From: an uncultured Thermoleophilaceae bacterium | GTDB lineage: Bacteria > Actinomycetota > Thermoleophilia > Solirubrobacterales > Thermoleophilaceae | Direction: 5' to 3' | Assembly (NCBI GenBank): GCA_963821275.1 | Contig: CAWGDF010000012.1 | Location: 34,271-98,270, forward strand | Length of the DNA stretch: 64,000 nt | Shown: positions 1 through 64,000 of the stretch, one piece after another | Position numbering within the stretch: position 1 is the stretch's first letter | Layout: each line of letters starts with the position of its first letter | Made by a program: the position numbers and the translations under genes | Notes under the pieces: model-generated | Databases searched by the model: none | Told to the model about the DNA's origin: nothing | What the model saw: only the letters and a program-made list of their open reading frames with translations

Positions 1-436
1 GGCAGCCGAAGGCGACGGAGATCACCCCTTCGCAGCGCAGGCCCTCGTCTCGCGCGCGGGCCACGACCCGCTCCAGCCCGGAGAGAGACTCCTCGATCGA
101 GCGGTTCACGTTCGCTCGGTTGTGGCTCTCGGAAGCCGAGAGGAAGAGGTTCACCTCCTGGAAGCGCTCACGCAGCTCGAGGGCGTTGTCCAGCCCGCGC
201 TCGTTGGGGATCAGCACGGTCACTCTCACGTCGTCGGGGATGTCCGCGCGGCGGAGCACCTCGGCCCCGTCGGCCAGCTGCGGAATCACGTCGGCTCGCA
301 CGAAGCTCGTGACCTCGAGACGGCGCAGGCCGGTTCGGGCGAGCATCTCGACCAGCCGCACCTTGTCGGCGGTGGGGATCACCTCGGGCTCGTTCTGGAA
401 GCCGTCGCGCGGACCGACTTCGCGGATGTTCACCAT
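1..436 (-). CDS. hydroxymethylglutaryl-CoA lyase family protein (N-terminal part; C-terminus lies beyond window start)
   Basis: Absent from the ORF track because it is open at the window edge. Reverse translation from the ATG at 434-436 gives MVNIREVGPRDGFQNEPEVIPTADKVRLVEMLARTGLRRLEVTSFVRADVIPQLADG..., the EVGPRDG(L/F)QNE N-terminus typical of HMG-CoA lyase. The start lies 2 nt after the SDR stop codon. Confidence 0.8.
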   Translation of the reverse strand, partial: MVNIREVGPRDGFQNEPEVIPTADKVRLVEMLARTGLRRLEVTSFVRADVIPQLADGAEVLRRADIPDDVRVTVLIPNERGLDNALELRERFQEVNLFLSASESHNRANVNRSIEESLSGLERVVARARDEGLRCEGVISVAFGC

Positions 437-438
437 GG

Positions 439-1188
439 CTAGATCCTGGCAAGTCCGCCGCTTACGCCCAAGGCCTGCCCGGTGACGTACGAGGCGTCGT
501 CGGAGGCCAAGAAGGCGATCGCGGCGGCGACCTCGTCGGGCTGGCCGAGTCGGCGGAGGTTGGTGGAGCCCACCATCGTCTCGACTAGCTTGCGGCCAAG
601 GTCGCCCATTCGCTCGGGCGCCCCCATGAGCAGTGGCGTTTCGATCGGCCCCGGCGCCACCGCGTTGCTGGTGATGCCGTAGCGGCCGTTCTCGATCGCG
701 ATCGCCTTGGTGAAGCCGATCACCCCCGCCTTCGCGGCCGAGTAGGCCGCCGAGCCGCTGGAGCCCACGCGCCCCGCCTCCGACGCGGTGTTGACGATGC
801 GCCCCCGGCGCCGCTCCTGCATGCCCGGGAGCACGGCGTGGGTGACCGCAATCACCCCACGGAGGTTCACGGCCAGCACGCGGTCCCAGAGCGCCGGGTC
901 GGTGTCCGTGAACCAGCCCCACTCGTCGTAGCCGGCGTTGTTGACCAGGATGTCGATCGGACCCAGATCCTGCTCCGCCGCCTCGACCGCCGCATGGATC
1001 GCGTCGTCGGAGCGCACGTCCAGCTCGTAGGCGGAGCTGTCGATCTCGCCGGCCACCGCGCGCGCCCCGTCGGCGTTCAGATCGCTCACCGCCACGCGCG
1101 CGCCCTCGGCCGCCAGACGCCGGCAGGTGGCCGCCCCGATGCCCGACGCGCCGCCGGTAACGAGGGCTGTGCGCTCCGCAAGTCGCAA
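439..1188 (-). CDS. short-chain dehydrogenase/reductase (FabG-like)
   Basis: ORF 439..1245. It carries the SDR motifs TALVTGGASGIG, NNAG and YSAAK. An in-frame TTG at 1188 gives a typical MRLAERTALVTGG N-terminus. It also avoids a 5' overlap with divergent npdG; the longest ORF reaches 1245. Confidence 0.9.
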   Translation of the reverse strand: MRLAERTALVTGGASGIGAATCRRLAAEGARVAVSDLNADGARAVAGEIDSSAYELDVRSDDAIHAAVEAAEQDLGPIDILVNNAGYDEWGWFTDTDPALWDRVLAVNLRGVIAVTHAVLPGMQERRRGRIVNTASEAGRVGSSGSAAYSAAKAGVIGFTKAIAIENGRYGITSNAVAPGPIETPLLMGAPERMGDLGRKLVETMVGSTNLRRLGQPDEVAAAIAFLASDDASYVTGQALGVSGGLARI

Positions 1189-1239
1189 GGCGGCGGGCAG
1201 CGTATCCCAAGCCGCAGGCAGCGGTAGGGTGGCTGCCTC

Positions 1240-1902
1240 GTGCAACCGGTGCCGATCATCGGGGGGACCGGCGCGATTGGCTTCGCCCTCGCCCAGCGCC
1301 TCGCGCGGGGCGGGGTGCCCGTGGTGATCGGGTCCCGCGACGCCGGACGGGCTCGCGAGGCGGCCGGCCGGATCGGCGCGGGCGCGGAGGGCCTCGTGAA
1401 CCCCGAGGCCGTGACCCGCGGACCGGTGGTGCTGCTGTGCGTGCCCTTCCGCTCGCAGTCCGAGACGCTCACCAACCTCAAGCAGGCGCTTCAGCCCGGG
1501 CAGACCCTGGTCGACGCCACCGTGCCGCTCGCGGCCGCGGTAGCCGGCAAGGCCACCCGGATGCTCGGCGTCCCCCAGGGGTCGGCCGCCCAGCAGGCGC
1601 AGGAGATGTCACCCGAGGGCGTGGAGGTGGTCGCCGCCTTCCACACGCTGAGCGCCCCGGTGGTGGGCGACCTCACGCACGAGCTGGACGAGGACGTGCT
1701 CATAGCCGGCGACTCGCGAGAGGCCAAGGGTCGGGTGGCCGGTCTGGTGCGCCACATCGACGGGCTGCGCCCCGTGGACTGCGGCCGCCTGGAGGTGGCC
1801 CGCTTCATCGAGGGCATCACGCCGCTGCTGATCTCGGTGAACGTGCGCAACAAGGTGCACGCCGGCGTACGGCTGACCGGCATCGAGGAGCCCCGCTGGT
1901 AG
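1240..1902 (+). CDS. npdG: NADPH-dependent F420 reductase
   Basis: N-terminus IIGGTGAIGFALAQRLARGGVPVVIGSRD with Rossmann fold, about 220 aa, immediately upstream of cofD. The start could also be the GTG at 1249. Confidence 0.85.
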   Translation: MQPVPIIGGTGAIGFALAQRLARGGVPVVIGSRDAGRAREAAGRIGAGAEGLVNPEAVTRGPVVLLCVPFRSQSETLTNLKQALQPGQTLVDATVPLAAAVAGKATRMLGVPQGSAAQQAQEMSPEGVEVVAAFHTLSAPVVGDLTHELDEDVLIAGDSREAKGRVAGLVRHIDGLRPVDCGRLEVARFIEGITPLLISVNVRNKVHAGVRLTGIEEPRW

Positions 1903-2795
1903 TCCTGCTCTCGGGCGGAAGCGGCGGGGCCAAGCTCGCCCGCGGCTTGCTCGACGTGGCCGACGAGCTCGTGGTGGTGGCCAACACCGGCGACGACGTG
2001 CAGGCCTACGGCGTGCACGTCTCGCCCGACCCCGACCTCGTGACCTACTGGCTGGCGGACGAGATCGACGAGCGCGGCTACGGGCTGCGCGAAGACACGT
2101 GGAAGGTGATGGAGGCGCTGGAGGTCGCCGGGCGGCCGACGTGGTTTCGCCTCGGCGACCGTGACCTGGCGCTCTGCCTGGTGCGGACGGAGGAGCTGCG
2201 TCAGGGCCGGCGCCTGACCGAGGCCCACCGGGCGGTGGTCGAGGCGCTCGCCGTGCCGGCGAGCGTGCTGCCCATGAGCGACGAGCCGGTGGCCACCTGG
2301 GTCGGGGCCGGCGGCCGCATGCTGCCCTTCCAGGAGTACATGATCGTGGCGGGGGCGCCGGCGCCCGTCGAGGCGGTCGAGCTGCGGGGGCTCGAGCGGG
2401 CGCGCCCCAGCGACGATGTGCTCGCAGCCCTGGCGGAGGCCGAGGCGATCGTGATCGGTCCTTCCAACCCGGTGATCTCCATTGGGCCGATCCTCGCGCT
2501 GCCCGGCATGCGCGAGGCGCTGGCCGGAGCGCCGGCGCCGGTGATCGCCGTGAGCCCCTTCGTGGACGGCCGCGTGCTCAAGGGCCCCACCGACGCCTTC
2601 TGCTCCTACGCCGGCATCGAGCCCAGCGCAGCCGGCGTCGCTCGGGCCTACTCCGAGGTGCTGGACGGAATCGTCGCCGACGAGCCGGCGCCCGGCCCGG
2701 CCACCCTGGTGGTCGACACGCTGATGGACACGCCCGAGCGGCGCCGCCGGATGGCCATGAACACCCTGGAGTTTGCGGCCTCTCTCGGCGGATGA
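1896..2795 (+). CDS. cofD: 2-phospho-L-lactate transferase (CofD/FbiA)
   Basis: The tail of ORF 1437..2795 reads LVVLLSGGSGGAKLARGLLD...VVANTGDD...IGPSNPVISIGPIL, which are CofD hallmarks. The upstream part of that ORF overlaps npdG and is not coding. There is no ATG/GTG/TTG near the conserved N-terminus, so a CTG at 1896 is assumed. Confidence 0.9.
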   Translation: MVVLLSGGSGGAKLARGLLDVADELVVVANTGDDVQAYGVHVSPDPDLVTYWLADEIDERGYGLREDTWKVMEALEVAGRPTWFRLGDRDLALCLVRTEELRQGRRLTEAHRAVVEALAVPASVLPMSDEPVATWVGAGGRMLPFQEYMIVAGAPAPVEAVELRGLERARPSDDVLAALAEAEAIVIGPSNPVISIGPILALPGMREALAGAPAPVIAVSPFVDGRVLKGPTDAFCSYAGIEPSAAGVARAYSEVLDGIVADEPAPGPATLVVDTLMDTPERRRRMAMNTLEFAASLGG

Positions 2796-2850
2796 AGGCT
2801 CGCTCCGACCAGGCCCGCCCGCTACGCTCGGCGGCACCGATCGGACGACT

Positions 2851-3552
2851 ATGAGAACGATCGCGATCCTCCCGGTGAAGACCTTCACGGCCGCCAAACA
2901 GCGCCTGTCCGGCAGGCTGGGGGCAGGCTCGCGCCAGGCGCTCGCCCAGGCGATGTTCTCCGACGTCCTCGCCGCGCTGCGGCACGTGCCTGGCCTCGAC
3001 GCGGTGGCCGTCGTGACCGCCGACCGCGTGGCCGAGACTGCGGCGCTTGGCGGCCCCATCCGGATCCTGCGCGACCCCGAGATGGCCGGCCAGTCCGAGG
3101 CCGCCCGCATCGGGATCCGGCACGCCCTGGACGCGGGCTTCGACCGCGTCCTGCTCGTGCCGGGTGACACGCCGCTGCTCGATCCCGCCGAGCTGGCGCG
3201 GCTGCTGGAGCGCGGCCCCGGCGCCGCGATCGTGCCCGATCGCCACCTCACCGGCACGAACGCGCTGCTGCTCGCTCCCCCGGACGCCATCCAGCCCAGC
3301 TTCGGGCCGGGCAGCCTGGCGCGCCACACGGCCGCGGCCGAGGAGGCCGGGCTGGACTGGTCGATCGAGCGGCTGCCCACCCTGATGCTCGACGTGGACA
3401 CTCCCGACGACCTGGCCGAGCTGGCCGGCGCGCTCGAGCTCCGACGCGGCAAGGCGCCGTCCACTCGCGGCGCGCTGCGCCAGCTGGACCGCGCGCACGC
3501 CCGGGCGTCTGCACCCGCCACCCGCGGGACGCCGGTCCGCGCCTCTGCCTGA
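2851..3552 (+). CDS. cofC: 2-phospho-L-lactate / phosphoenolpyruvate guanylyltransferase (CofC/FbiD)
   Basis: MRTIAILPVKTFTAAKQRLS...LLVPGDTPLL...TGTNALL...DVDTPDDL, matching the CofC family pattern. An internal ATG at 2851 in ORF 2773..3552 was chosen as the start. Confidence 0.85.
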   Translation: MRTIAILPVKTFTAAKQRLSGRLGAGSRQALAQAMFSDVLAALRHVPGLDAVAVVTADRVAETAALGGPIRILRDPEMAGQSEAARIGIRHALDAGFDRVLLVPGDTPLLDPAELARLLERGPGAAIVPDRHLTGTNALLLAPPDAIQPSFGPGSLARHTAAAEEAGLDWSIERLPTLMLDVDTPDDLAELAGALELRRGKAPSTRGALRQLDRAHARASAPATRGTPVRASA

Positions 3553-3562
3553 GAGCCGGGCC

Positions 3563-4327
3563 GTGTCTCCCCCGCGGCGCTCTCTTCTCTGCTTGCCCCT
3601 GGACGTCCTCCCCGACGTCCGTGCCGGGGACGACCTGGCGGCGCAGCTCGCGGCGGCCGCGCCCGGCGACCTGGCCGGCGGCGACGTGGTCGTCGTCTCG
3701 CACAAGGTCGTCTCGAAGGCCGAGGGCCGGGTCCGGCGTCTGGCGGAGATCGAGCCGGGCGAGCGGGCCCTGACGCTGGCGGCCGAGCACAGCAAGGACG
3801 CGCGGCTGATCCAGGCGGTGCTCGACGAGTCGGCCGAGGTGCTGCGCGCGTCCGGCGGGGTGCTGATCTGCCTCACCCGGCAGGGCCTGGTCTGCGCGAA
3901 CGCGGGCGTCGACCAGTCCAACGCCGGAGCGCCGGGTGAGCTCGTACTCCTTCCCGAGGACCCCGACGCCTCGGCCCGGCGGCTGCGCGGGGGGCTGGCG
4001 CTCACCCGCGGCGTCCGGCCCGCGGTGGTGGTGGCCGACTCGTTCGGCCGGGCCTGGCGCCTCGGGCAGACCGACGTGGCGATCGGCGTGGCGGGCCTAG
4101 CTCCGCTCGAGGACTGGCAGGGCCGGCCCGACGCCTACGGGCGCGACCTGCGGGTGACCCAGATCGCAATCGCCGACGCAGTAGCGGGCGCCGCCGACCT
4201 GGCCCGCGCCAAGGATTCGCACGAGCCGGCCGTGCTCGTGCGCGGGCTCGAGCGCTATGTGACCGAAGAGGACGGGCCCGGCGCGGCCGCGCTGCGGCGG
4301 CCGGCCGAGAAGGACCTGTTCCGCTAG
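3563..4327 (+). CDS. cofE: coenzyme F420-0:L-glutamate ligase (CofE), stand-alone 254 aa
   Basis: VVVVSHKVVSKAEGR...CANAGVDQSNA...VVVADSFGRAWRLGQTDVAIG, a CofE-like sequence. It is only 254 aa, so there is no C-terminal nitroreductase-like domain. Confidence 0.9.
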   Translation: MSPPRRSLLCLPLDVLPDVRAGDDLAAQLAAAAPGDLAGGDVVVVSHKVVSKAEGRVRRLAEIEPGERALTLAAEHSKDARLIQAVLDESAEVLRASGGVLICLTRQGLVCANAGVDQSNAGAPGELVLLPEDPDASARRLRGGLALTRGVRPAVVVADSFGRAWRLGQTDVAIGVAGLAPLEDWQGRPDAYGRDLRVTQIAIADAVAGAADLARAKDSHEPAVLVRGLERYVTEEDGPGAAALRRPAEKDLFR

Positions 4328-4375
4328 ATGATTGACTCCGCGGCCGCGTGTGCGCGGGGTCGTGGAATCAGTCGT

Positions 4376-5551
4376 CTAGGTCCGAAACGGGCCACGCACC
4401 TCGTAGATCGCCCCCGGCCCCGGCTTCTCGTCGCTCGCTGGGAAGGCCCGCTGCGACGAGAAGAACATGCGGGTCCCCGCGGGATCGAACGTCACGCCGG
4501 TGAGCTCCGAGCCGCGGTGCTTCGGGCCGGTGACCGACAGGAACCTCGACACCCGCCCGTCGACGCCGATCACGCCCATGTCCACCTCGTCGGTGGCGAT
4601 GTCCTCGCACACGAACACCTCGTGTCCGCGGGAGCCGGTCAGCTGGTCGACCCGCAGCAGCGGCGCGCTCCGGGAGGCAAGGCCGTCGTAGACGACGCGA
4701 ATGCGCCCCGATTGAAGGTCGTACGCGTGGACGCGGTGGTCGGCGGTGGTGCTCACGTACAGCGTGTGCCCGTCGAACCAGACGCCCTCGCCGCGGGCGA
4801 ACTCCGTGCTCCCGGGCACCTGGCGCCGGGTGCGCTCGCGCGTGGCCAGGGGATCGGGCACCTTCACCCACTCCACGCGGCCGCCGCGCGCCACCCGGGC
4901 GATCTCGAGAAGGCCGGCGGACAGGTCGGGCCAGCGCCTCGGCGTGTAGCGGTAGAGGCCGCCGTCCTCGAGGTCCTCGGTGAGGTAGACCCGCCGGCCG
5001 CGCGCGTCCACCGCCGCGGCCTCGTGCTTGAACACCCCCATGGCCCGGTGGGGCCGCGCCCGCTGGCGGCCGCTCGGGTCGCACTCCCACACCCGTCCCT
5101 CCTCCACCTCCTCGCAGGACAGCCAGGTGCCCCAGGGGGTGCCTCCGCCGGAGCAGTTCTGCGTAGTGCCCGAGAGGATCCGGTAGGCCGCGTCGACCTC
5201 GCCCTCGCGGTCGAAGCGCAGGGCTGAGGCGCCCCCCTCGAAGGTCTCGGAGTTCGACGCCAGCACGAACCCGCCGCCCTCGCGCGGGAAGGCCGCCATC
5301 CCGTCGGAGGCGACGTGCCAGCGGTAGCCGGTCCCGGGCACAGGCTCCCCGCCCCGCGCCAACAGGCGGGAGCGAAAGCCGGCGGGCAGGCGGATCCCGT
5401 TGGCGTCCGGGGCCCGGAGCGGCCCGTAGCCCGGGCCCGCCCGCGGGGGCCGGGTCTGGGCGCCGCCGAACAGGTCGTCCCAGAACGCGGCGCCCAAGGA
5501 GACGCCGGCCACGCCGCCGATCCCGAGCCCTATGAACTCGCGGCGGCGCAT
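4376..5551 (-). CDS. PhoX-like (DUF839) secreted phosphatase with Tat signal
   Basis: An internal ATG at 5551 gives MRRREFIGLGIGGVAGVSLGAA, a twin-arginine signal. The GTTQNCSGGGTPWGTWLSCEE motif is characteristic of PhoX/DUF839 beta-propellers. Confidence 0.85.
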   Translation of the reverse strand: MRRREFIGLGIGGVAGVSLGAAFWDDLFGGAQTRPPRAGPGYGPLRAPDANGIRLPAGFRSRLLARGGEPVPGTGYRWHVASDGMAAFPREGGGFVLASNSETFEGGASALRFDREGEVDAAYRILSGTTQNCSGGGTPWGTWLSCEEVEEGRVWECDPSGRQRARPHRAMGVFKHEAAAVDARGRRVYLTEDLEDGGLYRYTPRRWPDLSAGLLEIARVARGGRVEWVKVPDPLATRERTRRQVPGSTEFARGEGVWFDGHTLYVSTTADHRVHAYDLQSGRIRVVYDGLASRSAPLLRVDQLTGSRGHEVFVCEDIATDEVDMGVIGVDGRVSRFLSVTGPKHRGSELTGVTFDPAGTRMFFSSQRAFPASDEKPGPGAIYEVRGPFRT

Positions 5552-5618
5552 GACCCCAGCGTGCCCGCCCCCCGGCGCTCCGGCGTGAACATCGTGCGAA
5601 GACCCCGTGACCGAGTTG

Positions 5619-7805
5619 CTACGCCGCGAGCGGCAGGTCGTAGCGCCGGCGGATGCCGTAGAGCGTGTCGCGCTCGGCGGCCGGGCGGCCGGCGGCGTGG
5701 GCGGCCGCCACCAGGTCCTCGGGCTCGAGCCGGACGCCGTGGTAGGAGCCGGCAAGCCGGCTGATGTTCTCCTCCATGAGGGTGCCTCCGAGGTCGTTCA
5801 CGCCCCAGTCGAGCGCCTCGGTGGCGGCCTCCAGGCCCATCTTCACCCAGCTGGCCTGCAGGTTGGGGATGGTGCGCCCCAGGGCCAGGCGGAAGACGGC
5901 GGTGTGCTTGAGGTTCTCCTCCCGCGAGATCTCCTCGATCCCGTGCGTGCGCCCGAGCAGCGTGTGGAAGGGGATGAACGACAAGGGCACGAACTCGGTG
6001 AAGCCGCCGGTGCGCTCCTGCAGGGCCCGGACCACCCGCATGTGCTCCGCCAGCTCCCAGGGCTCCTCGATGTGGCCGAACATGACCGTGACCGTCGAAC
6101 GCACGCCCGCCGCGTGGGCGGCCTCGACGATCTCGACCCAGCGGGCGACCGGCAGCTTGTTGGGCGAGATCCGCTCCCGCACCCCGTCGTGGAGGACCTC
6201 GGCGGCGGTCCCGGGTGTCGATCCCAGGCCGGCGGCCTTGAGGCGCGCGAACACCTCCTCCAGGGGCAGGTCGCCGGCCATCGCGTCGATCTCCATCGGC
6301 GAGTAGGCGTGAAGGTGGATGTCCGGGGCGGCGTCCTTCGCGACGCGCAGCCACTTCTCGTAGTCGGCGATCGTCCATTCCGGGTGGATGCCCGACTGCA
6401 TGCAGATCTCGGTCGCCCCGAACTCCACCGCCTCGGCCACCCGGCGGCGGAACTCGGCCTCGGAGTGCTCGTAGGCATCGGGGGAGCGCCGCCCCTGGCC
6501 AAAACCGCAGAAGGCGCAGCCCACCACGCAGATGTTCGACACGTTGATGTTGCGGTTGACCACGAACGTCACGCGCTCGCCCGCAAGCTCCCGGCGGAGC
6601 TGGTTCGCCGCCTGGCGCATGTCCTCGATCGCCTCCGGGCGGGTCTCGGAGAACAGCGCGGTCAGCTGCTCGCCCGAGAGCGCCGCTCCGTCGCTGGCCC
6701 GGGCGATGGCTCCCGGGACGAGCTCGGGGCGGCGCGGCCGTTCCTCGCGGCGGCCGGAGCCGCGCCGGGGGATGAAGCTCCAGTACTTCAGCTTGATCAC
6801 ATCGAGAACGCCCTGCTCGAGCCAGCCGGCGTCCATGTACTGCGGGTAGACGCACATCCGCTCGGTGAGCGCGTAGCCGGCCGGGGCCAGGCGCTTGCGC
6901 ATGCGGTGCACCGAGGGGAACGGGTGCTCGGGGGAGATGTGGTCGCCGTTCGCCGACAGGCCGCCGAGGTCCGTGGCCCCCTCCTCCACGAGCGGCAGCC
7001 ACCAGTCGGACAGGTTCGGCGGGATCTGCACTCCCACCCCGGGCAGAAGCCGCCGGCACTCGCGCACGAGCGAGCGCATGTCGTCGAGGGTGATCGGCGT
7101 GGCCCAGCCGGGGAGCGGCAGCTCCCCCGCCGGCGGGCGCTCGCCCTGCTGCGCCTCGTCTGCGATGGCGGCCGGCTCGGCGCCGTAGTAGCGCGGGTGC
7201 GGTACGAAGTTCTGCAGGATCAGCTCCTGCAGGTGGCCGTGCTGGGCCTGCACCTCGGCCAGGGCCTCGAGGGCGGCCACTCGGTCCTCGGGCGACTCGC
7301 CGATCCCCACCAGGATCCCGCTCGTGAACGGGATGCGCAGCTCGCCGGCCGCCCGGATCGTGTCCAGGCGAACCTGCGGATGCTTGGTGGGCGAGCCCTG
7401 GTGGACCACCAAGTCGGACCGCACCGACTCCAGCATCAGCCCCTGCGAGGCCGTGACCTCGCGCAGCCGAGCCAGCTCCTCCGGCGTGCACACCCCCACG
7501 TTGGTGTGCGGCAGCAGCCCGCGCTCCAGCGCGCGCTCGCAGGCCCAGGCCACATAGGAGATGAAGTCGTCGTGGCCGTAGTCGCGCAGCCGGCGAGCCA
7601 CCTCCGCGTTGACCTCCGGCTTCTCGCCGGTGAGCACGAGCAGCTCCTTCGCGCCCCGGCGGGCGGCCTCGTCCAACAGCCGCTCCACCTCCTCCGGCGC
7701 ATAGAGATGCGGGCGGTGGGTGGCGAAGGCGCAGTATTTGCAGTAGCACCGGCAGGTCCGCGACAGCGACAGCGTGTAATTCCGCGAGAACGTGACCCGC
7801 CGCAT
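5619..7805 (-). CDS. fbiC: 7,8-didemethyl-8-hydroxy-5-deazariboflavin (FO) synthase, fused CofG/CofH
   Basis: 728 aa from the ATG at 7805. It has two radical-SAM cysteine triads, CRCYCKYC and CVVGCAFC, in a two-domain CofG+CofH architecture. Confidence 0.95.
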   Translation of the reverse strand: MRRVTFSRNYTLSLSRTCRCYCKYCAFATHRPHLYAPEEVERLLDEAARRGAKELLVLTGEKPEVNAEVARRLRDYGHDDFISYVAWACERALERGLLPHTNVGVCTPEELARLREVTASQGLMLESVRSDLVVHQGSPTKHPQVRLDTIRAAGELRIPFTSGILVGIGESPEDRVAALEALAEVQAQHGHLQELILQNFVPHPRYYGAEPAAIADEAQQGERPPAGELPLPGWATPITLDDMRSLVRECRRLLPGVGVQIPPNLSDWWLPLVEEGATDLGGLSANGDHISPEHPFPSVHRMRKRLAPAGYALTERMCVYPQYMDAGWLEQGVLDVIKLKYWSFIPRRGSGRREERPRRPELVPGAIARASDGAALSGEQLTALFSETRPEAIEDMRQAANQLRRELAGERVTFVVNRNINVSNICVVGCAFCGFGQGRRSPDAYEHSEAEFRRRVAEAVEFGATEICMQSGIHPEWTIADYEKWLRVAKDAAPDIHLHAYSPMEIDAMAGDLPLEEVFARLKAAGLGSTPGTAAEVLHDGVRERISPNKLPVARWVEIVEAAHAAGVRSTVTVMFGHIEEPWELAEHMRVVRALQERTGGFTEFVPLSFIPFHTLLGRTHGIEEISREENLKHTAVFRLALGRTIPNLQASWVKMGLEAATEALDWGVNDLGGTLMEENISRLAGSYHGVRLEPEDLVAAAHAAGRPAAERDTLYGIRRRYDLPLAA

Positions 7806-7843
7806 CCCGTGGGAGTCTAAGTGCCCGCCCCTAGGCTTCGCTC

Positions 7844-9022
7844 GTGCGCCGCGTCCTCTGTCTGCTGCTCGCCGCGGCCATCCTGATCGGCTGCGGCGAG
7901 GACACGCCCCGGGAGCGGGCGAGGGTGGCACTCGACTTCCAGCCCAATCCCGCCCACGCGGGGATCTACGCGGCGCAGCGCGAGGACCTCCCGACCGACT
8001 ACGGGCTGGACCTCGACGTGCGGGTGCCCTCCTCCTCGACCGATTCGCTCAAGCTCCTCGCCGCTGGCCGCGCCGACGTAGCCGTGGTGGACATCCACGA
8101 TCTCGGTCTGGCGACAGAACGCGGCGCTGACCTGGTGGGGATCGGGGCGCTCGTCCAGCAACCGCTGGCCGCGGTGATCGCCCGCCCGGGGATCGAACGC
8201 CCGCGCGACCTCGAGGGCCGCCGCGTGGGCGTGACCGGCGTGCCCTCCGACGACGCCGTCCTCCGCTCGGTGGTGGAGAGCGACGGCGGCGATCTCGACC
8301 GCGTCCGGAGAGTGACCATCGGCTTCTCCGCGGTGCCCAGCCTGATCGCCGGGCGGGTGGACGCGGTGGTTGCCTTCTGGAACGTGGAGGGGGTGGCGCT
8401 GCGCCGGCGCGGGGTGCGTACGCGCGAGTTCCGGGTTGACCGATACGGCGCGCCGCGCTACCCGGAGCTCGTGCTGGTCACCAAGCGCGGGAGCCTAACC
8501 CGGATCGGTGAGAAGCTCGCCGGCCTGCTCGACCTGCTGGCGGTGGGCACCCGCGCGGCTCTTGCCGACCGCGCTGAGACCGTGCAGGAGCTGGTGGAGG
8601 CGTCGGGCGCCGATGAGGGCCTCGTGCGGGCCCAGCTGCGCGCGGTCGCCTCCGCCTTGCGGCCACCGATACGGCTCGACCTTGGGGAGCTCGAGGCCTG
8701 GGCAGCCTTCGACACCCGCTTCGGGATCCTCGAGCGGCGACCCGATGTGAATGAGGTCTTCCGCCCGCCCTCGAGCTGGCCGGACGCCCTAGCCGCCGCT
8801 CTCGATCAGCGCCTCCACGAGTGCGGCCGGCTCCCGCGCCATGCGCGAGCGCGGCACCACGCGGTCGAAGCCCGCCTCCTCGGCACGCCGGCGCACGTCC
8901 TGCTCGACGTGGGCGTAGAAGCCCAGCCGCGGCGACGTGGCGCCGGCGCTGGCGGCGATGCGCTCCTCGGAGTCGGAGGTGAGATCCACGACCAAGAGGT
9001 CGGCCTCGGCGTCGGGCGGTAG
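7844..9022 (+). CDS. ABC transporter substrate-binding lipoprotein (NMT1/THI5-like)
   Basis: The lipobox LLAAAILIGCG follows a GTG start. FQPNPAHAGIY...LLAAGRADVAVV...VGVTGVPSDD resembles NMT1-type SBPs. The last ~78 codons overlap the convergent gene 8789..9106 and look non-native, so the 3' end is uncertain. Confidence 0.7.
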   Translation: MRRVLCLLLAAAILIGCGEDTPRERARVALDFQPNPAHAGIYAAQREDLPTDYGLDLDVRVPSSSTDSLKLLAAGRADVAVVDIHDLGLATERGADLVGIGALVQQPLAAVIARPGIERPRDLEGRRVGVTGVPSDDAVLRSVVESDGGDLDRVRRVTIGFSAVPSLIAGRVDAVVAFWNVEGVALRRRGVRTREFRVDRYGAPRYPELVLVTKRGSLTRIGEKLAGLLDLLAVGTRAALADRAETVQELVEASGADEGLVRAQLRAVASALRPPIRLDLGELEAWAAFDTRFGILERRPDVNEVFRPPSSWPDALAAALDQRLHECGRLPRHARARHHAVEARLLGTPAHVLLDVGVEAQPRRRGAGAGGDALLGVGGEIHDQEVGLGVGR

Positions 9023-9106
9023 CACCTCGTGCCCGGCGGCGGCCAGCGCGCCCTGGAGCTTGGACCCGAACAGCAGGTCCGGGCACAGAAGGGCCACGCG
9101 CGCCAT
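8789..9106 (-). CDS. hypothetical protein (105 aa), last gene of the metal operon
   Basis: An internal ATG at 9106 gives MARVALLCPDLLFGSKLQGALAAAGHEV...DLLVVDL...GFYAHVEQDVRRRAEEAGFDRVVPRS. It starts 8 nt after the stop of the preceding gene. No family was recognised. Confidence 0.55.
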   Translation of the reverse strand: MARVALLCPDLLFGSKLQGALAAAGHEVLPPDAEADLLVVDLTSDSEERIAASAGATSPRLGFYAHVEQDVRRRAEEAGFDRVVPRSRMAREPAALVEALIESGG

Positions 9107-9114
9107 CCGCCCCC

Positions 9115-9498
9115 CTACTGCGCGCGGCGCTTGCGGAACTCCTGGCGCACCGACTCGGGACGCCCCCACATCTGCGTGACCTCGACCCGCCCGGAGCGGG
9201 CCTCCCGCACGGCCAGCTCGCCCTCCATCCCCTCGGCGTCGAGCAGCGCCAGTGTCCCGCGGGTGGTCTCCGGCGCCGCGGCGTGGCCGAACTCGTGGGC
9301 CACGCGCAGCCGCCAGTGCCAGTCGGCCTTCGAGTAGGGCATGGCGTTGATCTGCACCAGGAGCGCAGCCGCGTCGATGTAGCGGCTCTCGTCGAAGATG
9401 CGCAGGTCGAGCTCGAGCTGGGTCCAGTCGGGCGGCAGCGAGTCGACCACGGCCTGGAAGTCCTCGGCGAGCGCCATCGCGCGCCGAACCCTACCCAC
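9115..9498 (-). CDS. hypothetical protein (120-127 aa)
   Basis: ORF with normal composition (MALAEDFQAVVDSLPPDWTQLELDLRIFDESRYIDAAALL...). The start is either a GTG at 9498, overlapping the mntH stop by 8 nt, or an ATG at 9477. No family was recognised. Confidence 0.55.
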   Translation of the reverse strand: MGRVRRAMALAEDFQAVVDSLPPDWTQLELDLRIFDESRYIDAAALLVQINAMPYSKADWHWRLRVAHEFGHAAAPETTRGTLALLDAEGMEGELAVREARSGRVEVTQMWGRPESVRQEFRKRRAQ

Positions 9499-10759
9499 TG
9501 AAGGTGAGCACCAGGAGGAAGCCGTTCAGCCCGATGATCAGGGCGGCTACCGCGGCGGCTGCGGCGGTCGTGGCCCGGCGATTGCGAAGGCTGCCCATCA
9601 CGTCGGCGCGGCGGGTAAGCAGCACCAGCGGCACGAGCGCGAACGGGATGCCGAACGACAGCACGACCTGGCTGACCACGAGCGACTTCGTCGGATCGAG
9701 CCCGATGGCCAGCACCACTAGCGCGGGAGCCATCGTCACCAGCCGCCGGGCCAGCAGGGGGATGGAACGGCGGATGAAGCCCTGCATCACGACCTGGCCC
9801 GCATAGGTCCCGACGCTCGAGCTGGACAGGCCCGAGGCCAGCAGCGCGATGCCGAAGGCCGCAGCGGCGCCGCCGCCCAGCTCGATCCCGAAGCCGGCGT
9901 GGGCGGCCTCGATCGAGTCGACGTCGAGCACGCCGTTGAACAGCGCCGCCGCCACGATCAGCATCGCCATGTTGACGAGGCCGGCCGCCCCCATGGCCAG
10001 CCCGACGTCGACGCGCACGAAGCGCAGCAGCCTGCGCCGGTCGCTCTCGCGGGGAGCCTCGAAGCGGTCTTGGGTGAGCGCCGAATGCAGATAGATGACG
10101 TGCGGCATGACGGTGGCGCCGAGAATCGCTGTGGCGAGCAGCACGCTCTCGGTCCCCTCGAAGCCGGGCACGAAGCCCCCGGCCACGCCCGCCGGATCGG
10201 CGCCGGTGTGGACCAGCTCGTACACGAAGCCGAGCAGGATCACGCCGAGCAGCCCGGCGATGGTGGTCTCGAAGCGCCGGCGGCCGCGGCGCTCGAGCCC
10301 GAGGATCGCGAACGCGACCACCGCGGTGATCAGGCCGGCGGGGAACAGCGGGACCCCGAACAGCAGGTTGAGCGCGATCGCGGCCCCGACAAACTCGGCG
10401 AGGTCGGTGGCCATCGCGATCAGCTCCGCCTGGATCCAGAGGCCGACCGAGACCGCCCGCGGGAAGCGCTCCCGGCACAGCTCGGGGAGGCTGCGCCCGG
10501 TGGCGATGCCGACCTTCGCCGAGAGGTACTGGATCAGCATCGCCATCAGGTTCGCCCCGAGGATCACCCACAGCAGCAGGTAGCCGTACTGCGACCCGGC
10601 GGTGATGTTGGTCGCGAAGTTGCCGGGGTCGACGTAGGCCACGGCCGCGACGAACGCCGGGCCGAGCAGCGCCAGCCTGGCCCGCCAGGCCCGGGCGCGT
10701 AGCCGTGGCCTGATCGCCCCGACCGCGCCGGGGAGGACCGCTCCAGCCTGCTGGTTCAC
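9491..10759 (-). CDS. mntH: Nramp-family divalent metal (Mn2+/Fe2+) transporter
   Basis: GPAFVAAVAYVDPGNFATNITAGSQYGYLLLWVIL is the Nramp DPGN signature, in a multi-TM protein. The GTG at 10759 overlaps the regulator stop as GTGA. Confidence 0.9.
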   Translation of the reverse strand: MNQQAGAVLPGAVGAIRPRLRARAWRARLALLGPAFVAAVAYVDPGNFATNITAGSQYGYLLLWVILGANLMAMLIQYLSAKVGIATGRSLPELCRERFPRAVSVGLWIQAELIAMATDLAEFVGAAIALNLLFGVPLFPAGLITAVVAFAILGLERRGRRRFETTIAGLLGVILLGFVYELVHTGADPAGVAGGFVPGFEGTESVLLATAILGATVMPHVIYLHSALTQDRFEAPRESDRRRLLRFVRVDVGLAMGAAGLVNMAMLIVAAALFNGVLDVDSIEAAHAGFGIELGGGAAAAFGIALLASGLSSSSVGTYAGQVVMQGFIRRSIPLLARRLVTMAPALVVLAIGLDPTKSLVVSQVVLSFGIPFALVPLVLLTRRADVMGSLRNRRATTAAAAAVAALIIGLNGFLLVLTFSG

Positions 10760-11436
10760 GCCGCTACGGTCCGCATGGCGCGCGTCAGCGCGCCGCCAAG
10801 TACATGGGTCGAGCCACCGAAGCGGATGGTGAGCGGGCCCTCGAAGGGCTGGCGCTCGACCACCTCGAAGCGGTCTCCGGGCGCGATTCCGCGCACGGCG
10901 AGGTAGCGAAGCATCTCGGGGTCGGAATCGGAGACCCGCACGAACACGCCCCGGGCCCCGGGCGCCAGGTCGGCCAGCGAGTCCGTGGGCCGCTCTTCGA
11001 TCGTGCCCTCGCGCGTCGGGATCGGATCGCCGTGCGGGTCGTGTGTCGGATCGCCGAGCTTGGCCGCGATGAGCTCGGACAGCTCGGGCGAGATCGCGTG
11101 CTCGAGCACCTCGGCCTCCTCGTGGACCCGGTCCCACGACATGCCCAGCGCCTCCGCCAGGTAGAGCTCGAGCAGCCGGTGATGACGCAGCACCTCAAGG
11201 GCGACCCGGCGGCCTGCCCGGGTGAGCTTCACCCCGTGGTAGGGCTCGCGCACGGCTAGGCCGAGCACCTCGAGCCGCTTGACCATGGCCGAGGCGGAGG
11301 CGGCCGAGACGTCCAGGCGCTCCGCGATCGCGGAGGTGGACACCGGCCCGTCCTCGCGCTGGGCCAGCGACCAGATGGCCTTGGCGTAGTCCTGGACGGC
11401 GTCGGAGACCAATGGGATGACGCTGCGCGTGGCCAT
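10756..11436 (-). CDS. DtxR/IdeR/MntR-family metal-dependent transcriptional repressor
   Basis: MATRSVIPLVSDAVQDYAKAIWSL...STSAIAERLDVSAASASAMVKRLEVLGL...RHHRLLELYL, followed by a C-terminal SH3/FeoA-like domain. Its ATG shares one nt with the ZIP stop codon (TGATG). Confidence 0.9.
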   Translation of the reverse strand: MATRSVIPLVSDAVQDYAKAIWSLAQREDGPVSTSAIAERLDVSAASASAMVKRLEVLGLAVREPYHGVKLTRAGRRVALEVLRHHRLLELYLAEALGMSWDRVHEEAEVLEHAISPELSELIAAKLGDPTHDPHGDPIPTREGTIEERPTDSLADLAPGARGVFVRVSDSDPEMLRYLAVRGIAPGDRFEVVERQPFEGPLTIRFGGSTHVLGGALTRAMRTVAA

Positions 11437-12659
11437 CAGGCGCTCACCAGCAGCCCGGTCACGTACATCACGAACAGGCCGGCCAGGAGTCCCGTCGCCG
11501 CAAGCGGGTGAAGCAGGCGGCCGGCCTCGTCCTTGACCGCCGGGGCGATCTGGACGATCACGCGGGCGATCGCCCCCGCCCCGACGCCGAACATCAGCGC
11601 GGCGAAGCTGGGGTTGAAGGCCGAGGCGCCGATCCAGGCACCCAGGACGGCGGGGGCGCCGGCCAGCAGGCCCAGGAGCACGAGCCGCCGCAGCCGCGCT
11701 TCGCCCTCGCGGGCCACCGGCGCCACGATCGCGAGGCCCTCGGTGGTGTTGTGCAGCGCGAAGCCCACCACCAGCGTGGCCCCCAGCGCGAGCGCGCCGA
11801 CCGCGTACGCGGATCCGATGGCGAGCCCCTCCCCGAGGTTGTGCAGGCCGATGCCGAGGGCCACCAGGAAGGCGGCGCGGTACCCCAGCCCCAGCGGAGA
11901 CTCGCTCGACTCCTCGGCGTCGTCGTCCAGCTTGTCCCTGCGGGTGGAGAGCCAGCCGTCGACCGCCGCCAGCGCGAGGTAGGCCGCCGCCGCTCCCAGC
12001 CAGACCAGCGCGGCGCCGCCCAGCGACTCCGGTCCGCTGCCGGCCAGCTCCGTGCCCTCGAGCAGGGCGTCGATTCCTAGGAAGGCGAGCAGCCCGATGG
12101 TGAAGGCGAGCAGGAAGCGCATCCAACGGGCGTCCACGCCACGCAGCCAGGGCAGCCACAACATGCCGATGGCCACGGGGATCACCCCGACGTAGAGGCC
12201 GATCAGCGCCATCAGCCCGTAGAAGCCCAGGTCGGCGTCGGGGCTCTCCACCGCCGCATCGATCGTGTGGTCGATGGTCGCCCCGGTGGCGGTGAGCAGG
12301 GCGATCTCGTAGGCCTGGCCTTCGATCCAGGGGTACTGAACGTCGATCTCACCGCCGGCCAGACGTCCCAGCTCCTCGTCGCTCTGGCTGAAGTCGGCGA
12401 AGCCGTCGTTGACGATCACCTGCCGCACCTCGACCGGGTCGGCCCCGTCGTTGCGCACGTGCAGCTCGATGCGGCCGGGCTCGAGCACGGTCCGCTCGAC
12501 CGTCAGCTCCTCCTGGGGCACGCCAATGCGGTCCAGACCGGGAGCGTCGAAGGCCACGAACAGGCCGATGGCCACGGCGAGGATCGCCAGCGGCAGGACC
12601 CCGGCGAGCCAGGCCGGCCGGCGGGCGCTGCGCGGAGCGGTGGCGGAGCGGGCTTCCAC
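11436..12659 (-). CDS. ZIP-family metal transporter with N-terminal TM anchor and ~130-aa extracytoplasmic domain
   Basis: The C-terminal half, GLHNLGEGLAIG...HNTTEGLAIV, matches ZIP (ZupT/GufA-like) motifs. The GTG at 12659 lies 2 nt after the multicopper oxidase stop. The upstream part of ORF 11436..13715 is an alternate frame of the oxidase gene. Confidence 0.85.
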   Translation of the reverse strand: MEARSATAPRSARRPAWLAGVLPLAILAVAIGLFVAFDAPGLDRIGVPQEELTVERTVLEPGRIELHVRNDGADPVEVRQVIVNDGFADFSQSDEELGRLAGGEIDVQYPWIEGQAYEIALLTATGATIDHTIDAAVESPDADLGFYGLMALIGLYVGVIPVAIGMLWLPWLRGVDARWMRFLLAFTIGLLAFLGIDALLEGTELAGSGPESLGGAALVWLGAAAAYLALAAVDGWLSTRRDKLDDDAEESSESPLGLGYRAAFLVALGIGLHNLGEGLAIGSAYAVGALALGATLVVGFALHNTTEGLAIVAPVAREGEARLRRLVLLGLLAGAPAVLGAWIGASAFNPSFAALMFGVGAGAIARVIVQIAPAVKDEAGRLLHPLAATGLLAGLFVMYVTGLLVSA

Positions 12660-12661
12660 GG

Positions 12662-13711
12662 CTAGTCGACCACCTCGAAGAAGCCCATCCACCCCAACTC
12701 GGCGAACTCGCTCACGTGGGCGTGGAACATGTACTTGCCGGGGTAGGGGAAGCGCAGCTCCAGGATTCCGCGCTCGCCCTGGCCCTGGACGACGGTGTCG
12801 GTGAAGTCGCGCGGCTCGAGCTTTGTGCCGGTCGGGTAGTAGTCGAAGAAGTTGGCGTGGATGTGGAACGAGTTGACGAAGTCGAACTCGAGCGCGTTCA
12901 CCAGGTAGATCCGAACGAGCTCGCCGCGCTTGACCCGAACCGGCTCGTTCATGTAGGCGAAGGCCACGGTGTTGACCGCGTAGACCTCGTTGGAGCGGTC
13001 GAAGTTGGTGTCGAAGCCGTTCATCACCATCACCAGCTCGTCCGCCTTGGGGCGCCCTGCCTTCGGGTCGATCAGGAAGGCGCCGTAGAGGCCCTTGGCG
13101 ATGTGGTCCGCCAGCGGCGTGGAGTGGCAGTGGTAGAGGTGGAGGCCGAAGGGCGTGGCGTCGAACTCGTAGACCGTGGACTCGCCGGGAGCGATGTTGC
13201 CGGCGCCGATCCCGGGCACGCCGTCGACGGCCGCCCGGTGGATGCCGTGGAAGTGGATGGTGTGGGGGTGTTTTGACCCGTTGACGAACCGGACCCGCAG
13301 GCGCTCGCCCTCGCGCGCCCGCAGCGTCGGGCCGGGGACCCGGCCGTTGTAGGCCCAGGCCGGGTACTTCACTCCCGGAGCCACCTCGATCTCGCGGTCC
13401 TCGGCCACGAGCTCCCACTCGCGGACTCCGCCGCGGACGCTGCCCTCGTCGAAGTCGCGCAGCATCTCCTGCGGGTCGAAGCCGTTGACGCGCGGGTCCA
13501 CGCCGCCCACCGTTCCCAGGTGGCCCGAGCCGCTGTGTGCGGCCCGGGCGGCCGCGCTGTGGTGCGCGGCCGCCGAGGCGTCGCTGCCGTGAAGCCGCTC
13601 GTGGGGCACGACCTCGTGCAGGATCGGCAGGGCCGCGCCGGTCGCGGCGGCGCCGCCGATGAGCTTCCGGCGCGAGACTTTGCTCTCCCACATCTTCGAT
13701 ATTCGTGCCAT
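12662..13711 (-). CDS. multicopper oxidase domain protein (two cupredoxin domains) with Tat signal
   Basis: SRRKLIGGAAATGAA is a Tat motif. The copper-ligand motifs are HPHTIHFHG, HCHSTPLADH and FHAHVSEFAELGWMG. The alternative start ATG at 13693 is equally plausible. Confidence 0.85.
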   Translation of the reverse strand: MARISKMWESKVSRRKLIGGAAATGAALPILHEVVPHERLHGSDASAAAHHSAAARAAHSGSGHLGTVGGVDPRVNGFDPQEMLRDFDEGSVRGGVREWELVAEDREIEVAPGVKYPAWAYNGRVPGPTLRAREGERLRVRFVNGSKHPHTIHFHGIHRAAVDGVPGIGAGNIAPGESTVYEFDATPFGLHLYHCHSTPLADHIAKGLYGAFLIDPKAGRPKADELVMVMNGFDTNFDRSNEVYAVNTVAFAYMNEPVRVKRGELVRIYLVNALEFDFVNSFHIHANFFDYYPTGTKLEPRDFTDTVVQGQGERGILELRFPYPGKYMFHAHVSEFAELGWMGFFEVVD

Positions 13712-13721
13712 TCAAGAACGA

Positions 13722-13739
13722 GTTTAGCCTTGGCTAAAC
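13722..13739. promoter_or_regulatory. AT-rich inverted repeat GTTTAGCC-TT-GGCTAAAC, candidate DtxR-family operator
   Basis: Perfect 8-bp arms with a 2-nt spacer. It sits 11-29 nt upstream of the first gene of the operon that encodes the DtxR-family repressor. The TTAG/CTAA half-sites are reminiscent of DtxR/IdeR boxes. Confidence 0.45.
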
Positions 13740-13786
13740 CTAGCATCGATCGCGCCTGCTTGCCGGACCCGCCTACCATTGGGTCC

Positions 13787-14704
13787 ATGGCCGTGGTCAC
13801 CGACGAGTACGCGCTCCTTATCGAGTCAGCCGGGCTGCTCGACCGCTCCGAGCGCGCCAAGTTCTCGGTCCGCGGGAGCGAGGCGGCCGACTTCCTCCAA
13901 GGGCAGGTGTCGAACGACGTGGAGGCCCTCGCGCCCGGCAGCGGCTGCTACGCCACCGTGCTGAGCGTGAAGGGCAAGCTGCGCACCGACCTGCGCGTCC
14001 TGCGTGGCGAGGACTGGTTCTGGCTGGACACCGAGGCGATCGGCCACGCGGTGCTGCGCCACATGCTCACCACCTACACGCTCGGGCGCGAGGTGCAGTG
14101 GGAGGACCTGACCGAGGACCACGCCCAGCTCTCCCTGGTGGGCCCCGGGGTCGACGGACTGATCGACGATCCGCCGCCCGCGGAGGAGCACTCGTTCGTC
14201 GACACCGGCAGCGGCCTGCTGGTGCGCACGGCGCTGGGCCTGGACCTGCTCTGCTCGGCGGCGCGCGCCGGCGAATGGCGCGAGCGACTGGGGATCGAAC
14301 CGGTGTCCGAGGAGGCGGTCGAGTGCCTGCGCATCGAGTCCGGCCGGCCGCGGCTCGGCTACGACATGGACGCGGAGACCATGCCGCAGGAGGCCGGCAT
14401 CAACGAGCGGGCCGTGAGCTTCACCAAGGGCTGCTACGTCGGGCAGGAGACGGTCGCCCGCCTCCACTACCGCGGCCGGCCGAACCGGCACCTGCGGGGG
14501 CTTCGCCTGTCGGAGCCCTCTGAGCGGGGGAGCGAGATCACGCTGGGAGAGCGAGTGGTGGGCCGGCTGGGCTCCACGTGCGTCTCCCCCCGCTTCGGGC
14601 CGATCGCGCTGGCGATCGTCCGGCGCGAGGCGGAACCGGGCGATACCGTGCTGGTCGACGGCGCCGAGGCGACGGTCGTGGAGCTCCCGTTCACGGGTGA
14701 CTGA
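13787..14704 (+). CDS. YgfZ/GcvT-like folate-binding protein
   Basis: An internal ATG at 13787 in ORF 13520..14704 gives LLDRSERAKFSVRGSEAADFLQGQVSNDV...KGCYVGQETVARLHYRGRPNR, an aminomethyltransferase-fold/YgfZ signature. Confidence 0.8.
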   Translation: MAVVTDEYALLIESAGLLDRSERAKFSVRGSEAADFLQGQVSNDVEALAPGSGCYATVLSVKGKLRTDLRVLRGEDWFWLDTEAIGHAVLRHMLTTYTLGREVQWEDLTEDHAQLSLVGPGVDGLIDDPPPAEEHSFVDTGSGLLVRTALGLDLLCSAARAGEWRERLGIEPVSEEAVECLRIESGRPRLGYDMDAETMPQEAGINERAVSFTKGCYVGQETVARLHYRGRPNRHLRGLRLSEPSERGSEITLGERVVGRLGSTCVSPRFGPIALAIVRREAEPGDTVLVDGAEATVVELPFTGD

Positions 14705-15704
14705 ACGACGGCGTCCCGCGAGCCGGAGCGGCCTGTCCGGCGACAGCCCGCTCCTGGGCGGGCCGCTTGTCTCCGAGGCGGGCGCCGAGGATGCAGCGCC
14801 GCCCGAGCCGGCCTACGACGCCCGCCTCGACGCGCTCGACCTTCCCGCCGCACCCCCGCAGGCCGACTCCGTCCCGGATCTGCGGCAGCTGCGCGAGCTC
14901 ATCCCGGCACCCGAGGCGGGCCGCACGATCGACGACTGGGGCCGTTCCCAGCGCGTGATCGACCTGATCGAGCCGCTGCTCGACTTCTACTACCGCTACT
15001 GGTTCCGGGTGGAGGTCGACGGCGTCGAGCACGTGCCGGCGGAGGGCGGCGCGCTGATCGTGTCCAACCACTCCGGCGCCCTGCCGCCGGACGCGCCGAT
15101 GATCATGCAGGCGGTCCGTCACGAGCACCCCGCTCCGCGCCCGATCTACATGCTGGGCGAGCACTGGTTCAAGGGCTATCCGGGCGTGGGACTGCTGACG
15201 AACAAGATCGGCCTCGTGGCGGCGCACCCGGCGAACGCGCAGCGGCTGCTGCGTGACGAGCAGCGGCTGGCGCTGGTGTTTCCCGAGGGCCAGAAGGGCT
15301 CGCGCAAGCTCTACTGGCAGCGCTACCGCCTGCGGCGCTTCGGGCGCGGCGGGTTCGTACGCACCGCCATCCGCGCCGGCGTGCCGATCGTGCCCGTCGC
15401 CGTGGTCGGGGCGGAGGAGGCCATGCCGATCTTCGCCCACGTGCCGCTGCTGCAGCGGATCACCGGGCTCGCCTACTTCCCCGTCAACCACGCCTTCCCG
15501 CAGCTGGGCCTGGCCGCCGCGTTCATGTACCTCCCGGCCAAGTTCAAGATCCGCTTTCTACCGCCGGTCGACCTTTCGGCCCACCCGCCCGGGGACGCCG
15601 ACGATCTCGCCCTGGTCCAGGGGCTGGCCGAGGAGGTCCGGGCTGAGATCCAGCGCGAGCTGGGGCAGCTTCTCCTGGACCGGCGGTCGGTGTGGTTCGG
15701 TTAG
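14697..15704 (+). CDS. lysophospholipid (1-acyl-sn-glycerol-3-phosphate) acyltransferase family protein
   Basis: LIVSNHSG is the HX4D-type acyltransferase block and VFPEGQKG is the second block. The start codon is uncertain. Confidence 0.8.
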   Translation: MTERRRPASRSGLSGDSPLLGGPLVSEAGAEDAAPPEPAYDARLDALDLPAAPPQADSVPDLRQLRELIPAPEAGRTIDDWGRSQRVIDLIEPLLDFYYRYWFRVEVDGVEHVPAEGGALIVSNHSGALPPDAPMIMQAVRHEHPAPRPIYMLGEHWFKGYPGVGLLTNKIGLVAAHPANAQRLLRDEQRLALVFPEGQKGSRKLYWQRYRLRRFGRGGFVRTAIRAGVPIVPVAVVGAEEAMPIFAHVPLLQRITGLAYFPVNHAFPQLGLAAAFMYLPAKFKIRFLPPVDLSAHPPGDADDLALVQGLAEEVRAEIQRELGQLLLDRRSVWFG

Positions 15705-15720
15705 TGTCCGTCCGCGAGGG

Positions 15721-16134
15721 ATGAGGGCACGAGTCGTCGTCACCGCCGGGATTGCGACCGCGCTCATCGCGGGCTGCGGGGACGAGGATTTCGCCAACGA
15801 GCCACGCCCGCCGGTCCCGGTCGAGCTGACCGGCGTGGTGCAGGACGAGGCGGTCACGGTCTCGCCGGCCCGCATCGGAGCGGGGCCGGTGCGGATCACG
15901 ATCTCCAACCAGACCCGGCGCCGCCAGAGCATCACCCTCGAGGGCGAGACCCTCGAGACGCAGGTCGGGCCGGTCGACCCGCTCGACACCGCCACGATCC
16001 GCAGCTCCCTCGATCCGGGCCTGTACGAGGTGCGCGCCGGCTCGGCGGTCGCCGTGCCGAAGGAGATCCGTCCGGCGCTGCTGCGGATCGGCCCGGAGCG
16101 CCGCAGCTCGAGCGGCGACCTGCTGCTTCCCTAA
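15721..16134 (+). CDS. putative lipoprotein (137 aa, beta-sandwich-like)
   Basis: An internal ATG at 15721 gives MRARVVVTAGIATALIAGCGDE, a lipobox. No further family was recognised. Confidence 0.6.
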   Translation: MRARVVVTAGIATALIAGCGDEDFANEPRPPVPVELTGVVQDEAVTVSPARIGAGPVRITISNQTRRRQSITLEGETLETQVGPVDPLDTATIRSSLDPGLYEVRAGSAVAVPKEIRPALLRIGPERRSSSGDLLLP

Positions 16135-16137
16135 GGG

Positions 16138-17457
16138 CTAAAGCTCCAGCTGATCCACCTCCGCGGGCCGCGGCTCGTCGTCGTCGCCGCTGCGCACCAG
16201 CGAGTCGATCTCCTCCAGCAGCGCACGGACCCGTTCGCCCATGGCGCCCACGATGTCGTAGGCCCGGTCGATGTTGCTCTTCGCGCCGGTCAGCTGCTGC
16301 TTGATCTTCCGCTCCTCGCTCAGAGCCGCGACGGCCCGCTCGACCGCGTCGCGTACGGCGCCCGCGTCTATGCCGTCGCCCTCGCCGCGCTGCATCAGCA
16401 CGCGGGCCCGGGCCAGGCGGTAGGCCAGCTCGAGCGGCAGGGTGCCGGCCCCGGGATCGAGCGCCACCACGAGCTTGTCCCCGTTGTACTCGCGCAGCGG
16501 CTCCAGCTTGGCCGGCACCTCGCCCTCGGTGGGCACGACGAGCACGGCGAAGTCCGCGCTGCGCTCGGCCATGGCCTCGTCGAGCTCGGCGAGCGCGCGC
16601 GGTGTGCTCATGCGGCTGTCCTTCGCCTCGAACACCAGGCGGCCGCGGGCCGGCCCGGCGCAGGCGTCGACGCCCACGACCACGTCGCCGCGCTTGCCGG
16701 TGGCCTCCCTGAAGTCGCCCACGGCCTGGGCCACATCCCCCTGGGCCAGCGCAAGCTCGTCCACGGTGTCGGCCACGAGCTGCTCGAACGTGCGCCCCTT
16801 GGCGGTGCCCCGCTCCCGCTCGGCGGCCACGTCCTCGAGCTTCTCCTTCTCCAGCCGGAGGGCCTGCAGCTGCTTGTCCAGCTCCGCCATCTGGCGCTGC
16901 AGCGCCTGCTGGCTCTCGTACTGGCGCTGCTCGGCCAGCTTGAGCGCCTGGAGAGTTCCCGTCTTGAAGTCGGCCAGCGGGTTCGCCCCGTCGGCCGAGG
17001 AGAACAGGCGCATGAGGTCCTCCCGGGAGCGGGCCATCGACTCGCTGATGAGCTCGCGAACGCGGTTCTGCACCGAGGCGGAGCTGCCGTCGGAGAACAG
17101 CTTGTCCAGCTCCTTGGCCAGGTGCCCGTGCTCGGGCCCGAAGACCTGCTCCACGCGCTCGTTGAAGTACTCGGCCACCTCGCGCGCCCGGTCGGAGAAC
17201 TGGACGTTGAGCTCGGTGGCGGCGCGCTCGAACTCGGTCTTCACGTACTCGGCGTTGGCCGCGGCCTGCTCGCGGTCGAGCACGCGGGCGCCGATCTCCA
17301 CGGCGTCCCGCACGGTCTTGGCCGGGTCCTCCCCCGCCTGCTCGCGCTCGCGCACGACGCGGACGGCGCAGTCGTCGTCCACGAGGAGCCCGTCGATCGC
17401 CAGCCGGTCGCCGGTGATCCGAACCTGGGCGTGCCTGAGGGGGGTGGCTGCTTCCAT
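16138..17457 (-). CDS. coiled-coil protein with C-terminal PD-(D/E)xK-like (DUF2130-like) module
   Basis: 439 aa with normal composition. A long heptad-rich centre reads QRQYESQQALQRQMAELDKQLQALRLEKEKLEDV. It is followed by KRGDVVVGVD...GRLVFEAKDS...ADFAVLVVP, a D...E-x-K arrangement like DUF2130/RmuC-type nuclease folds. Confidence 0.7.
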   Translation of the reverse strand: MEAATPLRHAQVRITGDRLAIDGLLVDDDCAVRVVREREQAGEDPAKTVRDAVEIGARVLDREQAAANAEYVKTEFERAATELNVQFSDRAREVAEYFNERVEQVFGPEHGHLAKELDKLFSDGSSASVQNRVRELISESMARSREDLMRLFSSADGANPLADFKTGTLQALKLAEQRQYESQQALQRQMAELDKQLQALRLEKEKLEDVAAERERGTAKGRTFEQLVADTVDELALAQGDVAQAVGDFREATGKRGDVVVGVDACAGPARGRLVFEAKDSRMSTPRALAELDEAMAERSADFAVLVVPTEGEVPAKLEPLREYNGDKLVVALDPGAGTLPLELAYRLARARVLMQRGEGDGIDAGAVRDAVERAVAALSEERKIKQQLTGAKSNIDRAYDIVGAMGERVRALLEEIDSLVRSGDDDEPRPAEVDQLEL

Positions 17458-17521
17458 GAGGGTTCAGTCGCACCGTAGGGGGGCGACCTGACGGAACGCG
17501 GCAAGAATTGCGGGAGCGGGG

Positions 17522-18253
17522 TCAGCCGGGCAGCCAGGCGGCCGGGAGCGCCCGCGGCAGCCGGCCGGGGTAGCGCACCACGACCTCGCGCGAATGAGCC
17601 GCGGCGGGCCGGCCCTCGATCAGCGGCCGCAGGTCGTCCATGCTCAGCAGCAGGGCCACGCTCGTGGCGATCTGGTAGTCGGCCAGGTTGCGCTCTGGGC
17701 GGCCGATCACGCCCTCGGCGAGCAGCTCGTCCACGCGGTCGACCAGCCCGGGCAGCGCGGCGAGGTCGCGGCGCACGGCGGCGTCGTTCGCCCGGTTGAG
17801 CCGGGCCGCCAGGAACACCACGGGGGTGGCCATGCGCGCGGCCAGCGGCAGCGGGATGCCGAGCCGGGCGTCCTCGAGGTAGGTGCGGACCGTCGAGCGC
17901 TCGCGCTTCAGCGACGCCCAGACGAGCCGCCGCGCCATGGGCTGGAGCACCTCGTCGCCCCAGGACTCGGCACGCAGCACGGCATCGCGAAGCTCGGGAT
18001 CGCGGGGAACCAGCCGCGGCTCCGGGCGGAGCGCGTCGAGCGCCAGCCCGATGCGCCGGGTGCCCTGCAGGCGGGCGCCGTCGAGCCGCACCGCCGGGGC
18101 CGTCACGCCTTGGAAGCCCAGCGCCCTCAGGGCGATCCGGTGCACCCCGGCGACGAAGTCCACGCGCCGGTACTCGACCCCCTTCCGGCGCAGCATCAGC
18201 TCCGCCGCCAGGGTCGGATGCGAGGCCGGGACGCCGAAGAGTGTGGCGGGCAT
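17522..18253 (-). CDS. glutathione S-transferase family protein
   Basis: Thioredoxin-like N-terminal pattern (LFGVPASHPTLAAELMLRRKGVEYRRVD...APAVRLDG...L.GTRRIGLALD) with a helical C-terminal domain. Confidence 0.7.
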   Translation of the reverse strand: MPATLFGVPASHPTLAAELMLRRKGVEYRRVDFVAGVHRIALRALGFQGVTAPAVRLDGARLQGTRRIGLALDALRPEPRLVPRDPELRDAVLRAESWGDEVLQPMARRLVWASLKRERSTVRTYLEDARLGIPLPLAARMATPVVFLAARLNRANDAAVRRDLAALPGLVDRVDELLAEGVIGRPERNLADYQIATSVALLLSMDDLRPLIEGRPAAAHSREVVVRYPGRLPRALPAAWLPG

Positions 18254-18324
18254 GGCAGAGCGATCCTACGGCAGCCGGAGCGCTCGGAGCCGCGCACGGA
18301 CACTTGCGTTCGCGTATGCAACAC

Positions 18325-18342
18325 TTGCTTGCATGCAAGCAA
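18325..18342. promoter_or_regulatory. 18-bp perfect palindrome TTGCTTGCATGCAAGCAA, candidate MarR operator
   Basis: Every position pairs, checked base by base. The centre is the A|T of the marR ATG at 18333. It lies in the 79-nt divergent region between the GST and marR-MFS genes. Confidence 0.5.
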
Positions 18343-18794
18343 CGGGAGTGGTACCGGCCGAAGCCGAGGGGGCGCTCACCCACGACCTCACCCGGCTGAT
18401 GAAGCATCTGCTCGAGTCCACCGGGCGCGACTTCTTCGTCGCCCTGGAGGCCGCCGGCATCTCCTTCTCGCAGGTGAAGTGCCTGATGATCCTGAGCGAC
18501 GAGGCCAAGCCGGTCTCGGTCAAGGACCTCTCGGACCGGCTGGGCCTCTCCGTTCCCGCGGTCAGCCGCGCGGTCGAGGCTCTCGTCAAGCGCGGCGAGG
18601 TCAAGCGCGCCGAGGACCCGCGCGACCGCCGCAGCAAGCTGGTCTCCGTGACCGCTCGCGGGCGCCGCACCTACGAGCGCCTGCTGGAGGTGCGCCTTGC
18701 CGCCGTGGGCCGCTTCACCGCCACCCTTGAACCCGGCGAGCGTGAGGCCCTCGCCGCCGCCGTCGCCCCGATCGTCGAAAGGCTCGAGCTGTGA
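18333..18794 (+). CDS. MarR-family transcriptional regulator
   Basis: Winged-HTH pattern FSQVKCLMILSDEAKPVSVKDLSDRLGLSVPAVSRAVEALVKRGEVKRAEDPRDRRSKLVSVT. The stop overlaps the MFS start as GTGA. Confidence 0.9.
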   Translation: MQATGVVPAEAEGALTHDLTRLMKHLLESTGRDFFVALEAAGISFSQVKCLMILSDEAKPVSVKDLSDRLGLSVPAVSRAVEALVKRGEVKRAEDPRDRRSKLVSVTARGRRTYERLLEVRLAAVGRFTATLEPGEREALAAAVAPIVERLEL

Positions 18795-20377
18795 CCGACC
18801 GTATCCGCCTCAACGAGGGCAACCGCCGCTGGTGGACGCTCGGAGCGATGTGCTTCGCCCTGTTCATGATCATGCTCGACAACACCGTGGTGAACGTCGC
18901 GCTGCCGTCCATCCAGGACGACCTCGGCGCTTCGCTCTCCGGGCTCGAGTGGACCGTGAACGCCTACACGCTGACCTTCGCGGTCCTGCTCGTCACGGGT
19001 GGCCGGCTGGGGGACATCCTCGGCCGCCGGCGCATGTTCCTGTTCGGCGTCGTGGTCTTCGCGCTCTCGAGCGCGGCCATCGGTCTCGCCCCCAGCCAGG
19101 CGGCGCTTGTGGCCGGGCGTGCGATCCAGGGCGTGGGCGCGGCCTTCATGATGCCCGCCACGCTGTCCATCATCACCGTGACGTTCCCGCCCGAGGAGCG
19201 CGGCAAGGCGATCGGGACGTGGGCCGGGGTGTCGGCGCTGGCGCTCGCGATCGGGCCGGTGGTGGGCGGCGCGCTCACCGAGTACGTCTCCTGGCGGGCG
19301 ATCTTCTTCCTCAATCTTCCCGTGGCTGTGGCGGCGGTGGCGGTCACCCTGTTCGCCACCCGCGAATCGCGCGACGAGACCACCACGCATTCGATCGACT
19401 GGCCCGGGATCGCGGCGCTGTCCACGGGCCTCACTGCGCTGGTGCTCGCCCTGGTGGAGGGCAACGCCTGGGGCTGGGGATCGCCCGAGATCGTGGCGCT
19501 GCTGCTGGTGGCGGTGGCCGGGCTGGTCGGATTCGCCCTGCTCGAGCCGCGGGTCCGCGAGCCGATGGTGGAGTTCAAGCTGTTCCGCTCGCGCACCTTC
19601 CTGGGCGCGAACGCGGTGGCCTTCATCGTCTCGTTCGCGATGTTGGCGATCTTCTTCTTCGTCGCCCTCTATATGCAGAACCTGCTGGGCTACTCGCCGG
19701 TCGAGGCCGGGGTGCGCTTCCTCCCGACGACGCTCATGATCGTGCTGGTCGCGCCGATCGCCGGGCGGCTCGCCGACCGCGTCGGGCCCCGTCCCCTGAT
19801 CGTCACCGGGCTGACGCTCACCACCATCGCCCTGTTGATCCAGACCCGCATCGACGTCGATACCGGGTACGGCCTGCTGTTGCCGTCGTTTGTGATCATG
19901 GGCGTCGGCATCGCCCTGGTCATGTCCCCGATGTCAACGGCCGCGATGAACTCCGTGGTGGCCCAGAAGGCCGGCGTGGCCTCGGGCATCCTCTCGATGA
20001 GCCGCATGGTGGGCGCCACCTTCGGCGTCGCGGCGATCGGAGCGTTGTTCCAGCACCTGGCGAGCTCCAGCCTGCGGGACTCGCTCGCGGGCCTGCCCGT
20101 CAGCGCCGCGCAGCGGGAGGCGCTGCTGGACAACCTCGGCTCGGGCCAGGCCGCGGACGCGCTGCGTGGCCTCGACCCCGCGATCGCCCAGCGCGTCCAG
20201 GAGGCTGGGAACGAGGCTTTCATACACGCCCTCTCCAACGGGATGTGGCTCTCCGCCGCCATGGCCGCGGCCGGCGTGGTGATCGCGTTCGTCTGCATCG
20301 CACCGCTCCGCAGCGAGCGGCCCGACGCCGAGGAGCGCCCGGCCGCCGCGGGCGAGGCGGAAGCGGTGTCCGCCTGA
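18791..20377 (+). CDS. MFS transporter, DHA2 (EmrB/QacA, 14-TMS) drug:H+ antiporter family
   Basis: FMIMLDNTVVNVALPSIQDDLGAS...GRLGDILGRRRMF are DHA2 signature blocks. The protein is 528 aa and very hydrophobic. Confidence 0.9.
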   Translation: MTDRIRLNEGNRRWWTLGAMCFALFMIMLDNTVVNVALPSIQDDLGASLSGLEWTVNAYTLTFAVLLVTGGRLGDILGRRRMFLFGVVVFALSSAAIGLAPSQAALVAGRAIQGVGAAFMMPATLSIITVTFPPEERGKAIGTWAGVSALALAIGPVVGGALTEYVSWRAIFFLNLPVAVAAVAVTLFATRESRDETTTHSIDWPGIAALSTGLTALVLALVEGNAWGWGSPEIVALLLVAVAGLVGFALLEPRVREPMVEFKLFRSRTFLGANAVAFIVSFAMLAIFFFVALYMQNLLGYSPVEAGVRFLPTTLMIVLVAPIAGRLADRVGPRPLIVTGLTLTTIALLIQTRIDVDTGYGLLLPSFVIMGVGIALVMSPMSTAAMNSVVAQKAGVASGILSMSRMVGATFGVAAIGALFQHLASSSLRDSLAGLPVSAAQREALLDNLGSGQAADALRGLDPAIAQRVQEAGNEAFIHALSNGMWLSAAMAAAGVVIAFVCIAPLRSERPDAEERPAAAGEAEAVSA

Positions 20378-20426
20378 CCTGTGCGCAGGTAGCATCCGCG
20401 GCCGTGGCAGAGACCGTGGAGGGTGC

Positions 20427-21683
20427 ATGGCCGTTGACGTGAGCAAGGTGTCGGAGCTCGAGGTCGAGCCCGGCACGCTGCCGGAGACGATGGCCGCCTG
20501 GGTCATCCGCGAGGAGCGCCTCGGCGAGCCCCGGGACGCCTTCCAGCTCGAGGAGGTCGAGGTGCCGGAGCCCGGCGCGTTCGAGGTGATCGTGCGGGTG
20601 CTGGCCGCCGGGGTGAACTACAACAACGTCTGGGCGGCGCTCGGCGAGCCCGTGTCGGTCATGCGCTACGGCGATCATCCCGACTGGGGCCACCACATCG
20701 GAGGCTCGGACGCCTCGGGCGTGGTGTGGAAGGTGGGCCCCGGCGTCACCCGCTGGAAGCCGGGCGACGAGGTCGTGATCCACTGCAACATGGCCTCCTA
20801 CGAGGACAAGGAGGTCCACGGGCTCGACCCGCTGGCCGCTCCCTCGCAGATGATCTGGGGCTACGAGACCACCTGGGGCTCGTTCGCCCAGTTCACCAAG
20901 GTGCAGGCCCAGCAGCTGCTCCCCAAGCCGCAGAACCTCACCTGGGACGAGGCGGCCTCCTACGGGCTCGTGTATTTCACGGCCTACAGGATGCTTGTCA
21001 CCCAATGCCGGCTACAGCCCGGCATGCGCGTCCTGATCTGGGGCGCCGCCGGCGGGCTCGGCGTGTTCGCCACCCAGCTCTGCAAGATCGCCGGCGCCCA
21101 CGCCGTCGGCGTGGTCTCCTCGGCCGAGAAGGGTGAGCTGGTCAAGCAGCTGGGCGCCGTCGACTACATCGACCGCAGCGAGTTCGCCGGGATGATGCGC
21201 CATGGTGGCGAGACCCCCGACGAGGAGAAGGAGCGCTTCAAGGTCGCGCGCGGCTTCGACAAGCGGGTGAGGGAGATCCTGGGCGAAAAGCCGGACATCG
21301 TGTTCGAGCACGTGGGCCAGGCCACGTTCCCCACGTCGGTGTTCGTGGTCAAGCCGTTCGGGAAGGTCGTGATCTGCGCCGGCACCACCGGCTACAACCT
21401 CGACTTCGACGTCCGCTACCTGTGGATGCGCCAGAAGCAGATCATCGGGTCGCACTTCGCCAACGCCTACGAGTGCAACAAGGCCAACGAGCTGATCGAG
21501 TCGGGCCAGATCCGGCCGGTGCTGTGGCGGACCCTCGGCTTCGAGGGCGTGCCCGAGGCTCACCAGCTGATGCGCGACAACCAGCACTTCGGCAAGATCG
21601 CGATCCTGGTGGGCGCCGAGGACGAGGGGCAGGGCAGGAGCACGGAGGGCCTGGGGGCCATCCGCGCGGAGGTGGGCGCATGA
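20427..21683 (+). CDS. ccr: crotonyl-CoA carboxylase/reductase
   Basis: 418-aa MDR-family enzyme with AAGVNYNNVWAALGEP, IWGYETTWGSFAQFTKVQAQQLLPKP and WGAAGGLGVFATQL, which are typical of Ccr. Confidence 0.88.
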   Translation: MAVDVSKVSELEVEPGTLPETMAAWVIREERLGEPRDAFQLEEVEVPEPGAFEVIVRVLAAGVNYNNVWAALGEPVSVMRYGDHPDWGHHIGGSDASGVVWKVGPGVTRWKPGDEVVIHCNMASYEDKEVHGLDPLAAPSQMIWGYETTWGSFAQFTKVQAQQLLPKPQNLTWDEAASYGLVYFTAYRMLVTQCRLQPGMRVLIWGAAGGLGVFATQLCKIAGAHAVGVVSSAEKGELVKQLGAVDYIDRSEFAGMMRHGGETPDEEKERFKVARGFDKRVREILGEKPDIVFEHVGQATFPTSVFVVKPFGKVVICAGTTGYNLDFDVRYLWMRQKQIIGSHFANAYECNKANELIESGQIRPVLWRTLGFEGVPEAHQLMRDNQHFGKIAILVGAEDEGQGRSTEGLGAIRAEVGA

Positions 21684-22009
21684 TCCTGGTCGAGATCCGC
21701 TGGCCGATCAACCCGTTCCGGGGCGACAAGTTCGCCGAGGGCTGGGCTCCCGCCGCCGAGGCGGTGCTCGACTACGGCGCCACCCAGTGGGAGTTCCGCC
21801 GGGCGCTCGACGGCCGGCTCGACTTCGTCCAGACCGCGATGTTCCCGACCAAGAAGGACTTCGAGCGCTACTGGTACTCGGAGGAGATCGCCGAGAAGCG
21901 CGTGGAGATGGCCGGCGCCTACCAGGTGCCGCTGCTACCCACCTTCTGGGAGATCGTGGATGCCGGCGTCTCGCACGAACTCAGCCCTGCTCCAGGGGAG
22001 CCATCGTGA
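21680..22009 (+). CDS. hypothetical small protein (109 aa) translationally coupled to ccr
   Basis: The ATG at 21680 overlaps the ccr stop (ATGA). MILVEIRWPINPFRGDKFAEGWAPAAEAVLDYGATQWEFRR... has normal composition. The 3' end overlaps convergent clpS by 29 nt. Confidence 0.6.
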   Translation: MILVEIRWPINPFRGDKFAEGWAPAAEAVLDYGATQWEFRRALDGRLDFVQTAMFPTKKDFERYWYSEEIAEKRVEMAGAYQVPLLPTFWEIVDAGVSHELSPAPGEPS

Positions 22010-22274
22010 GCCCCGCGTCCTTCAGCTGCTCCCAGTAGAGCTCCGCGGGCTCGCGCGCGCCGCTCCAGACGATGGCCCGGCCGCTGTTGTGGATGGTGTT
22101 GGCCATCGCCATCCCCTGGTCGTAGCTCACGCCGGGGAGCACCTGGGACAGCGCCTGGGCCACGCCCTCGAAGGTGTTGTGGTCGTCGTTGAGGACGATC
22201 ACGCGCCAGTGCCCGCCGACGCCGGTCCCGGGCCCGCCGGTGCGCGGCAGCTCGACGGTCTCGGCGGTGGTCAT
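21981..22274 (-). CDS. clpS: ATP-dependent Clp protease adaptor ClpS
   Basis: WRVIVLNDDHNTFEGVAQALSQVLPGVSYDQGMAMANTIHNSGRAIVW is the ClpS core. The protein is 97 aa. Confidence 0.9.
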   Translation of the reverse strand: MTTAETVELPRTGGPGTGVGGHWRVIVLNDDHNTFEGVAQALSQVLPGVSYDQGMAMANTIHNSGRAIVWSGAREPAELYWEQLKDAGLTMAPLEQG

Positions 22275-23101
22275 CCGGCCTTCTTCCTCCAGTAGCGCTC
22301 CAGACCCTGGTAGAGCTGGTCGGGCGGCATGGCCTGCTCGTAGATCTCCGTCGTCGCCGGGTCGGTGGCATCGCGCACGCGGTCCTCGATGCCGGCGATG
22401 AAGCGCTCCTCGCCCTCGAGCCGAGCCCGGTCGGCGGCGTCCATCAGGGCGGTACGCACCCGGTGGAGCTGATCGGCGACGTCGTTCACCTGGCCGAAGT
22501 GGGTCAGCCTCAGCGACTGCGGGTTCCAGGCGGCGATCGTGTGAAGCGAGTCGAGCCAGGCCTCCACGTCGATGTCCGGGGGCGGCGTTGGGGCCAGCGT
22601 GAACTCGTGGGGCGGGATGCGCACGCCCGCCATGTCGCCCACATAGGCGTCGCGTGATTCCTCGTGCAGGTAGGAGACGTGATGTGAGGCGTGGCCGGGT
22701 GTGTGGGCCACGCGGAAGCCCTCAACCACCTCGCCGCCGGCGAGCCGGCGGATGCGCTCCTCCGGGACGGGAGCCACCTCGCCCCACAGCTCCTCCATGG
22801 CGTCGCCGTACAGGCGACGGGTGCTCGTCAGCAGCTTCGAGGGATCGATCAGATGCGGGGCGCCCAGCTCGTGCACGTAGACGATCAGCTCGGGATAGCG
22901 GCGGCAGAGTACCCCCGCGCCTCCCGCATGGTCGAGATGGATGTGGGTCAGCAGCAGCGCACGCGGAACCGTGGCGCCCAGCCGGTCCTGCAGCGTGTCC
23001 AGGCATGACGCCGGTCCCGGGTCGACGACCAGGCCATCCACCTCGTAGGCGCAGATCACACGGTCCCGCCCGAGGTGCAGCACGTCAATCGCACGGCTCA
23101 C
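22271..23101 (-). CDS. MBL-fold metallo-hydrolase
   Basis: The GTG at 23101 gives VSRAIDVLHLG.... It carries LLLTHIHLDHAGG, the HxHxDH motif. The stop overlaps the clpS start (ATGA). Confidence 0.85.
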   Translation of the reverse strand: MSRAIDVLHLGRDRVICAYEVDGLVVDPGPASCLDTLQDRLGATVPRALLLTHIHLDHAGGAGVLCRRYPELIVYVHELGAPHLIDPSKLLTSTRRLYGDAMEELWGEVAPVPEERIRRLAGGEVVEGFRVAHTPGHASHHVSYLHEESRDAYVGDMAGVRIPPHEFTLAPTPPPDIDVEAWLDSLHTIAAWNPQSLRLTHFGQVNDVADQLHRVRTALMDAADRARLEGEERFIAGIEDRVRDATDPATTEIYEQAMPPDQLYQGLERYWRKKAG

Positions 23102-23127
23102 GGGTGCCCGACCATACAATTCTCCTG

Positions 23128-25116
23128 ATGGTCGAGCATCGCCTCCCCGAGCGAGATCGCCCTTGGGTGATGCGCACCTATGCAGGACATTCGACGGCCC
23201 GCGAGTCGAACGAGCTCTACCGCAGGAACCTGGCCAAGGGGCAGACGGGCCTCTCGGTCGCCTTCGACCTCCCCACCCAGACCGGTTACGACCCCGACGC
23301 CGAGCTGGCACGCGGAGAGGTCGGAAAGGTGGGCGTGTCGATCGCCCACAAGGGGGACATGCACATCCTTCTCGACGGCATCCCGCTGGACGAGATGAAC
23401 ACCTCGATGACGATCAACGCCACCGCCGCGTGGCTGCTGGCCCTCTACATGACCGTGGCCGAGGAGAACGGCGTGGAGCGGCACTCGCTCCAGGGCACGA
23501 CCCAGAACGACATCATCAAGGAGTTCCTCTCCCGCGGCACCTACGCCTTCCCGCCCGAGCCCTCGATGCGGCTGATCGCGGACATGATCGCCTTCACCGT
23601 CGAGGAGGTGCCGCGCTGGAACCCGATCAACATCTGCTCCTACCACCTCCAGGAGGCGGGGGCCACGCCGGTCCAGGAGATCGCCTACGCGCTGTCCACC
23701 GCCCAGGCCGTGCTGGACCGCGTGCGCCAGCGGGTGCCCGAGCACACCTTCCCGCGCGTGTTCGGCCGCATCTCGTTCTTCGTCAACGCGGGCATCCGGT
23801 TCGTGGAGGAGCACGCGAAGCTGCGCGCGATGGGCCGGCTCTGGGAGGAGCTCGGCCGTGAGCGCTACGGGGTGGACGAGGAGCGCTACCTGCGCTTCCG
23901 CTACGGCGTGCAGGTGAACTCGCTCGGCCTCACCGAGGCGCAGCCCGAGAACAACATCATCCGGATCGTGCTGGAGGCGCTGGCGGTCACCATGGGACGC
24001 TCGGCGCGGGCGCGGGCCCTGCAGCTGCCGGCCTGGAACGAGGCGCTCGGGCTGCCGCGGCCCTGGGACCAGCAGTGGTCGCTGCGCATCCAGCAGATCC
24101 TCGCCTACGAGACCGACCTGCTCGAGTACCCCGACCTCTTCGAGGGCTCGAAGGTGATGGACGGGCTCACCGAGGAGATGATCGAGGGCGCGCGGGAGGA
24201 GATGGCGATCGTGGCCGAGCGCGGCGGCGCGGTCGACGCGGTGCCCTACATGAAGACCCAGCTGGTGGAGTCCAACCGCGAGCGGGTGCGCCGGATCGAG
24301 GCGGGTGAGCTGCGGATGGTGGGTCAGAACGTGTTCACCGAGACCGAGCCGTCACCGCTGCAGGAGGGAGAGGACGGGGGGATTCTGCGGGTGGATCCGG
24401 CCGTCGAGGCCTCTGCCATCTCCGCCCTGGGTGAGTGGCGCTCCGCTCGCGATGAGGCTGCCGTTCGGACCGCGCTCGATGAGCTGGGTAGGGCGGCTGC
24501 CGATCCGGACGTCAACGTCATGCCGTTTACGCTCGCCGCGGCTCGGGCGGGGGCCACCACCGGTGAGTGGGCCGCCGTGCTGCGGGAGGCCTTCGGCGAG
24601 TACCGCGCGCCCACCGGGGTGGGCGGGGCCGGCGCCGCCGTGTCCGATTCGGCTCTGGCCGAGCTGCGCGACCGCGTCGAGCGCGTGTCCGAGGCCCTGG
24701 GGCGGCGGTTGAAGATCCTGGTCGGCAAGCCCGGACTCGACGGCCACTCCAACGGCGCCGAGCAGATCGCCGTCCGGGCACGCGACGCCGGCATGGACGT
24801 GGTCTACGAGGGCATCCGCCTAACGCCGGCGCGCATCGCCCGCACCGCGGTCGACGAGGGCGTGCACGTGGTCGGGCTCTCCATCCTCTCGGGCTCACAC
24901 GCCGAGCTGATTCCCGCCGTGCTGGCCGAGCTGGCCGACGCGGGCGTGGACGTGCCCGTCGTGGTCGGCGGGATCATCCCGCCCGCCGACGAGGAGGCCC
25001 TGCTGGCGGCCGGGGTGGCGCGCGTCTACACCCCCAAGGACTTCAAGGTCACCCGCATCATGGGCGACATCGTGGAGCTCGTGGCCGAACGTCACGGAGT
25101 TGGTGCAGTCTCGTAA
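23128..25116 (+). CDS. ecm: B12-dependent acyl-CoA mutase, single-chain MeaA/ethylmalonyl-CoA mutase type
   Basis: RPWVMRTYAGHSTARESNELYRRNLAKGQTGLSVAFDLPTQTGYDPD is followed by a fused C-terminal B12 domain with GLDGHSNG (DxHxxG). The Ecm assignment rests on this motif style plus ccr/meaB neighbours. The family call is firm; the substrate call is moderate. Confidence 0.8.
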   Translation: MVEHRLPERDRPWVMRTYAGHSTARESNELYRRNLAKGQTGLSVAFDLPTQTGYDPDAELARGEVGKVGVSIAHKGDMHILLDGIPLDEMNTSMTINATAAWLLALYMTVAEENGVERHSLQGTTQNDIIKEFLSRGTYAFPPEPSMRLIADMIAFTVEEVPRWNPINICSYHLQEAGATPVQEIAYALSTAQAVLDRVRQRVPEHTFPRVFGRISFFVNAGIRFVEEHAKLRAMGRLWEELGRERYGVDEERYLRFRYGVQVNSLGLTEAQPENNIIRIVLEALAVTMGRSARARALQLPAWNEALGLPRPWDQQWSLRIQQILAYETDLLEYPDLFEGSKVMDGLTEEMIEGAREEMAIVAERGGAVDAVPYMKTQLVESNRERVRRIEAGELRMVGQNVFTETEPSPLQEGEDGGILRVDPAVEASAISALGEWRSARDEAAVRTALDELGRAAADPDVNVMPFTLAAARAGATTGEWAAVLREAFGEYRAPTGVGGAGAAVSDSALAELRDRVERVSEALGRRLKILVGKPGLDGHSNGAEQIAVRARDAGMDVVYEGIRLTPARIARTAVDEGVHVVGLSILSGSHAELIPAVLAELADAGVDVPVVVGGIIPPADEEALLAAGVARVYTPKDFKVTRIMGDIVELVAERHGVGAVS

Positions 25117-25166
25117 CGCTGGTCACCCACGCGCGCGCCGCGGCGCGCGATCCTGGGGTGCATGGC

Positions 25167-25216
25167 GGGGGTTCCGACGAAACGTCCAATAGTTGGACGG
25201 AACGTAGGGAACCCCC
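25167..25216. repeat. nested two-tier inverted repeat (GGGGGTTCC ... CGTCCAA-tag-TTGGACG ... GGAACCCCC)
   Basis: The outer 9-bp arms are 25167-25175 and 25208-25216. The inner 7-bp arms are 25183-25189 and 25193-25199, with a 3-nt loop. The region is visibly less GC-rich than its surroundings. Confidence 0.5.
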
Positions 25217-25220
25217 TCGA

Positions 25221-26115
25221 CATCCGCTCGGAGAGCTGGCCCGCCGCCAGCACAACGTGGTCTCTCTCACCCAGCTCAGGGCGCTGGGGCTGACGGCGAG
25301 CGGGTGCGGAGCCGGGCGGCGAGCGGCCGGCTACCCGTATCCACCGTGGCGTGTACGCGGTCGGCCACGACCGCCTGACCGGCGAGGGGTGCTGGATGGC
25401 CGCCGTGCTGGCGTGCGGCCCGGACGCGGTCCTGTCGCATCGGTCGGCCGCGGCGCTGTGGGGCCTGCGCCCGACAACCGGGCGGTGATCGACGTGTCGC
25501 TGCCCGGCCGTCAGTGCGATCGCGGCCCGAGATCAGCGTCCACGCGGCGCCCAGCCTCACGAGCGCCGACCTCACCCAGCAGCAGGGGATCCCCTGCACC
25601 ACCGTCGCCAGCACCTTCTCGACCTCGCGGCAGAGGTCGACCAGCGCGGCACCGAACGAGCCGTCGACCGCGCTGAGATGCTGCGCCTCTTCGACCTGCG
25701 CGCCGTGGAGGAATCGGTGGCCCGCGCCAATGGTCACCGGGGCGCGGGCTGCTTGGCGGAGTGCTTGACGGTTGGCGCGAGCCACGGACTGACCGAGACA
25801 GGGATCGAGGAGCGCTTCCTCTGTGCCTGCGACGGCGCGGGGCTGTCCCGGCCGGCCGCCAACGCATGGCTGGTGCTCGACGACAGGCAGGTCAAGGCCG
25901 ACTTCCTCTGGAGGGCGGAGCGGCTGGTGGTCGAGACCGACGGCCGTGACGTCCACAGCACGCGAAGGGCCTTCGAGGACGATCGGCGCCGCGACCAGAG
26001 CCTGCTCCTCGCCGGCTACCGCGTGGTGCGCTTCACCTGGGGCCAGGTCGCCGGGGAGCCGGAGCGGGTGGCCGCCACCGTGGGCGCTCTGCTCGCTAGC
26101 GTCCGGCGCCGATGA
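25221..26115 (+). pseudogene. DUF559 / AbiEi-N-like endonuclease-domain protein, multiply frameshifted
   Basis: Family-like peptide segments occur in successive frames. They are LGELARRQHNVVSLTQLRALGLTA; ERVRSRAASGRL; RIHRGVYAVGHDRLTGEGCWMAAVLACGPDAVLSHRSAAALWGLR; PDNRAVIDVSLPGR; SVRSRPEISVHAAPSLTSADLTQQQGIPCTTVAST; and LLDLAAEVDQRG...VVETDGRDVHSTRRAFEDDRRRDQSLLLAGYRVVRFTW. Only the last 145 codons (25678..26115) form an intact ORF. Confidence 0.75.
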
Positions 26116-27074
26116 CGACCGACCCCGCAGAGCTGGGCCGCCGGCTGCGCGAACGGGACCGGGGCGCCGCGCCGGCGGCGCTCAACCTGATCGAGGATCG
26201 CTCGCCGGCGGGCCGGGAGCGGTCGGCCGAGCTGCTGGCCGAGGTCTCCCCCGCCGCGGTCGGGGGCGAGGCCGCCAGCCAGATCGTGGGGGTGACCGGG
26301 CCCCCGGGCGCGGGCAAGTCCTCGCTGCTGTCGGTGCTGGTGGCGGACTGGAGGGCCGGCGGCCGGACGGTCGCCGTGCTGGCGGTCGATCCCTCCTCCA
26401 AGCGCTCCGGCGGCGCGCTGCTCGGCGATCGCGCCCGCATCGAGCACGACCCGCGCGACGACGGCGTCCTGATCCGCTCGACCGCCGCCGGCGGTCGGCT
26501 CGGCGGGCTGGCGGTGGCCACCCGCGAGGCCGTCGAGGCGCTCGCCCCGGCGTTCGACCTGGTCGTCGTGGAGACCGTCGGCGTGGGCCAGTCGGAGACC
26601 GACGTGGAGGAGGTCTGCGACCAGGTGGCGGTGGTGGTGCAGCCCGCCTCGGGCGACGTGCTGCAGTTCCTCAAGGCGGGCATCATGGAGGTCCCGGACG
26701 TGCTGGTGGTCACGAAGGCCGACCTCGGCTCCGCAGCCGCCCGGGCACAGCGCGACCTGGCGCAGGCGCTGGCGGCAATCGGGTCGCAGGACGTGCCGGT
26801 GGTGGCGGTGTCCTCGATACCCCCGCCGACCGGCATCGAGGAGCTGAGAGCCGCCCTCGACGCCCACTACGCGGCGCTCGACCTCCCCGCCCGGCGGGCG
26901 CACTCCCGGCGGCTGTCCGCCTTGCGCGAGGTCGAGGCCGAATGGGGCGAGCGCGCCCTGCGCGCGCTGGGCGGCCGGCGGGAGGCCGAGCGCCTCCTGG
27001 CCCGGCGCGATCAGGCCGCCGCGATCCCCCAGCTGGTGGAGGAGCTGGAACGGCGGGCGGAGGTGGGCGGGTGA
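26112..27074 (+). CDS. meaB: methylmalonyl-CoA-mutase-associated G3E GTPase (MeaB/ArgK)
   Basis: P-loop GVTGPPGAGKSSLL, then VLAVDPSS..SGGALLGDR and VETVGVGQSE. The ATG overlaps the stop of the pseudogene tail (ATGA). Confidence 0.9.
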   Translation: MTTDPAELGRRLRERDRGAAPAALNLIEDRSPAGRERSAELLAEVSPAAVGGEAASQIVGVTGPPGAGKSSLLSVLVADWRAGGRTVAVLAVDPSSKRSGGALLGDRARIEHDPRDDGVLIRSTAAGGRLGGLAVATREAVEALAPAFDLVVVETVGVGQSETDVEEVCDQVAVVVQPASGDVLQFLKAGIMEVPDVLVVTKADLGSAAARAQRDLAQALAAIGSQDVPVVAVSSIPPPTGIEELRAALDAHYAALDLPARRAHSRRLSALREVEAEWGERALRALGGRREAERLLARRDQAAAIPQLVEELERRAEVGG

Positions 27075-27229
27075 GCGGGCTGGTCCCCCAGGCCCTGCTG
27101 CTGGTGGCCGTCTTCGCGGTCGCCACCCTGGTGGCCGAGCTGGCCGGGGCCGCCAACCTCGGCGTTGCCGTGGGCGTCGGTCAGGTGGCCTTCGCGGCTA
27201 CGCTGGTGTTCCTGCTCGTCAAGCGCTGA
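27071..27229 (+). CDS. putative small membrane protein (52 aa) coupled to meaB
   Basis: The GTG at 27071 overlaps the meaB stop (GTGA). VSGLVPQALLLVAVFAVATLVAELAGAANLGVAVGVGQVAFAATLVFLLVKR contains two hydrophobic helices. It is below the ORF-track size cut as an independent ORF. Confidence 0.4.
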   Translation: MSGLVPQALLLVAVFAVATLVAELAGAANLGVAVGVGQVAFAATLVFLLVKR

Positions 27230-27849
27230 ACGGCAACGACGGTGTCGCGCTCGGCCAGGATGCCCCAGCCGTCGGTCCCGGGTCCGCCGAAGAGCGCCTC
27301 CACCACCGCGGTCGGACCGGGGTCGCCGCCCCTCGCGTCGTGGAAGGCCACCACCCCGCCGGGCTCGACGAGTGGGTGCCAGAGCTCCCAGTCGAGGCGG
27401 CAGGCGGCCTCGGAGTGGTCGCCGTCGATGAAGACCAGGCCGACCGGCAGCCTCCACTCCCGTGCGACCGCCTCGCTCGTGGCCACGTGCCAGTGCACCT
27501 CGGGCCCGCCGCGCCTGCGAGCCGCACGCCCCACCACCGCCTTGACCGCCCCCTCGTCGGCGGCCTCCCACCACTCCATGCCGCTCCCGAAGGGCTCGAT
27601 CAGGTGCAACTCGGCCGCGAGGGGCAGGGCCCGCGCGAGCACCAGCGCCGACGAGCCCTCGTAGACCCCCACCTCGACGGCCCGCCGGCGGCCCCGGGCC
27701 AGCTCTCCCAGCAGGGCGGCCTCGCCCTCGGAATGCATCGTGCGCGGCGGGATCAGCCCCGCCCGCAGGGCCAAGGCCCGCAGGCCGGCCGAGTGGCGAA
27801 AGCGGTCGGGCACGCGGCTGCGAACGGCGTTGGGCAGCACGGAGCGCAT
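27181..27849 (-). CDS. class I SAM-dependent methyltransferase (O-methyltransferase-3-like)
   Basis: An internal ATG at 27849 gives AVEVGVYEGSSALVLARAL...LVFIDGDHS...GGVVAFHD. The 3' end overlaps 27071..27229 by 49 nt. Confidence 0.7.
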   Translation of the reverse strand: MRSVLPNAVRSRVPDRFRHSAGLRALALRAGLIPPRTMHSEGEAALLGELARGRRRAVEVGVYEGSSALVLARALPLAAELHLIEPFGSGMEWWEAADEGAVKAVVGRAARRRGGPEVHWHVATSEAVAREWRLPVGLVFIDGDHSEAACRLDWELWHPLVEPGGVVAFHDARGGDPGPTAVVEALFGGPGTDGWGILAERDTVVAVQRLTSRNTSVAAKAT

Positions 27850-28078
27850 GGTAGGCCCGCTGGATGACTGGTTCCACGACCCCGCGCACGCGGATGACGC
27901 ACGGGACAACCCCGCACCCGGCCCGAGCCACGCCCACACTACCGTCGCCGGATCGGGGTCCATCGGGCTCGCCGATACCTCCGGGTATCGGCCTCGCCCT
28001 GCTTCCCCCGCCCGGCTCGGTCCCGTGCGCCCCCGCGCACACGCGGCCGCGAAACCAATCATCTAGTCTCAGCGCCGC

Positions 28079-29059
28079 TTGGGACTGGGCTCGTTCATCT
28101 CGGTGGGGCGCTCGCTCGAGACCGCGATCCAGCGGGTGGAGCGGGCGGAGCGACTGGGCTACGAATCGGTCTTCGTCACCCATATCGCGGCCCGCGACTC
28201 GGTGACGACGCTGATGGCCTACGCCGCCCGCACCGAGCGCATCAGGCTCGGGACCGGCGTCCTGCCGATCTACTCGCGCACGCCCGTGGCCACCGCCCAG
28301 TCGTTCGCCACGCTCGACGAGTTCTCCGAGGGGCGCGCGGTGATCGGGCTCGGGGTCTCCCACCGGCCGGTGGTGGAAGGCTGGTACGCCGACACCATCG
28401 ACAAGCCGGTCCGCGAGATGCGCGAGTACGTGGGCGTCGTGCGGGCGATCCTGCACCGAGAGGATCCGCCGGCCGGTGAGCGCTTCTCCTCCCGCTTTCA
28501 CTTCATGGGCTTCGAGCCGCGCGCCGCCCTGCCGATCTATCTGGCCGGCCTCTCCCCCGGGATGCTGCGGCTGGCGGGCGAGATCGGCGACGGAGCGATG
28601 CTCTGGCTCTGCAACCCCGACTACATCCGCGAGGTGGTGGTCCCCGCGGTCAGCGAGGGCCGCGAGCGGGCCGGGAAGGGCCTCGAGGGCTTCGACATCG
28701 TCGCCGCCGTGCCGAGCGCGGTGACCGCCGAGCCCGGCGAGGCGCGGCAGCGCCTGCGGCAGGAGCTCGTCCCCTATTTCTCGCTCCCCTTCTACCGCGC
28801 GATGCTCGAGCGGTCCGGCTATGGCGACGACTTGGCCGGGTTCGACCGCGGCATGCAGGAGACCGGGCCGGGCGCGGGCGCGGCGGCGATCTCAGACCGT
28901 TTCCTCGGCCGTCTCGCGGCCATCGGCTCGACCGAGGAGGCCGTCGCGGCGGTGCGGAGCTACCGCGATTCGGGGGCCACCTCGCCCTGCGTCGGCCCCG
29001 TCGCGAGAACGGATTTCGACTCGACCCTCGAGGCGCTGGCCAGAGCCCTCGACGGGTGA
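28079..29059 (+). CDS. LLM-class (luciferase-like) flavin/F420-dependent oxidoreductase
   Basis: AERLGYESVFVTHIAARDSVTTLMAYAARTERIRLGTGVLPIYSRTP...IGLGVSH is the luciferase-like monooxygenase family pattern. It has a TTG start. Confidence 0.85.
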   Translation: MGLGSFISVGRSLETAIQRVERAERLGYESVFVTHIAARDSVTTLMAYAARTERIRLGTGVLPIYSRTPVATAQSFATLDEFSEGRAVIGLGVSHRPVVEGWYADTIDKPVREMREYVGVVRAILHREDPPAGERFSSRFHFMGFEPRAALPIYLAGLSPGMLRLAGEIGDGAMLWLCNPDYIREVVVPAVSEGRERAGKGLEGFDIVAAVPSAVTAEPGEARQRLRQELVPYFSLPFYRAMLERSGYGDDLAGFDRGMQETGPGAGAAAISDRFLGRLAAIGSTEEAVAAVRSYRDSGATSPCVGPVARTDFDSTLEALARALDG

Positions 29060-29688
29060 GCGGCCTGGGCAGCAATAATGGGGTAATGGAAGGATCCGCC
29101 CCCCAGTCCCTCGGGACCCAGTCGAGCTGGCTGCGGTGCTACCGCTGCTGGTCGCAGAACCTCGAGGTGCAGCTGCACTACGAGGGAATCCTCAAGGTCG
29201 ACCCCGACAGCGGCGAGGCCGTGGAGCCGGTCGAGGAGGTGCAGGAGGCCGTGGTTCAGTGCCTCGACTGCCTTCACGACCAGCCGCACCTGAGCCTCGC
29301 CTTCTACGAGGAGAACGGGCGCCGCGTCTCCCGCATCGAGCCGGTCGAGGACCGCTGGGAGCGGATGGTCACCGGCACCCCGTGGGTGGCCTCGTGCACG
29401 GTCACGGTCGACGCCGAGCAGGTGGAGTCCTGTTCCGGCCCGGAGGCGGCCGAGTCGCTCGCCTTCGCCGCCTTCGGCGACCACGGGACACGTGAGTTCT
29501 TCACCCACGTGCGCTTCCACAAGCACGAGGAGGAGAGCATCGTGATCCACATGCTGGTGGAGCTCTACGCCCGCTCCTCGGAGGAGGCCACCGAGGTGAT
29601 GGAGTCGGCCGCCCGCGGCCTGCTGACGATCACGTCGCTCGCCGAGGAGTCGCGTCCTCCGGCCTCGAGTGCCGACGAGCCGCACTGA
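29056..29688 (+). CDS. hypothetical acidic protein with split CxxC...CxxC zinc-ribbon-like motif
   Basis: The GTG at 29056 overlaps the LLM stop (GTGA); an alternative ATG lies at 29086. The cysteine pairs are CYRC and CLDC. No family was recognised. The 3' end overlaps the convergent CoA-transferase by 59 nt. Confidence 0.55.
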   Translation: MSGLGSNNGVMEGSAPQSLGTQSSWLRCYRCWSQNLEVQLHYEGILKVDPDSGEAVEPVEEVQEAVVQCLDCLHDQPHLSLAFYEENGRRVSRIEPVEDRWERMVTGTPWVASCTVTVDAEQVESCSGPEAAESLAFAAFGDHGTREFFTHVRFHKHEEESIVIHMLVELYARSSEEATEVMESAARGLLTITSLAEESRPPASSADEPH

Positions 29689-30877
29689 GCACCACCCCGC
29701 GGTCGGCGAGGTCCGCGATCTCCGCGTCCGTACGCCCCAGCTCGCGCAGCACGTCGGCGGTGTGCTCGCCGAGCAGCGGCGGGGGCGAAGGTCCACCGCC
29801 GGCCGGCTCCGGCTCGAGCCACATCGGCGAGGCGACCAGGTCGAGCGGACCGCCGCTGGGATGCTCCACCCGCACCGTCGCGGGGCGCCCGGCCGACGCG
29901 GCCGCGGCCAGCGCCTCCGGCACCGACCGCACCTTGCCCACCGGCACCCCGGCGGTCTGCAGGGCCTCAACCCACTCGTCGGCCGAGCGCTCGCGCAGGC
30001 GCTCCTGCAGCAGCGGAATGAGCTCCTGGCGCCGCTCGACCCGGGCGGGGTTGGTGGCAAAGCGCTCGTCGTCGGCCAGCTCGGACCGGCCGAGCACCTC
30101 GCACAGCCTGCGGAACAGCCCGTCGTTGGCGGCGGCCACAGCGATTCGGCCGGAGGCGGTCTCGAAGTCCTGGTAAGGCACGATGTTCGGATGCGCGTTC
30201 CCGTAACGCTCCGGGTCCCTCCCGGTGACCAGCGCGTTCTGGCTCACGTTCACCAGAGCGGCGAGGCCGCTGTCGAGCAGCGGCACCTCGATGCGGGCGC
30301 CCTCCCCCCGGTGCAGCGCTGCGAGGATGGCGGCGGCAGCGTGCAGCCCGGCCAGCACGTCGACCAGCGCTACGCCGACCTTGTACGGCGGCCCCTCCTC
30401 TGGCCCTGTGATCGACATCAGGCCGCTCTCGGCCTGGACCACGAAGTCGTAACCGGGCCTTCCCGGCGGGTCGCGTCGCGAGCCGAAGCCCGTGATCGCG
30501 CAGTAGACCACCGCCGGGTTCGTGGCCCGCACCTGCTCGTAGCCGACCCCGAGCCGCTCGGCCCCACCCAGCTTGAAGTTCTCGATCACTGCGTGCGCTC
30601 CCCCGCAGAGCTCCAGCGCCAGCTCACGGCCCTCGGGGTGGGACAGGTCGAGCGCGCAACTGCGCTTGCCCCGGTTCACCGACAGGTAGTACGCCGCCTC
30701 GCCGCCCACGAACGGCGGGCCCCAGGAGCGCGTCTCGTCGCCCCCCTCCGGGCGCTCGACCTTGATGACGTCGGCGCCGAGGTCGGCGAGGACCATCGTG
30801 CAGTAGGGGCCGGCCAGCACGCGGGAGAGGTCGACGATGCGCACGCCGGCCAGCGGGGTGGAGGATGACTCGGTCAT
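29630..30877 (-). CDS. CaiB/BaiF family III CoA-transferase
   Basis: PLAGVRIVDLSRVLAGPYCTMVLADLGADVIKVERPEGGDETR...YYLSVNRGKRS...GYDFVVQAESGLMSITG is the classic family III CoA-transferase pattern. Confidence 0.9.
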   Translation of the reverse strand: MTESSSTPLAGVRIVDLSRVLAGPYCTMVLADLGADVIKVERPEGGDETRSWGPPFVGGEAAYYLSVNRGKRSCALDLSHPEGRELALELCGGAHAVIENFKLGGAERLGVGYEQVRATNPAVVYCAITGFGSRRDPPGRPGYDFVVQAESGLMSITGPEEGPPYKVGVALVDVLAGLHAAAAILAALHRGEGARIEVPLLDSGLAALVNVSQNALVTGRDPERYGNAHPNIVPYQDFETASGRIAVAAANDGLFRRLCEVLGRSELADDERFATNPARVERRQELIPLLQERLRERSADEWVEALQTAGVPVGKVRSVPEALAAAASAGRPATVRVEHPSGGPLDLVASPMWLEPEPAGGGPSPPPLLGEHTADVLRELGRTDAEIADLADRGVVLSAARRHSRPEDATPRRAT

Positions 30878-32539
30878 CGAGCGAGATCCTGACAGGGGCG
30901 CGCGCCGCCGTGGCGGCGCTCGAGGACGCCGGCGTGGACGTGGCCTTCGGCCTGCCCGGAGTGCACAACCTGGCGCTGTGGCGCGAGCTCAACGCTTCGC
31001 CCATCCGCCTGGTTGGGGTCAGGCACGAGCAGACGGCCGCCTACGCCGCCGACGGCTACGCCCGGGCGAGCGGCCGGCTGGGCGTCGCGCTCACCACCAC
31101 CGGCCCCGGCGCCGCCAACACCCTGGGCGCGGTCGGCGAAGCCTGGGCCTCGCGCCAGCCGGTGCTGGTGATCGCCACCGACATCCCCACCAGCGTCCGG
31201 CGGCCGGGCGTCTGGCGCGGCACCCTGCACGAGGCCACCGACCAGGCCGCCATGTTCGTCCCGGTGGTCAAGGACGCGGTGCGTGTGCACCGTGCCGAGG
31301 ACGTCGGGCCCGCGGTGGCCGCGGCGGTCCGGACCGCGCTGGCCCCGCCGGCGCGTCCGGTCTACGTGGAGGTCCCCACCGACCTGCTGGCCGCCGAGGC
31401 CGGCGGGGCCGCTGACGGGGCGCCCGAGCACGTCCAGCCCGGACGGCCTGTCGCGCCGCCGGCGCCGCCCACCGACGACGACCTGCGGCGGGCGGTCGAG
31501 CTCCTGTCCCGCTCCCGCCGCCCGCTGGTCTGGGCCGGCGGCGGCGCGCTGCAGGCCGGCGCCGGCGAGGCTGTGGCCCGGCTGGCCGAGCGGCTGGTGG
31601 CCCCCGTGCTCGCTGACCTACTCCGCGCACGGCCTGCTGCCGCCGGACCATCCCTGCCTCGTGGACGCGCCGCCCCACGTGCCCGAGGTGGGCGCACTCT
31701 GGGACGAAGCCGACCTGGTGGTCTCGGTGGGCAGCGACTTCGACGGGATGATGACCCAGGGCTGGAAGATGCCCCAGCCGCCGCATCTGCTGGCGCTGAA
31801 CGTCGACGCGCGCGACGCCGCCAAGAACTACCGGCCCGACCTCGTGCTGGAGGCCGACGCGGCCGCCGCCGCGACGGTTCTGGCCGAGCGTCTGCCCGAG
31901 CGCGGCGGCCTCGAGGCGCTCGGCCGGCGGGTGGGCGAACTGAGGCGGCGTATCCGTGAGGAGCTGGCGCAAGCCGCGCCCGAGGCCTTCGCGTTCCTGG
32001 CCGCCGTCGAGGCGGCGCTGCCCGACGACGCGGTCGTGATCTGCGACATGTGCATCCCCGGCTACTGGCTGGGTGGCTTTCACCGCACGCCCGCGCCGCG
32101 CAAGCTGTCCTATCCGCTTGGCTGGGGAACGCTCGGCTGCGGCTTTCCGCAGGGGCTGGGCGCGGCCCTCGCCGGCGAGGGGCCGGCGGTCAGCATCTCC
32201 GGCGACGGCGGCTTCCTGTACGCATGCGGCGACCTGGCCACCGCCAAGCAGGAGGGCATCCCGCTCACCGCGGTGGTGGTTGACGACGGCGGCTACGGCA
32301 TGCTCCGCTTCGATCAGGACCGCCGCGGTGATCCGCACGAGGGCGTCGACCTCGACACCCCGGACTTCGTCGCGCTCGCGGCCTCCTTCGGGATCCGGGC
32401 CGACCGCGTCGACGGGCTCGGGGAGCACTTCGCAGTGGCGCTCAAGGGCCACGTCGCGCTCGACGAGCCGACGCTGCTGGTGGCCAGGGCGAAGCTGGGA
32501 CCGCCCCCGAACGTCTCGCCGCGCTGGTACCGGCGATGA
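30865..32539 (+). pseudogene. thiamine-pyrophosphate enzyme (acetolactate-synthase-like), single +1 frameshift near 31611-31616
   Basis: The N-terminal and middle domains lie in ORF 30865..31959 (GLPGVHNLALW...TTTGPGAANTLGAVGEAW). The PP-binding domain lies in ORF 31283..32539 (ISGDGGFLYACGDLATA...VVVDDGGYG). The frames join at ...LAERLVAPVL|(A)TYSAHGLLPPDHP. Deleting the t in ctcgcTgacc restores one ORF. Confidence 0.8.
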
Positions 32540-33738
32540 ACGAGCGACAGCGGGAGGCCCCTCCTCCCATATCCCGCCGCCTGAGCCGGCGCGCGGCCGA
32601 GCAGCTCGGAGCCACGAGCGGTTCCGAGCTGCTGGAGCAGGCCGCCGAGGTCTCGCGCGTCGGCCTGCGCACTCGCCGCCAGCGGATCATCGCCACCGCC
32701 CGCCCGATCCTGCACACCTCGGTGGCTGCCGCCGGCGCCTGGCTGGTGGCCACCGAGGTGCTCAACCACCCGCAACCCTTCTTCGCCCCCATCTCCGCGG
32801 TCATAACCCTGGGGCTCACCGTGGGCGAGCGCGGCCGCCGCGCCGTGGAGGTGGCGGTCGGCGTGGCCCTGGGCATCGCCATCGCAGACGCGCTGGTGGC
32901 GGTTATCGGCACCGGCACCTGGCAGATCGCGGTGGTGGTCGGGCTGGCGATGCTGGGCGCGACCCTGCTGGGCGGCGGGCCCCTGGTGGCCACCCAGGCG
33001 GCCGCCTCGGGCGTGCTCGTGGCCACGCTGCAGCCCCCGGACGGCGGCTTCGACTTCGACCGCTTCCTTGATGCCCTGGTGGGCGGCGCCTGCGCGCTGA
33101 TCGTGGCGATGGTGCTCCTGCCCGTGAACCCGGTGCGCCTGGTCAGCGAGCGCGCGCAGCCGGCGCTGGACAGCATGGCCCGGGCGCTGGAGCGCATCGC
33201 GCGGGCGATCGAGGAGCGCAGCCCCAAGGAGGCCGACGCCGCGCTGATGGCGGTGGCCAGCGTGGACTCGCTGCACGACGTGATGCTCGAGGCCCTCGAC
33301 GCGGCGGGCGAGGCCGCCCGCCTCACTCCCCGCCGTCGCGGCGTTCGCTCCAGCCTGCAGCGCTACGCGGTGGCCGGCGGCGAGCTGGGGCTGGCCGTCG
33401 AGAACGTGCGGGCGCTTGCCCGGGGCGCGGTGCGCTCGGTGGACCTCCAGGACACCGTCCCGCCCGAGGCCTGCGAGGCCATCCGGGAGCTGGCCCGGGC
33501 CACACGGGCGCTCGCGGACTACCTCGAGGGTGGCGACGACGAGGCGGTGCGCGCCGCGGCCGAGCGGGCGGCTGCCCTCGCCAATGGCGTGCTGGAGGCC
33601 ACCGGCAATCTCTCCGCCGTGCACATCGTCGGCCAGGTGCGGCTGGCCGCGGTGGACCTGATGCGCGCCGCGGCGATCGAGCGCAACGAGGCGCAGGAGG
33701 CCGTCCGCGGCGCGTTCCAGGAGGTGCGAAGCCGCTGA
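32536..33738 (+). CDS. FUSC/ArAE-family (aromatic acid exporter-like) membrane protein
   Basis: N-terminal TM bundle (HPQPFFAPISAVITLGLTVGERGRRAVEVAVGVALGIAIADALV) plus a long helical cytoplasmic tail. The ATG overlaps the TPP-enzyme stop (ATGA). Confidence 0.75.
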   Translation: MNERQREAPPPISRRLSRRAAEQLGATSGSELLEQAAEVSRVGLRTRRQRIIATARPILHTSVAAAGAWLVATEVLNHPQPFFAPISAVITLGLTVGERGRRAVEVAVGVALGIAIADALVAVIGTGTWQIAVVVGLAMLGATLLGGGPLVATQAAASGVLVATLQPPDGGFDFDRFLDALVGGACALIVAMVLLPVNPVRLVSERAQPALDSMARALERIARAIEERSPKEADAALMAVASVDSLHDVMLEALDAAGEAARLTPRRRGVRSSLQRYAVAGGELGLAVENVRALARGAVRSVDLQDTVPPEACEAIRELARATRALADYLEGGDDEAVRAAAERAAALANGVLEATGNLSAVHIVGQVRLAAVDLMRAAAIERNEAQEAVRGAFQEVRSR

Positions 33739-33895
33739 GCCCGCCTCACGCCGCCTGGGCACCTCCTCGAAGAGGTCAGCACCGGTAACCGGCGAACCTT
33801 GCGGCCCGGCCGACGTTCTAGGTGCGAGTGGAGCAAAATGCCGTGGAGGAACCAGGCGACGCACCCTGTGGACGGCGCCGCCGGAGGAGGATGAT

Positions 33896-35515
33896 ATGCA
33901 CGGGAATCTCGCTCGGACGGCCCTTGTAGTGGTGCTCGTCCTGACAACCTGCATCGGAGTCGCAACGGCGCAGGCGGCACCGTTTGCCGCGACCCCGCCG
34001 GTCGAGGCCTCGGGTACGTCGCCGTTCACCGGGTGCACCACTCCGCCCGGACCGGGGCCCGGCGTCAACTTCACCAACGGGGAGGTCGAGCCCTGGGTGG
34101 ACGTCAACCCGGCGAACCCGGACAACCTGGTCGGCTTCTACCAGCAGGACCGGTGGTCCAACGGGGGCGCCAAGAGCAACGTGGCCACCGTCACCACGAA
34201 CGGCGGCGCAAGCTGGACCCAGGTGGTCGTGCCCGTGGGAACTATCTGCAGCGGGAGCGGCGACTTCGAGCGCGCGTCGGATCCCTGGGTGACGTTCTCA
34301 CCGAACGGCGTCGTGCACGCAATGAGCCTCGTCACCGATTCCGACCCACCGGCCGGCTTCGGCGACAACGGCATGAGCTATAACCGCTCGACCGACGGCG
34401 GCGCCACCTGGGAGGACCCGATCCTGCTGATCGAGGACACCAGCGCGCGCTTCCTCAACGACAAGAACAGCATGACCGCGGACCCGAACGACTCCGACTT
34501 CGTGTACGCGGTCTGGGACCGGCTGCAGACAGCAAGCGCGGACACACGCCTGCCGTCGGCCGAGAACCGGGCGGGGCTCGGCTTCAAGGGACCCATCTAC
34601 TTCGCCCGCACCACGAACGGCGGAGACTCGTGGGAGCCGGCGCGCAAGATCTACGAGTCGGGTGCCAACAAGCAGACCCTGGGCAACCAGATCGTGGTGG
34701 AGCCGGCCGCAAGCGGAGGGTCGCTGTTCGACTTCTTCGCCGACATCACCAACGCGTCGGAGCGGCGCAAGATCGTCGGCCCGGTCGGCGTGTCCTATAT
34801 CCGCTCGGACAACCGTGGTGAAACCTGGACGAAGCCGATCAAGGTGGCGGACCAGCTGCCGATGTCGCTCTTCCGGGCCAGCAGCACGATCGATCCGGAG
34901 TCGCCCCCGGCGCCGTGCCCGGCCCCGGACTCGCAGGGCAACTGCCCGATCCGCAGCGGCGACCTACTGCCTGAGGTTGCGGTCAACCGCTCCAACGGGA
35001 ACCTCTACGCCGTCTGGATGGACGCGCGCTTCGACGGATTCGCGAACGATGCGATCGCGTTCACCCGGTCAACCGACGGCGGCGGGAGCTGGTCGGCGCC
35101 GATCAAGGTCAACCTGACCCCGGAGACCGAACCGGTCGGCGATCAGCAGGCGTTTACGCCTTCGGTGCACGTCGCGGACGACGGGACCCTCAGCGTGTCC
35201 TACTACGACTTCCGCAACAACACCGCGGATACCGCCACGCTGCTGACCGACCACTTCGCGGTGCATTGCCACCCCGACGAGGAGGACTGCGCGAGCCGGG
35301 CAAGCTGGAACGAGGAGACCCGTATCACTCCCACCTCTTTCGACATCCGCGAGGCGCCCTTCGCACGCGGGTACTTCCTCGGTGACTACGTCGGCCTGAC
35401 GGCCACCGACGAACCCGCAGGTGCCGACGGCCCGAAGAACGACTTCCTGTCGCTCTTCGGCTCCACCGACGGGCTGGGACCGAGCAGCATCTTCTCGAGC
35501 CGGCTGTCGGAGTGA
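33896..35515 (+). CDS. secreted BNR/Asp-box repeat (sialidase-fold) protein
   Basis: The signal peptide ends ATAQA. Five Asp-boxes of the SxDxGxTW type are present: TTNGGASW, STDGGATW, TTNGGDSW, SDNRGETW and STDGGGSW. Confidence 0.85.
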   Translation: MHGNLARTALVVVLVLTTCIGVATAQAAPFAATPPVEASGTSPFTGCTTPPGPGPGVNFTNGEVEPWVDVNPANPDNLVGFYQQDRWSNGGAKSNVATVTTNGGASWTQVVVPVGTICSGSGDFERASDPWVTFSPNGVVHAMSLVTDSDPPAGFGDNGMSYNRSTDGGATWEDPILLIEDTSARFLNDKNSMTADPNDSDFVYAVWDRLQTASADTRLPSAENRAGLGFKGPIYFARTTNGGDSWEPARKIYESGANKQTLGNQIVVEPAASGGSLFDFFADITNASERRKIVGPVGVSYIRSDNRGETWTKPIKVADQLPMSLFRASSTIDPESPPAPCPAPDSQGNCPIRSGDLLPEVAVNRSNGNLYAVWMDARFDGFANDAIAFTRSTDGGGSWSAPIKVNLTPETEPVGDQQAFTPSVHVADDGTLSVSYYDFRNNTADTATLLTDHFAVHCHPDEEDCASRASWNEETRITPTSFDIREAPFARGYFLGDYVGLTATDEPAGADGPKNDFLSLFGSTDGLGPSSIFSSRLSE

Positions 35516-35537
35516 GCCTGAGGCGCGGGCCCGCCGG

Positions 35538-36377
35538 TCAGGGATCGGCGGGCTTGCGCCCGGAGGCCAGCTTCACCGACACCGGGAGCTCCAGCCCCCC
35601 ACCGGCTTCGTAGTCACGGACGATGTCGTCGAAGGCCGCCCTGATCCGCCCCTGCATCTCGTCGGTCTGACGCAGGATGAGCGCCGACGTGCGGACGGTG
35701 CCGCCCAGCAGGCCGTTCCAGAGCGCATCGGCGGAGGGCTCGGTGTGCGTGAAGGCGAGCGTGGTTGTCTCGACATCCTCGAGGCCCGGGCCGCGGAGGA
35801 GGCGGGCGAACTCCGCCTCGTCCGAGAAGCGGAAGAACGGCGGCCCGGCCGGGATGTCCTCGGGCGCGCCGGCGCCGGCCGCGGCGATCGCCTCCAGGAA
35901 GACACCCAGGAAGCGCGCCTGCTCGGGCGAGTCCCAGACCGTGAGCGCCACGCTCCCGCCCGGGGCCAGGACGCGGGCGAACTCCGCCGCGCACCGCTCG
36001 GGGCGACCCACGTGCAACATGAGGAAGTTCCCCACGACGGCGTCGAACGACCCGTCGTCGAAGGCGAGCGCCTCGGCATCGCCCGTGCGGAAGTCGACCT
36101 GCGGATGGAGCCGGCGGGCGAGGGCGACCATCGACTCGGCGACGTCCACCCCCACGACGTCGGCGCCCCGCTCGGCTGCGGCCGCTGCCACGTGACCCGG
36201 TCCGCTGGCCACGTCGAGCATGCGGAGGCCCTGACGGACAGCGGCGGCGTCGAGCAACGGCTCCACGGCCCGGACGGTGATGGGCCCGAAGAAGTCCTCG
36301 TAGCCACCGGCGCGGGCCTCCCACCCCGTCGCCTCGAACGCGTTGAAGGCGTCGGGGTCGACCGGCGGGTCAGTCAT
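35538..36377 (-). CDS. class I SAM-dependent methyltransferase
   Basis: Motif I is LRMLDVASGPGHVAAAAAERGADVVGVD, followed by FDAVVGNFLMLHV and LAPGGSVALTVWD. Confidence 0.85.
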   Translation of the reverse strand: MTDPPVDPDAFNAFEATGWEARAGGYEDFFGPITVRAVEPLLDAAAVRQGLRMLDVASGPGHVAAAAAERGADVVGVDVAESMVALARRLHPQVDFRTGDAEALAFDDGSFDAVVGNFLMLHVGRPERCAAEFARVLAPGGSVALTVWDSPEQARFLGVFLEAIAAAGAGAPEDIPAGPPFFRFSDEAEFARLLRGPGLEDVETTTLAFTHTEPSADALWNGLLGGTVRTSALILRQTDEMQGRIRAAFDDIVRDYEAGGGLELPVSVKLASGRKPADP

Positions 36378-36399
36378 CGCGAGCGATCCTACGCTCGCG
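36378..36399 (-). promoter_or_regulatory. 8-bp stem hairpin directly abutting the methyltransferase ATG, with an SD-like AGGA in the loop
   Basis: On the coding strand it reads CGCGAGCG-TAGGAT-CGCTCGCG-ATG. The stems at 36378-36385 and 36392-36399 pair perfectly. Confidence 0.3.
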
Positions 36400-36423
36400 T
36401 CCCGTGGGCCGGCTCGTCAGGCC

Positions 36424-36454
36424 TTGACTTCAAGTTCACTTGAGCTTGTAGTCT
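36424..36454 (+). promoter_or_regulatory. putative promoter (TTGACT ... TAGTCT) with embedded TCAAGT-tc-ACTTGA inverted repeat
   Basis: TTGACT lies at 36424-36429 and a TAnnnT-type hexamer at 36449-36454, a 19-nt spacing. A strong AAGGAGG sits 8 nt before the ATG at 36478. This is pattern matching only. Confidence 0.25.
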
Positions 36455-36477
36455 GCGACGACAAGGAGGTTGTCCCG

Positions 36478-37134
36478 ATGACACAGCTCGCTTCCCTGGA
36501 CAACGAGATCGAGGGGCTCTTCGCCTCGACGCCGGAGACACTGCCCTTCGCGCCGGGGCTCCACATCCGGGCCTTCCTGCTGCGGCGAGAGCAGGGCAAC
36601 GTGCTGATCTACAGCGTCGCCGGGCTCGCGTCCGATGCGCCCGCGATCGAGGAACTGGGCGGCGTTTCGCGGCGCTACCTCAACCACAGCCACGAGGCCC
36701 TGTTCGCCTCCGACTGGGCGGAGGGCCCGCTGTTCGTGCACGAGCGCGAACGCGCGGCCGTGGCTCGGAAGATGCACGTGCGCGCCACCTTCTCCAGGCG
36801 CCACACCCTCGACGACGACCTCGAGGTGATCCCCACGCCGGGACACACCAGCGGCGCCACCGCCTACCTCTGGGAGAGCGCCGGCCGGCGGCTTCTCTTC
36901 ACCGGCGACACGATCTATCTCGCCGATGGCGAATGGGTGGCTGCCGTCCTCGAGTCGAGCGACCGGGACGCATACATCGAGAGCCTGGAGCTCGTTCGCG
37001 AGCTCGAGTTCGATGTGCTCGTTCCCTGGGCGGCCACTGGCGGCCGGCCGTACCAGGCCGAGACCGACCGGACCGACGCCCGCCGGCGCATCGACGCGAT
37101 CCTCGGACGACTGCGGCGCGGCGAGAGCCGCTGA
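36478..37134 (+). CDS. MBL-fold metallo-hydrolase
   Basis: The ATG at 36478 is preceded by AAGGAGG. NHSHEALF...IPTPGHTSGATAYLW...LFTGDTIY is a degenerate MBL pattern. Confidence 0.75.
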   Translation: MTQLASLDNEIEGLFASTPETLPFAPGLHIRAFLLRREQGNVLIYSVAGLASDAPAIEELGGVSRRYLNHSHEALFASDWAEGPLFVHERERAAVARKMHVRATFSRRHTLDDDLEVIPTPGHTSGATAYLWESAGRRLLFTGDTIYLADGEWVAAVLESSDRDAYIESLELVRELEFDVLVPWAATGGRPYQAETDRTDARRRIDAILGRLRRGESR

Positions 37135-37138
37135 CCGT

Positions 37139-38704
37139 TTAGTCCCAGCCCAGTCGGTAGCTCGAGTCGCCGGTCAGCTCCACCACGTCCATCTGGGCCT
37201 TCTGGAGCTTGCCGGCGTAGTCCCAGTTCATCGACTGCCAGCGGGTGAACTGGTCGAGGACCCAGACGCCCGACTGCCGGCTGCCGTTGCCGGACTTGCC
37301 GTTGCCGCCGAAGGGCAGGTGCGCTTCGGCCCCGGACGTCGAGTTGTTCACCGACAGCATGCCCGCGCTCACCTGCTCGCGGAAACGGAAGGCGGACTTG
37401 GCGTCGTTCGTGTAGATCGCCGCCGACAGCCCGTAGCCGTGGCCGTTGGCCAGGGCCACCGCCTCGTCGAAGTCAGCGAAGGAGGCAACGCCGACGAGCG
37501 GGCCGAACGTCTCGGTGCGGTAGATCTCGTCGTCGGCGGTCACACCGTCGACGATGGTCGGGTGATCGTAGATCCCGATGTCGGGGTCCCCCGCGAAGCC
37601 TTCGCGAGGGTTGTCGCTGGTGATCCGGCCGGTGGCGCTCGAGCCCGAGACCGTGTGGTGGTCGCGGATCAGCTCGAGCCATTCCGTGAAGCGGTCGTGG
37701 AAGCGCTGGTGGATCATCGGGCCGTACAGCACCTCGTCGAAGGGGTCGCCGATCGGCGCTTCTTCCACCGCGCGCGAGAAGCGCCGAATGAACTCGTGGT
37801 GGACCGACTCGTGGACGATCACCGTGCCGAGCGAGGTGCAGCGCTGCCCGGCCGTGCCGAAGCCGCTGAACAGCGCGCCCTCCACGGCCAGGTCCAGCTC
37901 GGCGTCGGGCATCACCACCAGCGGGTTCTTTCCCCCCAACTCGAGGCAGGGGGACTGCAGGTGCCGCCCGCACAGCTCGCCGATCTTCGCCCCCACCGCG
38001 GACGAGCCGGTGAGCCCGACCTTGTCGACGAGCCCCTCGTCGAGCGCGCGCTCGATGCCCGCGAAGGCCGTCGGCCCATCGCACTGCACCAGGTTGAACA
38101 CGCCGTCCGGCAGGCCGGCGTTGAGGAACAGCGAGGCCAGCGCGTCTCCCAGCGCAGGGGTGTACTCGGCGGGCTTCCAGACCACCGCGTTGCCACACAG
38201 AAGCGCCGGAACGAGGTACCACGAGGGGACCGCCACCGGGAAGTTGCCCGCCGTGACGATGGCGGCAACCCCCACCGGGTTGCGGAAGGTGAACAGCTGC
38301 TTGTCCGGCATCTCGCTGGGCACCGTCATGCCGTACAGGCGCCGGCCCTCCGAGAGAAAGAAGTCGCAGGTGTCGATGATCTCCTGGACCTCGCCCAGCG
38401 ACTCGGGGTAGGGCTTGCCGATCTCACGCGTCACGAGCCGGGCCAGCGCCTCCTTGTTCTCCTCGACCAGCCGGCCGATCTGAGCGATGGCGCGGCCGCG
38501 AGCGGGGGCCGGCACGGCGGCCCATTCGCGCTGCGCGGCCCGGGCCGCGCGGCAGGCGTCGAGGAAGGTGGAGGCGTCGCCGAGCACGGCCTCGCAAACC
38601 ACCTCCTCCAGGTTGGCCGGATTGCGCGACTCGATGCGTTGCCCCTCCTGGCGGGCTTCGCCCGCGACGATGGAGGAGACCGTCCTGGTGCTCGTGATGC
38701 TCAT
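37139..38704 (-). CDS. NAD(P)-dependent aldehyde dehydrogenase
   Basis: VVWKPAEYTP, the LELGGKNP glutamate motif, the FGTAGQRCTS catalytic Cys, and ETFGPL. The protein is 521 aa. Confidence 0.95.
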   Translation of the reverse strand: MSITSTRTVSSIVAGEARQEGQRIESRNPANLEEVVCEAVLGDASTFLDACRAARAAQREWAAVPAPARGRAIAQIGRLVEENKEALARLVTREIGKPYPESLGEVQEIIDTCDFFLSEGRRLYGMTVPSEMPDKQLFTFRNPVGVAAIVTAGNFPVAVPSWYLVPALLCGNAVVWKPAEYTPALGDALASLFLNAGLPDGVFNLVQCDGPTAFAGIERALDEGLVDKVGLTGSSAVGAKIGELCGRHLQSPCLELGGKNPLVVMPDAELDLAVEGALFSGFGTAGQRCTSLGTVIVHESVHHEFIRRFSRAVEEAPIGDPFDEVLYGPMIHQRFHDRFTEWLELIRDHHTVSGSSATGRITSDNPREGFAGDPDIGIYDHPTIVDGVTADDEIYRTETFGPLVGVASFADFDEAVALANGHGYGLSAAIYTNDAKSAFRFREQVSAGMLSVNNSTSGAEAHLPFGGNGKSGNGSRQSGVWVLDQFTRWQSMNWDYAGKLQKAQMDVVELTGDSSYRLGWD

Positions 38705-38834
38705 GGGCCGGAGGCTAGCCGGTGCCGGCCGGTGCGGGAAGCCGCTCGCGAAAGCCGCCGTGCACGTTTGGCCAGCTCGCCCTTGGGTCCACTAGTGTGC
38801 GCCCGTGGCCGCCCGCTGGTCCCACCTGCCCTCG

Positions 38835-41197
38835 ATGGGCAGCCGGTCTTGGAGTTGGGTACTGGCGTTCGGGTGCGCTACGGCGATCGCCGTCGCTGCG
38901 CCGGCATCGGCCACCGTCCTGACTCCGACGCCGGACGCCCTGGACGGCAGCTCGTTCCAGGGTGCCGACGGCGACCAGGACGACGCGCCCGCGCTCTCGC
39001 TCATCGACTGGCGGGACCGGCAGGCGGCAGGCCGGGTTCATCACACCTCCGACGCGAACGCTGGGGACACCGCCTTCACGGGCGGCAGCAAGGAGCTCAA
39101 GCCGGGCGACTGGGGCCTCAGGGAGGAGGCGGGCGGCGTCAACCCCGCCAAGGACAACATCCGCGACGTCTGGTCATCGGTCAGCCAACCGGGGGCGAAC
39201 ACGTTCGTCCAGCTCGGGTTCACCCGCGAGAAGGAGGAGGGGACGACCTTCCTCGCCTTCGAGCTCAACCACGACGCCCGCCTGTGGCACAACGGCAAGG
39301 CGCGCATCCCCTGCCGGCGCACCGGTGACGTGCTCGTTTCGTATGAGGCCAAGGGAAACGACGTGGACGTGGTGATCCAGCGCTGGATCACCGAGAGCAC
39401 CGACGCGGCGTCAGGCTGTGCGCAGACGGGCCGGCTCGACGGGTACACCGGGTTCAGGCGCAACGTGGCGCAGGGCGCGATAAACGACACGGACATCGCC
39501 AGCCGGCTGCCCGGCGCATACGACGGCACGGTGCCCCGGCGTCGCTTCGGCGAGGCGGCGCTGAACCTCGCCCGCCTCGTGGCCGACGGCTTCGGCAAGC
39601 CGTGCCTGGCCTTCGCTTCGGTCTGGGCTCACTCGAGGTCGTCGTCGAGCTCGGAGAAGTCGCAGATGCAGGACTACGTCGCACCCGAGCCGCTCAAGGT
39701 GCGCACCTGCGCCGCCTCGGGCACGAAGTTCTTCGACCTGAATGCCAACGGGGTCCGTGACCAGGACGATCCCGGCATTCCGCGCTTCAAGATCTGGGCC
39801 GACTACGACGAGGACGGCGTCCACGATGCCGGGCGAGCCGTTCAGCATCAGCGACGACCAGGGCCAGTATGTGATCTATGACATCAGGCCGCCAGACGGC
39901 ACCTACAGGCTGCGGGAGACGCTGCTTACGCGCAGGGCTCGCAGCCGCGCCGTCGCGACCGACTGGCTCTGCTCCTATCCGAACGCGAACACACCGGGCG
40001 CCACCGGCGATGCGCCAAATGGCCGCTTCGGCTGTGCCTCGGGGCTGATCAACCCGAACCGCACGCCGTACGCGGAGGGCCGTGACTTCGGCAACTGGTT
40101 CCCCGCGCGGCTGACGGTGAGGAAGGAGATCGAGCCCGCCGGTGATCCGGGTCGCTTCAACCTGCTGGTGAACGGACGCGTGGTCCTGCCGGCGGCCGGC
40201 GACGGCGCGAGGATCACGCGCTCGGTGCCTCCCGGCACCTACGACGTCTCCGAGATCGCCGCCGAGGGTACGAACGCTGCCGACTACCGCTCCACCGTTG
40301 AGTGCCGGCGCAGCGCGACGCGGCGAGGGCGCCACCGGTCGGCCCCGGTCTTCGAGGACCTGGAACTGTCGGCCGGTCAGCGGGCGGTGTGCACGTTCCG
40401 GAACATCCGTCCCGGCGTACCCGCGATCGCGATCAGGAAGACGGGGCCGGCCTTCGCGGAGGCGGGCGACAGGCTTCGGTACACGTTCGCCGTGACGAAC
40501 CCGGGCGACGTGCCCTTCCCCGCGGACGCCGTCCGGGTCAGCGATCCCCAGTGCGACGATCCGCCCGAGCTGGTCGAGAAGGACGACGCCTCGGGTGCCG
40601 ACGACTCGCCGGGAACGCTCGATCCCGGCGATACCTGGACCTACCGCTGCTCGAACCGGACCGACTCCGGGGGCGACGCTTGCGAGCCGACCAGGATCGA
40701 CAACACGGGCACGGTGAGCGGCACCACGGGTGGGTCGACAGTAACCGCCGACGACTCGATCGGCACGATCATTTTCTGTCCGGACGGGCCCCCGCCGCCG
40801 ATCCCCGAGCCGCCAGATCCGCCCCGCCCCGGCGGACCCGATGAGCCAGGGGCGGTTGCGCCGCCGGGGCCGGCGCCGCCGAACGCCGGCGACGCGGCAG
40901 TCGCGAGCTTCATCCTGCGCCGGGCGACCCGAGAGCTGCATCTCGGGACGCGTCCCGCGCGTGGACTTCAGTGGCACCCGCATTCGCCGCATCCGGGTCT
41001 ACGCGAACGGGCGCCTGAGAAGGGGGCTCACGGTGCGGACGCTGCAGCGCCGAGTCACACCGCGCGTGACTCTCCCTCCGGGCCGCTACCGGCTTGCGGT
41101 TCGCGTGGTGTTCCAACGTGGCTCCGGCAGCCCGCCGGTCAGGCTCACACGCGCGATCCGGATCTGCGCGGCGGCGGCGCCCCCCGTCACCGGATAG
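38835..41197 (+). pseudogene. large secreted adhesin-like protein, two +1 frameshifts
   Basis: Domain order is an unknown N-domain, an SdrD-B/Cna-B-like domain, a DUF11-like repeat, a Pro-rich linker and a C-terminal beta-sandwich. Three consecutive frames carry one continuous protein. Frame 38805..39881 has signal peptide MGSRSWSWVLAFGCATAIAVAAPASA and runs to ...FFDLNANGVRDQDDPGIPRFKIWADYDEDGVHDAG. Frame 39742..41226 reads EPFSISDDQGQYVIYDIRPPDGTYRL...IAIRKTGPAFAEAGDRLRYTFAVTNPG.... Frame 40841..41197 reads PESCISGRVPRVDFSGTRIRRIRVYANGRL.... Confidence 0.7.
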
Positions 41198-41222
41198 CCT
41201 CGCGGACATCCTTGGGCGACGC

Positions 41223-42338
41223 GTGACCTCCGCCCCCCACCGGGCCGACGTCCTCGTGGCCGGGGGCGGCATTCACGGCACGAGCATCGCCTTCCACCTC
41301 GCCGAGGCCGGCGTCGACGTGCTGCTGTGCGAGCGGGCCGAGTTGGGCTCGGGCTCCACGAGCAAGGGCGCCGGCGGGGTGCGCGGCATGTTCTCCGACG
41401 AGCTGAACGTGCGGATCGGGCTGCGCAGTCTCGAGGCGTGGGCCGCCTTCGGCGAGCGGCCCGGCAGCGACGTGGGCTTCGATCCGGTCGGCTACCTCTT
41501 CCTGCTCTCGAGCGAGGAGCAGGTCCGCAACTTCGAGCGCCAGGTGGCGATGCAGAACCGGCTGGGGCTGCCCAGCCGGATGGTCACGCCGCCCGAGGCC
41601 GCCGAGCAGTCGCCGCTGGCCGGGCTGGAGGGAGTCCGGGCCGCGGCGTTCTGCCCCCGGGCGGGCCTGGCCGTCCCCGACGCGGCGGTCCAGGGCTACG
41701 CGGCGGGCGCGCGCGCGCACGGTGCCCGGGTGCTCACCGGCTGCGAGATCAGCGAGCTTCGGGCAGGAGATGGCGCGTGGACGGCGCAGACTCGCGGCGG
41801 CGAGCTGACAGCCGGGGCGGTGGTGTGCGCCGCCGGGCCCTGGTCAGGCGACCTCAGCGCGCGCGCCGGCGTGCCCCTGCCGGTGACGGGCGAGCGCCGC
41901 CGGATCGCCTACACCGGCCCGCTCGAAGGCCTTCCCGAGCGCGTGCCGATGACGATCGACTTCGAGACCGGCTTCTACTTCCACCGCGAGGGCCCGGGCC
42001 TGCTCTTCGGCACAAACGAGGTCTGCGAGACCCAGGACGAGTGGCTCGAGCGCGCGGTCCCGGTGCTCGAGCGGCGCGCGCCGGTGCTGCTCGACGCGCC
42101 GATCGCGGGCGGCTGGTCCGGCCTCTACGAGATGACCCCGGACCACAACGCCCTGATCGGAGAGGCCCAGGCGCCGGCCCGCTTCCTCTACGCCACCGGC
42201 TTCTCAGGCCACGGCTTCCAGCAGGCCCCCGCGGTCGGCGAGATCGTCCGCGACCTCTACCTGCGCCGTGAGCCGTTCGTGGACGTGGCGCCGCTCGCGG
42301 CCGGCCGGCCGGAGCGGCGCGAGCGGAACGTCGTCTAA
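41223..42338 (+). CDS. FAD-dependent oxidoreductase (DAO / sarcosine-oxidase-beta-like)
   Basis: The GTG at 41223 gives [23 protein letters not shown], the GxGxxG dinucleotide fold. Further along are TPDHNALIG and [16 protein letters not shown]. Confidence 0.85.
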
Positions 42339-44137
42339 CCGAGGCGCTCCTCGAGCGTCTTGAGCTGCGTGCGGAGCGCGTCCGGGAGCCGGTCGCCGAA
42401 GCTCGCGAAGTGCTCCTTCATCTGCGGCAGCTGCGCCCGCCACTCCTCGGCGTCGACCTTGAGCAGCTCGGTCATCGCTTCCTCGGAGATGTCCAGGCCC
42501 TCGGTGTCGATCGCCCCCGCCGCCGGCACGCGTCCGATCGGGGTGTCGACGGCCTCGGCCTCGTCGTCGCAGCGGCGGAAGATCCAGGCCAGGACGCGGC
42601 TGTTCTCGCCGAACCCGGGCCAGAGGAAGTTGTCGTCGTCGTCGGTGCGGAACCAGTTGACCATGAAGATCCGCGGCAGCTTCGCGCCGTCCCGCTCACC
42701 GCAGCGCAGCCAGTGGCCGAAGTAGTCGGCCATGTGGTAGCCGCAGAAGGGCAGCATGGCCATGGGATCGAAGCGCAGCTCGCCCACCGTGCCCGCCGCC
42801 GCGGCGGTCATCTCGGAGCCCATGATCGCTCCGAGGAAGACGCCGTGCTCCCAGTCGAAGGCCTCCTGCACCAGCGGGACCACGGTGGCGCGGCGGCCCC
42901 CGAACAGGAAGGCGTCGACGGGGACGCCGGCGGGGTCCTCCCAGTTCGGCGCCATCGACGGGCACTGCGACGCCGGGGCGGTGAAGCGGGCGTTCGGATG
43001 CGCGGCCTCGGCGTCCGAGTCGGGCGTCCAGTCGTTCCCGTGCCAGTCGATCAGGTGCGCGGGCGGCTCCTCGGTCATCCCCTCCCACCAGACGTCACCG
43101 TCGTCGGTGCGCGCGCAGTTGGTGAAGACGGAGTCGGCGTCGACCATCTCCATGGCGTTCGGGTTCGTCTCCTCGCTCGTGCCGGGCGCCACGCCGAAGA
43201 AGCCGGCCTCGGGGTTGATGGCGTAGAGCCGGCCGTCGTCGCCGAACTTCATCCACGCGATGTCGTCGCCGATCGTCTCGACCTTCCAGTCCTCGAGGCT
43301 GGGGACCAGCATCGCCAGGTTCGTCTTGCCGCAGGCGGACGGAAAGGCGCCGGTCACGTGCTTGACCTTCCCCTCCGGTGAGGTCAGCTTCAGGATCAGC
43401 ATGTGCTCGGCCAGCCAGCCCTCGTCCCGGGCCATGACCGAGGCGATCCGGAGCGCGAAGCACTTCTTGCCGAGCAGCGCGTTGCCGCCGTAACCCGAGC
43501 CGAAGGACCAGATCTCGCGCGTCTCGGGGAAGTGCACGATGTACTTGTTGTCGGCGTTGCAGGGCCAGGGAACGTCCTCCACACCGTCTCCGAGCGGCAT
43601 GCCGACCGAGTGGAGGCAGGGGACGAACTCGCCCTGCTCGCCGAGCACCTCGAGCGCCGGGGTGCCCATCCGGGTCATGATCCGCATCGAGACCGCCACG
43701 TAGGGGGAGTCGGTGATCTCCACCCCGATGTGGGCGATCGGCGAGCCCAGCGGCCCCATCGAGAACGGCACCACGTACATCGTCCGGCCGCGCATCGAGC
43801 CCCGGAACAGCCCGGTGAGCGTCTCGCGCATCTCGCCCGGGTCGCGCCAGTTGTTGGTGGGCCCCGCGTCGTCCTCGTCCCTCGAGCAGATGAACGTGCG
43901 GTCCTCGACGCGCGCCACGTCGTCGGGGTCCGAGCGGGACAGGTACGAGTTGGGCCGCTTCGCTTCGGACAGCCTCTCGAAGGTCCCCGCCTCCACAAGC
44001 TGCTGGCAGAGGTCGTCGTACTCCTCCGCGGAGCCGTCGCACCAGTGGATCGCGTCCGGCTGGGTGAGCTCGGCGACCTCGTCCACCCAGTCGGCGAGCT
44101 TGCGGTTGGTGGTCGGGGCAGTGGTGGTCTGGCTCAT
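42335..44137 (-). CDS. pckG: phosphoenolpyruvate carboxykinase (GTP)
   Basis: The ATG at 44137 is preceded by [49 protein letters not shown] and [18 protein letters not shown] are canonical GTP-PEPCK motifs. Confidence 0.95.
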
Positions 44138-44208
44138 TTGAGGTGGGAGTCTCCTTGGGTGTTCAGGGGCCGCTAAGCGTATCCCGGCGCTCCCTACACT
44201 GCCCACCC

Positions 44209-44826
44209 ATGCGGGCCGTATTGCGCTTCCTCGCGGCCGTGATGATCGTGAGCGGGGTGCTGCTCATCGGTGACGCGGCCGCGACTCTGCTCTGGCAGGA
44301 GCCCGTGTCCGCGTTCGTCTCCGAGCGCCAGCAGACCAAGCTCGAGGAGCAGCTCTTCGACCCGCCGGCTCCGGTCAAGAAGCGGGTTCGCGAGCGCCGG
44401 CCGCTTCCGGGCGACGCCATCGGCAAGCTCCAGATCCCGGCGATCGGCGTGTCCGAGTACGTGGTCGAGGGCACCGACACGGGCAACCTGCGCAAGGGGC
44501 CGGGTCACTACCCCGACACGCCGCTGCCCGGGGAGCGCGGCACGGTGGCGATCGCCGGCCACCGGACGACCTACGGGGCTCCCTTCCGCGACGTAAACAA
44601 GCTCAGGCGGGGGCAGGTGATCTCGCTCGACCTGCCCTACGGCCGCTTCATCTACCGCGTGGAGCGGGTGAAGATCGTCGACGACCAGGACCTGTCGGTG
44701 CTGGAGCCCGTCGGCCACGACCGCCTCATGCTGAGCGCCTGCCATCCGCTCTACAGCGCCGCCCAGCGAGTGATCGTGTTCGCCCGGCTCGCCCGGCGCG
44801 CGCGGTCCACGGTCAAGCGGGCATGA
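44209..44826 (+). CDS. sortase family transpeptidase (class E-like)
   Basis: N-terminal TM anchor, [12 protein letters not shown] (catalytic His), LMLSACHP (catalytic Cys in an LxxxC context) and RVIVFARL (Arg). The ATG is at 44209. Confidence 0.85.
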
Positions 44827-44846
44827 TGGCCGGCACGGCGCCGCCG

Positions 44847-45845
44847 CTAGTGAGCGCGGCGGCGGCGCTGGTGACCGCGCCGGTAGAGCGTCGCCCGAAG
44901 ACGAGCCAGAGCAGCGCGGCCCCGGCGCCCCGCCGTCAGGCCGGCGAGGATCGCGGGGAAACGACGATCGAGAGCGGCGGCCCGCGGCTGCGTTCTCAGG
45001 GCGGCCCGGAGCGCCGCGCGCGCGGCGGGTGCGTCGTCCGCCTGAAGCCGGTCGAGTGCCAACGACAGGCGCAACCCAGCGCGCCGTTCGCGGCGCTCGG
45101 ACTCGCTCAACCGCAGGTCGGGAGCGAGCTCGCGCGCGAGGGCATCGCCGTGCTCAAACAGGGCCGCAAAGTCCTCCGCCTGGCCGGGGAGACCTGACAT
45201 CTGGGCGTCGTGAGCGCGGTACTCGGCGTCGGTCTCGTCGACACAGCCCACCGGGAACCGCAGGACGAGGCGCAGCCAGAGCTCCCAGTCGAAGAGGCGC
45301 GGGAACGCAGCGTCGAGCCGTGCGCCGGCGGCTTCGAGCGCCTCGCGGCGCACCACGACGCTGTGCATCACGTCGATGACGCTGCGCCGCAGGAGGTCGG
45401 GGACGATGCGCTCACGCGGCACCACCCCCTCCGGATAGGGAGCCGGGGCACGCGCGGTCACCTCCCCCCTCTCGTTGATGTCCACGTGCCCCGAGAACAC
45501 GAGGGCGCACTCGGGATGCTCCTCCAGGAACGACAGCCTCCGCTCGAGGAAGCGCGGCCCCCAACGGTCGTCGTCGTGCAGCAGGGCGAAGTAGGGGGCC
45601 GAGGCGGCCTGCATCAGGGTGGTCATAGCTTGGGTCGCGGTCATCGGCTCGGCCCGGCGGTGTTCGAGTCGGGCGTCGTCGCGAAACGCCCGCAGCGCAT
45701 CGCCGATGGCGTCGTCCCGCGAGTCGTCGAGCACGATCAAGCGCAGCTCACGGGTCGTCTGGCCCAACACGGATTCCACCGCCTCGGCCAGGAAGAGCGG
45801 CTGGCCGTGCGCGGGCATCCCGATGTCCACGAGCGGCGCGTCCAC
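44847..45845 (-). CDS. glycosyltransferase family 2
   Basis: VDIGMPAHGQPLFLAEAVESVLGQTTRELRLIVLDDS...ALLHDDD is the GT-A fold with a DxD motif. Confidence 0.85.
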   Translation of the reverse strand: MDAPLVDIGMPAHGQPLFLAEAVESVLGQTTRELRLIVLDDSRDDAIGDALRAFRDDARLEHRRAEPMTATQAMTTLMQAASAPYFALLHDDDRWGPRFLERRLSFLEEHPECALVFSGHVDINERGEVTARAPAPYPEGVVPRERIVPDLLRRSVIDVMHSVVVRREALEAAGARLDAAFPRLFDWELWLRLVLRFPVGCVDETDAEYRAHDAQMSGLPGQAEDFAALFEHGDALARELAPDLRLSESERRERRAGLRLSLALDRLQADDAPAARAALRAALRTQPRAAALDRRFPAILAGLTAGRRGRAALARLRATLYRRGHQRRRRAH

Positions 45846-45944
45846 CCCGCTGGCGTCAGCCGGCCGCGGCGATGCGCCGGTTGAGGGCGTCCACGCGCGT
45901 CATCACAGGGTGGGAAGCGTATCCGCCCTCAGCCACCGCGCCGG

Positions 45945-46817
45945 TCAGGTGCTCACAACCGTGAGCAGGAGCCGCTCGAGCCATTCCGGACCCTCGTCCT
46001 CGACCCACAGGCGGGGCAGCTCGAAGCGGTCGGTCAGGCGGGTGACAGGCCCCGGAGCCGTGCCCGCGCCCAGCTCGTACCCGGCCCGGCGCACGGCGCG
46101 CCGCGCGGCCGCGCCGTGGTCGCCGAAGGGGTAGGCGAAGGTGCCCGGCGGGGAGCCGAGCCAGTCGGCGAGATCTGCACGACTTCCCTCCACCTCCTCG
46201 CGCAGCGTGTCCGGGCTCTGGGCCGCCAGCCCCACGTGAGCGCGGGTGTGGGCGCCCACGTCGATCAGCGGACTGGCCGCGAAGCGTCGGAGCTCATCCG
46301 CCGTCAGGGGCCGTGTCGCTCCGGTATCGACCGGCCCGGCGACGCCGGCCTCGGCTCGCACCTTCGCCAGCTCCGCCATCAGCGTGCCGGGGTCCGAACG
46401 CCGCAGCGTGTCTTGGAGGTCGAAACGCCCCACCGCCTCCAGCTCGTCCCACCAGTAGGGTCGCCCGTCGCGGATGAAGCTCGTGGCCGCGAACAGCGTC
46501 GCGGGGAGCTCCGCGGCCGTCAACGCCGGCAGGGCGGCGGTGAGGTTGTCCACGTAGCCGTCGTCGAAGCTGATGGCCACGGCGCGCGGGGGCAGCGCGC
46601 TCCGGCGCGCCGCCTGAGCGAGCTCCGACAGCCGCAGCACCCGGAACTCGGCCGCGAGCAGCCCCAGCTGCGCGGCGAAGCGCTCGGGACGTACCCGCAT
46701 CCGCCAGCGGTCCGGATCGTCCTCGGCGGCCACGCGGTGATAGAGCAGGATGGCGCCCCGCGGGGAGGCGCGCCGGGCCAGGTAGCGCCGGCCCACCGCC
46801 AGCGATCGGGCGATCAC
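45945..46817 (-). CDS. polysaccharide deacetylase (CE4 / NodB homology)
   Basis: VAISFDDGYVDN is the NodB motif 1. Also present are GAHTRAH and FAYPFGD. Confidence 0.85.
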   Translation of the reverse strand: MIARSLAVGRRYLARRASPRGAILLYHRVAAEDDPDRWRMRVRPERFAAQLGLLAAEFRVLRLSELAQAARRSALPPRAVAISFDDGYVDNLTAALPALTAAELPATLFAATSFIRDGRPYWWDELEAVGRFDLQDTLRRSDPGTLMAELAKVRAEAGVAGPVDTGATRPLTADELRRFAASPLIDVGAHTRAHVGLAAQSPDTLREEVEGSRADLADWLGSPPGTFAYPFGDHGAAARRAVRRAGYELGAGTAPGPVTRLTDRFELPRLWVEDEGPEWLERLLLTVVST

Positions 46818-46966
46818 GCCAGTTGAGCGGGTGTCAGCCGGTGGCTGTCCTCCTCCACCTGCGAGGCATCTCGAGACTCGAAGAAGAGAATCAGAAGCAC
46901 CACCAGCACCAGTGACACCGCCAGCACCGCGAGCCAGTACAGGACCTTGAGAAGGGTGCGAATCAC
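46814..46966 (-). CDS. putative 50-aa single-pass membrane micro-protein coupled to the deacetylase
   Basis: Not in the ORF track (below 60 aa). Hand translation from the GTG at 46966 gives VIRTLLKVLYWLAVLAVSLVLVVLLILFFESRDASQVEEDSHRLTPAQLA*. Its TGA overlaps the deacetylase GTG as GTGA. Confidence 0.45.
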   Translation of the reverse strand: MIRTLLKVLYWLAVLAVSLVLVVLLILFFESRDASQVEEDSHRLTPAQLA

Positions 46967-47013
46967 CGCGCAGGCAGCATACGGACCGGCGCCGAGCCTA
47001 AGATGACGGGCCT

Positions 47014-47751
47014 ATGGGCACCCGGGCGGTGATACTTGCCGGCGGCAAAGGGTCGCGACTCGGGCCCTACACCACCGTCCTCCCCAAGCCGCTGCTGCCG
47101 GTCGGCGATCGCGCCATTCTCGACGTTGTGGTCCGCCAGCTGCGCAGCTACGGCTTTCACGATCTCACGCTCGCCGTGGGCTACCTCTCACATCTGGTGC
47201 GCGCGGTCATGGGCGACGGTACACGCCACGGCGTGACGATCCGCTACCACGAGGAGGAGGAGCCGCTGGGCACTGTCGGGCCGCTCGCGACGATCGAGGG
47301 GCTCGACAGCACCTTCCTGATGATGAACGGCGACGTGCTCACGTCGCTCGACTACGGCCAGCTCCTGGACATGCACAAGGAGGCCGGCAACGTCCTGACC
47401 GTGGCCTCCCACCGGCGCACCGTCAAGATCGACTACGGCGTGCTGCATCTCGGCGAGGCGCGGAGCGAGACTCAGAGGATCGTCGACTTCGAGGAGAAGC
47501 CCGAGCTCGGTTATGTGGTCAGCATGGGCGTCTACGTGCTCGAGCCTCGCGCGGTGGAGTACGTGCCGGAGGGCGAGTACATGGACCTGCCCAACTTGGT
47601 GCTCAAGCTCGTCGAGGCGGGCGAACCGGTGGGCTCGCACGTGTTCGACGGCTACTGGCTCGACATCGGCCGCCACGAGGACTACGAGCAGGCCATCCTG
47701 CAGTTTGAGGAGCTGCGTCCGATGCTGATGCGGGAGACCACGGAAGCGTGA
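47014..47751 (+). CDS. sugar-1-phosphate nucleotidylyltransferase
   Basis: AVILAGGKGSRLGPYTTVLPKPLLPV is the NTP-transferase signature G-x-G-x-R-L...K. The protein is 245 aa. Confidence 0.9.
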   Translation: MGTRAVILAGGKGSRLGPYTTVLPKPLLPVGDRAILDVVVRQLRSYGFHDLTLAVGYLSHLVRAVMGDGTRHGVTIRYHEEEEPLGTVGPLATIEGLDSTFLMMNGDVLTSLDYGQLLDMHKEAGNVLTVASHRRTVKIDYGVLHLGEARSETQRIVDFEEKPELGYVVSMGVYVLEPRAVEYVPEGEYMDLPNLVLKLVEAGEPVGSHVFDGYWLDIGRHEDYEQAILQFEELRPMLMRETTEA

Positions 47752-48713
47752 CCGTCCTCGTAACCGGCGGGGCGGGCTACGTGGGTGCGCTCGTGGTCTC
47801 CGAGCTGCTTGCCGCGGGCCGGCAGGTAAGAGTGCTCGACTCGCTGCTCCACGGGCAGGACGCGGTGGCCCGCGAGGTGGAGGCCGGGGGGGAGCTGATC
47901 CGCGGCGACGTGCGCGACGGCGAGCTCCGCGCTCGTGCCGTGGAGGGCGCCGAGGCCGTCGTTCACCTGGCCGCCATAGTCGGTGACCCGGCCTGCGGCC
48001 GGGACCCGGAGCTCTCGCAAGCCGTGAACGTGGAGGGAAGCCGAGGGCTGGTCGACGCCGCGGTGGGCGCAGGTGTCGAACGCTTCGTGTTCGCCTCCAC
48101 CTGCTCGAACTACGGCCGTATGGCCGACCCGACCGTTCCGATCGACGAGACCGCAGAGCTCGCGCCCGTCTCGCTCTATGCGGAGCAGAAGGTGCAGATC
48201 GAGAGGATGCTGCTCGAGGGGAATCACGACGGCCTCCGGCCCACCTGCCTGCGCTTCGCCACCGTGTACGGCGTCGGCCCTCGCATGCGTTTCGACCTGA
48301 CCGTCAACGAGTTCACCCGGGACCTCTGGGCCGGTCGCGAGCTCGAGGTCTTCGGCGAGCAGTTCTGGCGCCCCTACGTCCACGTGGCCGACGCGGCGCG
48401 GGCCGTGCGCACGGTCCTCGAGGCCCCGTCCGAAAAGGTCGCCGGAGAGGTGTTCAACGCCGGTCACTCCGACGAGAACTACCGAAAGCTGGACCTCGTC
48501 GAGTTGATCACTGCGCGGCTGGGCCGGGGCGAGGTGAGCTACGTCCATCGCGACGAGGACCCACGCGACTACAAGGTGTCTTTCGAGAAGATCCGCTCTC
48601 AGCTCGGCTTCGAGCCCCGCTACCGGGTGCCCGACGGGATCGACGAGCTCATCGGTGCCCTCGACGAGCAGCGCTTCGGCGACCCCTTTGACGGCCGCTT
48701 CTCCAACATCTAG
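47748..48713 (+). CDS. NAD-dependent NDP-sugar epimerase/dehydratase (extended SDR)
   Basis: VLVTGGAGYVG, ASTCSNYG and the LYAEQK catalytic YxxxK. The GTG overlaps the upstream stop (GTGA). Confidence 0.9.
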   Translation: MTVLVTGGAGYVGALVVSELLAAGRQVRVLDSLLHGQDAVAREVEAGGELIRGDVRDGELRARAVEGAEAVVHLAAIVGDPACGRDPELSQAVNVEGSRGLVDAAVGAGVERFVFASTCSNYGRMADPTVPIDETAELAPVSLYAEQKVQIERMLLEGNHDGLRPTCLRFATVYGVGPRMRFDLTVNEFTRDLWAGRELEVFGEQFWRPYVHVADAARAVRTVLEAPSEKVAGEVFNAGHSDENYRKLDLVELITARLGRGEVSYVHRDEDPRDYKVSFEKIRSQLGFEPRYRVPDGIDELIGALDEQRFGDPFDGRFSNI

Positions 48714-48719
48714 CGGTCG

Positions 48720-49889
48720 ATGAGCGACACGCTCGTCCCCCTGTTCGACGTTCGGCTCGGGGAGCGCCAGGTGGAGGCGGTGGCGGACACACTGCGTTCC
48801 GGCTGGCTGACCCTGGGGCCGCGGACCAAGGAGTTCGAGGAGGCCTTCGGCGGCATGCTTGGCGCACGCCATGCCGTTGCGGTCTCCAGCTGCACCGCAG
48901 CGCTTCATCTCGCGTACCTGGCCGCCGGCGTGGGCGACGGCGACGAGGTGATCGTCCCCGACATCACCTTTGTGGCCACGGCTGCAGGAGTTCGTTATTG
49001 CGGCGGCGTGCCGGTGCCGGCCGACATCGCCGGCCCCCACGATCTGGGTCTCTCCGTGGAGAGCGTCGAGAGCCTCATCACCGCCCGCACCAAGGCCGTC
49101 TGCGCGGTGCACTACGCGGGCTATGCGGCCGACGTCGAGAGCCTGCGCACCCTCTGCGAGGACCGCGGCCTCGCCCTCATCGAGGACGCCGCGCACAGTC
49201 CGAGCGCCACGCCTGTGGGTGGCGGACCGAAGCTCGGCACCTGGGGCCTGGCGGGATGCTTCAGTTTCTTCTCCAACAAGGTCATCTCGTGCGGCGAGGG
49301 GGGCCTCCTGGCCACCGACGACGATCGTGTGGCCGAGCTCGCCCGCAGCGTGCGTTCCCACGCGATGACGTCCGGTACCTGGGACCGGCACCGGGGGCAC
49401 TCGGCGGGCTACGACGTGACCGGACTGGGCTACAACTACCGCCTCGACGAGCCCCGCGCCGCCCTGCTGCTGGCCCGCCTGCCGGATCTCGAAGCGGACA
49501 TCGCGAACCGTCGTGTGCGCGTGCACCGCTACCGCTCGCTCCTGTCGGGCTTGGCCGGCGTGACGGCGCCCTACACCGACGAGGAGGTCGACTGCTCGTC
49601 CTGCTACGTCATGCCGGTGATGCTGGACCAGCCCGAGCTGCGCGAGGACCTCCGCGCCTTCATGCTCGAGGAGCGTCGCATCCAGACCAGCGTGCTCTAT
49701 CCGGCGGTGCACGAGTTCAGCGCGTACCAGGGAAGCGCCCGCTCCGAGCTGCCGAACAGCCGGCACGCTGCCCGGGCGGAGCTGACGCTCCCGCTCTACC
49801 CCCACCTCACGGAAGGCGATCAGGATCGCGCAGTGGCCGCGCTCGCCGACGGGCTGGCGAAGCTCGGAGCGGCGGCGGGCGCAGGCTGA
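48720..49889 (+). CDS. DegT/DnrJ/EryC1/StrS-family NDP-sugar aminotransferase
   Basis: AVSSCTAALHLA, VIVPDITFVATA, LIEDAAHS and the FSFFSNK PLP lysine. Confidence 0.9.
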   Translation: MSDTLVPLFDVRLGERQVEAVADTLRSGWLTLGPRTKEFEEAFGGMLGARHAVAVSSCTAALHLAYLAAGVGDGDEVIVPDITFVATAAGVRYCGGVPVPADIAGPHDLGLSVESVESLITARTKAVCAVHYAGYAADVESLRTLCEDRGLALIEDAAHSPSATPVGGGPKLGTWGLAGCFSFFSNKVISCGEGGLLATDDDRVAELARSVRSHAMTSGTWDRHRGHSAGYDVTGLGYNYRLDEPRAALLLARLPDLEADIANRRVRVHRYRSLLSGLAGVTAPYTDEEVDCSSCYVMPVMLDQPELREDLRAFMLEERRIQTSVLYPAVHEFSAYQGSARSELPNSRHAARAELTLPLYPHLTEGDQDRAVAALADGLAKLGAAAGAG

Positions 49890-49892
49890 GCC

Positions 49893-51887
49893 ATGTCCGG
49901 CGCCGACCTGCGCGCGAGTCCCGCGGCCCTGCCGTGCCTGCTCGCAGCGGTCGCCCTGCTGGTTCTGGTGGCGGCCGAGGGCGGCTTCCAGCCGGCGGCC
50001 TGGTACGGGGCGGCAGTGCTCGTCCTGGCGCTTCTCGCCGTATGCCTGATCGCGCTGCCGCTGCCACGGCCCGGCTGGCCCGCATTCGCGGCCGCAGGGC
50101 TGGCCTTCGCCTACGCGGCCTGGAGCTGGCTGTCGGTGAGCTGGGCCGACGATCAGGGGGCTGCCGTCGAGGGCGCGAACCGCGCCCTCTTCTACGCCCT
50201 GGTGTTCGCGCTGTTCGCGCTGTGGCCGCTGCACGCGAAGCCCGCCATGGCGCTCATCGGCCTCCTCACCCTGGGCATCGCCGCGATCGGCCTGGTGGAG
50301 CTGCTCCGGGTGGGGTCAGCCCAGGATCCCGTCTCCTTCTTCTTCCGCGGGCGCCTCTCGGAGCCCGTCGGCTACGCGAACGCAAATGTGGCGCTCTGGG
50401 CCATGGGAATGTGGAGCGCGATCGTGCTCGCCGGGAGGCGCGAGCAGCATCCGGCGCTGTCGGGTCTGTTCCTGGGGTCGGCCGGGGTGTTGTCCGGCCT
50501 CTCGCTGCTCGGTCAGAGCCGGGGGTGGCTGCTGGCGCTCCCGGCGGTCGCGGTGGTGGCGGTGGCGATCACACCGGGGCGAGGCCGCGTGCTCGTGGCC
50601 CTGGCGGCCGTGGCGCTGGGCGTGCTCGCCATGGCATCGCCGGTGCTTTCGGTCTACGACGACGCGCCCGACGTCGCCGTCGCCACGAGCTTCCCCGCCG
50701 CCCAGCGGGCGATCCTGATCGTGTCGGCGGTCCTGGTCGTGGTCGGTGCGCTGGCGGCGCTGGTCGACCGGCGGGTGGACATGCCGGCCGACAGCCGGCG
50801 CCGGGTGAGCGCAGGGATCGTCGCCTTGGCGGTGCTCTGCTGCGTCGCGGCCGTTGGCGCCTATGCCGTCGTCAAGGGCAGTCCCTTCGACCGCGTCTCG
50901 CAGGCCTGGGCCGACTTCAAGGAGGGCGGGTCGGCCGGCGCGGGCGAAGGCTCCCGGCTGAGCGACGTGGCCACCAACCGCTACGACTTCTGGAGGGTGG
51001 CCTGGGACAACTTCGAGGCGCATCCGTTGATCGGGGTTGGGGCCGACAACTTCCAGGAGGACTACCTCAGACGCGGCACGAGCGCGGAATCGCCGCGGCA
51101 TCCGCACTCGCTCGAGCTCAAGGTGCTGTCCCAAACTGGACTCGTGGGCGCGCTGATGCTGCTGGGGGTGTTCGCGGCCGCCGGGCTGGCGGCGTCCCCC
51201 GCGCTCTGGCGCGGCCCGCCGTCCGCCGAGAGCGGGCCGGTCGCGGCGGGCGTTGTCGTGTTCGCCTACTTCCTGCTGCACGGATCGGTCGACTGGCTCT
51301 GGGAGTTCGCCGGTCTGGGGGGCGTCGCGTTCGCCTGCCTGGGCATTGCGGTGGCTGCGGCCAAGGGCGGCGAGGCGGTGCCACGATCGGCGGGTGGCTT
51401 GGTGCGGGTGCCGGCACTCGTTGGCGCAGCGGTGGTCGCGCTCGCGCTCGTTCCTGCCTGGTTCTCCGAACGCGGTCAGGAACGCGCTCTCGACGAATGG
51501 CGCCAATCGCCTGCCGACGCCTTCGACCGGCTCGACCGAGCCGCTGCGCTCAACCCGTGGAGCGCGACGCCGGCCGTGATCGCGGGCTCGATCGCCGTGA
51601 CCCTCGGCGACGAGGAGCGCGCCGTCGCCGAGTTTCGGGAAGCTCTCCGGCGCGATCCGCGGAACTCATACGCGCTGCTGATGCTGGGTGCCCTGCTGTC
51701 GCAGCAGGGCAATGAGGCCGCTGCGCGCCGCCTGCTGGCGCGGGCGGTCGAGGCGGCGCCCAACGCCGAGCTGGCCAACGCCGCGCGACGGCGAGTCGCC
51801 CGCGGTCGTCGTCTCGATGCGTCCAGGGTCGCGGCTAGTCTGCGGAGCGCCACCGAGAGGCGTGTGGCGCGCGATTTTCAGGACTGA
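49893..51887 (+). CDS. O-antigen ligase/polymerase family (Wzy_C) membrane protein with C-terminal TPR-like domain
   Basis: Multi-TM N-terminal two-thirds. The Wzy_C-like block reads NRYDFWRVAWDNFEAHPLIGVGADNFQEDY...PRHPHSLELKVLSQTGLVG. The C-terminal helical repeats read AVAEFREALRRDPRNSYALLMLGALLSQQGNEAAARRLLARAVEAAPN. Confidence 0.85.
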   Translation: MSGADLRASPAALPCLLAAVALLVLVAAEGGFQPAAWYGAAVLVLALLAVCLIALPLPRPGWPAFAAAGLAFAYAAWSWLSVSWADDQGAAVEGANRALFYALVFALFALWPLHAKPAMALIGLLTLGIAAIGLVELLRVGSAQDPVSFFFRGRLSEPVGYANANVALWAMGMWSAIVLAGRREQHPALSGLFLGSAGVLSGLSLLGQSRGWLLALPAVAVVAVAITPGRGRVLVALAAVALGVLAMASPVLSVYDDAPDVAVATSFPAAQRAILIVSAVLVVVGALAALVDRRVDMPADSRRRVSAGIVALAVLCCVAAVGAYAVVKGSPFDRVSQAWADFKEGGSAGAGEGSRLSDVATNRYDFWRVAWDNFEAHPLIGVGADNFQEDYLRRGTSAESPRHPHSLELKVLSQTGLVGALMLLGVFAAAGLAASPALWRGPPSAESGPVAAGVVVFAYFLLHGSVDWLWEFAGLGGVAFACLGIAVAAAKGGEAVPRSAGGLVRVPALVGAAVVALALVPAWFSERGQERALDEWRQSPADAFDRLDRAAALNPWSATPAVIAGSIAVTLGDEERAVAEFREALRRDPRNSYALLMLGALLSQQGNEAAARRLLARAVEAAPNAELANAARRRVARGRRLDASRVAASLRSATERRVARDFQD

Positions 51888-52069
51888 GCGGGGCCGTGAT
51901 CTTGGTCACGTTTAGCAAGTATTTAGTGGCGAGTTGCGAAGGACCGTGGTACTTCTGGGGCGAGGTCGGAAGCAGGGCGGAGCAGGAAGTTTCTCGTCGG
52001 CCTCGATCATTCTGAAGAGGTTGCCGTGCATGAGCACGGCGCCTTCACTCGAAAAGGAGCCTTCTGGTC

Positions 52070-52354
52070 ATGAATCGAACCATTCGTATTGTTATTGCCC
52101 TTGCGTGTGTGGTGGTCCTCGCGCTTCCCTCCGCTGCCTTGGCGCAGACGGCGAGCGAAGGCGGGTACGGCGACGACGCAGCGGTGCTCGGACAGGTGCA
52201 GGACCCGAACGGCGGCGGCGGCAACACCGCCTCCGGCGGCAGCCTTCCCTTCACGGGAGCCGAGCTCGGCGTGCTGGCCGGCGCCGGTGCGGCTCTGCTG
52301 CTCGTCGGCTTCGGCCTGCGCCGGATGACGCACAGCCCGCGCGCGGTCTCCTAG
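52070..52354 (+). CDS. 94-aa secreted LPXTG cell-wall-anchor mini-protein
   Basis: AAGGAG lies 10 nt before the ATG. The signal peptide is MNRTIRIVIALACVVVLALPSAALA. The ~37-aa G/S/T/D-rich mature segment is QTASEGGYGDDAAVLGQVQDPNGGGGNTASGGS. This is followed by LPFTG, the hydrophobic helix AELGVLAGAGAALLLVGFGL and the basic tail RRMTH. Confidence 0.8.
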   Translation: MNRTIRIVIALACVVVLALPSAALAQTASEGGYGDDAAVLGQVQDPNGGGGNTASGGSLPFTGAELGVLAGAGAALLLVGFGLRRMTHSPRAVS

Positions 52355-52401
52355 CACCCCCGCCGGCCACCGCCGGCAGGGCCAAAGACCAGAGTAACTC
52401 C

Positions 52402-52427
52402 GGGCCGGGGCGCTAGCGCCCCGGCCC
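52402..52427 (+). terminator. GC-rich 12-bp inverted repeat (GGGCCGGGGCGC-ta-GCGCCCCGGCCC) followed by TTCT
   Basis: Perfect pairing of 52402-52413 with 52416-52427. It lies 47 nt after the mini-protein stop and 6 nt before the flippase GTG. The T-tract is weak. Confidence 0.5.
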
Positions 52428-52433
52428 TTCTAC

Positions 52434-53918
52434 GTGCGCGAACGGCCCCACAACATCGCGCGGAATGCGGCGCTCGCGTTGACCGGGCAGCTGGTCACGG
52501 CCGCCGTGACAGCCGGCCTGACTCTCTACTTGGCGAGGGCGCTCGGCCCCGACGAGTTCGGTGTCTTCTCGCTCGCGCTGGCCATCGCGAGCACCCTGGT
52601 GCTCGTCTCCGACTTCGGTGTCTCTCAGTCGGCGGCCCGCTTCGCGGCCGAGCATCGCGAACAGCCCGACCAGGTCGCGGAGGTGCTCGCCAGCGCGCTC
52701 CGGCTCAAGCTCTGGCTGGCCGGCGGCGTATGCGTGGCCCTCGCGCTGCTGGCGGGGCCGATCGCCGACGCGTACGACCAGCCGACACTGGCCTGGGCGT
52801 TGCGGGCGATGGCGGTTGCGCTCTATGGGCAGAACCTGATGGGCCTTTACGGCGGCGCCTTCGTGGCTCTGGCGAGGGTGGACCTTGACCTCCGCATAGT
52901 GCTGGTCAAGAGCCTGGTCGAGGCGGCGGCGACCATCGCTCTCGTGCTCGCGACGGCGGGTGCAGCCGAAGCGGCGCTCGGGCGGGCCGCAGGTTTCGTG
53001 GTCGGCGGCGCGCTCGCCGTCGCTCTCGGCGCCCGGCTGCTAGGCCGTCAGGCAATTGGCCTCGGCGCCCCGCAGCGCGTGAGCACCCGCCGCATCGCCG
53101 GCTACGCGGGGGCGCTGTTCGTGATCGACGGCGCCTTCGCGCTCTTCCAGCAGATCGATGTGCTGTTGATCGGCGCCATCCTCACCGCCTCGGCCGCGGG
53201 TCTGTTCCAGGCGCCGCTCCGACTGATCACGTTCCTCGGCTATCCCGCCCAGGCGATGGCGAACGGCGTCGCGCCGCACCTCGCGGGTCCTCCGGAGATC
53301 CGGCGGGTCGGCCCCTTCGAAGCCGCGCTTCGTTACACGCTCCTGTTTCAGGTGGCTTTGGTGCCGCCCGTGTTGGTCTGGGCCGATCCGATCGTCGAGC
53401 TGTTGCTGGGCTCCGAGTACACGGAGTCGGCCGGGGTGCTGCGCGCGCTCGCCCCCTATGTGCTCATGCTCGGGGTCGGCACGCTGCTTGCCTACAGCGT
53501 CAATTACGTGGGGGAGGCCCGCCGGCGCGTCCCGGCGGCGATCGCCAGCATCACCGTGAACTTCGTGATCGACCTCGTGCTGATTCCCGAGATCGGGATC
53601 CTGGGCGGAGCGGTGGGCACCGACGTCGCCTTCGGCATCTATACGCTCGCACATCTCTGGATCTGCAAGAGAGTGCTCGACGTGGCGCTGCGACCGCTCG
53701 CCATGACTCTGGTCAGGGGCCTCCTCGCCGCGGCGGCCATGGCGGCCGTGCTGGCGCTGTTCGGAACGGCCGACGTGGGCGTGCCCGCTTTGCTCGGCGG
53801 TGGAGCGCTCGGACTGGTCGTATACGTTGCCGGCCTATTGGCGCTGCGTGAGACGTCGTTTGCCGAGGTGTCTCATCTGGGTGGTCGGGTGGGCACGCTG
53901 CTAGGCCGTCAGGATTGA
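52434..53918 (+). CDS. oligosaccharide/polysaccharide flippase (Wzx, MOP superfamily)
   Basis: The N-terminus NIARNAALALTGQLVTAAVTAGLTLYLARALGPDEFGVFSLALAIASTLVLVSDFGVSQSAARF is typical of Wzx-type flippases. The protein is 494 aa and polytopic. Confidence 0.85.
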   Translation: MRERPHNIARNAALALTGQLVTAAVTAGLTLYLARALGPDEFGVFSLALAIASTLVLVSDFGVSQSAARFAAEHREQPDQVAEVLASALRLKLWLAGGVCVALALLAGPIADAYDQPTLAWALRAMAVALYGQNLMGLYGGAFVALARVDLDLRIVLVKSLVEAAATIALVLATAGAAEAALGRAAGFVVGGALAVALGARLLGRQAIGLGAPQRVSTRRIAGYAGALFVIDGAFALFQQIDVLLIGAILTASAAGLFQAPLRLITFLGYPAQAMANGVAPHLAGPPEIRRVGPFEAALRYTLLFQVALVPPVLVWADPIVELLLGSEYTESAGVLRALAPYVLMLGVGTLLAYSVNYVGEARRRVPAAIASITVNFVIDLVLIPEIGILGGAVGTDVAFGIYTLAHLWICKRVLDVALRPLAMTLVRGLLAAAAMAAVLALFGTADVGVPALLGGGALGLVVYVAGLLALRETSFAEVSHLGGRVGTLLGRQD

Positions 53919-53964
53919 CTCACGCCCATCACGGACGCGGACTCCTTCAGCACGAGCTTGTACG

Positions 53965-55062
53965 TCAGCCGGCGATTACGGCGTACAGGCGGGCCAGCCT
54001 GTCCGCCCAGGCGCCCAGGCCCATGGCGCTCTCGATGTGGGCTCGCGCGGCAGCGCGGGCGGCCTCGCTCACGTTAAGCAACTCGGCCGCGGCGGCGGCC
54101 AGCCGGTCGGGCTCTCCCGGCACCAGCCTGCAGGCGTCGAGGCCCTGGCCGATCAGCACCTGGCCGGGGATGTCGGTGGCCACCACGGGCACGCCCGCGG
54201 CCAGGGCCTCGGCCATCGCGAAGGGCATGCCCTCGGCACGGCTGGGCGACAGGAACACGTCGGCCGCCGCGTGGAGGCTGCGCGCATCCTCCTGGGGCTC
54301 GAGCACCCAGACGCTGTCGGAGACGCCGAGCGTGGCCGCCAGTTCGCGCGCCGGCGCTCCTCCTCCCACGGTCACCGCGGCGATCGGTCGCCGGCCGCTC
54401 AGCAACGCCGCGGCTTCGAGGAAGCGGTCGCCGCCCTTACGCTCCCAGTCCCACCCGAAGTGCAGCAGCACCGGTCGGTCGTCGGGCAGGCCGAGTTTGC
54501 GCCGGGCCTCCGCCCGCTCCTCCGGCCCCACCAGGGCAAAGCGCTCCACGTCGATCGCGTTTGGCCAGAGCTCGGTCCGGTCGCGCGGCGCGCCCCGGGC
54601 CAGGGCCGAGTCGAGGATGTTCGGCGCCACGCACAGCACCCGAGCGATGCCGCGGCCCAGCAGGCGGAACTTCGCCTGGTTGCGCACCCGCGCCGCGAGG
54701 CTGGGCTCCAGGCGGCTGTGCAGGTGCCAGACAAAGGCGGTTCCGGACCGCCCGCGGGCAGCGCGCGCGCTCGCCATGTCGTAGAAGGAGAAGTGCGAGT
54801 GCAGCACTGCCGGCCCAGGAGTGCGTTTGACGGCGTCCCGCACGGTGCGGTCGAGCTCGGTGCCGCGCCGGTCGGGAGTGAACGTGAGCCGCATCGGCCC
54901 GTGTTCCAGCCGTGCGGCCCAGTCGCGCTCGCGGGCGCCGGACGGGAGCAGGAGCTCCCCCTCCCAGCCCCGCTCGGCTGCGGCCCGACCCACCGCCTCG
55001 AGCATGGAGATGAACGAGCCTCCATATGGGCCGTCGTAGCCGGCCAGCTGGATCACCCTCAC
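53965..55062 (-). CDS. glycosyltransferase family 4 (GT-B)
   Basis: C-terminal E-x7-E-type region FLSPSRAEGMPFAMAEALAAGVPVVATD. The N-terminus VRVIQLAGYDGPYGG comes from the GTG at 55062; the longest ORF reaches 55137. Confidence 0.85.
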   Translation of the reverse strand: MRVIQLAGYDGPYGGSFISMLEAVGRAAAERGWEGELLLPSGARERDWAARLEHGPMRLTFTPDRRGTELDRTVRDAVKRTPGPAVLHSHFSFYDMASARAARGRSGTAFVWHLHSRLEPSLAARVRNQAKFRLLGRGIARVLCVAPNILDSALARGAPRDRTELWPNAIDVERFALVGPEERAEARRKLGLPDDRPVLLHFGWDWERKGGDRFLEAAALLSGRRPIAAVTVGGGAPARELAATLGVSDSVWVLEPQEDARSLHAAADVFLSPSRAEGMPFAMAEALAAGVPVVATDIPGQVLIGQGLDACRLVPGEPDRLAAAAAELLNVSEAARAAARAHIESAMGLGAWADRLARLYAVIAG

Positions 55063-55170
55063 CAGCGCAGCCCCTCGGTCAGCGCCCGTGCCTCGGTCAG
55101 GTCCGCCCTCGTTTAGACGGCGACCGGGCATGAGCAAGGGCGGTCATGGCTGGAAGCCTATGATCCCGCC

Positions 55171-55941
55171 ATGACGCTGCAGGCCACCGAGAGGCAGGGG
55201 GCCGCCGCGGCGCTGGAGCGCCTGCCCTCGCTCGAGGCCGACGTCGCCAAGCTGGTGCACCGCATCTCGCCGTTCGTGGCCCTGCCGGCGGGGGCGCGGG
55301 TGCTCGACCTCGGCGCAGCGCAGGGCGTTACGGTGGCCGCCCTGCGCCGAGCGGGGTTCGACGCGGTTGGAGTCGAGCCCTGGGACGAGGCGCGCGCGGC
55401 TTCCGACAGTGTCGCGGAACAGGCGGGACTCCCGGTCGAGGTCGTCGCGGGCAGCGCCTCGAGCATCCCCTTTCCCGACGGCACGTTCCAGCTGGTGCAC
55501 GCGCAGTCGGTGATGGAGCACGTTCCGGACCTGCCGGCCGCCCTCCGCGAGATCGCGCGCGTGGTCCGTCCCGGTGGGGGCTTCTGGTTCATGACCACCA
55601 GCGCGCTCTCGCCCCGCCAGAACGAGATCCGCGGCTTTCCCCTCTTCCCCTGGTATCCCGCTCCGGCGAAGCGCCGAATCATGGACTGGGCGGTGCGCGA
55701 GCGGCCCGGGCTGGTGGGCGGCACGACGATGCCGGCCTACCACTGGTTCACTCCCCGCATGGCCCGGCGCGAGCTGCGCGCCGCCGGATTTGCCCACGTG
55801 GTCGATCGCTGGGAGCTCAAGCGCGAGGACGAGCTCACCGGATGGCGCCTGCGGGCCCTCCGCGCGGTGCGGTCGAGCAAGCTGCTCAAGCTGGGAGGGG
55901 ACGTGGTGGTGCGCGACTCGTCGTACCTCGCGATCAGGTAG
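55171..55941 (+). CDS. class I SAM-dependent methyltransferase
   Basis: ARVLDLGAAQGVTVAALRRAGFDAVGVE is motif I. Also FQLVHAQSVMEHV and VRPGGGFWF. Confidence 0.85.
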   Translation: MTLQATERQGAAAALERLPSLEADVAKLVHRISPFVALPAGARVLDLGAAQGVTVAALRRAGFDAVGVEPWDEARAASDSVAEQAGLPVEVVAGSASSIPFPDGTFQLVHAQSVMEHVPDLPAALREIARVVRPGGGFWFMTTSALSPRQNEIRGFPLFPWYPAPAKRRIMDWAVRERPGLVGGTTMPAYHWFTPRMARRELRAAGFAHVVDRWELKREDELTGWRLRALRAVRSSKLLKLGGDVVVRDSSYLAIR

Positions 55942-56848
55942 CCCGGCGCCCGCGCGGCACCGTGAGACGGAAGGCGACCTTGCCCGCGAACGCACGGGCC
56001 CGGAGGGCGCGGGACCGGGCGTAGCGCTCGAAGCGCTCGAGCATCTCGCCGATCTGCGCCCGGGGAGAGACGATCATGAGCGCTCGCAGCTGGTCGATGT
56101 GGAGCTCGTGGTACGCGGGGCTGGCCAGGTTGGGCACCCGGTGCGGGTACAGGTCGTAGAGCGACCACCAGCCGCGGTCCCAGCGTCCGAGCGACACGGC
56201 GAGCCCGTCCAGCGCCGTCTCGTACTCGGCTCTGGCCTCGCCGTCCCCCAAGGCCAGGGCCACGTCGAGCAGGCCCCAGACGGCGTAGATCCCGCCGTTG
56301 AGCACGTACGAGGGAGGCCGTGTGGGGTACTCCTCGTAAAAGGGCGCCCCGTCGAGCTCCGCGCGCACACCGCCCGCCCGGCTGTCGACCCGGTAGGGCT
56401 CGAGAACCCGGCGGGCGGCCGCCGCGAAGCGGTCCTCGCCGGTCGCGGCATGAACCCGCACCAACAGGCTCGCCGCCTGACCCTGGGCCATCGCCGAGAG
56501 CCAGGGCGGCCGCAAGCGGAACGTGTGCGGATAGGGGTGCTCGTGCACGAGCCCGCCGCTCGCGTCGAGCCGAGCGACGAGCCCGTCCGCGACCCGTATG
56601 GCGGCAGCCAACCAGCGCTCGTCTGTCCCGTGCAGCCAGCGCTCATGCGCGCCGAGCCCCCACTGAGTGGCAACCACGTGGAGGCTCGACGGGGGCGGGC
56701 CGTCCGGCTCCACGGCCTTGACCCGCAGGTCGATGTAATAGCCGCGGGGGATTGCCGGGTGGATCAGCGAGCCGAGCGGCTGCCCGAAGGATGTGCTGAA
56801 AAAGCCGCCTCCGGGAAGCGCCTTGCGAAGTGCGGGACCGAGCTCCAC
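55934..56848 (-). CDS. D-glucuronyl C5-epimerase C-terminal-domain family protein
   Basis: PPWLSAMAQGQAASLLVRVHAATGEDRF...YVLNGGIYAVWGLLDV...WSLYDL...ASPAYHELHIDQL resembles the (alpha/alpha)-barrel C5-epimerase family pattern. The GTG at 56848 is preferred, because the longest ORF (to 56908) would overlap the divergent beta-helix gene start. Confidence 0.65.
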   Translation of the reverse strand: MELGPALRKALPGGGFFSTSFGQPLGSLIHPAIPRGYYIDLRVKAVEPDGPPPSSLHVVATQWGLGAHERWLHGTDERWLAAAIRVADGLVARLDASGGLVHEHPYPHTFRLRPPWLSAMAQGQAASLLVRVHAATGEDRFAAAARRVLEPYRVDSRAGGVRAELDGAPFYEEYPTRPPSYVLNGGIYAVWGLLDVALALGDGEARAEYETALDGLAVSLGRWDRGWWSLYDLYPHRVPNLASPAYHELHIDQLRALMIVSPRAQIGEMLERFERYARSRALRARAFAGKVAFRLTVPRGRRAT

Positions 56849-56883
56849 GCCGGATATAGTCCCCCGGACTCGCGATCGGGGGG

Positions 56884-57975
56884 TTGCCGGGTGCCGTGCT
56901 TGCTTCAAGCTGCCGACAGTTCATGCTGCTTGCGGCCGCGCTCAGCGCGGCCGTGTTCGCCATTCCCTCGCTCTCCGACGAGGCGCCGGGCGCTCGGCCG
57001 AAGTCGGGTTGCGACCGCTTCGCTTCACCGAACGGCTCGGACCGCGCCTCCGGAACGGCCGCAAGGCCGTTTCGCACGCCTGCGCGGCTGGTGGCTGCTC
57101 TGCGCCCGGGAGACCGGGGCTGCCTCCGGCGGGGTACCTACTACGGCCCCCTCCGTATTCACCGCGGGGGCCGGGCCGGCAGGCGACTCGTGCTCAGGGC
57201 CTTCCGCTCCGAGCGGGTCCGGTTCGTCGGGCGGCTGTGGCTCGACGCCGCCGCCGATTATGTGACGATCCGCGGGCTCCACCTCGACGGCACAAACAGC
57301 CTCAGGTTGCCCAGCCCGACCGTGAACGCGCAGCACGCGCGCTTCGTCGGCAACGACGTGACCAACGCGCGCAGCGGCATCTGCTTCTCGCTCGGTCACG
57401 AGCGCTACGGGATCGCCGAGGACGTGGCCATCGTGCGCAACCGCATTCACGACTGCGGCCGGCTTCCGCCGACGAACCACGAACACGGGGTCTACCTCAG
57501 CATGGCGCGGCGCACCCTGCTCGAGGGCAACTGGATCTACCGCAACGCCGACCGCGGAATCCAGCTGTCGCCCGACGCCCAGGACACGCTGGTGCGGGGC
57601 AACGTCATCAACGCCAACGGACAGGGCATCATCTTCTCCGGTGCCGGGGCGGTGTCCTCCGGCGGCACGCTGGTGCAGGGCAACGTGATCAGCAACTCCC
57701 TGGTGCGTCACAACGTCGAGTCCTTCTACCCCGCGGGCACTCCGATCGGCAGCGGCAACCTGGTGGAGGGAAACTGCATAGGCGGCGGCGTCCGCGATGA
57801 CGGGAACGGCGGGATAGCGCAGGCCGTGGGGTTCTCGGTGGGCCGCAACATGATCGCCGCTCCCCGCTTTCGCCGTTGGGACGGGGCCGACCTACGGCTG
57901 GCCCGAGGCGACCGCTGCGCCGCAATGCTCCAGGCGAACCCGAGATCGATTCCGGGCCCGCCCCGTCGCCGCTGA
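56884..57975 (+). CDS. right-handed parallel beta-helix repeat protein (paralogue A)
   Basis: Hydrophobic N-terminus. Repeated N/H-rich turns read VGNDVTNARSGICFSLGH, IVRNRIHDCGRLPPTNHEHGVY, EGNWIYRNADRGIQL, RGNVINANGQGIIF and QGNVISNS. The start is TTG 56884 or ATG 56923. Confidence 0.8.
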   Translation: MPGAVLASSCRQFMLLAAALSAAVFAIPSLSDEAPGARPKSGCDRFASPNGSDRASGTAARPFRTPARLVAALRPGDRGCLRRGTYYGPLRIHRGGRAGRRLVLRAFRSERVRFVGRLWLDAAADYVTIRGLHLDGTNSLRLPSPTVNAQHARFVGNDVTNARSGICFSLGHERYGIAEDVAIVRNRIHDCGRLPPTNHEHGVYLSMARRTLLEGNWIYRNADRGIQLSPDAQDTLVRGNVINANGQGIIFSGAGAVSSGGTLVQGNVISNSLVRHNVESFYPAGTPIGSGNLVEGNCIGGGVRDDGNGGIAQAVGFSVGRNMIAAPRFRRWDGADLRLARGDRCAAMLQANPRSIPGPPRRR

Positions 57976-58020
57976 TCCGCCGGCCAGACCAGAGGCATCG
58001 CTTGCCGATCCAGGGAAGGC

Positions 58021-61000
58021 ATGAGAAGGTCGATCGTGCCCCAGCGCCCGGTCCCCTCGCTCGTTCGCGCCTCGACGCCTGCCTTGGCGTGCGCCGTGAT
58101 CCTCGCCCTGGGCGCGCTGACCGCCGGGGCGGCCGGCGCCGCTCCACGCGCTGCCGAGCCCGGCAGTCACGGGCTCGCAGGGGTCCCCGAGGCACAACTG
58201 CACGACTTCGAGACGCAGGTGCTCGGGCCGGCGCACGCCCGCGAGCACGCCCGTCTGCGCGCCGCGGAGCGCGCCGGGCTGATCAGCGAAGCGGAGGCGG
58301 CCCACGCGGAGTCCAACCGCGACGAGGCGTCCGCGGGCCGGCTGGCGCCCTTGGCGGCGAGCGACGACCCGGCCGTGGCAGGCCGCTGGAGCGCCCCGTT
58401 CTCCATACCGGTCATGGGCATCCACGCCGCGATGCTGCCCACGGGCAAGGCGATGTGGTGGTCCTACCCGATCAACCCGAATCGGCCCTACGGCGACCCG
58501 AGCTACCCGAACACCGCCCAGGCCTGGCTGTGGGACCCGGCGACGGGACAGACCAAGCGGGTGGACCCGCCCCTGTGGCGTGATCCCGCCGACGGTCAGC
58601 TCAAGCCGGCCAACATCTGGTGCAGCGGCCAATCCTTCCTCGCCGACGGGCGGCTGCTCGTAACGGGCGGCAACCTGGCCTACCAGGGCGCGGGCAACCC
58701 GCCCTTTGCCGACTACGCCGGCCTCAACAAGGTCTACACCTTCAACCCCTTCAACGAGACCTGGACCGAGCAGCCCGACATGGCGCGCGGGCGCTGGTAC
58801 CCGAGCCAAGCGCTTCTTCCCGACGGGCGGGCGGTGATCATGTCCGGCCAGGACGAGGGGGGCGTGCCCTCGCGCTACAACAAGGACATCGAGATCCTAA
58901 CGCCGTCGGTATCGCTCGACGGGCGCGGCACGATCAGCCGGCTGGGGGGCCGCGGCGGCGCCGGGCAGCCGCCCGACGGCGGCCTCTACCCCCACCTGTT
59001 CGCCATGCCGAGCGGGCGGCTGATGGTCGCGGGCCCGGATCCGAACGACTCCTGGTTCCTCAACGACCCGGGAACGGGCAACGTCTTCGGTTGGAGCGAC
59101 TTTGCGGCTCCGTCTCGCCGGCGGCTGTGGGGTTCCGCAGTCCTGCGCCCCGGCACCGCGGACGGCTCGACCAAGGTCACGCTGCTGGGCGGGTCGATGC
59201 CCGACTACTCCACCAGCCCGCCCTCGAACGCCGGGGGCGTCGCGAGCACCGAGACCCTGGACGAGGCCAACTCCGCCGCCGGCTGGCAGCCGGGCGCCGC
59301 CATGAACATCGGCCGCAGCCATCTGAACACCGTGCTCCTGCCCGACAGCTCCATGGTCACGGTGGGAGGCGGTGTGGGCACGCGGCAACCGGAGGGCCAA
59401 TGGGCGGCCGACCCCAAGCAGCGGCAGGTCGAGCTCTATGACCCTGCCTCGAACAGCTGGCGGCTCGGGGCCGCTCAGGCCGAGTCGCGGGCCTACCACT
59501 CCACGGCGCTCCTGCTCCCGGACGCGCGCGTGCTGTCCGCCGGCGATGACGTCAACGGCGGCATCGACCGTGACACGGCCGAGATATACGAGCCGCCCTA
59601 TCTCTTCAAGGGCCCGCGGCCGACCATCAGCTCCGCTCCCGCCACGCTGAAGATCGGACAGTCCGCCAGCGTGGACACCGCTGGTGCGACGGCGGCAAAG
59701 GCCGTGCTGGTGGCCCCCGCGGCGGTGACGCACGCCAACGACATGAACCAGCGCGTGGTGCCGCTGGTGGCGACGCCGCGCAGCGGCGGGCTGACCGTGA
59801 GCGCTCCCGCGGCCGGCACGATCGCACCTCCCGGCTACTACATGATGTTCGTGTTGAGCGACCAGGGCGTGCCCTCGGTGGCCAAGTGGGTCAGGCTCGA
59901 GCCCAACGCGAGCGCGCCGCCGGCCGGCCTGGTGGCGGCTTACTCGTTCGACGAGGGGACCGGAACCAGCGTCGCCGACGCAGCGGGCAAGGGCAACGGC
60001 GGCACGATCTCCGGCGCAAGCTGGGACTCGGCGGGCAGGAACGGCAAGGCGCTCTCCTTCGACGGGGTCGACGATCGCGTGACCGTCCCGGACGCGAACA
60101 GCCTCGATCTCACCTCCTCGATGACCCTCGAGGCTTGGATCAAGCCGCGGACGGCGGGCGGGTATCGCACGGCGATCCTCAAGGAACGCCCGGGCAATCT
60201 CGCCTACGCGCTCTATGCGAGCACGACCCAAGCAAACCGGCCCGCCGCGGAGGCGGGATCGGCGGAGTTGCTTGGCTCTTCGGCGCTGACCGCCAACACG
60301 TGGAGTCACCTGGCCGCCACCTACGACGGCTCGGTGCTGCGGCTGTACGTGAACGGTGCGCTGGTGGGTTCGAAGAACCAGTCCCTCGGGCTGCCGACGT
60401 CGGGCAACCCGCTGCGGATCGGCGGCAACGCGGTCTGGACCGACGAGCATTTCGACGGCCTGATCGACGACGTGCGCGTGTACAACCGCGCGCTCAGCCC
60501 AAGCGAGATCCAGGCGGACAGAGACACGCCGGTGGGCGGCGGTGCCCCCCCGCCGCCGCCACCACCCCCGGACACCACCGCGCCGTCGGTGTCGCTCACC
60601 GCTCCCGCCGACGGCGCGACCCTCTCCGGCACCGTCAACGTGACCGCCAACGCGTCCGACGACACGGCGGTAAGCGGCGTCCAGTTCAAGCTCGACGGGC
60701 AGAACCTCGGAGCAGAGGACACGACCGCCCCCTACGCGCTCCCCTGGAACACCGTCTCGGCGAGCAACGGCAGCCATAGCCTCACCGCCGTCGCCCGCGA
60801 TGCCGCCGGGAACAGCAGGACATCCGCAGCGCGCTCGGTAACTGTCCAGAACTCCAGCACCCCCCAGGGGCTGGTGGCCGCCTACTCCTTCAACGAGGGC
60901 TCCGGCACGATCGCCACCGACGCGTCCCCCCGGCGCAACACCGGAGCAGTCAGCGGAGCCGCCTGGACGGGCGCCGGGCGCAACGGCGGCGCGCTCAGCT

Positions 61001-61491
61001 TCGACGGCGTCGACGACTGGGTCGCGGTGCCGGACGCGGACTCGCTCGACCTCACGAACCGAATGACCCTCGAGGCCTGGGTGCGGCCCGGGACAGCGAG
61101 CGCCTGGCGCACGGTGATCCTCAAGGAGCGGATCGGGAGCCTCGCCTACGCTCTCTACTCGAGCACCACGAGCGCCGGCCGCCCGAATGCCGAGGCGGGC
61201 TCGGCCGACCTCTACGGGGCCTCCGCCCTCCCGACGTCCGCCTGGAGCCACCTGGCCGCCACCTACGACGGCTCCACCCTGCGCTTCTATGTCAACGGGA
61301 CCGAGGTGGCCTCGCGCTCGTCGACTGTCCTGATGCCGAAAACGACCGGTGCGCTCCGGATCGGCGGCAATTCGATCTGGGGCGAGTTCTTCCAGGGAAC
61401 GCTGGACGACGTAAGGATCTACGACCGCTCCCTGAGCGCCGCGGAGGTTCGATCTGACCGGGACACAGCCGTGCCGCTCGGAACGCCCTAG
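58021..61491 (+). CDS. secreted multidomain protein: galactose-oxidase/glyoxal-oxidase-like kelch propeller + DUF1929-like domain + LamG + Ig-like + LamG
   Basis: N-terminal signal-like region, then IWCSGQSFLADGRLLVTGG...RWYPSQALLPDGRAVIMSG...RAYHSTALLLPDARVLSAGDD...VTHANDMNQR...PPGYYMMFVL (glyoxal-oxidase-like). It also holds two ~205-aa concanavalin-A-like LamG modules and a PPPPPPPP linker plus an Ig-like module (TAPSVSLTAPADGATLSGTVNVTANASDDTAVSGVQFKLDG). Confidence 0.85.
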   Translation: MRRSIVPQRPVPSLVRASTPALACAVILALGALTAGAAGAAPRAAEPGSHGLAGVPEAQLHDFETQVLGPAHAREHARLRAAERAGLISEAEAAHAESNRDEASAGRLAPLAASDDPAVAGRWSAPFSIPVMGIHAAMLPTGKAMWWSYPINPNRPYGDPSYPNTAQAWLWDPATGQTKRVDPPLWRDPADGQLKPANIWCSGQSFLADGRLLVTGGNLAYQGAGNPPFADYAGLNKVYTFNPFNETWTEQPDMARGRWYPSQALLPDGRAVIMSGQDEGGVPSRYNKDIEILTPSVSLDGRGTISRLGGRGGAGQPPDGGLYPHLFAMPSGRLMVAGPDPNDSWFLNDPGTGNVFGWSDFAAPSRRRLWGSAVLRPGTADGSTKVTLLGGSMPDYSTSPPSNAGGVASTETLDEANSAAGWQPGAAMNIGRSHLNTVLLPDSSMVTVGGGVGTRQPEGQWAADPKQRQVELYDPASNSWRLGAAQAESRAYHSTALLLPDARVLSAGDDVNGGIDRDTAEIYEPPYLFKGPRPTISSAPATLKIGQSASVDTAGATAAKAVLVAPAAVTHANDMNQRVVPLVATPRSGGLTVSAPAAGTIAPPGYYMMFVLSDQGVPSVAKWVRLEPNASAPPAGLVAAYSFDEGTGTSVADAAGKGNGGTISGASWDSAGRNGKALSFDGVDDRVTVPDANSLDLTSSMTLEAWIKPRTAGGYRTAILKERPGNLAYALYASTTQANRPAAEAGSAELLGSSALTANTWSHLAATYDGSVLRLYVNGALVGSKNQSLGLPTSGNPLRIGGNAVWTDEHFDGLIDDVRVYNRALSPSEIQADRDTPVGGGAPPPPPPPPDTTAPSVSLTAPADGATLSGTVNVTANASDDTAVSGVQFKLDGQNLGAEDTTAPYALPWNTVSASNGSHSLTAVARDAAGNSRTSAARSVTVQNSSTPQGLVAAYSFNEGSGTIATDASPRRNTGAVSGAAWTGAGRNGGALSFDGVDDWVAVPDADSLDLTNRMTLEAWVRPGTASAWRTVILKERIGSLAYALYSSTTSAGRPNAEAGSADLYGASALPTSAWSHLAATYDGSTLRFYVNGTEVASRSSTVLMPKTTGALRIGGNSIWGEFFQGTLDDVRIYDRSLSAAEVRSDRDTAVPLGTP
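59926..60540 (+). repeat. LamG module copy 1 (intragenic tandem duplication)
   Basis: GLVAAYSFDEGTGTSVADAAGKGNGGTISGASWDSAGRNGKALSFDGVDDRVTVPDANSLDLTSSMTLEAWIKP...IDDVRVYNRALSPSEIQADRDTPV aligns residue by residue with copy 2. Confidence 0.75.
60868..61482 (+). repeat. LamG module copy 2 (intragenic tandem duplication)
   Basis: GLVAAYSFNEGSGTIATDASPRRNTGAVSGAAWTGAGRNGGALSFDGVDDWVAVPDADSLDLTNRMTLEAWVRP...LDDVRIYDRSLSAAEVRSDRDTAV. Confidence 0.75.
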
Positions 61492-61614
61492 TCACAGGCA
61501 CCGCGCTACGATGCGGCGACGAGGATTCCAGGATGGAATCGCAAGCCGAATGGATTCGGCATCGCGCCCGATGCCTATGGCTACCTGCGGCCTTCGGGAG
61601 GGGTCGCGGGCGCG

Positions 61615-62934
61615 TTGTCCGGCCTTCTCCTGCTCGCGGCCGCGCCCGCCTCGAGTGAAGAATCCGTTCCCCAGGGCGGGGGCTGCTCCAGGACCGTCTC
61701 GCCGGGGCCCGTCGCGGACGTGCAGCGGCTGGTCGATTCGCTGGAGGCGGGGCAGACCGGCTGCCTGCGGGCGGGAACCTACGCGGGCTCCCTGAAGATC
61801 ACCACGGCCGGCATCACCCTCCGCGCTCGGCCGGGAGAACGGGTGACTGTCAGCGGTCGCCTCTGGATCGCGGAGGGCGCCGACGAGGTCACGGTCGAAG
61901 GCCTGACCCTAGACGGCCGCAGCCCCCGCGGCCTCCCCTCCCCCACCGTCAACGCGGACGGCGCCGTCTTCCGCAGCAACGACGTGACCAACCGACACAC
62001 CGGAATCTGCTTTTCGCTCGGCCACGCGGCCTACGGGCGCGCCGACGGCACGCTCATCGAGAGCAATCGCATCCATGACTGCGGGCGTCTGCCGGCCACC
62101 AACCACGACCACGGCATCTACGTAGCTGCGGCCAGCCGGACGATGATCCGAAACAACTGGATTCACGACAACGCGGACCGCGGCATCCAGCTGTACCCGG
62201 ATGCCCAGCGGACCGTCATCACCGGGAATGTGATCCACGGCAATGGGCAGGGCGTGATCTTCTCCGGCGACGCAGGAGTCAGCTCGAGCGACAACCTAGT
62301 CCAGGGCAACACGATCACGGGCAGCAACGTACGCAGCAACGTGGAGAGCTTTTATCCGGCGGGCACGCCCGCCGGCCGCAACAACATCGTGCGCGGCAAC
62401 TGCATCAGCGGCGGCGCCCGCGACTTCGGAAACGGCGGGATCGCCGAGCCCAGGGGCTTCCTGCTGTCTGCCAACCTGATCGCGGACCCCCGGTACGCGG
62501 ATCCTGGTGCGAGTGACTTCCGGCTGCTCCCGAACAGCCCCTGCCGGGGCGTACTCGCCCAGCCCGACGCCGTCCCGGGCCCGGCCGGCACGGGGGCAGC
62601 GCACGCGTCGCCGGCGGGCGCTCGGGTGGTACTCAAAGTCCAGCGGCGCTGGGCGCGGCGCGGAGGGCGGCTGCCGTTGCGCGGCCGCGTGCCTGGCGCT
62701 CGCGCCCGCGAGGGTTCGCGCGCGCTGATCGTGGCGCGCTCGGCAGGCAGACGCCGCCGCTTGGCCGCGGCGGACGTGCGGAGAGACGGCCGCTTCCGCG
62801 CCCGGCCGCGTCTGCGCGCGGCCCGCCGGGCACGCACCGTGGGGATTCGGGCGGTCGTGCCGGGCGTAGGCCGGTCGCCCGAGGTGGTCGTGAGCCTCGC
62901 GGGTCAGCGAGCCGGGCCGGCCCGCTTGAGGTAG
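61615..62934 (+). CDS. right-handed parallel beta-helix repeat protein (paralogue B) with Arg-rich C-terminal extension
   Basis: Collinear with 56884..57975: RSNDVTNRHTGICFSLGH, IESNRIHDCGRLPATNHDHGIY, RNNWIHDNADRGIQL, TGNVIHGNGQGVIF and QGNTITGSN. It has a TTG start. The 3' end overlaps the convergent GT4 gene by 31 nt. Confidence 0.8.
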   Translation: MSGLLLLAAAPASSEESVPQGGGCSRTVSPGPVADVQRLVDSLEAGQTGCLRAGTYAGSLKITTAGITLRARPGERVTVSGRLWIAEGADEVTVEGLTLDGRSPRGLPSPTVNADGAVFRSNDVTNRHTGICFSLGHAAYGRADGTLIESNRIHDCGRLPATNHDHGIYVAAASRTMIRNNWIHDNADRGIQLYPDAQRTVITGNVIHGNGQGVIFSGDAGVSSSDNLVQGNTITGSNVRSNVESFYPAGTPAGRNNIVRGNCISGGARDFGNGGIAEPRGFLLSANLIADPRYADPGASDFRLLPNSPCRGVLAQPDAVPGPAGTGAAHASPAGARVVLKVQRRWARRGGRLPLRGRVPGARAREGSRALIVARSAGRRRRLAAADVRRDGRFRARPRLRAARRARTVGIRAVVPGVGRSPEVVVSLAGQRAGPARLR

Positions 62935-64000
62935 AGCAGCTCCTCGTAGAGCGACCCGAAGCGCTCGGCCGCCCGCTCCATCGAATACTCGGGTAGGCGC
63001 ACCGCCGCTGCCTCGCTCAGGCGTCGACCCAGGCCGGGCTGGTCGAGCACCCGGGCCAGCGCGGAGGCGAGGGCCTCCGGATCCCGGCGCGGCACGAGCA
63101 GACCGTTGATCCCGTCGTCCACCACATCGGGAATCCCTCCCACGGCGGTTGTCACCAGCGGGGTCCTGTGCGCCATGCACTCGAACATGAACAGAGGGAG
63201 GCCCTCGAAGTCGGAGCTCATGGCGGCCACGTCAAGCTCATCGAGCACGGCCCCGACGTCAGTGCGGGCGCCCGGCAGGTGCACCCGACCCGCCAGCGGG
63301 GAGCGGCGGGTGGTGGTCGTCAGGTCCGCTCGACAAGGCCCGTCGCCGACGATCACCAAGTGAGCGTCGGGGTGATCCGCCAGCAACAGCGCGAAGGCGT
63401 CGACCAGCACCTCCACGGCCTTCTGCGGACGCAGTTGAGCCACGGTCCCGATCAGCGGAGCACCCGGCGGCACACCCAACTCGCCGCGCACGTCTCCACC
63501 GGGCGGCTCCGAGCGGGCAACGAAGGCCGTGGGGATGGCGATGGTCTTGTGTGCGGGGACGTGCTCGAGCTCGACCATCCGGCGCCGGTCGGCCTCCGAG
63601 ACAGCCACGAAGCGATCCGCGAGGCGTCCGATCAGCTGCCCGTCCAGCAGACGCCGGAGCGGTTGCCCCTCCCACGACCATGTGTGCTCCTGTGCGACGA
63701 TCGCCGGCACCCGGCCGAGCCGGCCGAACAGGCTGCCCCACACGTTCGAGCCGAACTTGTGCGTGTGCAGCAGCTCGATCCGCTCCCGCCGCAGGAACCG
63801 GATCAGTGTCCGAAAGGGCCGCAGGTCATAGCGTCCCGAGCGTCCGAGTCCGAAGTGCGGGATCTGAGCCTCGTCGAGCGCACTCGCGAGCGAGCCGCTG
63901 ACCCCGCGCGTCGCGCACAGCGAGACGCGGAAGCGGTCGCGCGGCATCGCCGCCGCGAGGCCCACCGCGAAGCGCTCCGCTCCCCCCGCGCCGTCCGACA
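62904..64000 (-). CDS. glycosyltransferase family 4 (GT-B), N-terminus beyond window end
   Basis: SSDFEGLPLFMFECMAHRTPLVTTAVGGIPDVV is the GT4 E-x7-E region. The frame stays open upstream of the track start (…SDGAGGAERFAVGLAAAMPRD) to position 64000, so the true start lies outside the window. Confidence 0.85.
   Translation of the reverse strand, partial: SDGAGGAERFAVGLAAAMPRDRFRVSLCATRGVSGSLASALDEAQIPHFGLGRSGRYDLRPFRTLIRFLRRERIELLHTHKFGSNVWGSLFGRLGRVPAIVAQEHTWSWEGQPLRRLLDGQLIGRLADRFVAVSEADRRRMVELEHVPAHKTIAIPTAFVARSEPPGGDVRGELGVPPGAPLIGTVAQLRPQKAVEVLVDAFALLLADHPDAHLVIVGDGPCRADLTTTTRRSPLAGRVHLPGARTDVGAVLDELDVAAMSSDFEGLPLFMFECMAHRTPLVTTAVGGIPDVVDDGINGLLVPRRDPEALASALARVLDQPGLGRRLSEAAAVRLPEYSMERAAERFGSLYEELLYLKRAGPAR

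Follow-up and report, generated by a model that had tools for sequence, protein, structure and literature searches.

What is a sortase substrate with a mature part of only a few dozen residues doing inside a polysaccharide locus? We addressed this question for positions 44209-64000 of a stretch of 64,000 nt, here called the window, on contig CAWGDF010000012.1 (assembly GCA_963821275.1) of an uncultured Thermoleophilaceae bacterium. An earlier note on this DNA had proposed that a glycan is moved en bloc onto the 94-aa mini-protein, which a sortase then attaches to peptidoglycan. Our analysis partly supports this interpretation, and the points that can be tested in silico fall in the predicted direction. 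En bloc O-glycosylation of the mini-peptide followed by sortase anchoring is the best reading, and we give it an about even chance of being right.

Gene content of the locus

Given the G+C content of 72%, third-position GC was used for gene calling. Pfam and NCBIfam searches recovered every gene that the earlier note had listed (Table 1). Judged by their content, these genes show a variable Wzx/Wzy-type locus, predicted to make its glycan on undecaprenyl phosphate. The two beta-helix paralogues share 54% identity, and the oxidase matches NCBIfam GlxA with 207 bits, which is under that model's cut-off.

Table 1. Features of the locus, in window coordinates (nt)
Feature	Position	Strand	Evidence or remark
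Sortase, 205 aa, N-terminal TM anchor	44209-44826	+	PF04203, E 4e-31
GT2 glycosyltransferase	44847-45845	-	PF00535, E 2e-14
CE4 polysaccharide deacetylase	45945-46817	-	PF01522, E 6e-21
50-aa single-TM micro-ORF	46814-46966	-	overlaps start of CE4 gene
Sugar-1-phosphate nucleotidyltransferase (NTP_transferase)	47014-47751	+	PF00483, E 1e-38
SDR NDP-sugar epimerase/dehydratase	47748-48713	+	PF01370, E 9e-46
DegT/PLP sugar aminotransferase	48720-49889	+	PF01041, E 4e-99
Wzy_C-TPR membrane protein	49893-51887	+	PF04932, 60.8 bits (cut-off 31.7); TPR families
Mini-protein, 94 aa, LPFTG	52070-52354	+	direct sequence reading
Tyr33 codon of mini-gene	52166-52168	+	
LPFTG of mini-gene	52244-52258	+	
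11-bp G+C hairpin, 3' of mini-gene	52402-52427	+	terminator/attenuator candidate
Wzx-type (MOP) flippase	52434-53918	+	PF01943, E 5e-24
GT4 glycosyltransferase	53965-55137	-	PF13692, PF00534
SAM methyltransferase	55171-55941	+	PF13489, PF08241
D-glucuronyl C5-epimerase-like protein (C5-epim_C)	55934-56908	-	PF06662, E 3e-42
Secreted right-handed beta-helix protein, paralogue A	56884-57975	+	PF13229
GlxA-like radical copper oxidase, 2x LamG, Big_7, 1156 aa	58021-61491	+	PF07250, PF09118, PF13385 x2
Beta-helix protein, paralogue B	61615-62934	+	PF13229, NosD
GT4 glycosyltransferase	62904-63965	-	PF13692, E 6e-34

As previously remarked, the window yielded no initiating phosphoglycosyltransferase (phmmer, Bac_transf query), nor was a chain-length regulator present among the locus genes or the 30 largest upstream ORFs supported by third-position GC (Pfam, Wzz). 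This Pfam-scanned part of the window, which leaves out short upstream gaps such as 11.2-12.6 kb and 21.7-22.6 kb, also holds no LCP gene, and the 30 upstream ORFs belong to unrelated metabolism. The initiating transferase for this locus must be encoded elsewhere.

The mini-protein and its pairing with Wzy_C-TPR

The mini-gene is preceded by the ribosome-binding site AAAGGAG and encodes a signal peptide of AxA type (residues 1-25), a G/S/T/D-rich spacer (Q26-T62), LPFTG, a hydrophobic/TM stretch and an RR tail. Thus, the mature part has the length of 37 residues given in the earlier note, and a six-frame scan of the 64 kb confirmed that this is the sole LPXTG-type signal. The protein belongs to an unannotated family (104 homologues in one search; 305 cluster representatives at E<=1e-10), and we detected no enzyme-like domain in it. 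Of the ectodomain columns in the family alignment, Y33 alone is invariant, the remainder being a variable low-complexity spacer. Downstream of the gene, the segment 52352-52432 has a minimum free energy of -46.5 kcal/mol (z = -3.84), and a strong hairpin recurs at this place in 42% of loci as compared to 7% of random segments, which would suit a structural product made in abundance; a strict consensus terminator scan was negative. Together with the gene's own ribosome-binding site, the hairpin points to production of the mini-protein in stoichiometric excess.

Of the 64 species-level genomes of Thermoleophilia, 48 have a family member no more than 3 kb from a Wzy_C-TPR gene, and in 34 of the 64 it follows that gene on the same strand within 600 bp. 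The order sortase, micro-TM ORF, sugar-nucleotide genes, Wzy_C-TPR, mini recurs in all seven independent metagenome contexts. The mini-gene is missing from 10-12 genome loci with adequate flanks. These co-occurrence counts are raw, that is, taken without correction for phylogeny, and the relatives are all MAGs or metagenome contigs. The pairing is kept despite rearranged surroundings and Wzy_C identities as low as ~35%, whether the mini-gene lies upstream, downstream or on the opposite strand and whether or not a sortase is present. Distances of the two proteins co-vary when the sortase is controlled for (partial Mantel r = 0.78, permutation p = 0.0005), and in one relative (L074) the sortase is 91% identical to that of the window, Wzy_C-TPR 45% and the mini-protein 33%. 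Wzy_C-TPR and the mini-protein are hence a pair that is exchanged jointly, as one cassette, while the class-E-type sortase next to it is conserved.

The earlier note had asked whether the mini-gene is conserved between Wzy_C-TPR and Wzx. Its place beside Wzy_C-TPR is conserved class-wide, whereas its place beside the flippase is not, the downstream neighbour being Wzx, a GT4, a CE4 or a phosphoglycosyltransferase. Judged by synteny, the constant unit is therefore Wzy_C-TPR plus mini and not mini plus flippase. In about 35 relatives' loci the initiating phosphoglycosyltransferase adjoins the pair, so that the peptide gene sits among core glycan-assembly genes. These patterns bear on the view that a housekeeping sortase and an ordinary small substrate merely happen to lie near a polysaccharide locus, functionally unlinked to it. 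Such coincidence would agree with a class-E-type sortase that is much more conserved than its neighbours and adjoins the housekeeping genes PEPCK and DAO in many genomes. However, it fits poorly with an adjacency that outlasts many rearrangements and spans Solirubrobacterales and Gaiellales, with joint replacement of the pair and with the frequent phosphoglycosyltransferase next door, and we consider it very improbable.

The AlphaFold2 model of Wzy_C-TPR (pLDDT 91.5, pTM 0.93) has as its top Foldseek match in the PDB the ligase WaaL (7tpg_B, E 1.5e-5, TM 0.56), likewise a member of Pfam Wzy_C, although no match between the two is detectable at the sequence level. The membrane domain is thus predicted to have the WaaL ligase fold. 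In the model, four TM helices lie between the 328-415 loop and the C-terminal TPR domain, the latter on the extracytoplasmic face, and R363, D365 and H405 are invariant among 43 sequences. The protein is a candidate O-oligosaccharyltransferase or ligase; fold and Pfam membership fit a protein-directed transferase, a polymerase and a ligase with lipid or glycan acceptor alike, and sequence and profile comparisons with WaaL and Wzy do not discriminate between them. The NCBIfam model of TfpM, whose cut-off is 600, gives it 22.8 bits, a relationship at Pfam-domain level only.

Alternatively, the mini-protein may be an accessory subunit, tethered to membrane or wall. Bound to the TPR domain, it would control the activity of Wzy_C-TPR, its location or the chain length of its product, and Wzy_C-TPR itself would act as a glycan polymerase or as a ligase with a non-protein acceptor such as a lipid, peptidoglycan or a further glycan. 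Adjacency and co-variation suit any physical partnership equally. Moreover, one clade has longer mini variants whose signal is degenerate and which have no sortase nearby, so wall anchoring is not universal; these variants retain the Tyr motif and the C-terminal TM helix and have lost LPXTG, hence tethering to the membrane suffices for some lineages. No second Wzy_C gene was seen in the window, and Wzy_C-TPR might therefore be the polymerase. However, the loci of at least 10 relatives hold a second, TPR-less Wzy_C (~470 aa), which could be the true polymerase, and two relatives (L073 and L074) possess a separate Wzz-type chain-length regulator. A low-complexity ectodomain with one invariant residue is also unlike a folded regulatory subunit, and the suggested excess of the mini-protein speaks against such a role as well. 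We regard the subunit explanation as unlikely, though deserving of consideration.

The sortase, its small neighbour and the amine-forming genes

The best NCBIfam model for the sortase is class E, although its 133 bits fall short of the cut-off of 160; close homologues carry the NCBI name class E sortase, and 5cuw (SrtE1) and 5utt are among its best PDB relatives. The catalytic residues H118, C178 and R187 are invariant in the alignment. It is of class-E type and probably the general, housekeeping enzyme of the lineage. Of 44 distinct family members whose signal is canonical, 22 have a sortase within 10 kb (the count includes the query window, 21 of 43 without it, and the metagenome loci L001-L008), as against none of the 12 whose signal is degenerate. 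Hence, the description of the locus as organised around the sortase does not hold, while the contrast between the two kinds of signal speaks for sortase anchoring of the mini-peptide.

The 50-aa micro-ORF, with 13 invariant alignment columns and a conserved juxtamembrane motif, FFESRD, had been regarded as coupled to the CE4 gene. Instead, it occurs only in sortase-bearing loci (17 of 17), in 12 of them arranged tail-to-tail with the sortase gene and no more than 60 bp from its 3' end, and is a sortase-associated factor. It resembles SafA, the small TM partner of an actinobacterial class E sortase (52 aa; PMC9282373), in being single-pass, of similar size, found only with a sortase and usually abutting it. 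Unlike SafA, it is convergent with the sortase rather than co-directional and has FFESRD in place of PGP or FPW.

The sortase might also link the C-terminal Thr of the peptide not to peptidoglycan but to a glycan amine, provided by a free amino sugar, deacetylated GlcN or an aminoacylated sugar. In T9SS, the transpeptidase PorU joins protein C-termini covalently to an amine of A-LPS, and synthesis of the linking sugar involves, besides an aminotransferase, the CE4 deacetylase VimE and the acyltransferase VimA (PMC7468200). Both in the window and in its nearest relatives, the genes flanking the sortase include the CE4 deacetylase and the DegT aminotransferase trio, which lacks an N-acetyltransferase, and in several loci a PF13480 acyltransferase adjoins the sortase. 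However, T9SS operates at a Gram-negative outer membrane, and the amino-sugar trio, present here (47014-49889) as the earlier note had it, is not universal: L074 possesses sortase, Wzy_C-TPR, mini and phosphoglycosyltransferase and has neither aminotransferase nor CE4 within 10 kb, which puts the amine-forming genes outside the constant core. Linkage to a glycan amine would also leave the invariant pairing of mini and Wzy_C-TPR unexplained. To our knowledge, lipid II is the substrate of the class E sortases characterised so far, which likewise counts against this possibility; we rate it as rather improbable.

Proposed route and related systems

For the preferred reading, glycosylation of the mini-peptide before anchoring, a precedent is GspA of Actinomyces oris, in which glycosylation comes first and class E sortase anchoring second (PMC6381275). 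In the GspA/LcpA/SrtA system, as proposed here, a polymer from a lipid-linked donor is put on a sortase substrate before peptidoglycan anchoring (PMC6381275), and the genes of transferase and substrate are adjacent. However, that transferase is an LCP phosphotransferase, whereas the candidate here has a Wzy_C/WaaL-type fold, and GspA measures ~25 kDa as compared to a 37-residue stalk. Wzy_C-type O-oligosaccharyltransferases (PglL, PilO, TfpM; WsaB and WsfB of S-layer glycosylation) transfer Und-PP-linked glycans en bloc to Ser, Thr or Tyr at the membrane's outer face; PglL and WsfB are reported to share the C-terminal TPR domain with the protein studied here, and WsfB serves the O-glycosylation of tyrosine (PMC2943079). 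These enzymes modify pilins, S-layer proteins or many different proteins, none of them sortase-anchored, whereas here a dedicated candidate mini-acceptor is encoded beside the enzyme. WaaL, in turn, ligates to lipid A-core in Gram-negatives and has no TPR domain. The exopolysaccharide loci of the PEP-CTERM/exosortase (XrtA) system similarly combine a protein-sorting enzyme with small low-complexity proteins bearing a C-terminal signal, and the XrtA-system families PrsT, stp2, EpsB_2 and EpsF are among the best NCBIfam matches of several proteins of our locus, all below cut-off. However, exosortase is unrelated to sortase, and signal, cell envelope type and taxa all differ.

We infer the transfer of glycan to the mini-peptide and its stapling to peptidoglycan to proceed as follows. 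The outward-facing TPR domain of the Wzy_C protein would recognise the secreted mini-peptide encoded just downstream, held in the membrane via its C-terminal helix, and the enzyme would move the lipid-linked glycan onto it, most plausibly at Y33. The class-E-type sortase would then cut LPFTG between Thr and Gly and link the glycopeptide to peptidoglycan, resulting in a wall polysaccharide tethered via a peptide of ~37 residues, with the Wzy_C-TPR/mini pair serving as a glycan-specific cassette. Our data thus suggest that Thermoleophilia, which are soil actinobacteria, may fasten polysaccharide to the cell wall by a previously undescribed peptide stalk.

Gene content of the glycan locus

Because the window has a G+C content of 72%, coding frames were picked by third-position GC. 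Pfam and NCBIfam searches recovered all the genes that the earlier note had named at 44209-64000 (see the table below), including the genes of a Wzx/Wzy-dependent pathway, i.e. a MOP flippase, glycosyltransferases and sugar-nucleotide genes. The same note had seen neither an initiating phosphoglycosyltransferase nor a chain-length regulator. Indeed, phmmer detected no initiating polyprenyl-phosphate glycosylphosphotransferase in the 64-kb window, and no Wzz or BY-kinase was present among the window ORFs scanned. The co-occurrence of a CE4 N-deacetylase, a C5-epimerase-like protein and a GlxA-like oxidase with LamG domains hints that the polymer is glycosaminoglycan-like and, once assembled, becomes deacetylated, epimerised and oxidised.

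Upstream of the sortase gene, Pfam analysis of the 30 largest GC3-supported ORFs, with a few short gaps between them lying outside the scan, revealed unrelated metabolism (F420 biosynthesis, methylmalonyl-CoA mutase/MeaB, PEPCK). The F420 cofactor biosynthesis cluster comprises an F420-dependent NADP oxidoreductase, a CofC-like guanylyltransferase, an F420:glutamyl ligase and an 809-aa radical-SAM CofH/FbiC-like protein, and is unrelated to the glycan locus. The genes for methylmalonyl-CoA mutase and MeaB are separated by an endonuclease-like ORF, perhaps a small inserted element.

Positions of features in the window and in related loci (L numbers)
Feature	Sequence	Position	Strand	Assigned by
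F420 cofactor biosynthesis cluster	window	1228-8048		
DUF559 / MTES_1575 endonuclease-like ORF	window	25489-26112		
Sortase	window	44209-44826	+	
GT2 glycosyltransferase	window	within 44209-64000		Pfam/NCBIfam
CE4 N-deacetylase	window	45945-46817		Pfam/NCBIfam
Micro-TM protein (50 aa)	window	46814-46966	-	
Nucleotidyltransferase / SDR / DegT trio	window	within 44209-64000		Pfam/NCBIfam
Wzy_C-TPR protein	window	49893-51887	+	
Mini-protein (94 aa)	window	52070-52354	+	
Hairpin after mini-gene	window	52352-52432		folding
Wzx flippase (MOP)	window	within 44209-64000		Pfam/NCBIfam
Two GT4 glycosyltransferases	window	within 44209-64000		Pfam/NCBIfam
Methyltransferase	window	within 44209-64000		Pfam/NCBIfam
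Two beta-helix paralogues, mutual identity 54%	window	within 44209-64000		Pfam/NCBIfam
Heparosan-type glucuronyl C5-epimerase-like protein	window	55934-56908		Pfam/NCBIfam
1156-aa GlxA-like radical copper oxidase fused to two LamG domains	window	58021-61491		Pfam/NCBIfam
Micro-TM copy	L073	about 10608-10760		
Micro-TM copy	L074	about 10608-10760	-	
TPR-less Wzy_C	L003	19599-		
TPR-less Wzy_C	L006	18300-		
TPR-less Wzy_C	L011	15683-17236		
TPR-less Wzy_C	L012, L013, L016, L030, L032, L048, L055			
PF13480 acyltransferase	L003	2869-3954		
PF13480 acyltransferase	L006	1892-2941		
PF13480 acyltransferase	L008	2971-4038		
PF13480 acyltransferase	L013, L014			

A family of small LPXTG proteins paired with a Wzy_C-TPR protein

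The mini-gene is preceded by a good ribosome-binding site and encodes a protein composed of an AxA signal peptide, a 37-residue mature segment (~37 in the earlier note), LPFTG, a hydrophobic helix and an RR tail. With its C-terminal sorting signal (LPFTG-AELGVLAGAGAALLLVGFGL-RRMTHSPRAVS) and the N-terminal AxA signal peptide it is a full LPXTG protein, and a six-frame scan of the 64 kb revealed no second sortase-type signal, in agreement with its designation as the sole LPXTG substrate. Pilin-like polymerisation was rejected, as the mature peptide contains no lysine.

An exact-sequence lookup of the mini-protein retrieved no database record, and no NCBIfam or Pfam model matched it. Homology searching returned 104 homologues at E<=0.01, which measure 78-158 aa except for a single 53-aa fragment; none has a Pfam domain, and all source names, where given, read 'hypothetical protein' save one mislabelled TonB. 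When 1.84 billion cluster representatives were searched with a profile, 305 matched at E<=1e-10, and the number rose to 2191 at E<=1e-3. Of the 145 new sequences drawn from the top 150 representatives, 140 carry LPFTG, and LAFTG was seen once in the family. The mini-protein is a member of a real, widespread and unannotated family, whose common elements are a signal peptide, one Tyr, a variable G/S/T/D/P-rich spacer and a highly conserved sorting signal. The Tyr sits 8-12 residues past the cleavage site, mostly within S-G-Y-G-G, and when 30 members were aligned independently with MAFFT it formed the sole invariant ectodomain column (Y33 in the window). It is present in 56/56 distinct locus-derived members, as counted in an analysis anchored on the motif itself, and those top-150 sequences that lack G/A-Y still have a Tyr at the equivalent position.

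Seven of seven independent metagenome contexts, represented by mini-protein homologues of 37-59% identity, exhibit the order sortase, micro-TM ORF, nucleotidyltransferase, (SDR), DegT, Wzy_C(-TPR), mini-gene, followed by differing downstream genes. Scanning the Wzy_C-TPR alignment against one genome per species provided 64 loci, all of them in Thermoleophilia MAGs (Solirubrobacterales, Thermoleophilaceae, Gaiellaceae, Paraconexibacteraceae), in which family members were detected by HMM and motif search of six-frame ORFs. A member lies within 3 kb of Wzy_C-TPR at any position in 48/64 loci, a count made with an HMM derived from these very loci and not phylogenetically independent, all relatives being MAGs or metagenome contigs. 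The member is located directly downstream (<=600 bp, same strand) in 34 loci, further downstream within 3 kb in five and upstream in nine. In four loci the downstream flank was too short for judgement, and in 12, two of them with atypical copies, no member was detected near Wzy_C-TPR. Moreover, distances of Wzy_C-TPR and the mini-protein covary when the sortase is controlled for (partial Mantel r = 0.78, permutation p = 0.0005, 22 loci).

Thus, of the arrangement in which the mini-gene lies between Wzy_C-TPR and Wzx, the first neighbour is conserved and the second is not: the gene downstream may be Wzx, GT4, CE4 or a phosphoglycosyltransferase, so that lying 'between Wzy_C and flippase' is incidental. 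What stays constant is the pair of Wzy_C-TPR and the Tyr-motif peptide. The amino-sugar trio was rejected as part of this constant core, as it is missing from L074, a related locus. An initiating phosphoglycosyltransferase adjoins the pair in about 35 related loci, the one in L074 matching TIGR03025 at 381 bits (cut-off 295.55), and L073 and L074 both have a chain-length regulator (Wzz/BY-kinase). In the most compact form, found on two long contigs, the genes are PEPCK(-), sortase, Wzy_C-TPR, mini, phosphoglycosyltransferase, GT4, SDR, GT4, Wzx and Wzz/BY-kinase.

The strong hairpin that follows the mini-gene (z = -3.84) recurs, as strong hairpins were found at this site in 42% of loci as compared to 7% of random segments. 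The hairpins are G+C-rich and have no long U tract, and a strict consensus promoter/terminator scan found nothing. Such a recurrent hairpin fits an abundantly expressed structural product, and by attenuation the hairpins may tune how much peptide is made relative to the downstream enzymes.

The Wzy_C-TPR protein matches PF04932 (60.8 bits, cut-off 31.7) and, at residues 564-630, TPR families. An AlphaFold2 model from 43 sequences (pLDDT 91.5, pTM 0.93) predicts a WaaL-like multi-TM fold with a large outer loop: its best PDB match in Foldseek is WaaL (7tpg_B, E 1.5e-5, target TM-score 0.56), and the remaining matches are TPR domains, O-GlcNAc transferase among them. The loop (residues 328-415) bears the invariant residues R363, D365 and H405 and precedes four TM helices, after which comes the TPR domain; the latter should therefore reside on the same, outer side. 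Wzy_C combined with a C-terminal TPR has been reported for the O-oligosaccharyltransferases PglL and WsfB, the latter being part of a tyrosine O-glycosylation system (PMC2943079), and the protein studied here has this type of architecture, i.e. Wzy_C plus an extracytoplasmic C-terminal TPR module. Curated O-oligosaccharyltransferase models did not claim it (TfpM 22.8 bits, cut-off 600; no other such model matched). PDB profile searches retrieved only TPR proteins with the whole protein and only spurious claudin matches with the membrane domain. Since hhalign of the membrane domain with E. coli WaaL and the O16 polymerase WbbH produced no usable alignment, sequence comparison did not separate ligase from polymerase.

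In at least ten related loci, a TPR-less Wzy_C of about 470 aa is encoded within 10 kb of the TPR-bearing one; none was seen in the window, which stops 12 kb past the mini-gene. The TPR-less protein is likely the true polymerase, and the two forms fit a polymerase/ligase division of labour. The adjacency and covariation described above would suit any physical partnership, including one in which the mini-peptide serves a polymerase or ligase as an accessory or regulatory partner. We consider this unlikely, given that relatives possess a separate TPR-less Wzy_C and a Wzz and that the ectodomain is a low-complexity spacer.

The sortase and the exchangeable glycan cassette

The sortase matches PF04203 (107.8 bits, cut-off 26.6) and has an intact catalytic His-Cys-Arg triad (H118, C178 and R187, invariant in the sortase alignment). 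Class E is its best NCBIfam class, at 133 bits and thus under the cut-off of 160; close homologues carry the NCBI name class E sortase, and top PDB relatives include SrtE1 (5cuw) and 5utt. The LAXTG preference of class E is unmatched here, the linked substrate family being overwhelmingly LPFTG. The enzyme is best described as class-E-like.

Comparison of L074 (10001-13313) with the window (44209-52354) revealed 91% identity for the sortase, 45% for Wzy_C-TPR and 33% for the mini-protein, and wholly different glycan genes (in L074 phosphoglycosyltransferase, GT4, SDR, GT4, Wzx, Wzz), which amounts to diversification of a serotype-like kind next to a sortase and PEPCK that stay fixed. The sortase is conserved far beyond its neighbour genes and is probably a general, housekeeping enzyme rather than a dedicated one. 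This conservation, together with the covariation of Wzy_C-TPR and the mini-protein, indicates that the ligase, peptide and glycan genes act like a replaceable serotype cassette. A conserved sortase located among housekeeping genes could also have come to lie next to the pair by coincidental synteny, yet the pairing outlasts rearrangements and cassette replacement, making mere coincidence very improbable.

In a Solirubrobacteraceae clade (L019-L023, L026, L034, L043, L057, L063, L070), long mini-protein variants of 170-260 aa are encoded ~200 bp downstream of the Wzy_C-TPR match and directly followed by a phosphoglycosyltransferase gene. They retain LLSGYGGPG and the C-terminal helix, and their LPXTG has decayed to LGFSG, WFSG or GVSG; no sortase was found within 10 kb of them. 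Across 56 distinct family members, including the window and the metagenome loci L001-L008, a sortase lies within 10 kb of 22/44 members with a canonical signal as compared to 0/12 with a degenerate one (Fisher p = 0.0017, uncorrected for kinship).

The micro-TM protein, which has a single TM segment (motif YWLAVLAVS..LLVLFFESRD), is confined to sortase-bearing loci (17/17), and in 12 of these 17 its gene is tail-to-tail with the sortase gene, within 60 bp of its 3' end. The copies in L073 and L074 had been overlooked by gene callers. A role as partner of the CE4 enzyme was rejected, as the micro-ORF tracks the sortase. In size and position the protein resembles SafA, the class E sortase-associated factor; however, the defining SafA motifs PGP and FPW are absent, FFESRD being conserved instead, and the orientation differs as well. 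Homology to SafA was therefore not adopted.

Directly upstream of the sortase, several relatives, unlike the window, encode a PF13480 (Acetyltransf_6) acyltransferase, which bears on the idea of an acylated glycan amine as sortase nucleophile. The sortase might accordingly couple the C-terminus of the mini-peptide to a glycan amine, in the style of PorU and the A-LPS linking sugar (PMC7468200). Such a reaction would fit the nearby DegT trio, CE4 and PF13480 enzyme, but L074 has no amine-forming genes within 10 kb and we regard this scenario as improbable.

A candidate peptide-anchored route for wall polysaccharide

Taking as established the gene content, the conserved pairing and covariation, the WaaL fold, the outer-face location deduced for the TPR domain, the intact triad and the canonical sorting signal, we infer two steps, glycosylation of the mini-peptide en bloc by Wzy_C-TPR and subsequent anchoring to peptidoglycan by the sortase, a sequence of events to which we give an even chance. 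The Und-PP-linked glycan made by the locus would be moved en bloc to the mini-peptide, which the C-terminal helix would keep in the membrane during transfer. The invariant Tyr would be the best candidate acceptor, with spacer Ser/Thr also possible. Next, the sortase would cut LPFT|G and join the glycopeptide to peptidoglycan. More specifically, and more tentatively, the product made by Thermoleophilia could be a proteoglycan-like conjugate, in which a core peptide of ~40 residues is O-glycosylated at the invariant Tyr with polymerised polysaccharide by the WaaL-fold/TPR transferase and covalently linked to peptidoglycan by the class-E sortase. In this window, the polysaccharide on the conjugate may be deacetylated, C5-epimerised and oxidised.

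Wall glycopolymers of Gram-positive bacteria are known to be attached by LCP phosphotransferases, and Wzy_C protein O-glycosylation and sortase anchoring are each known on their own. To our knowledge, the two are not known as a single pathway with a purpose-built mini-acceptor. The components all belong to known families (sortase, LPXTG signal, Wzy_C/WaaL fold, Wzx pathway). Among the closest systems are the PglL/WsfB O-oligosaccharyltransferases and GspA/LcpA/SrtA, which is a precedent for glycosylation before sortase anchoring: the LPXTG protein GspA of Actinomyces oris is glycosylated from a lipid-linked donor and then anchored by a class E sortase (PMC6381275). There, however, the transferase is an LCP enzyme, and neither the scanned window ORFs nor the annotated related loci yielded an LCP (LytR-CpsA-Psr) domain. 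PEP-CTERM/exosortase EPS loci are close by logic only; exosortase-system families are among the best, sub-threshold NCBIfam matches of several locus proteins. Our literature searches returned nothing on Thermoleophilia sortases and no described system joining O-antigen ligase, sortase and LPXTG. Nor did we find the present combination, that is a dedicated mini-acceptor beside a TPR-bearing WaaL-fold enzyme in hypervariable glycan loci, coupled to a class-E sortase with an associated micro-TM protein.

If true, wall polysaccharides would have a third means of attachment, besides LCP phosphotransfer and lipid anchors, with a ligase/peptide pair that is swapped like a serotype cassette. The model would account for the TPR-bearing ligase paralogue alongside a plain Wzy_C, and a short sequon peptide with its matching O-oligosaccharyltransferase and a sortase handle would constitute a very compact glyco-engineering tool. 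Several hundred small hypothetical proteins would gain a function, and a new way of assembling the envelope would be defined in a soil class that is abundant and poorly studied. In view of GspA in Actinomyces, the model would also suggest that class E sortases may have an ancient, central role in anchoring a small glycosylated protein.
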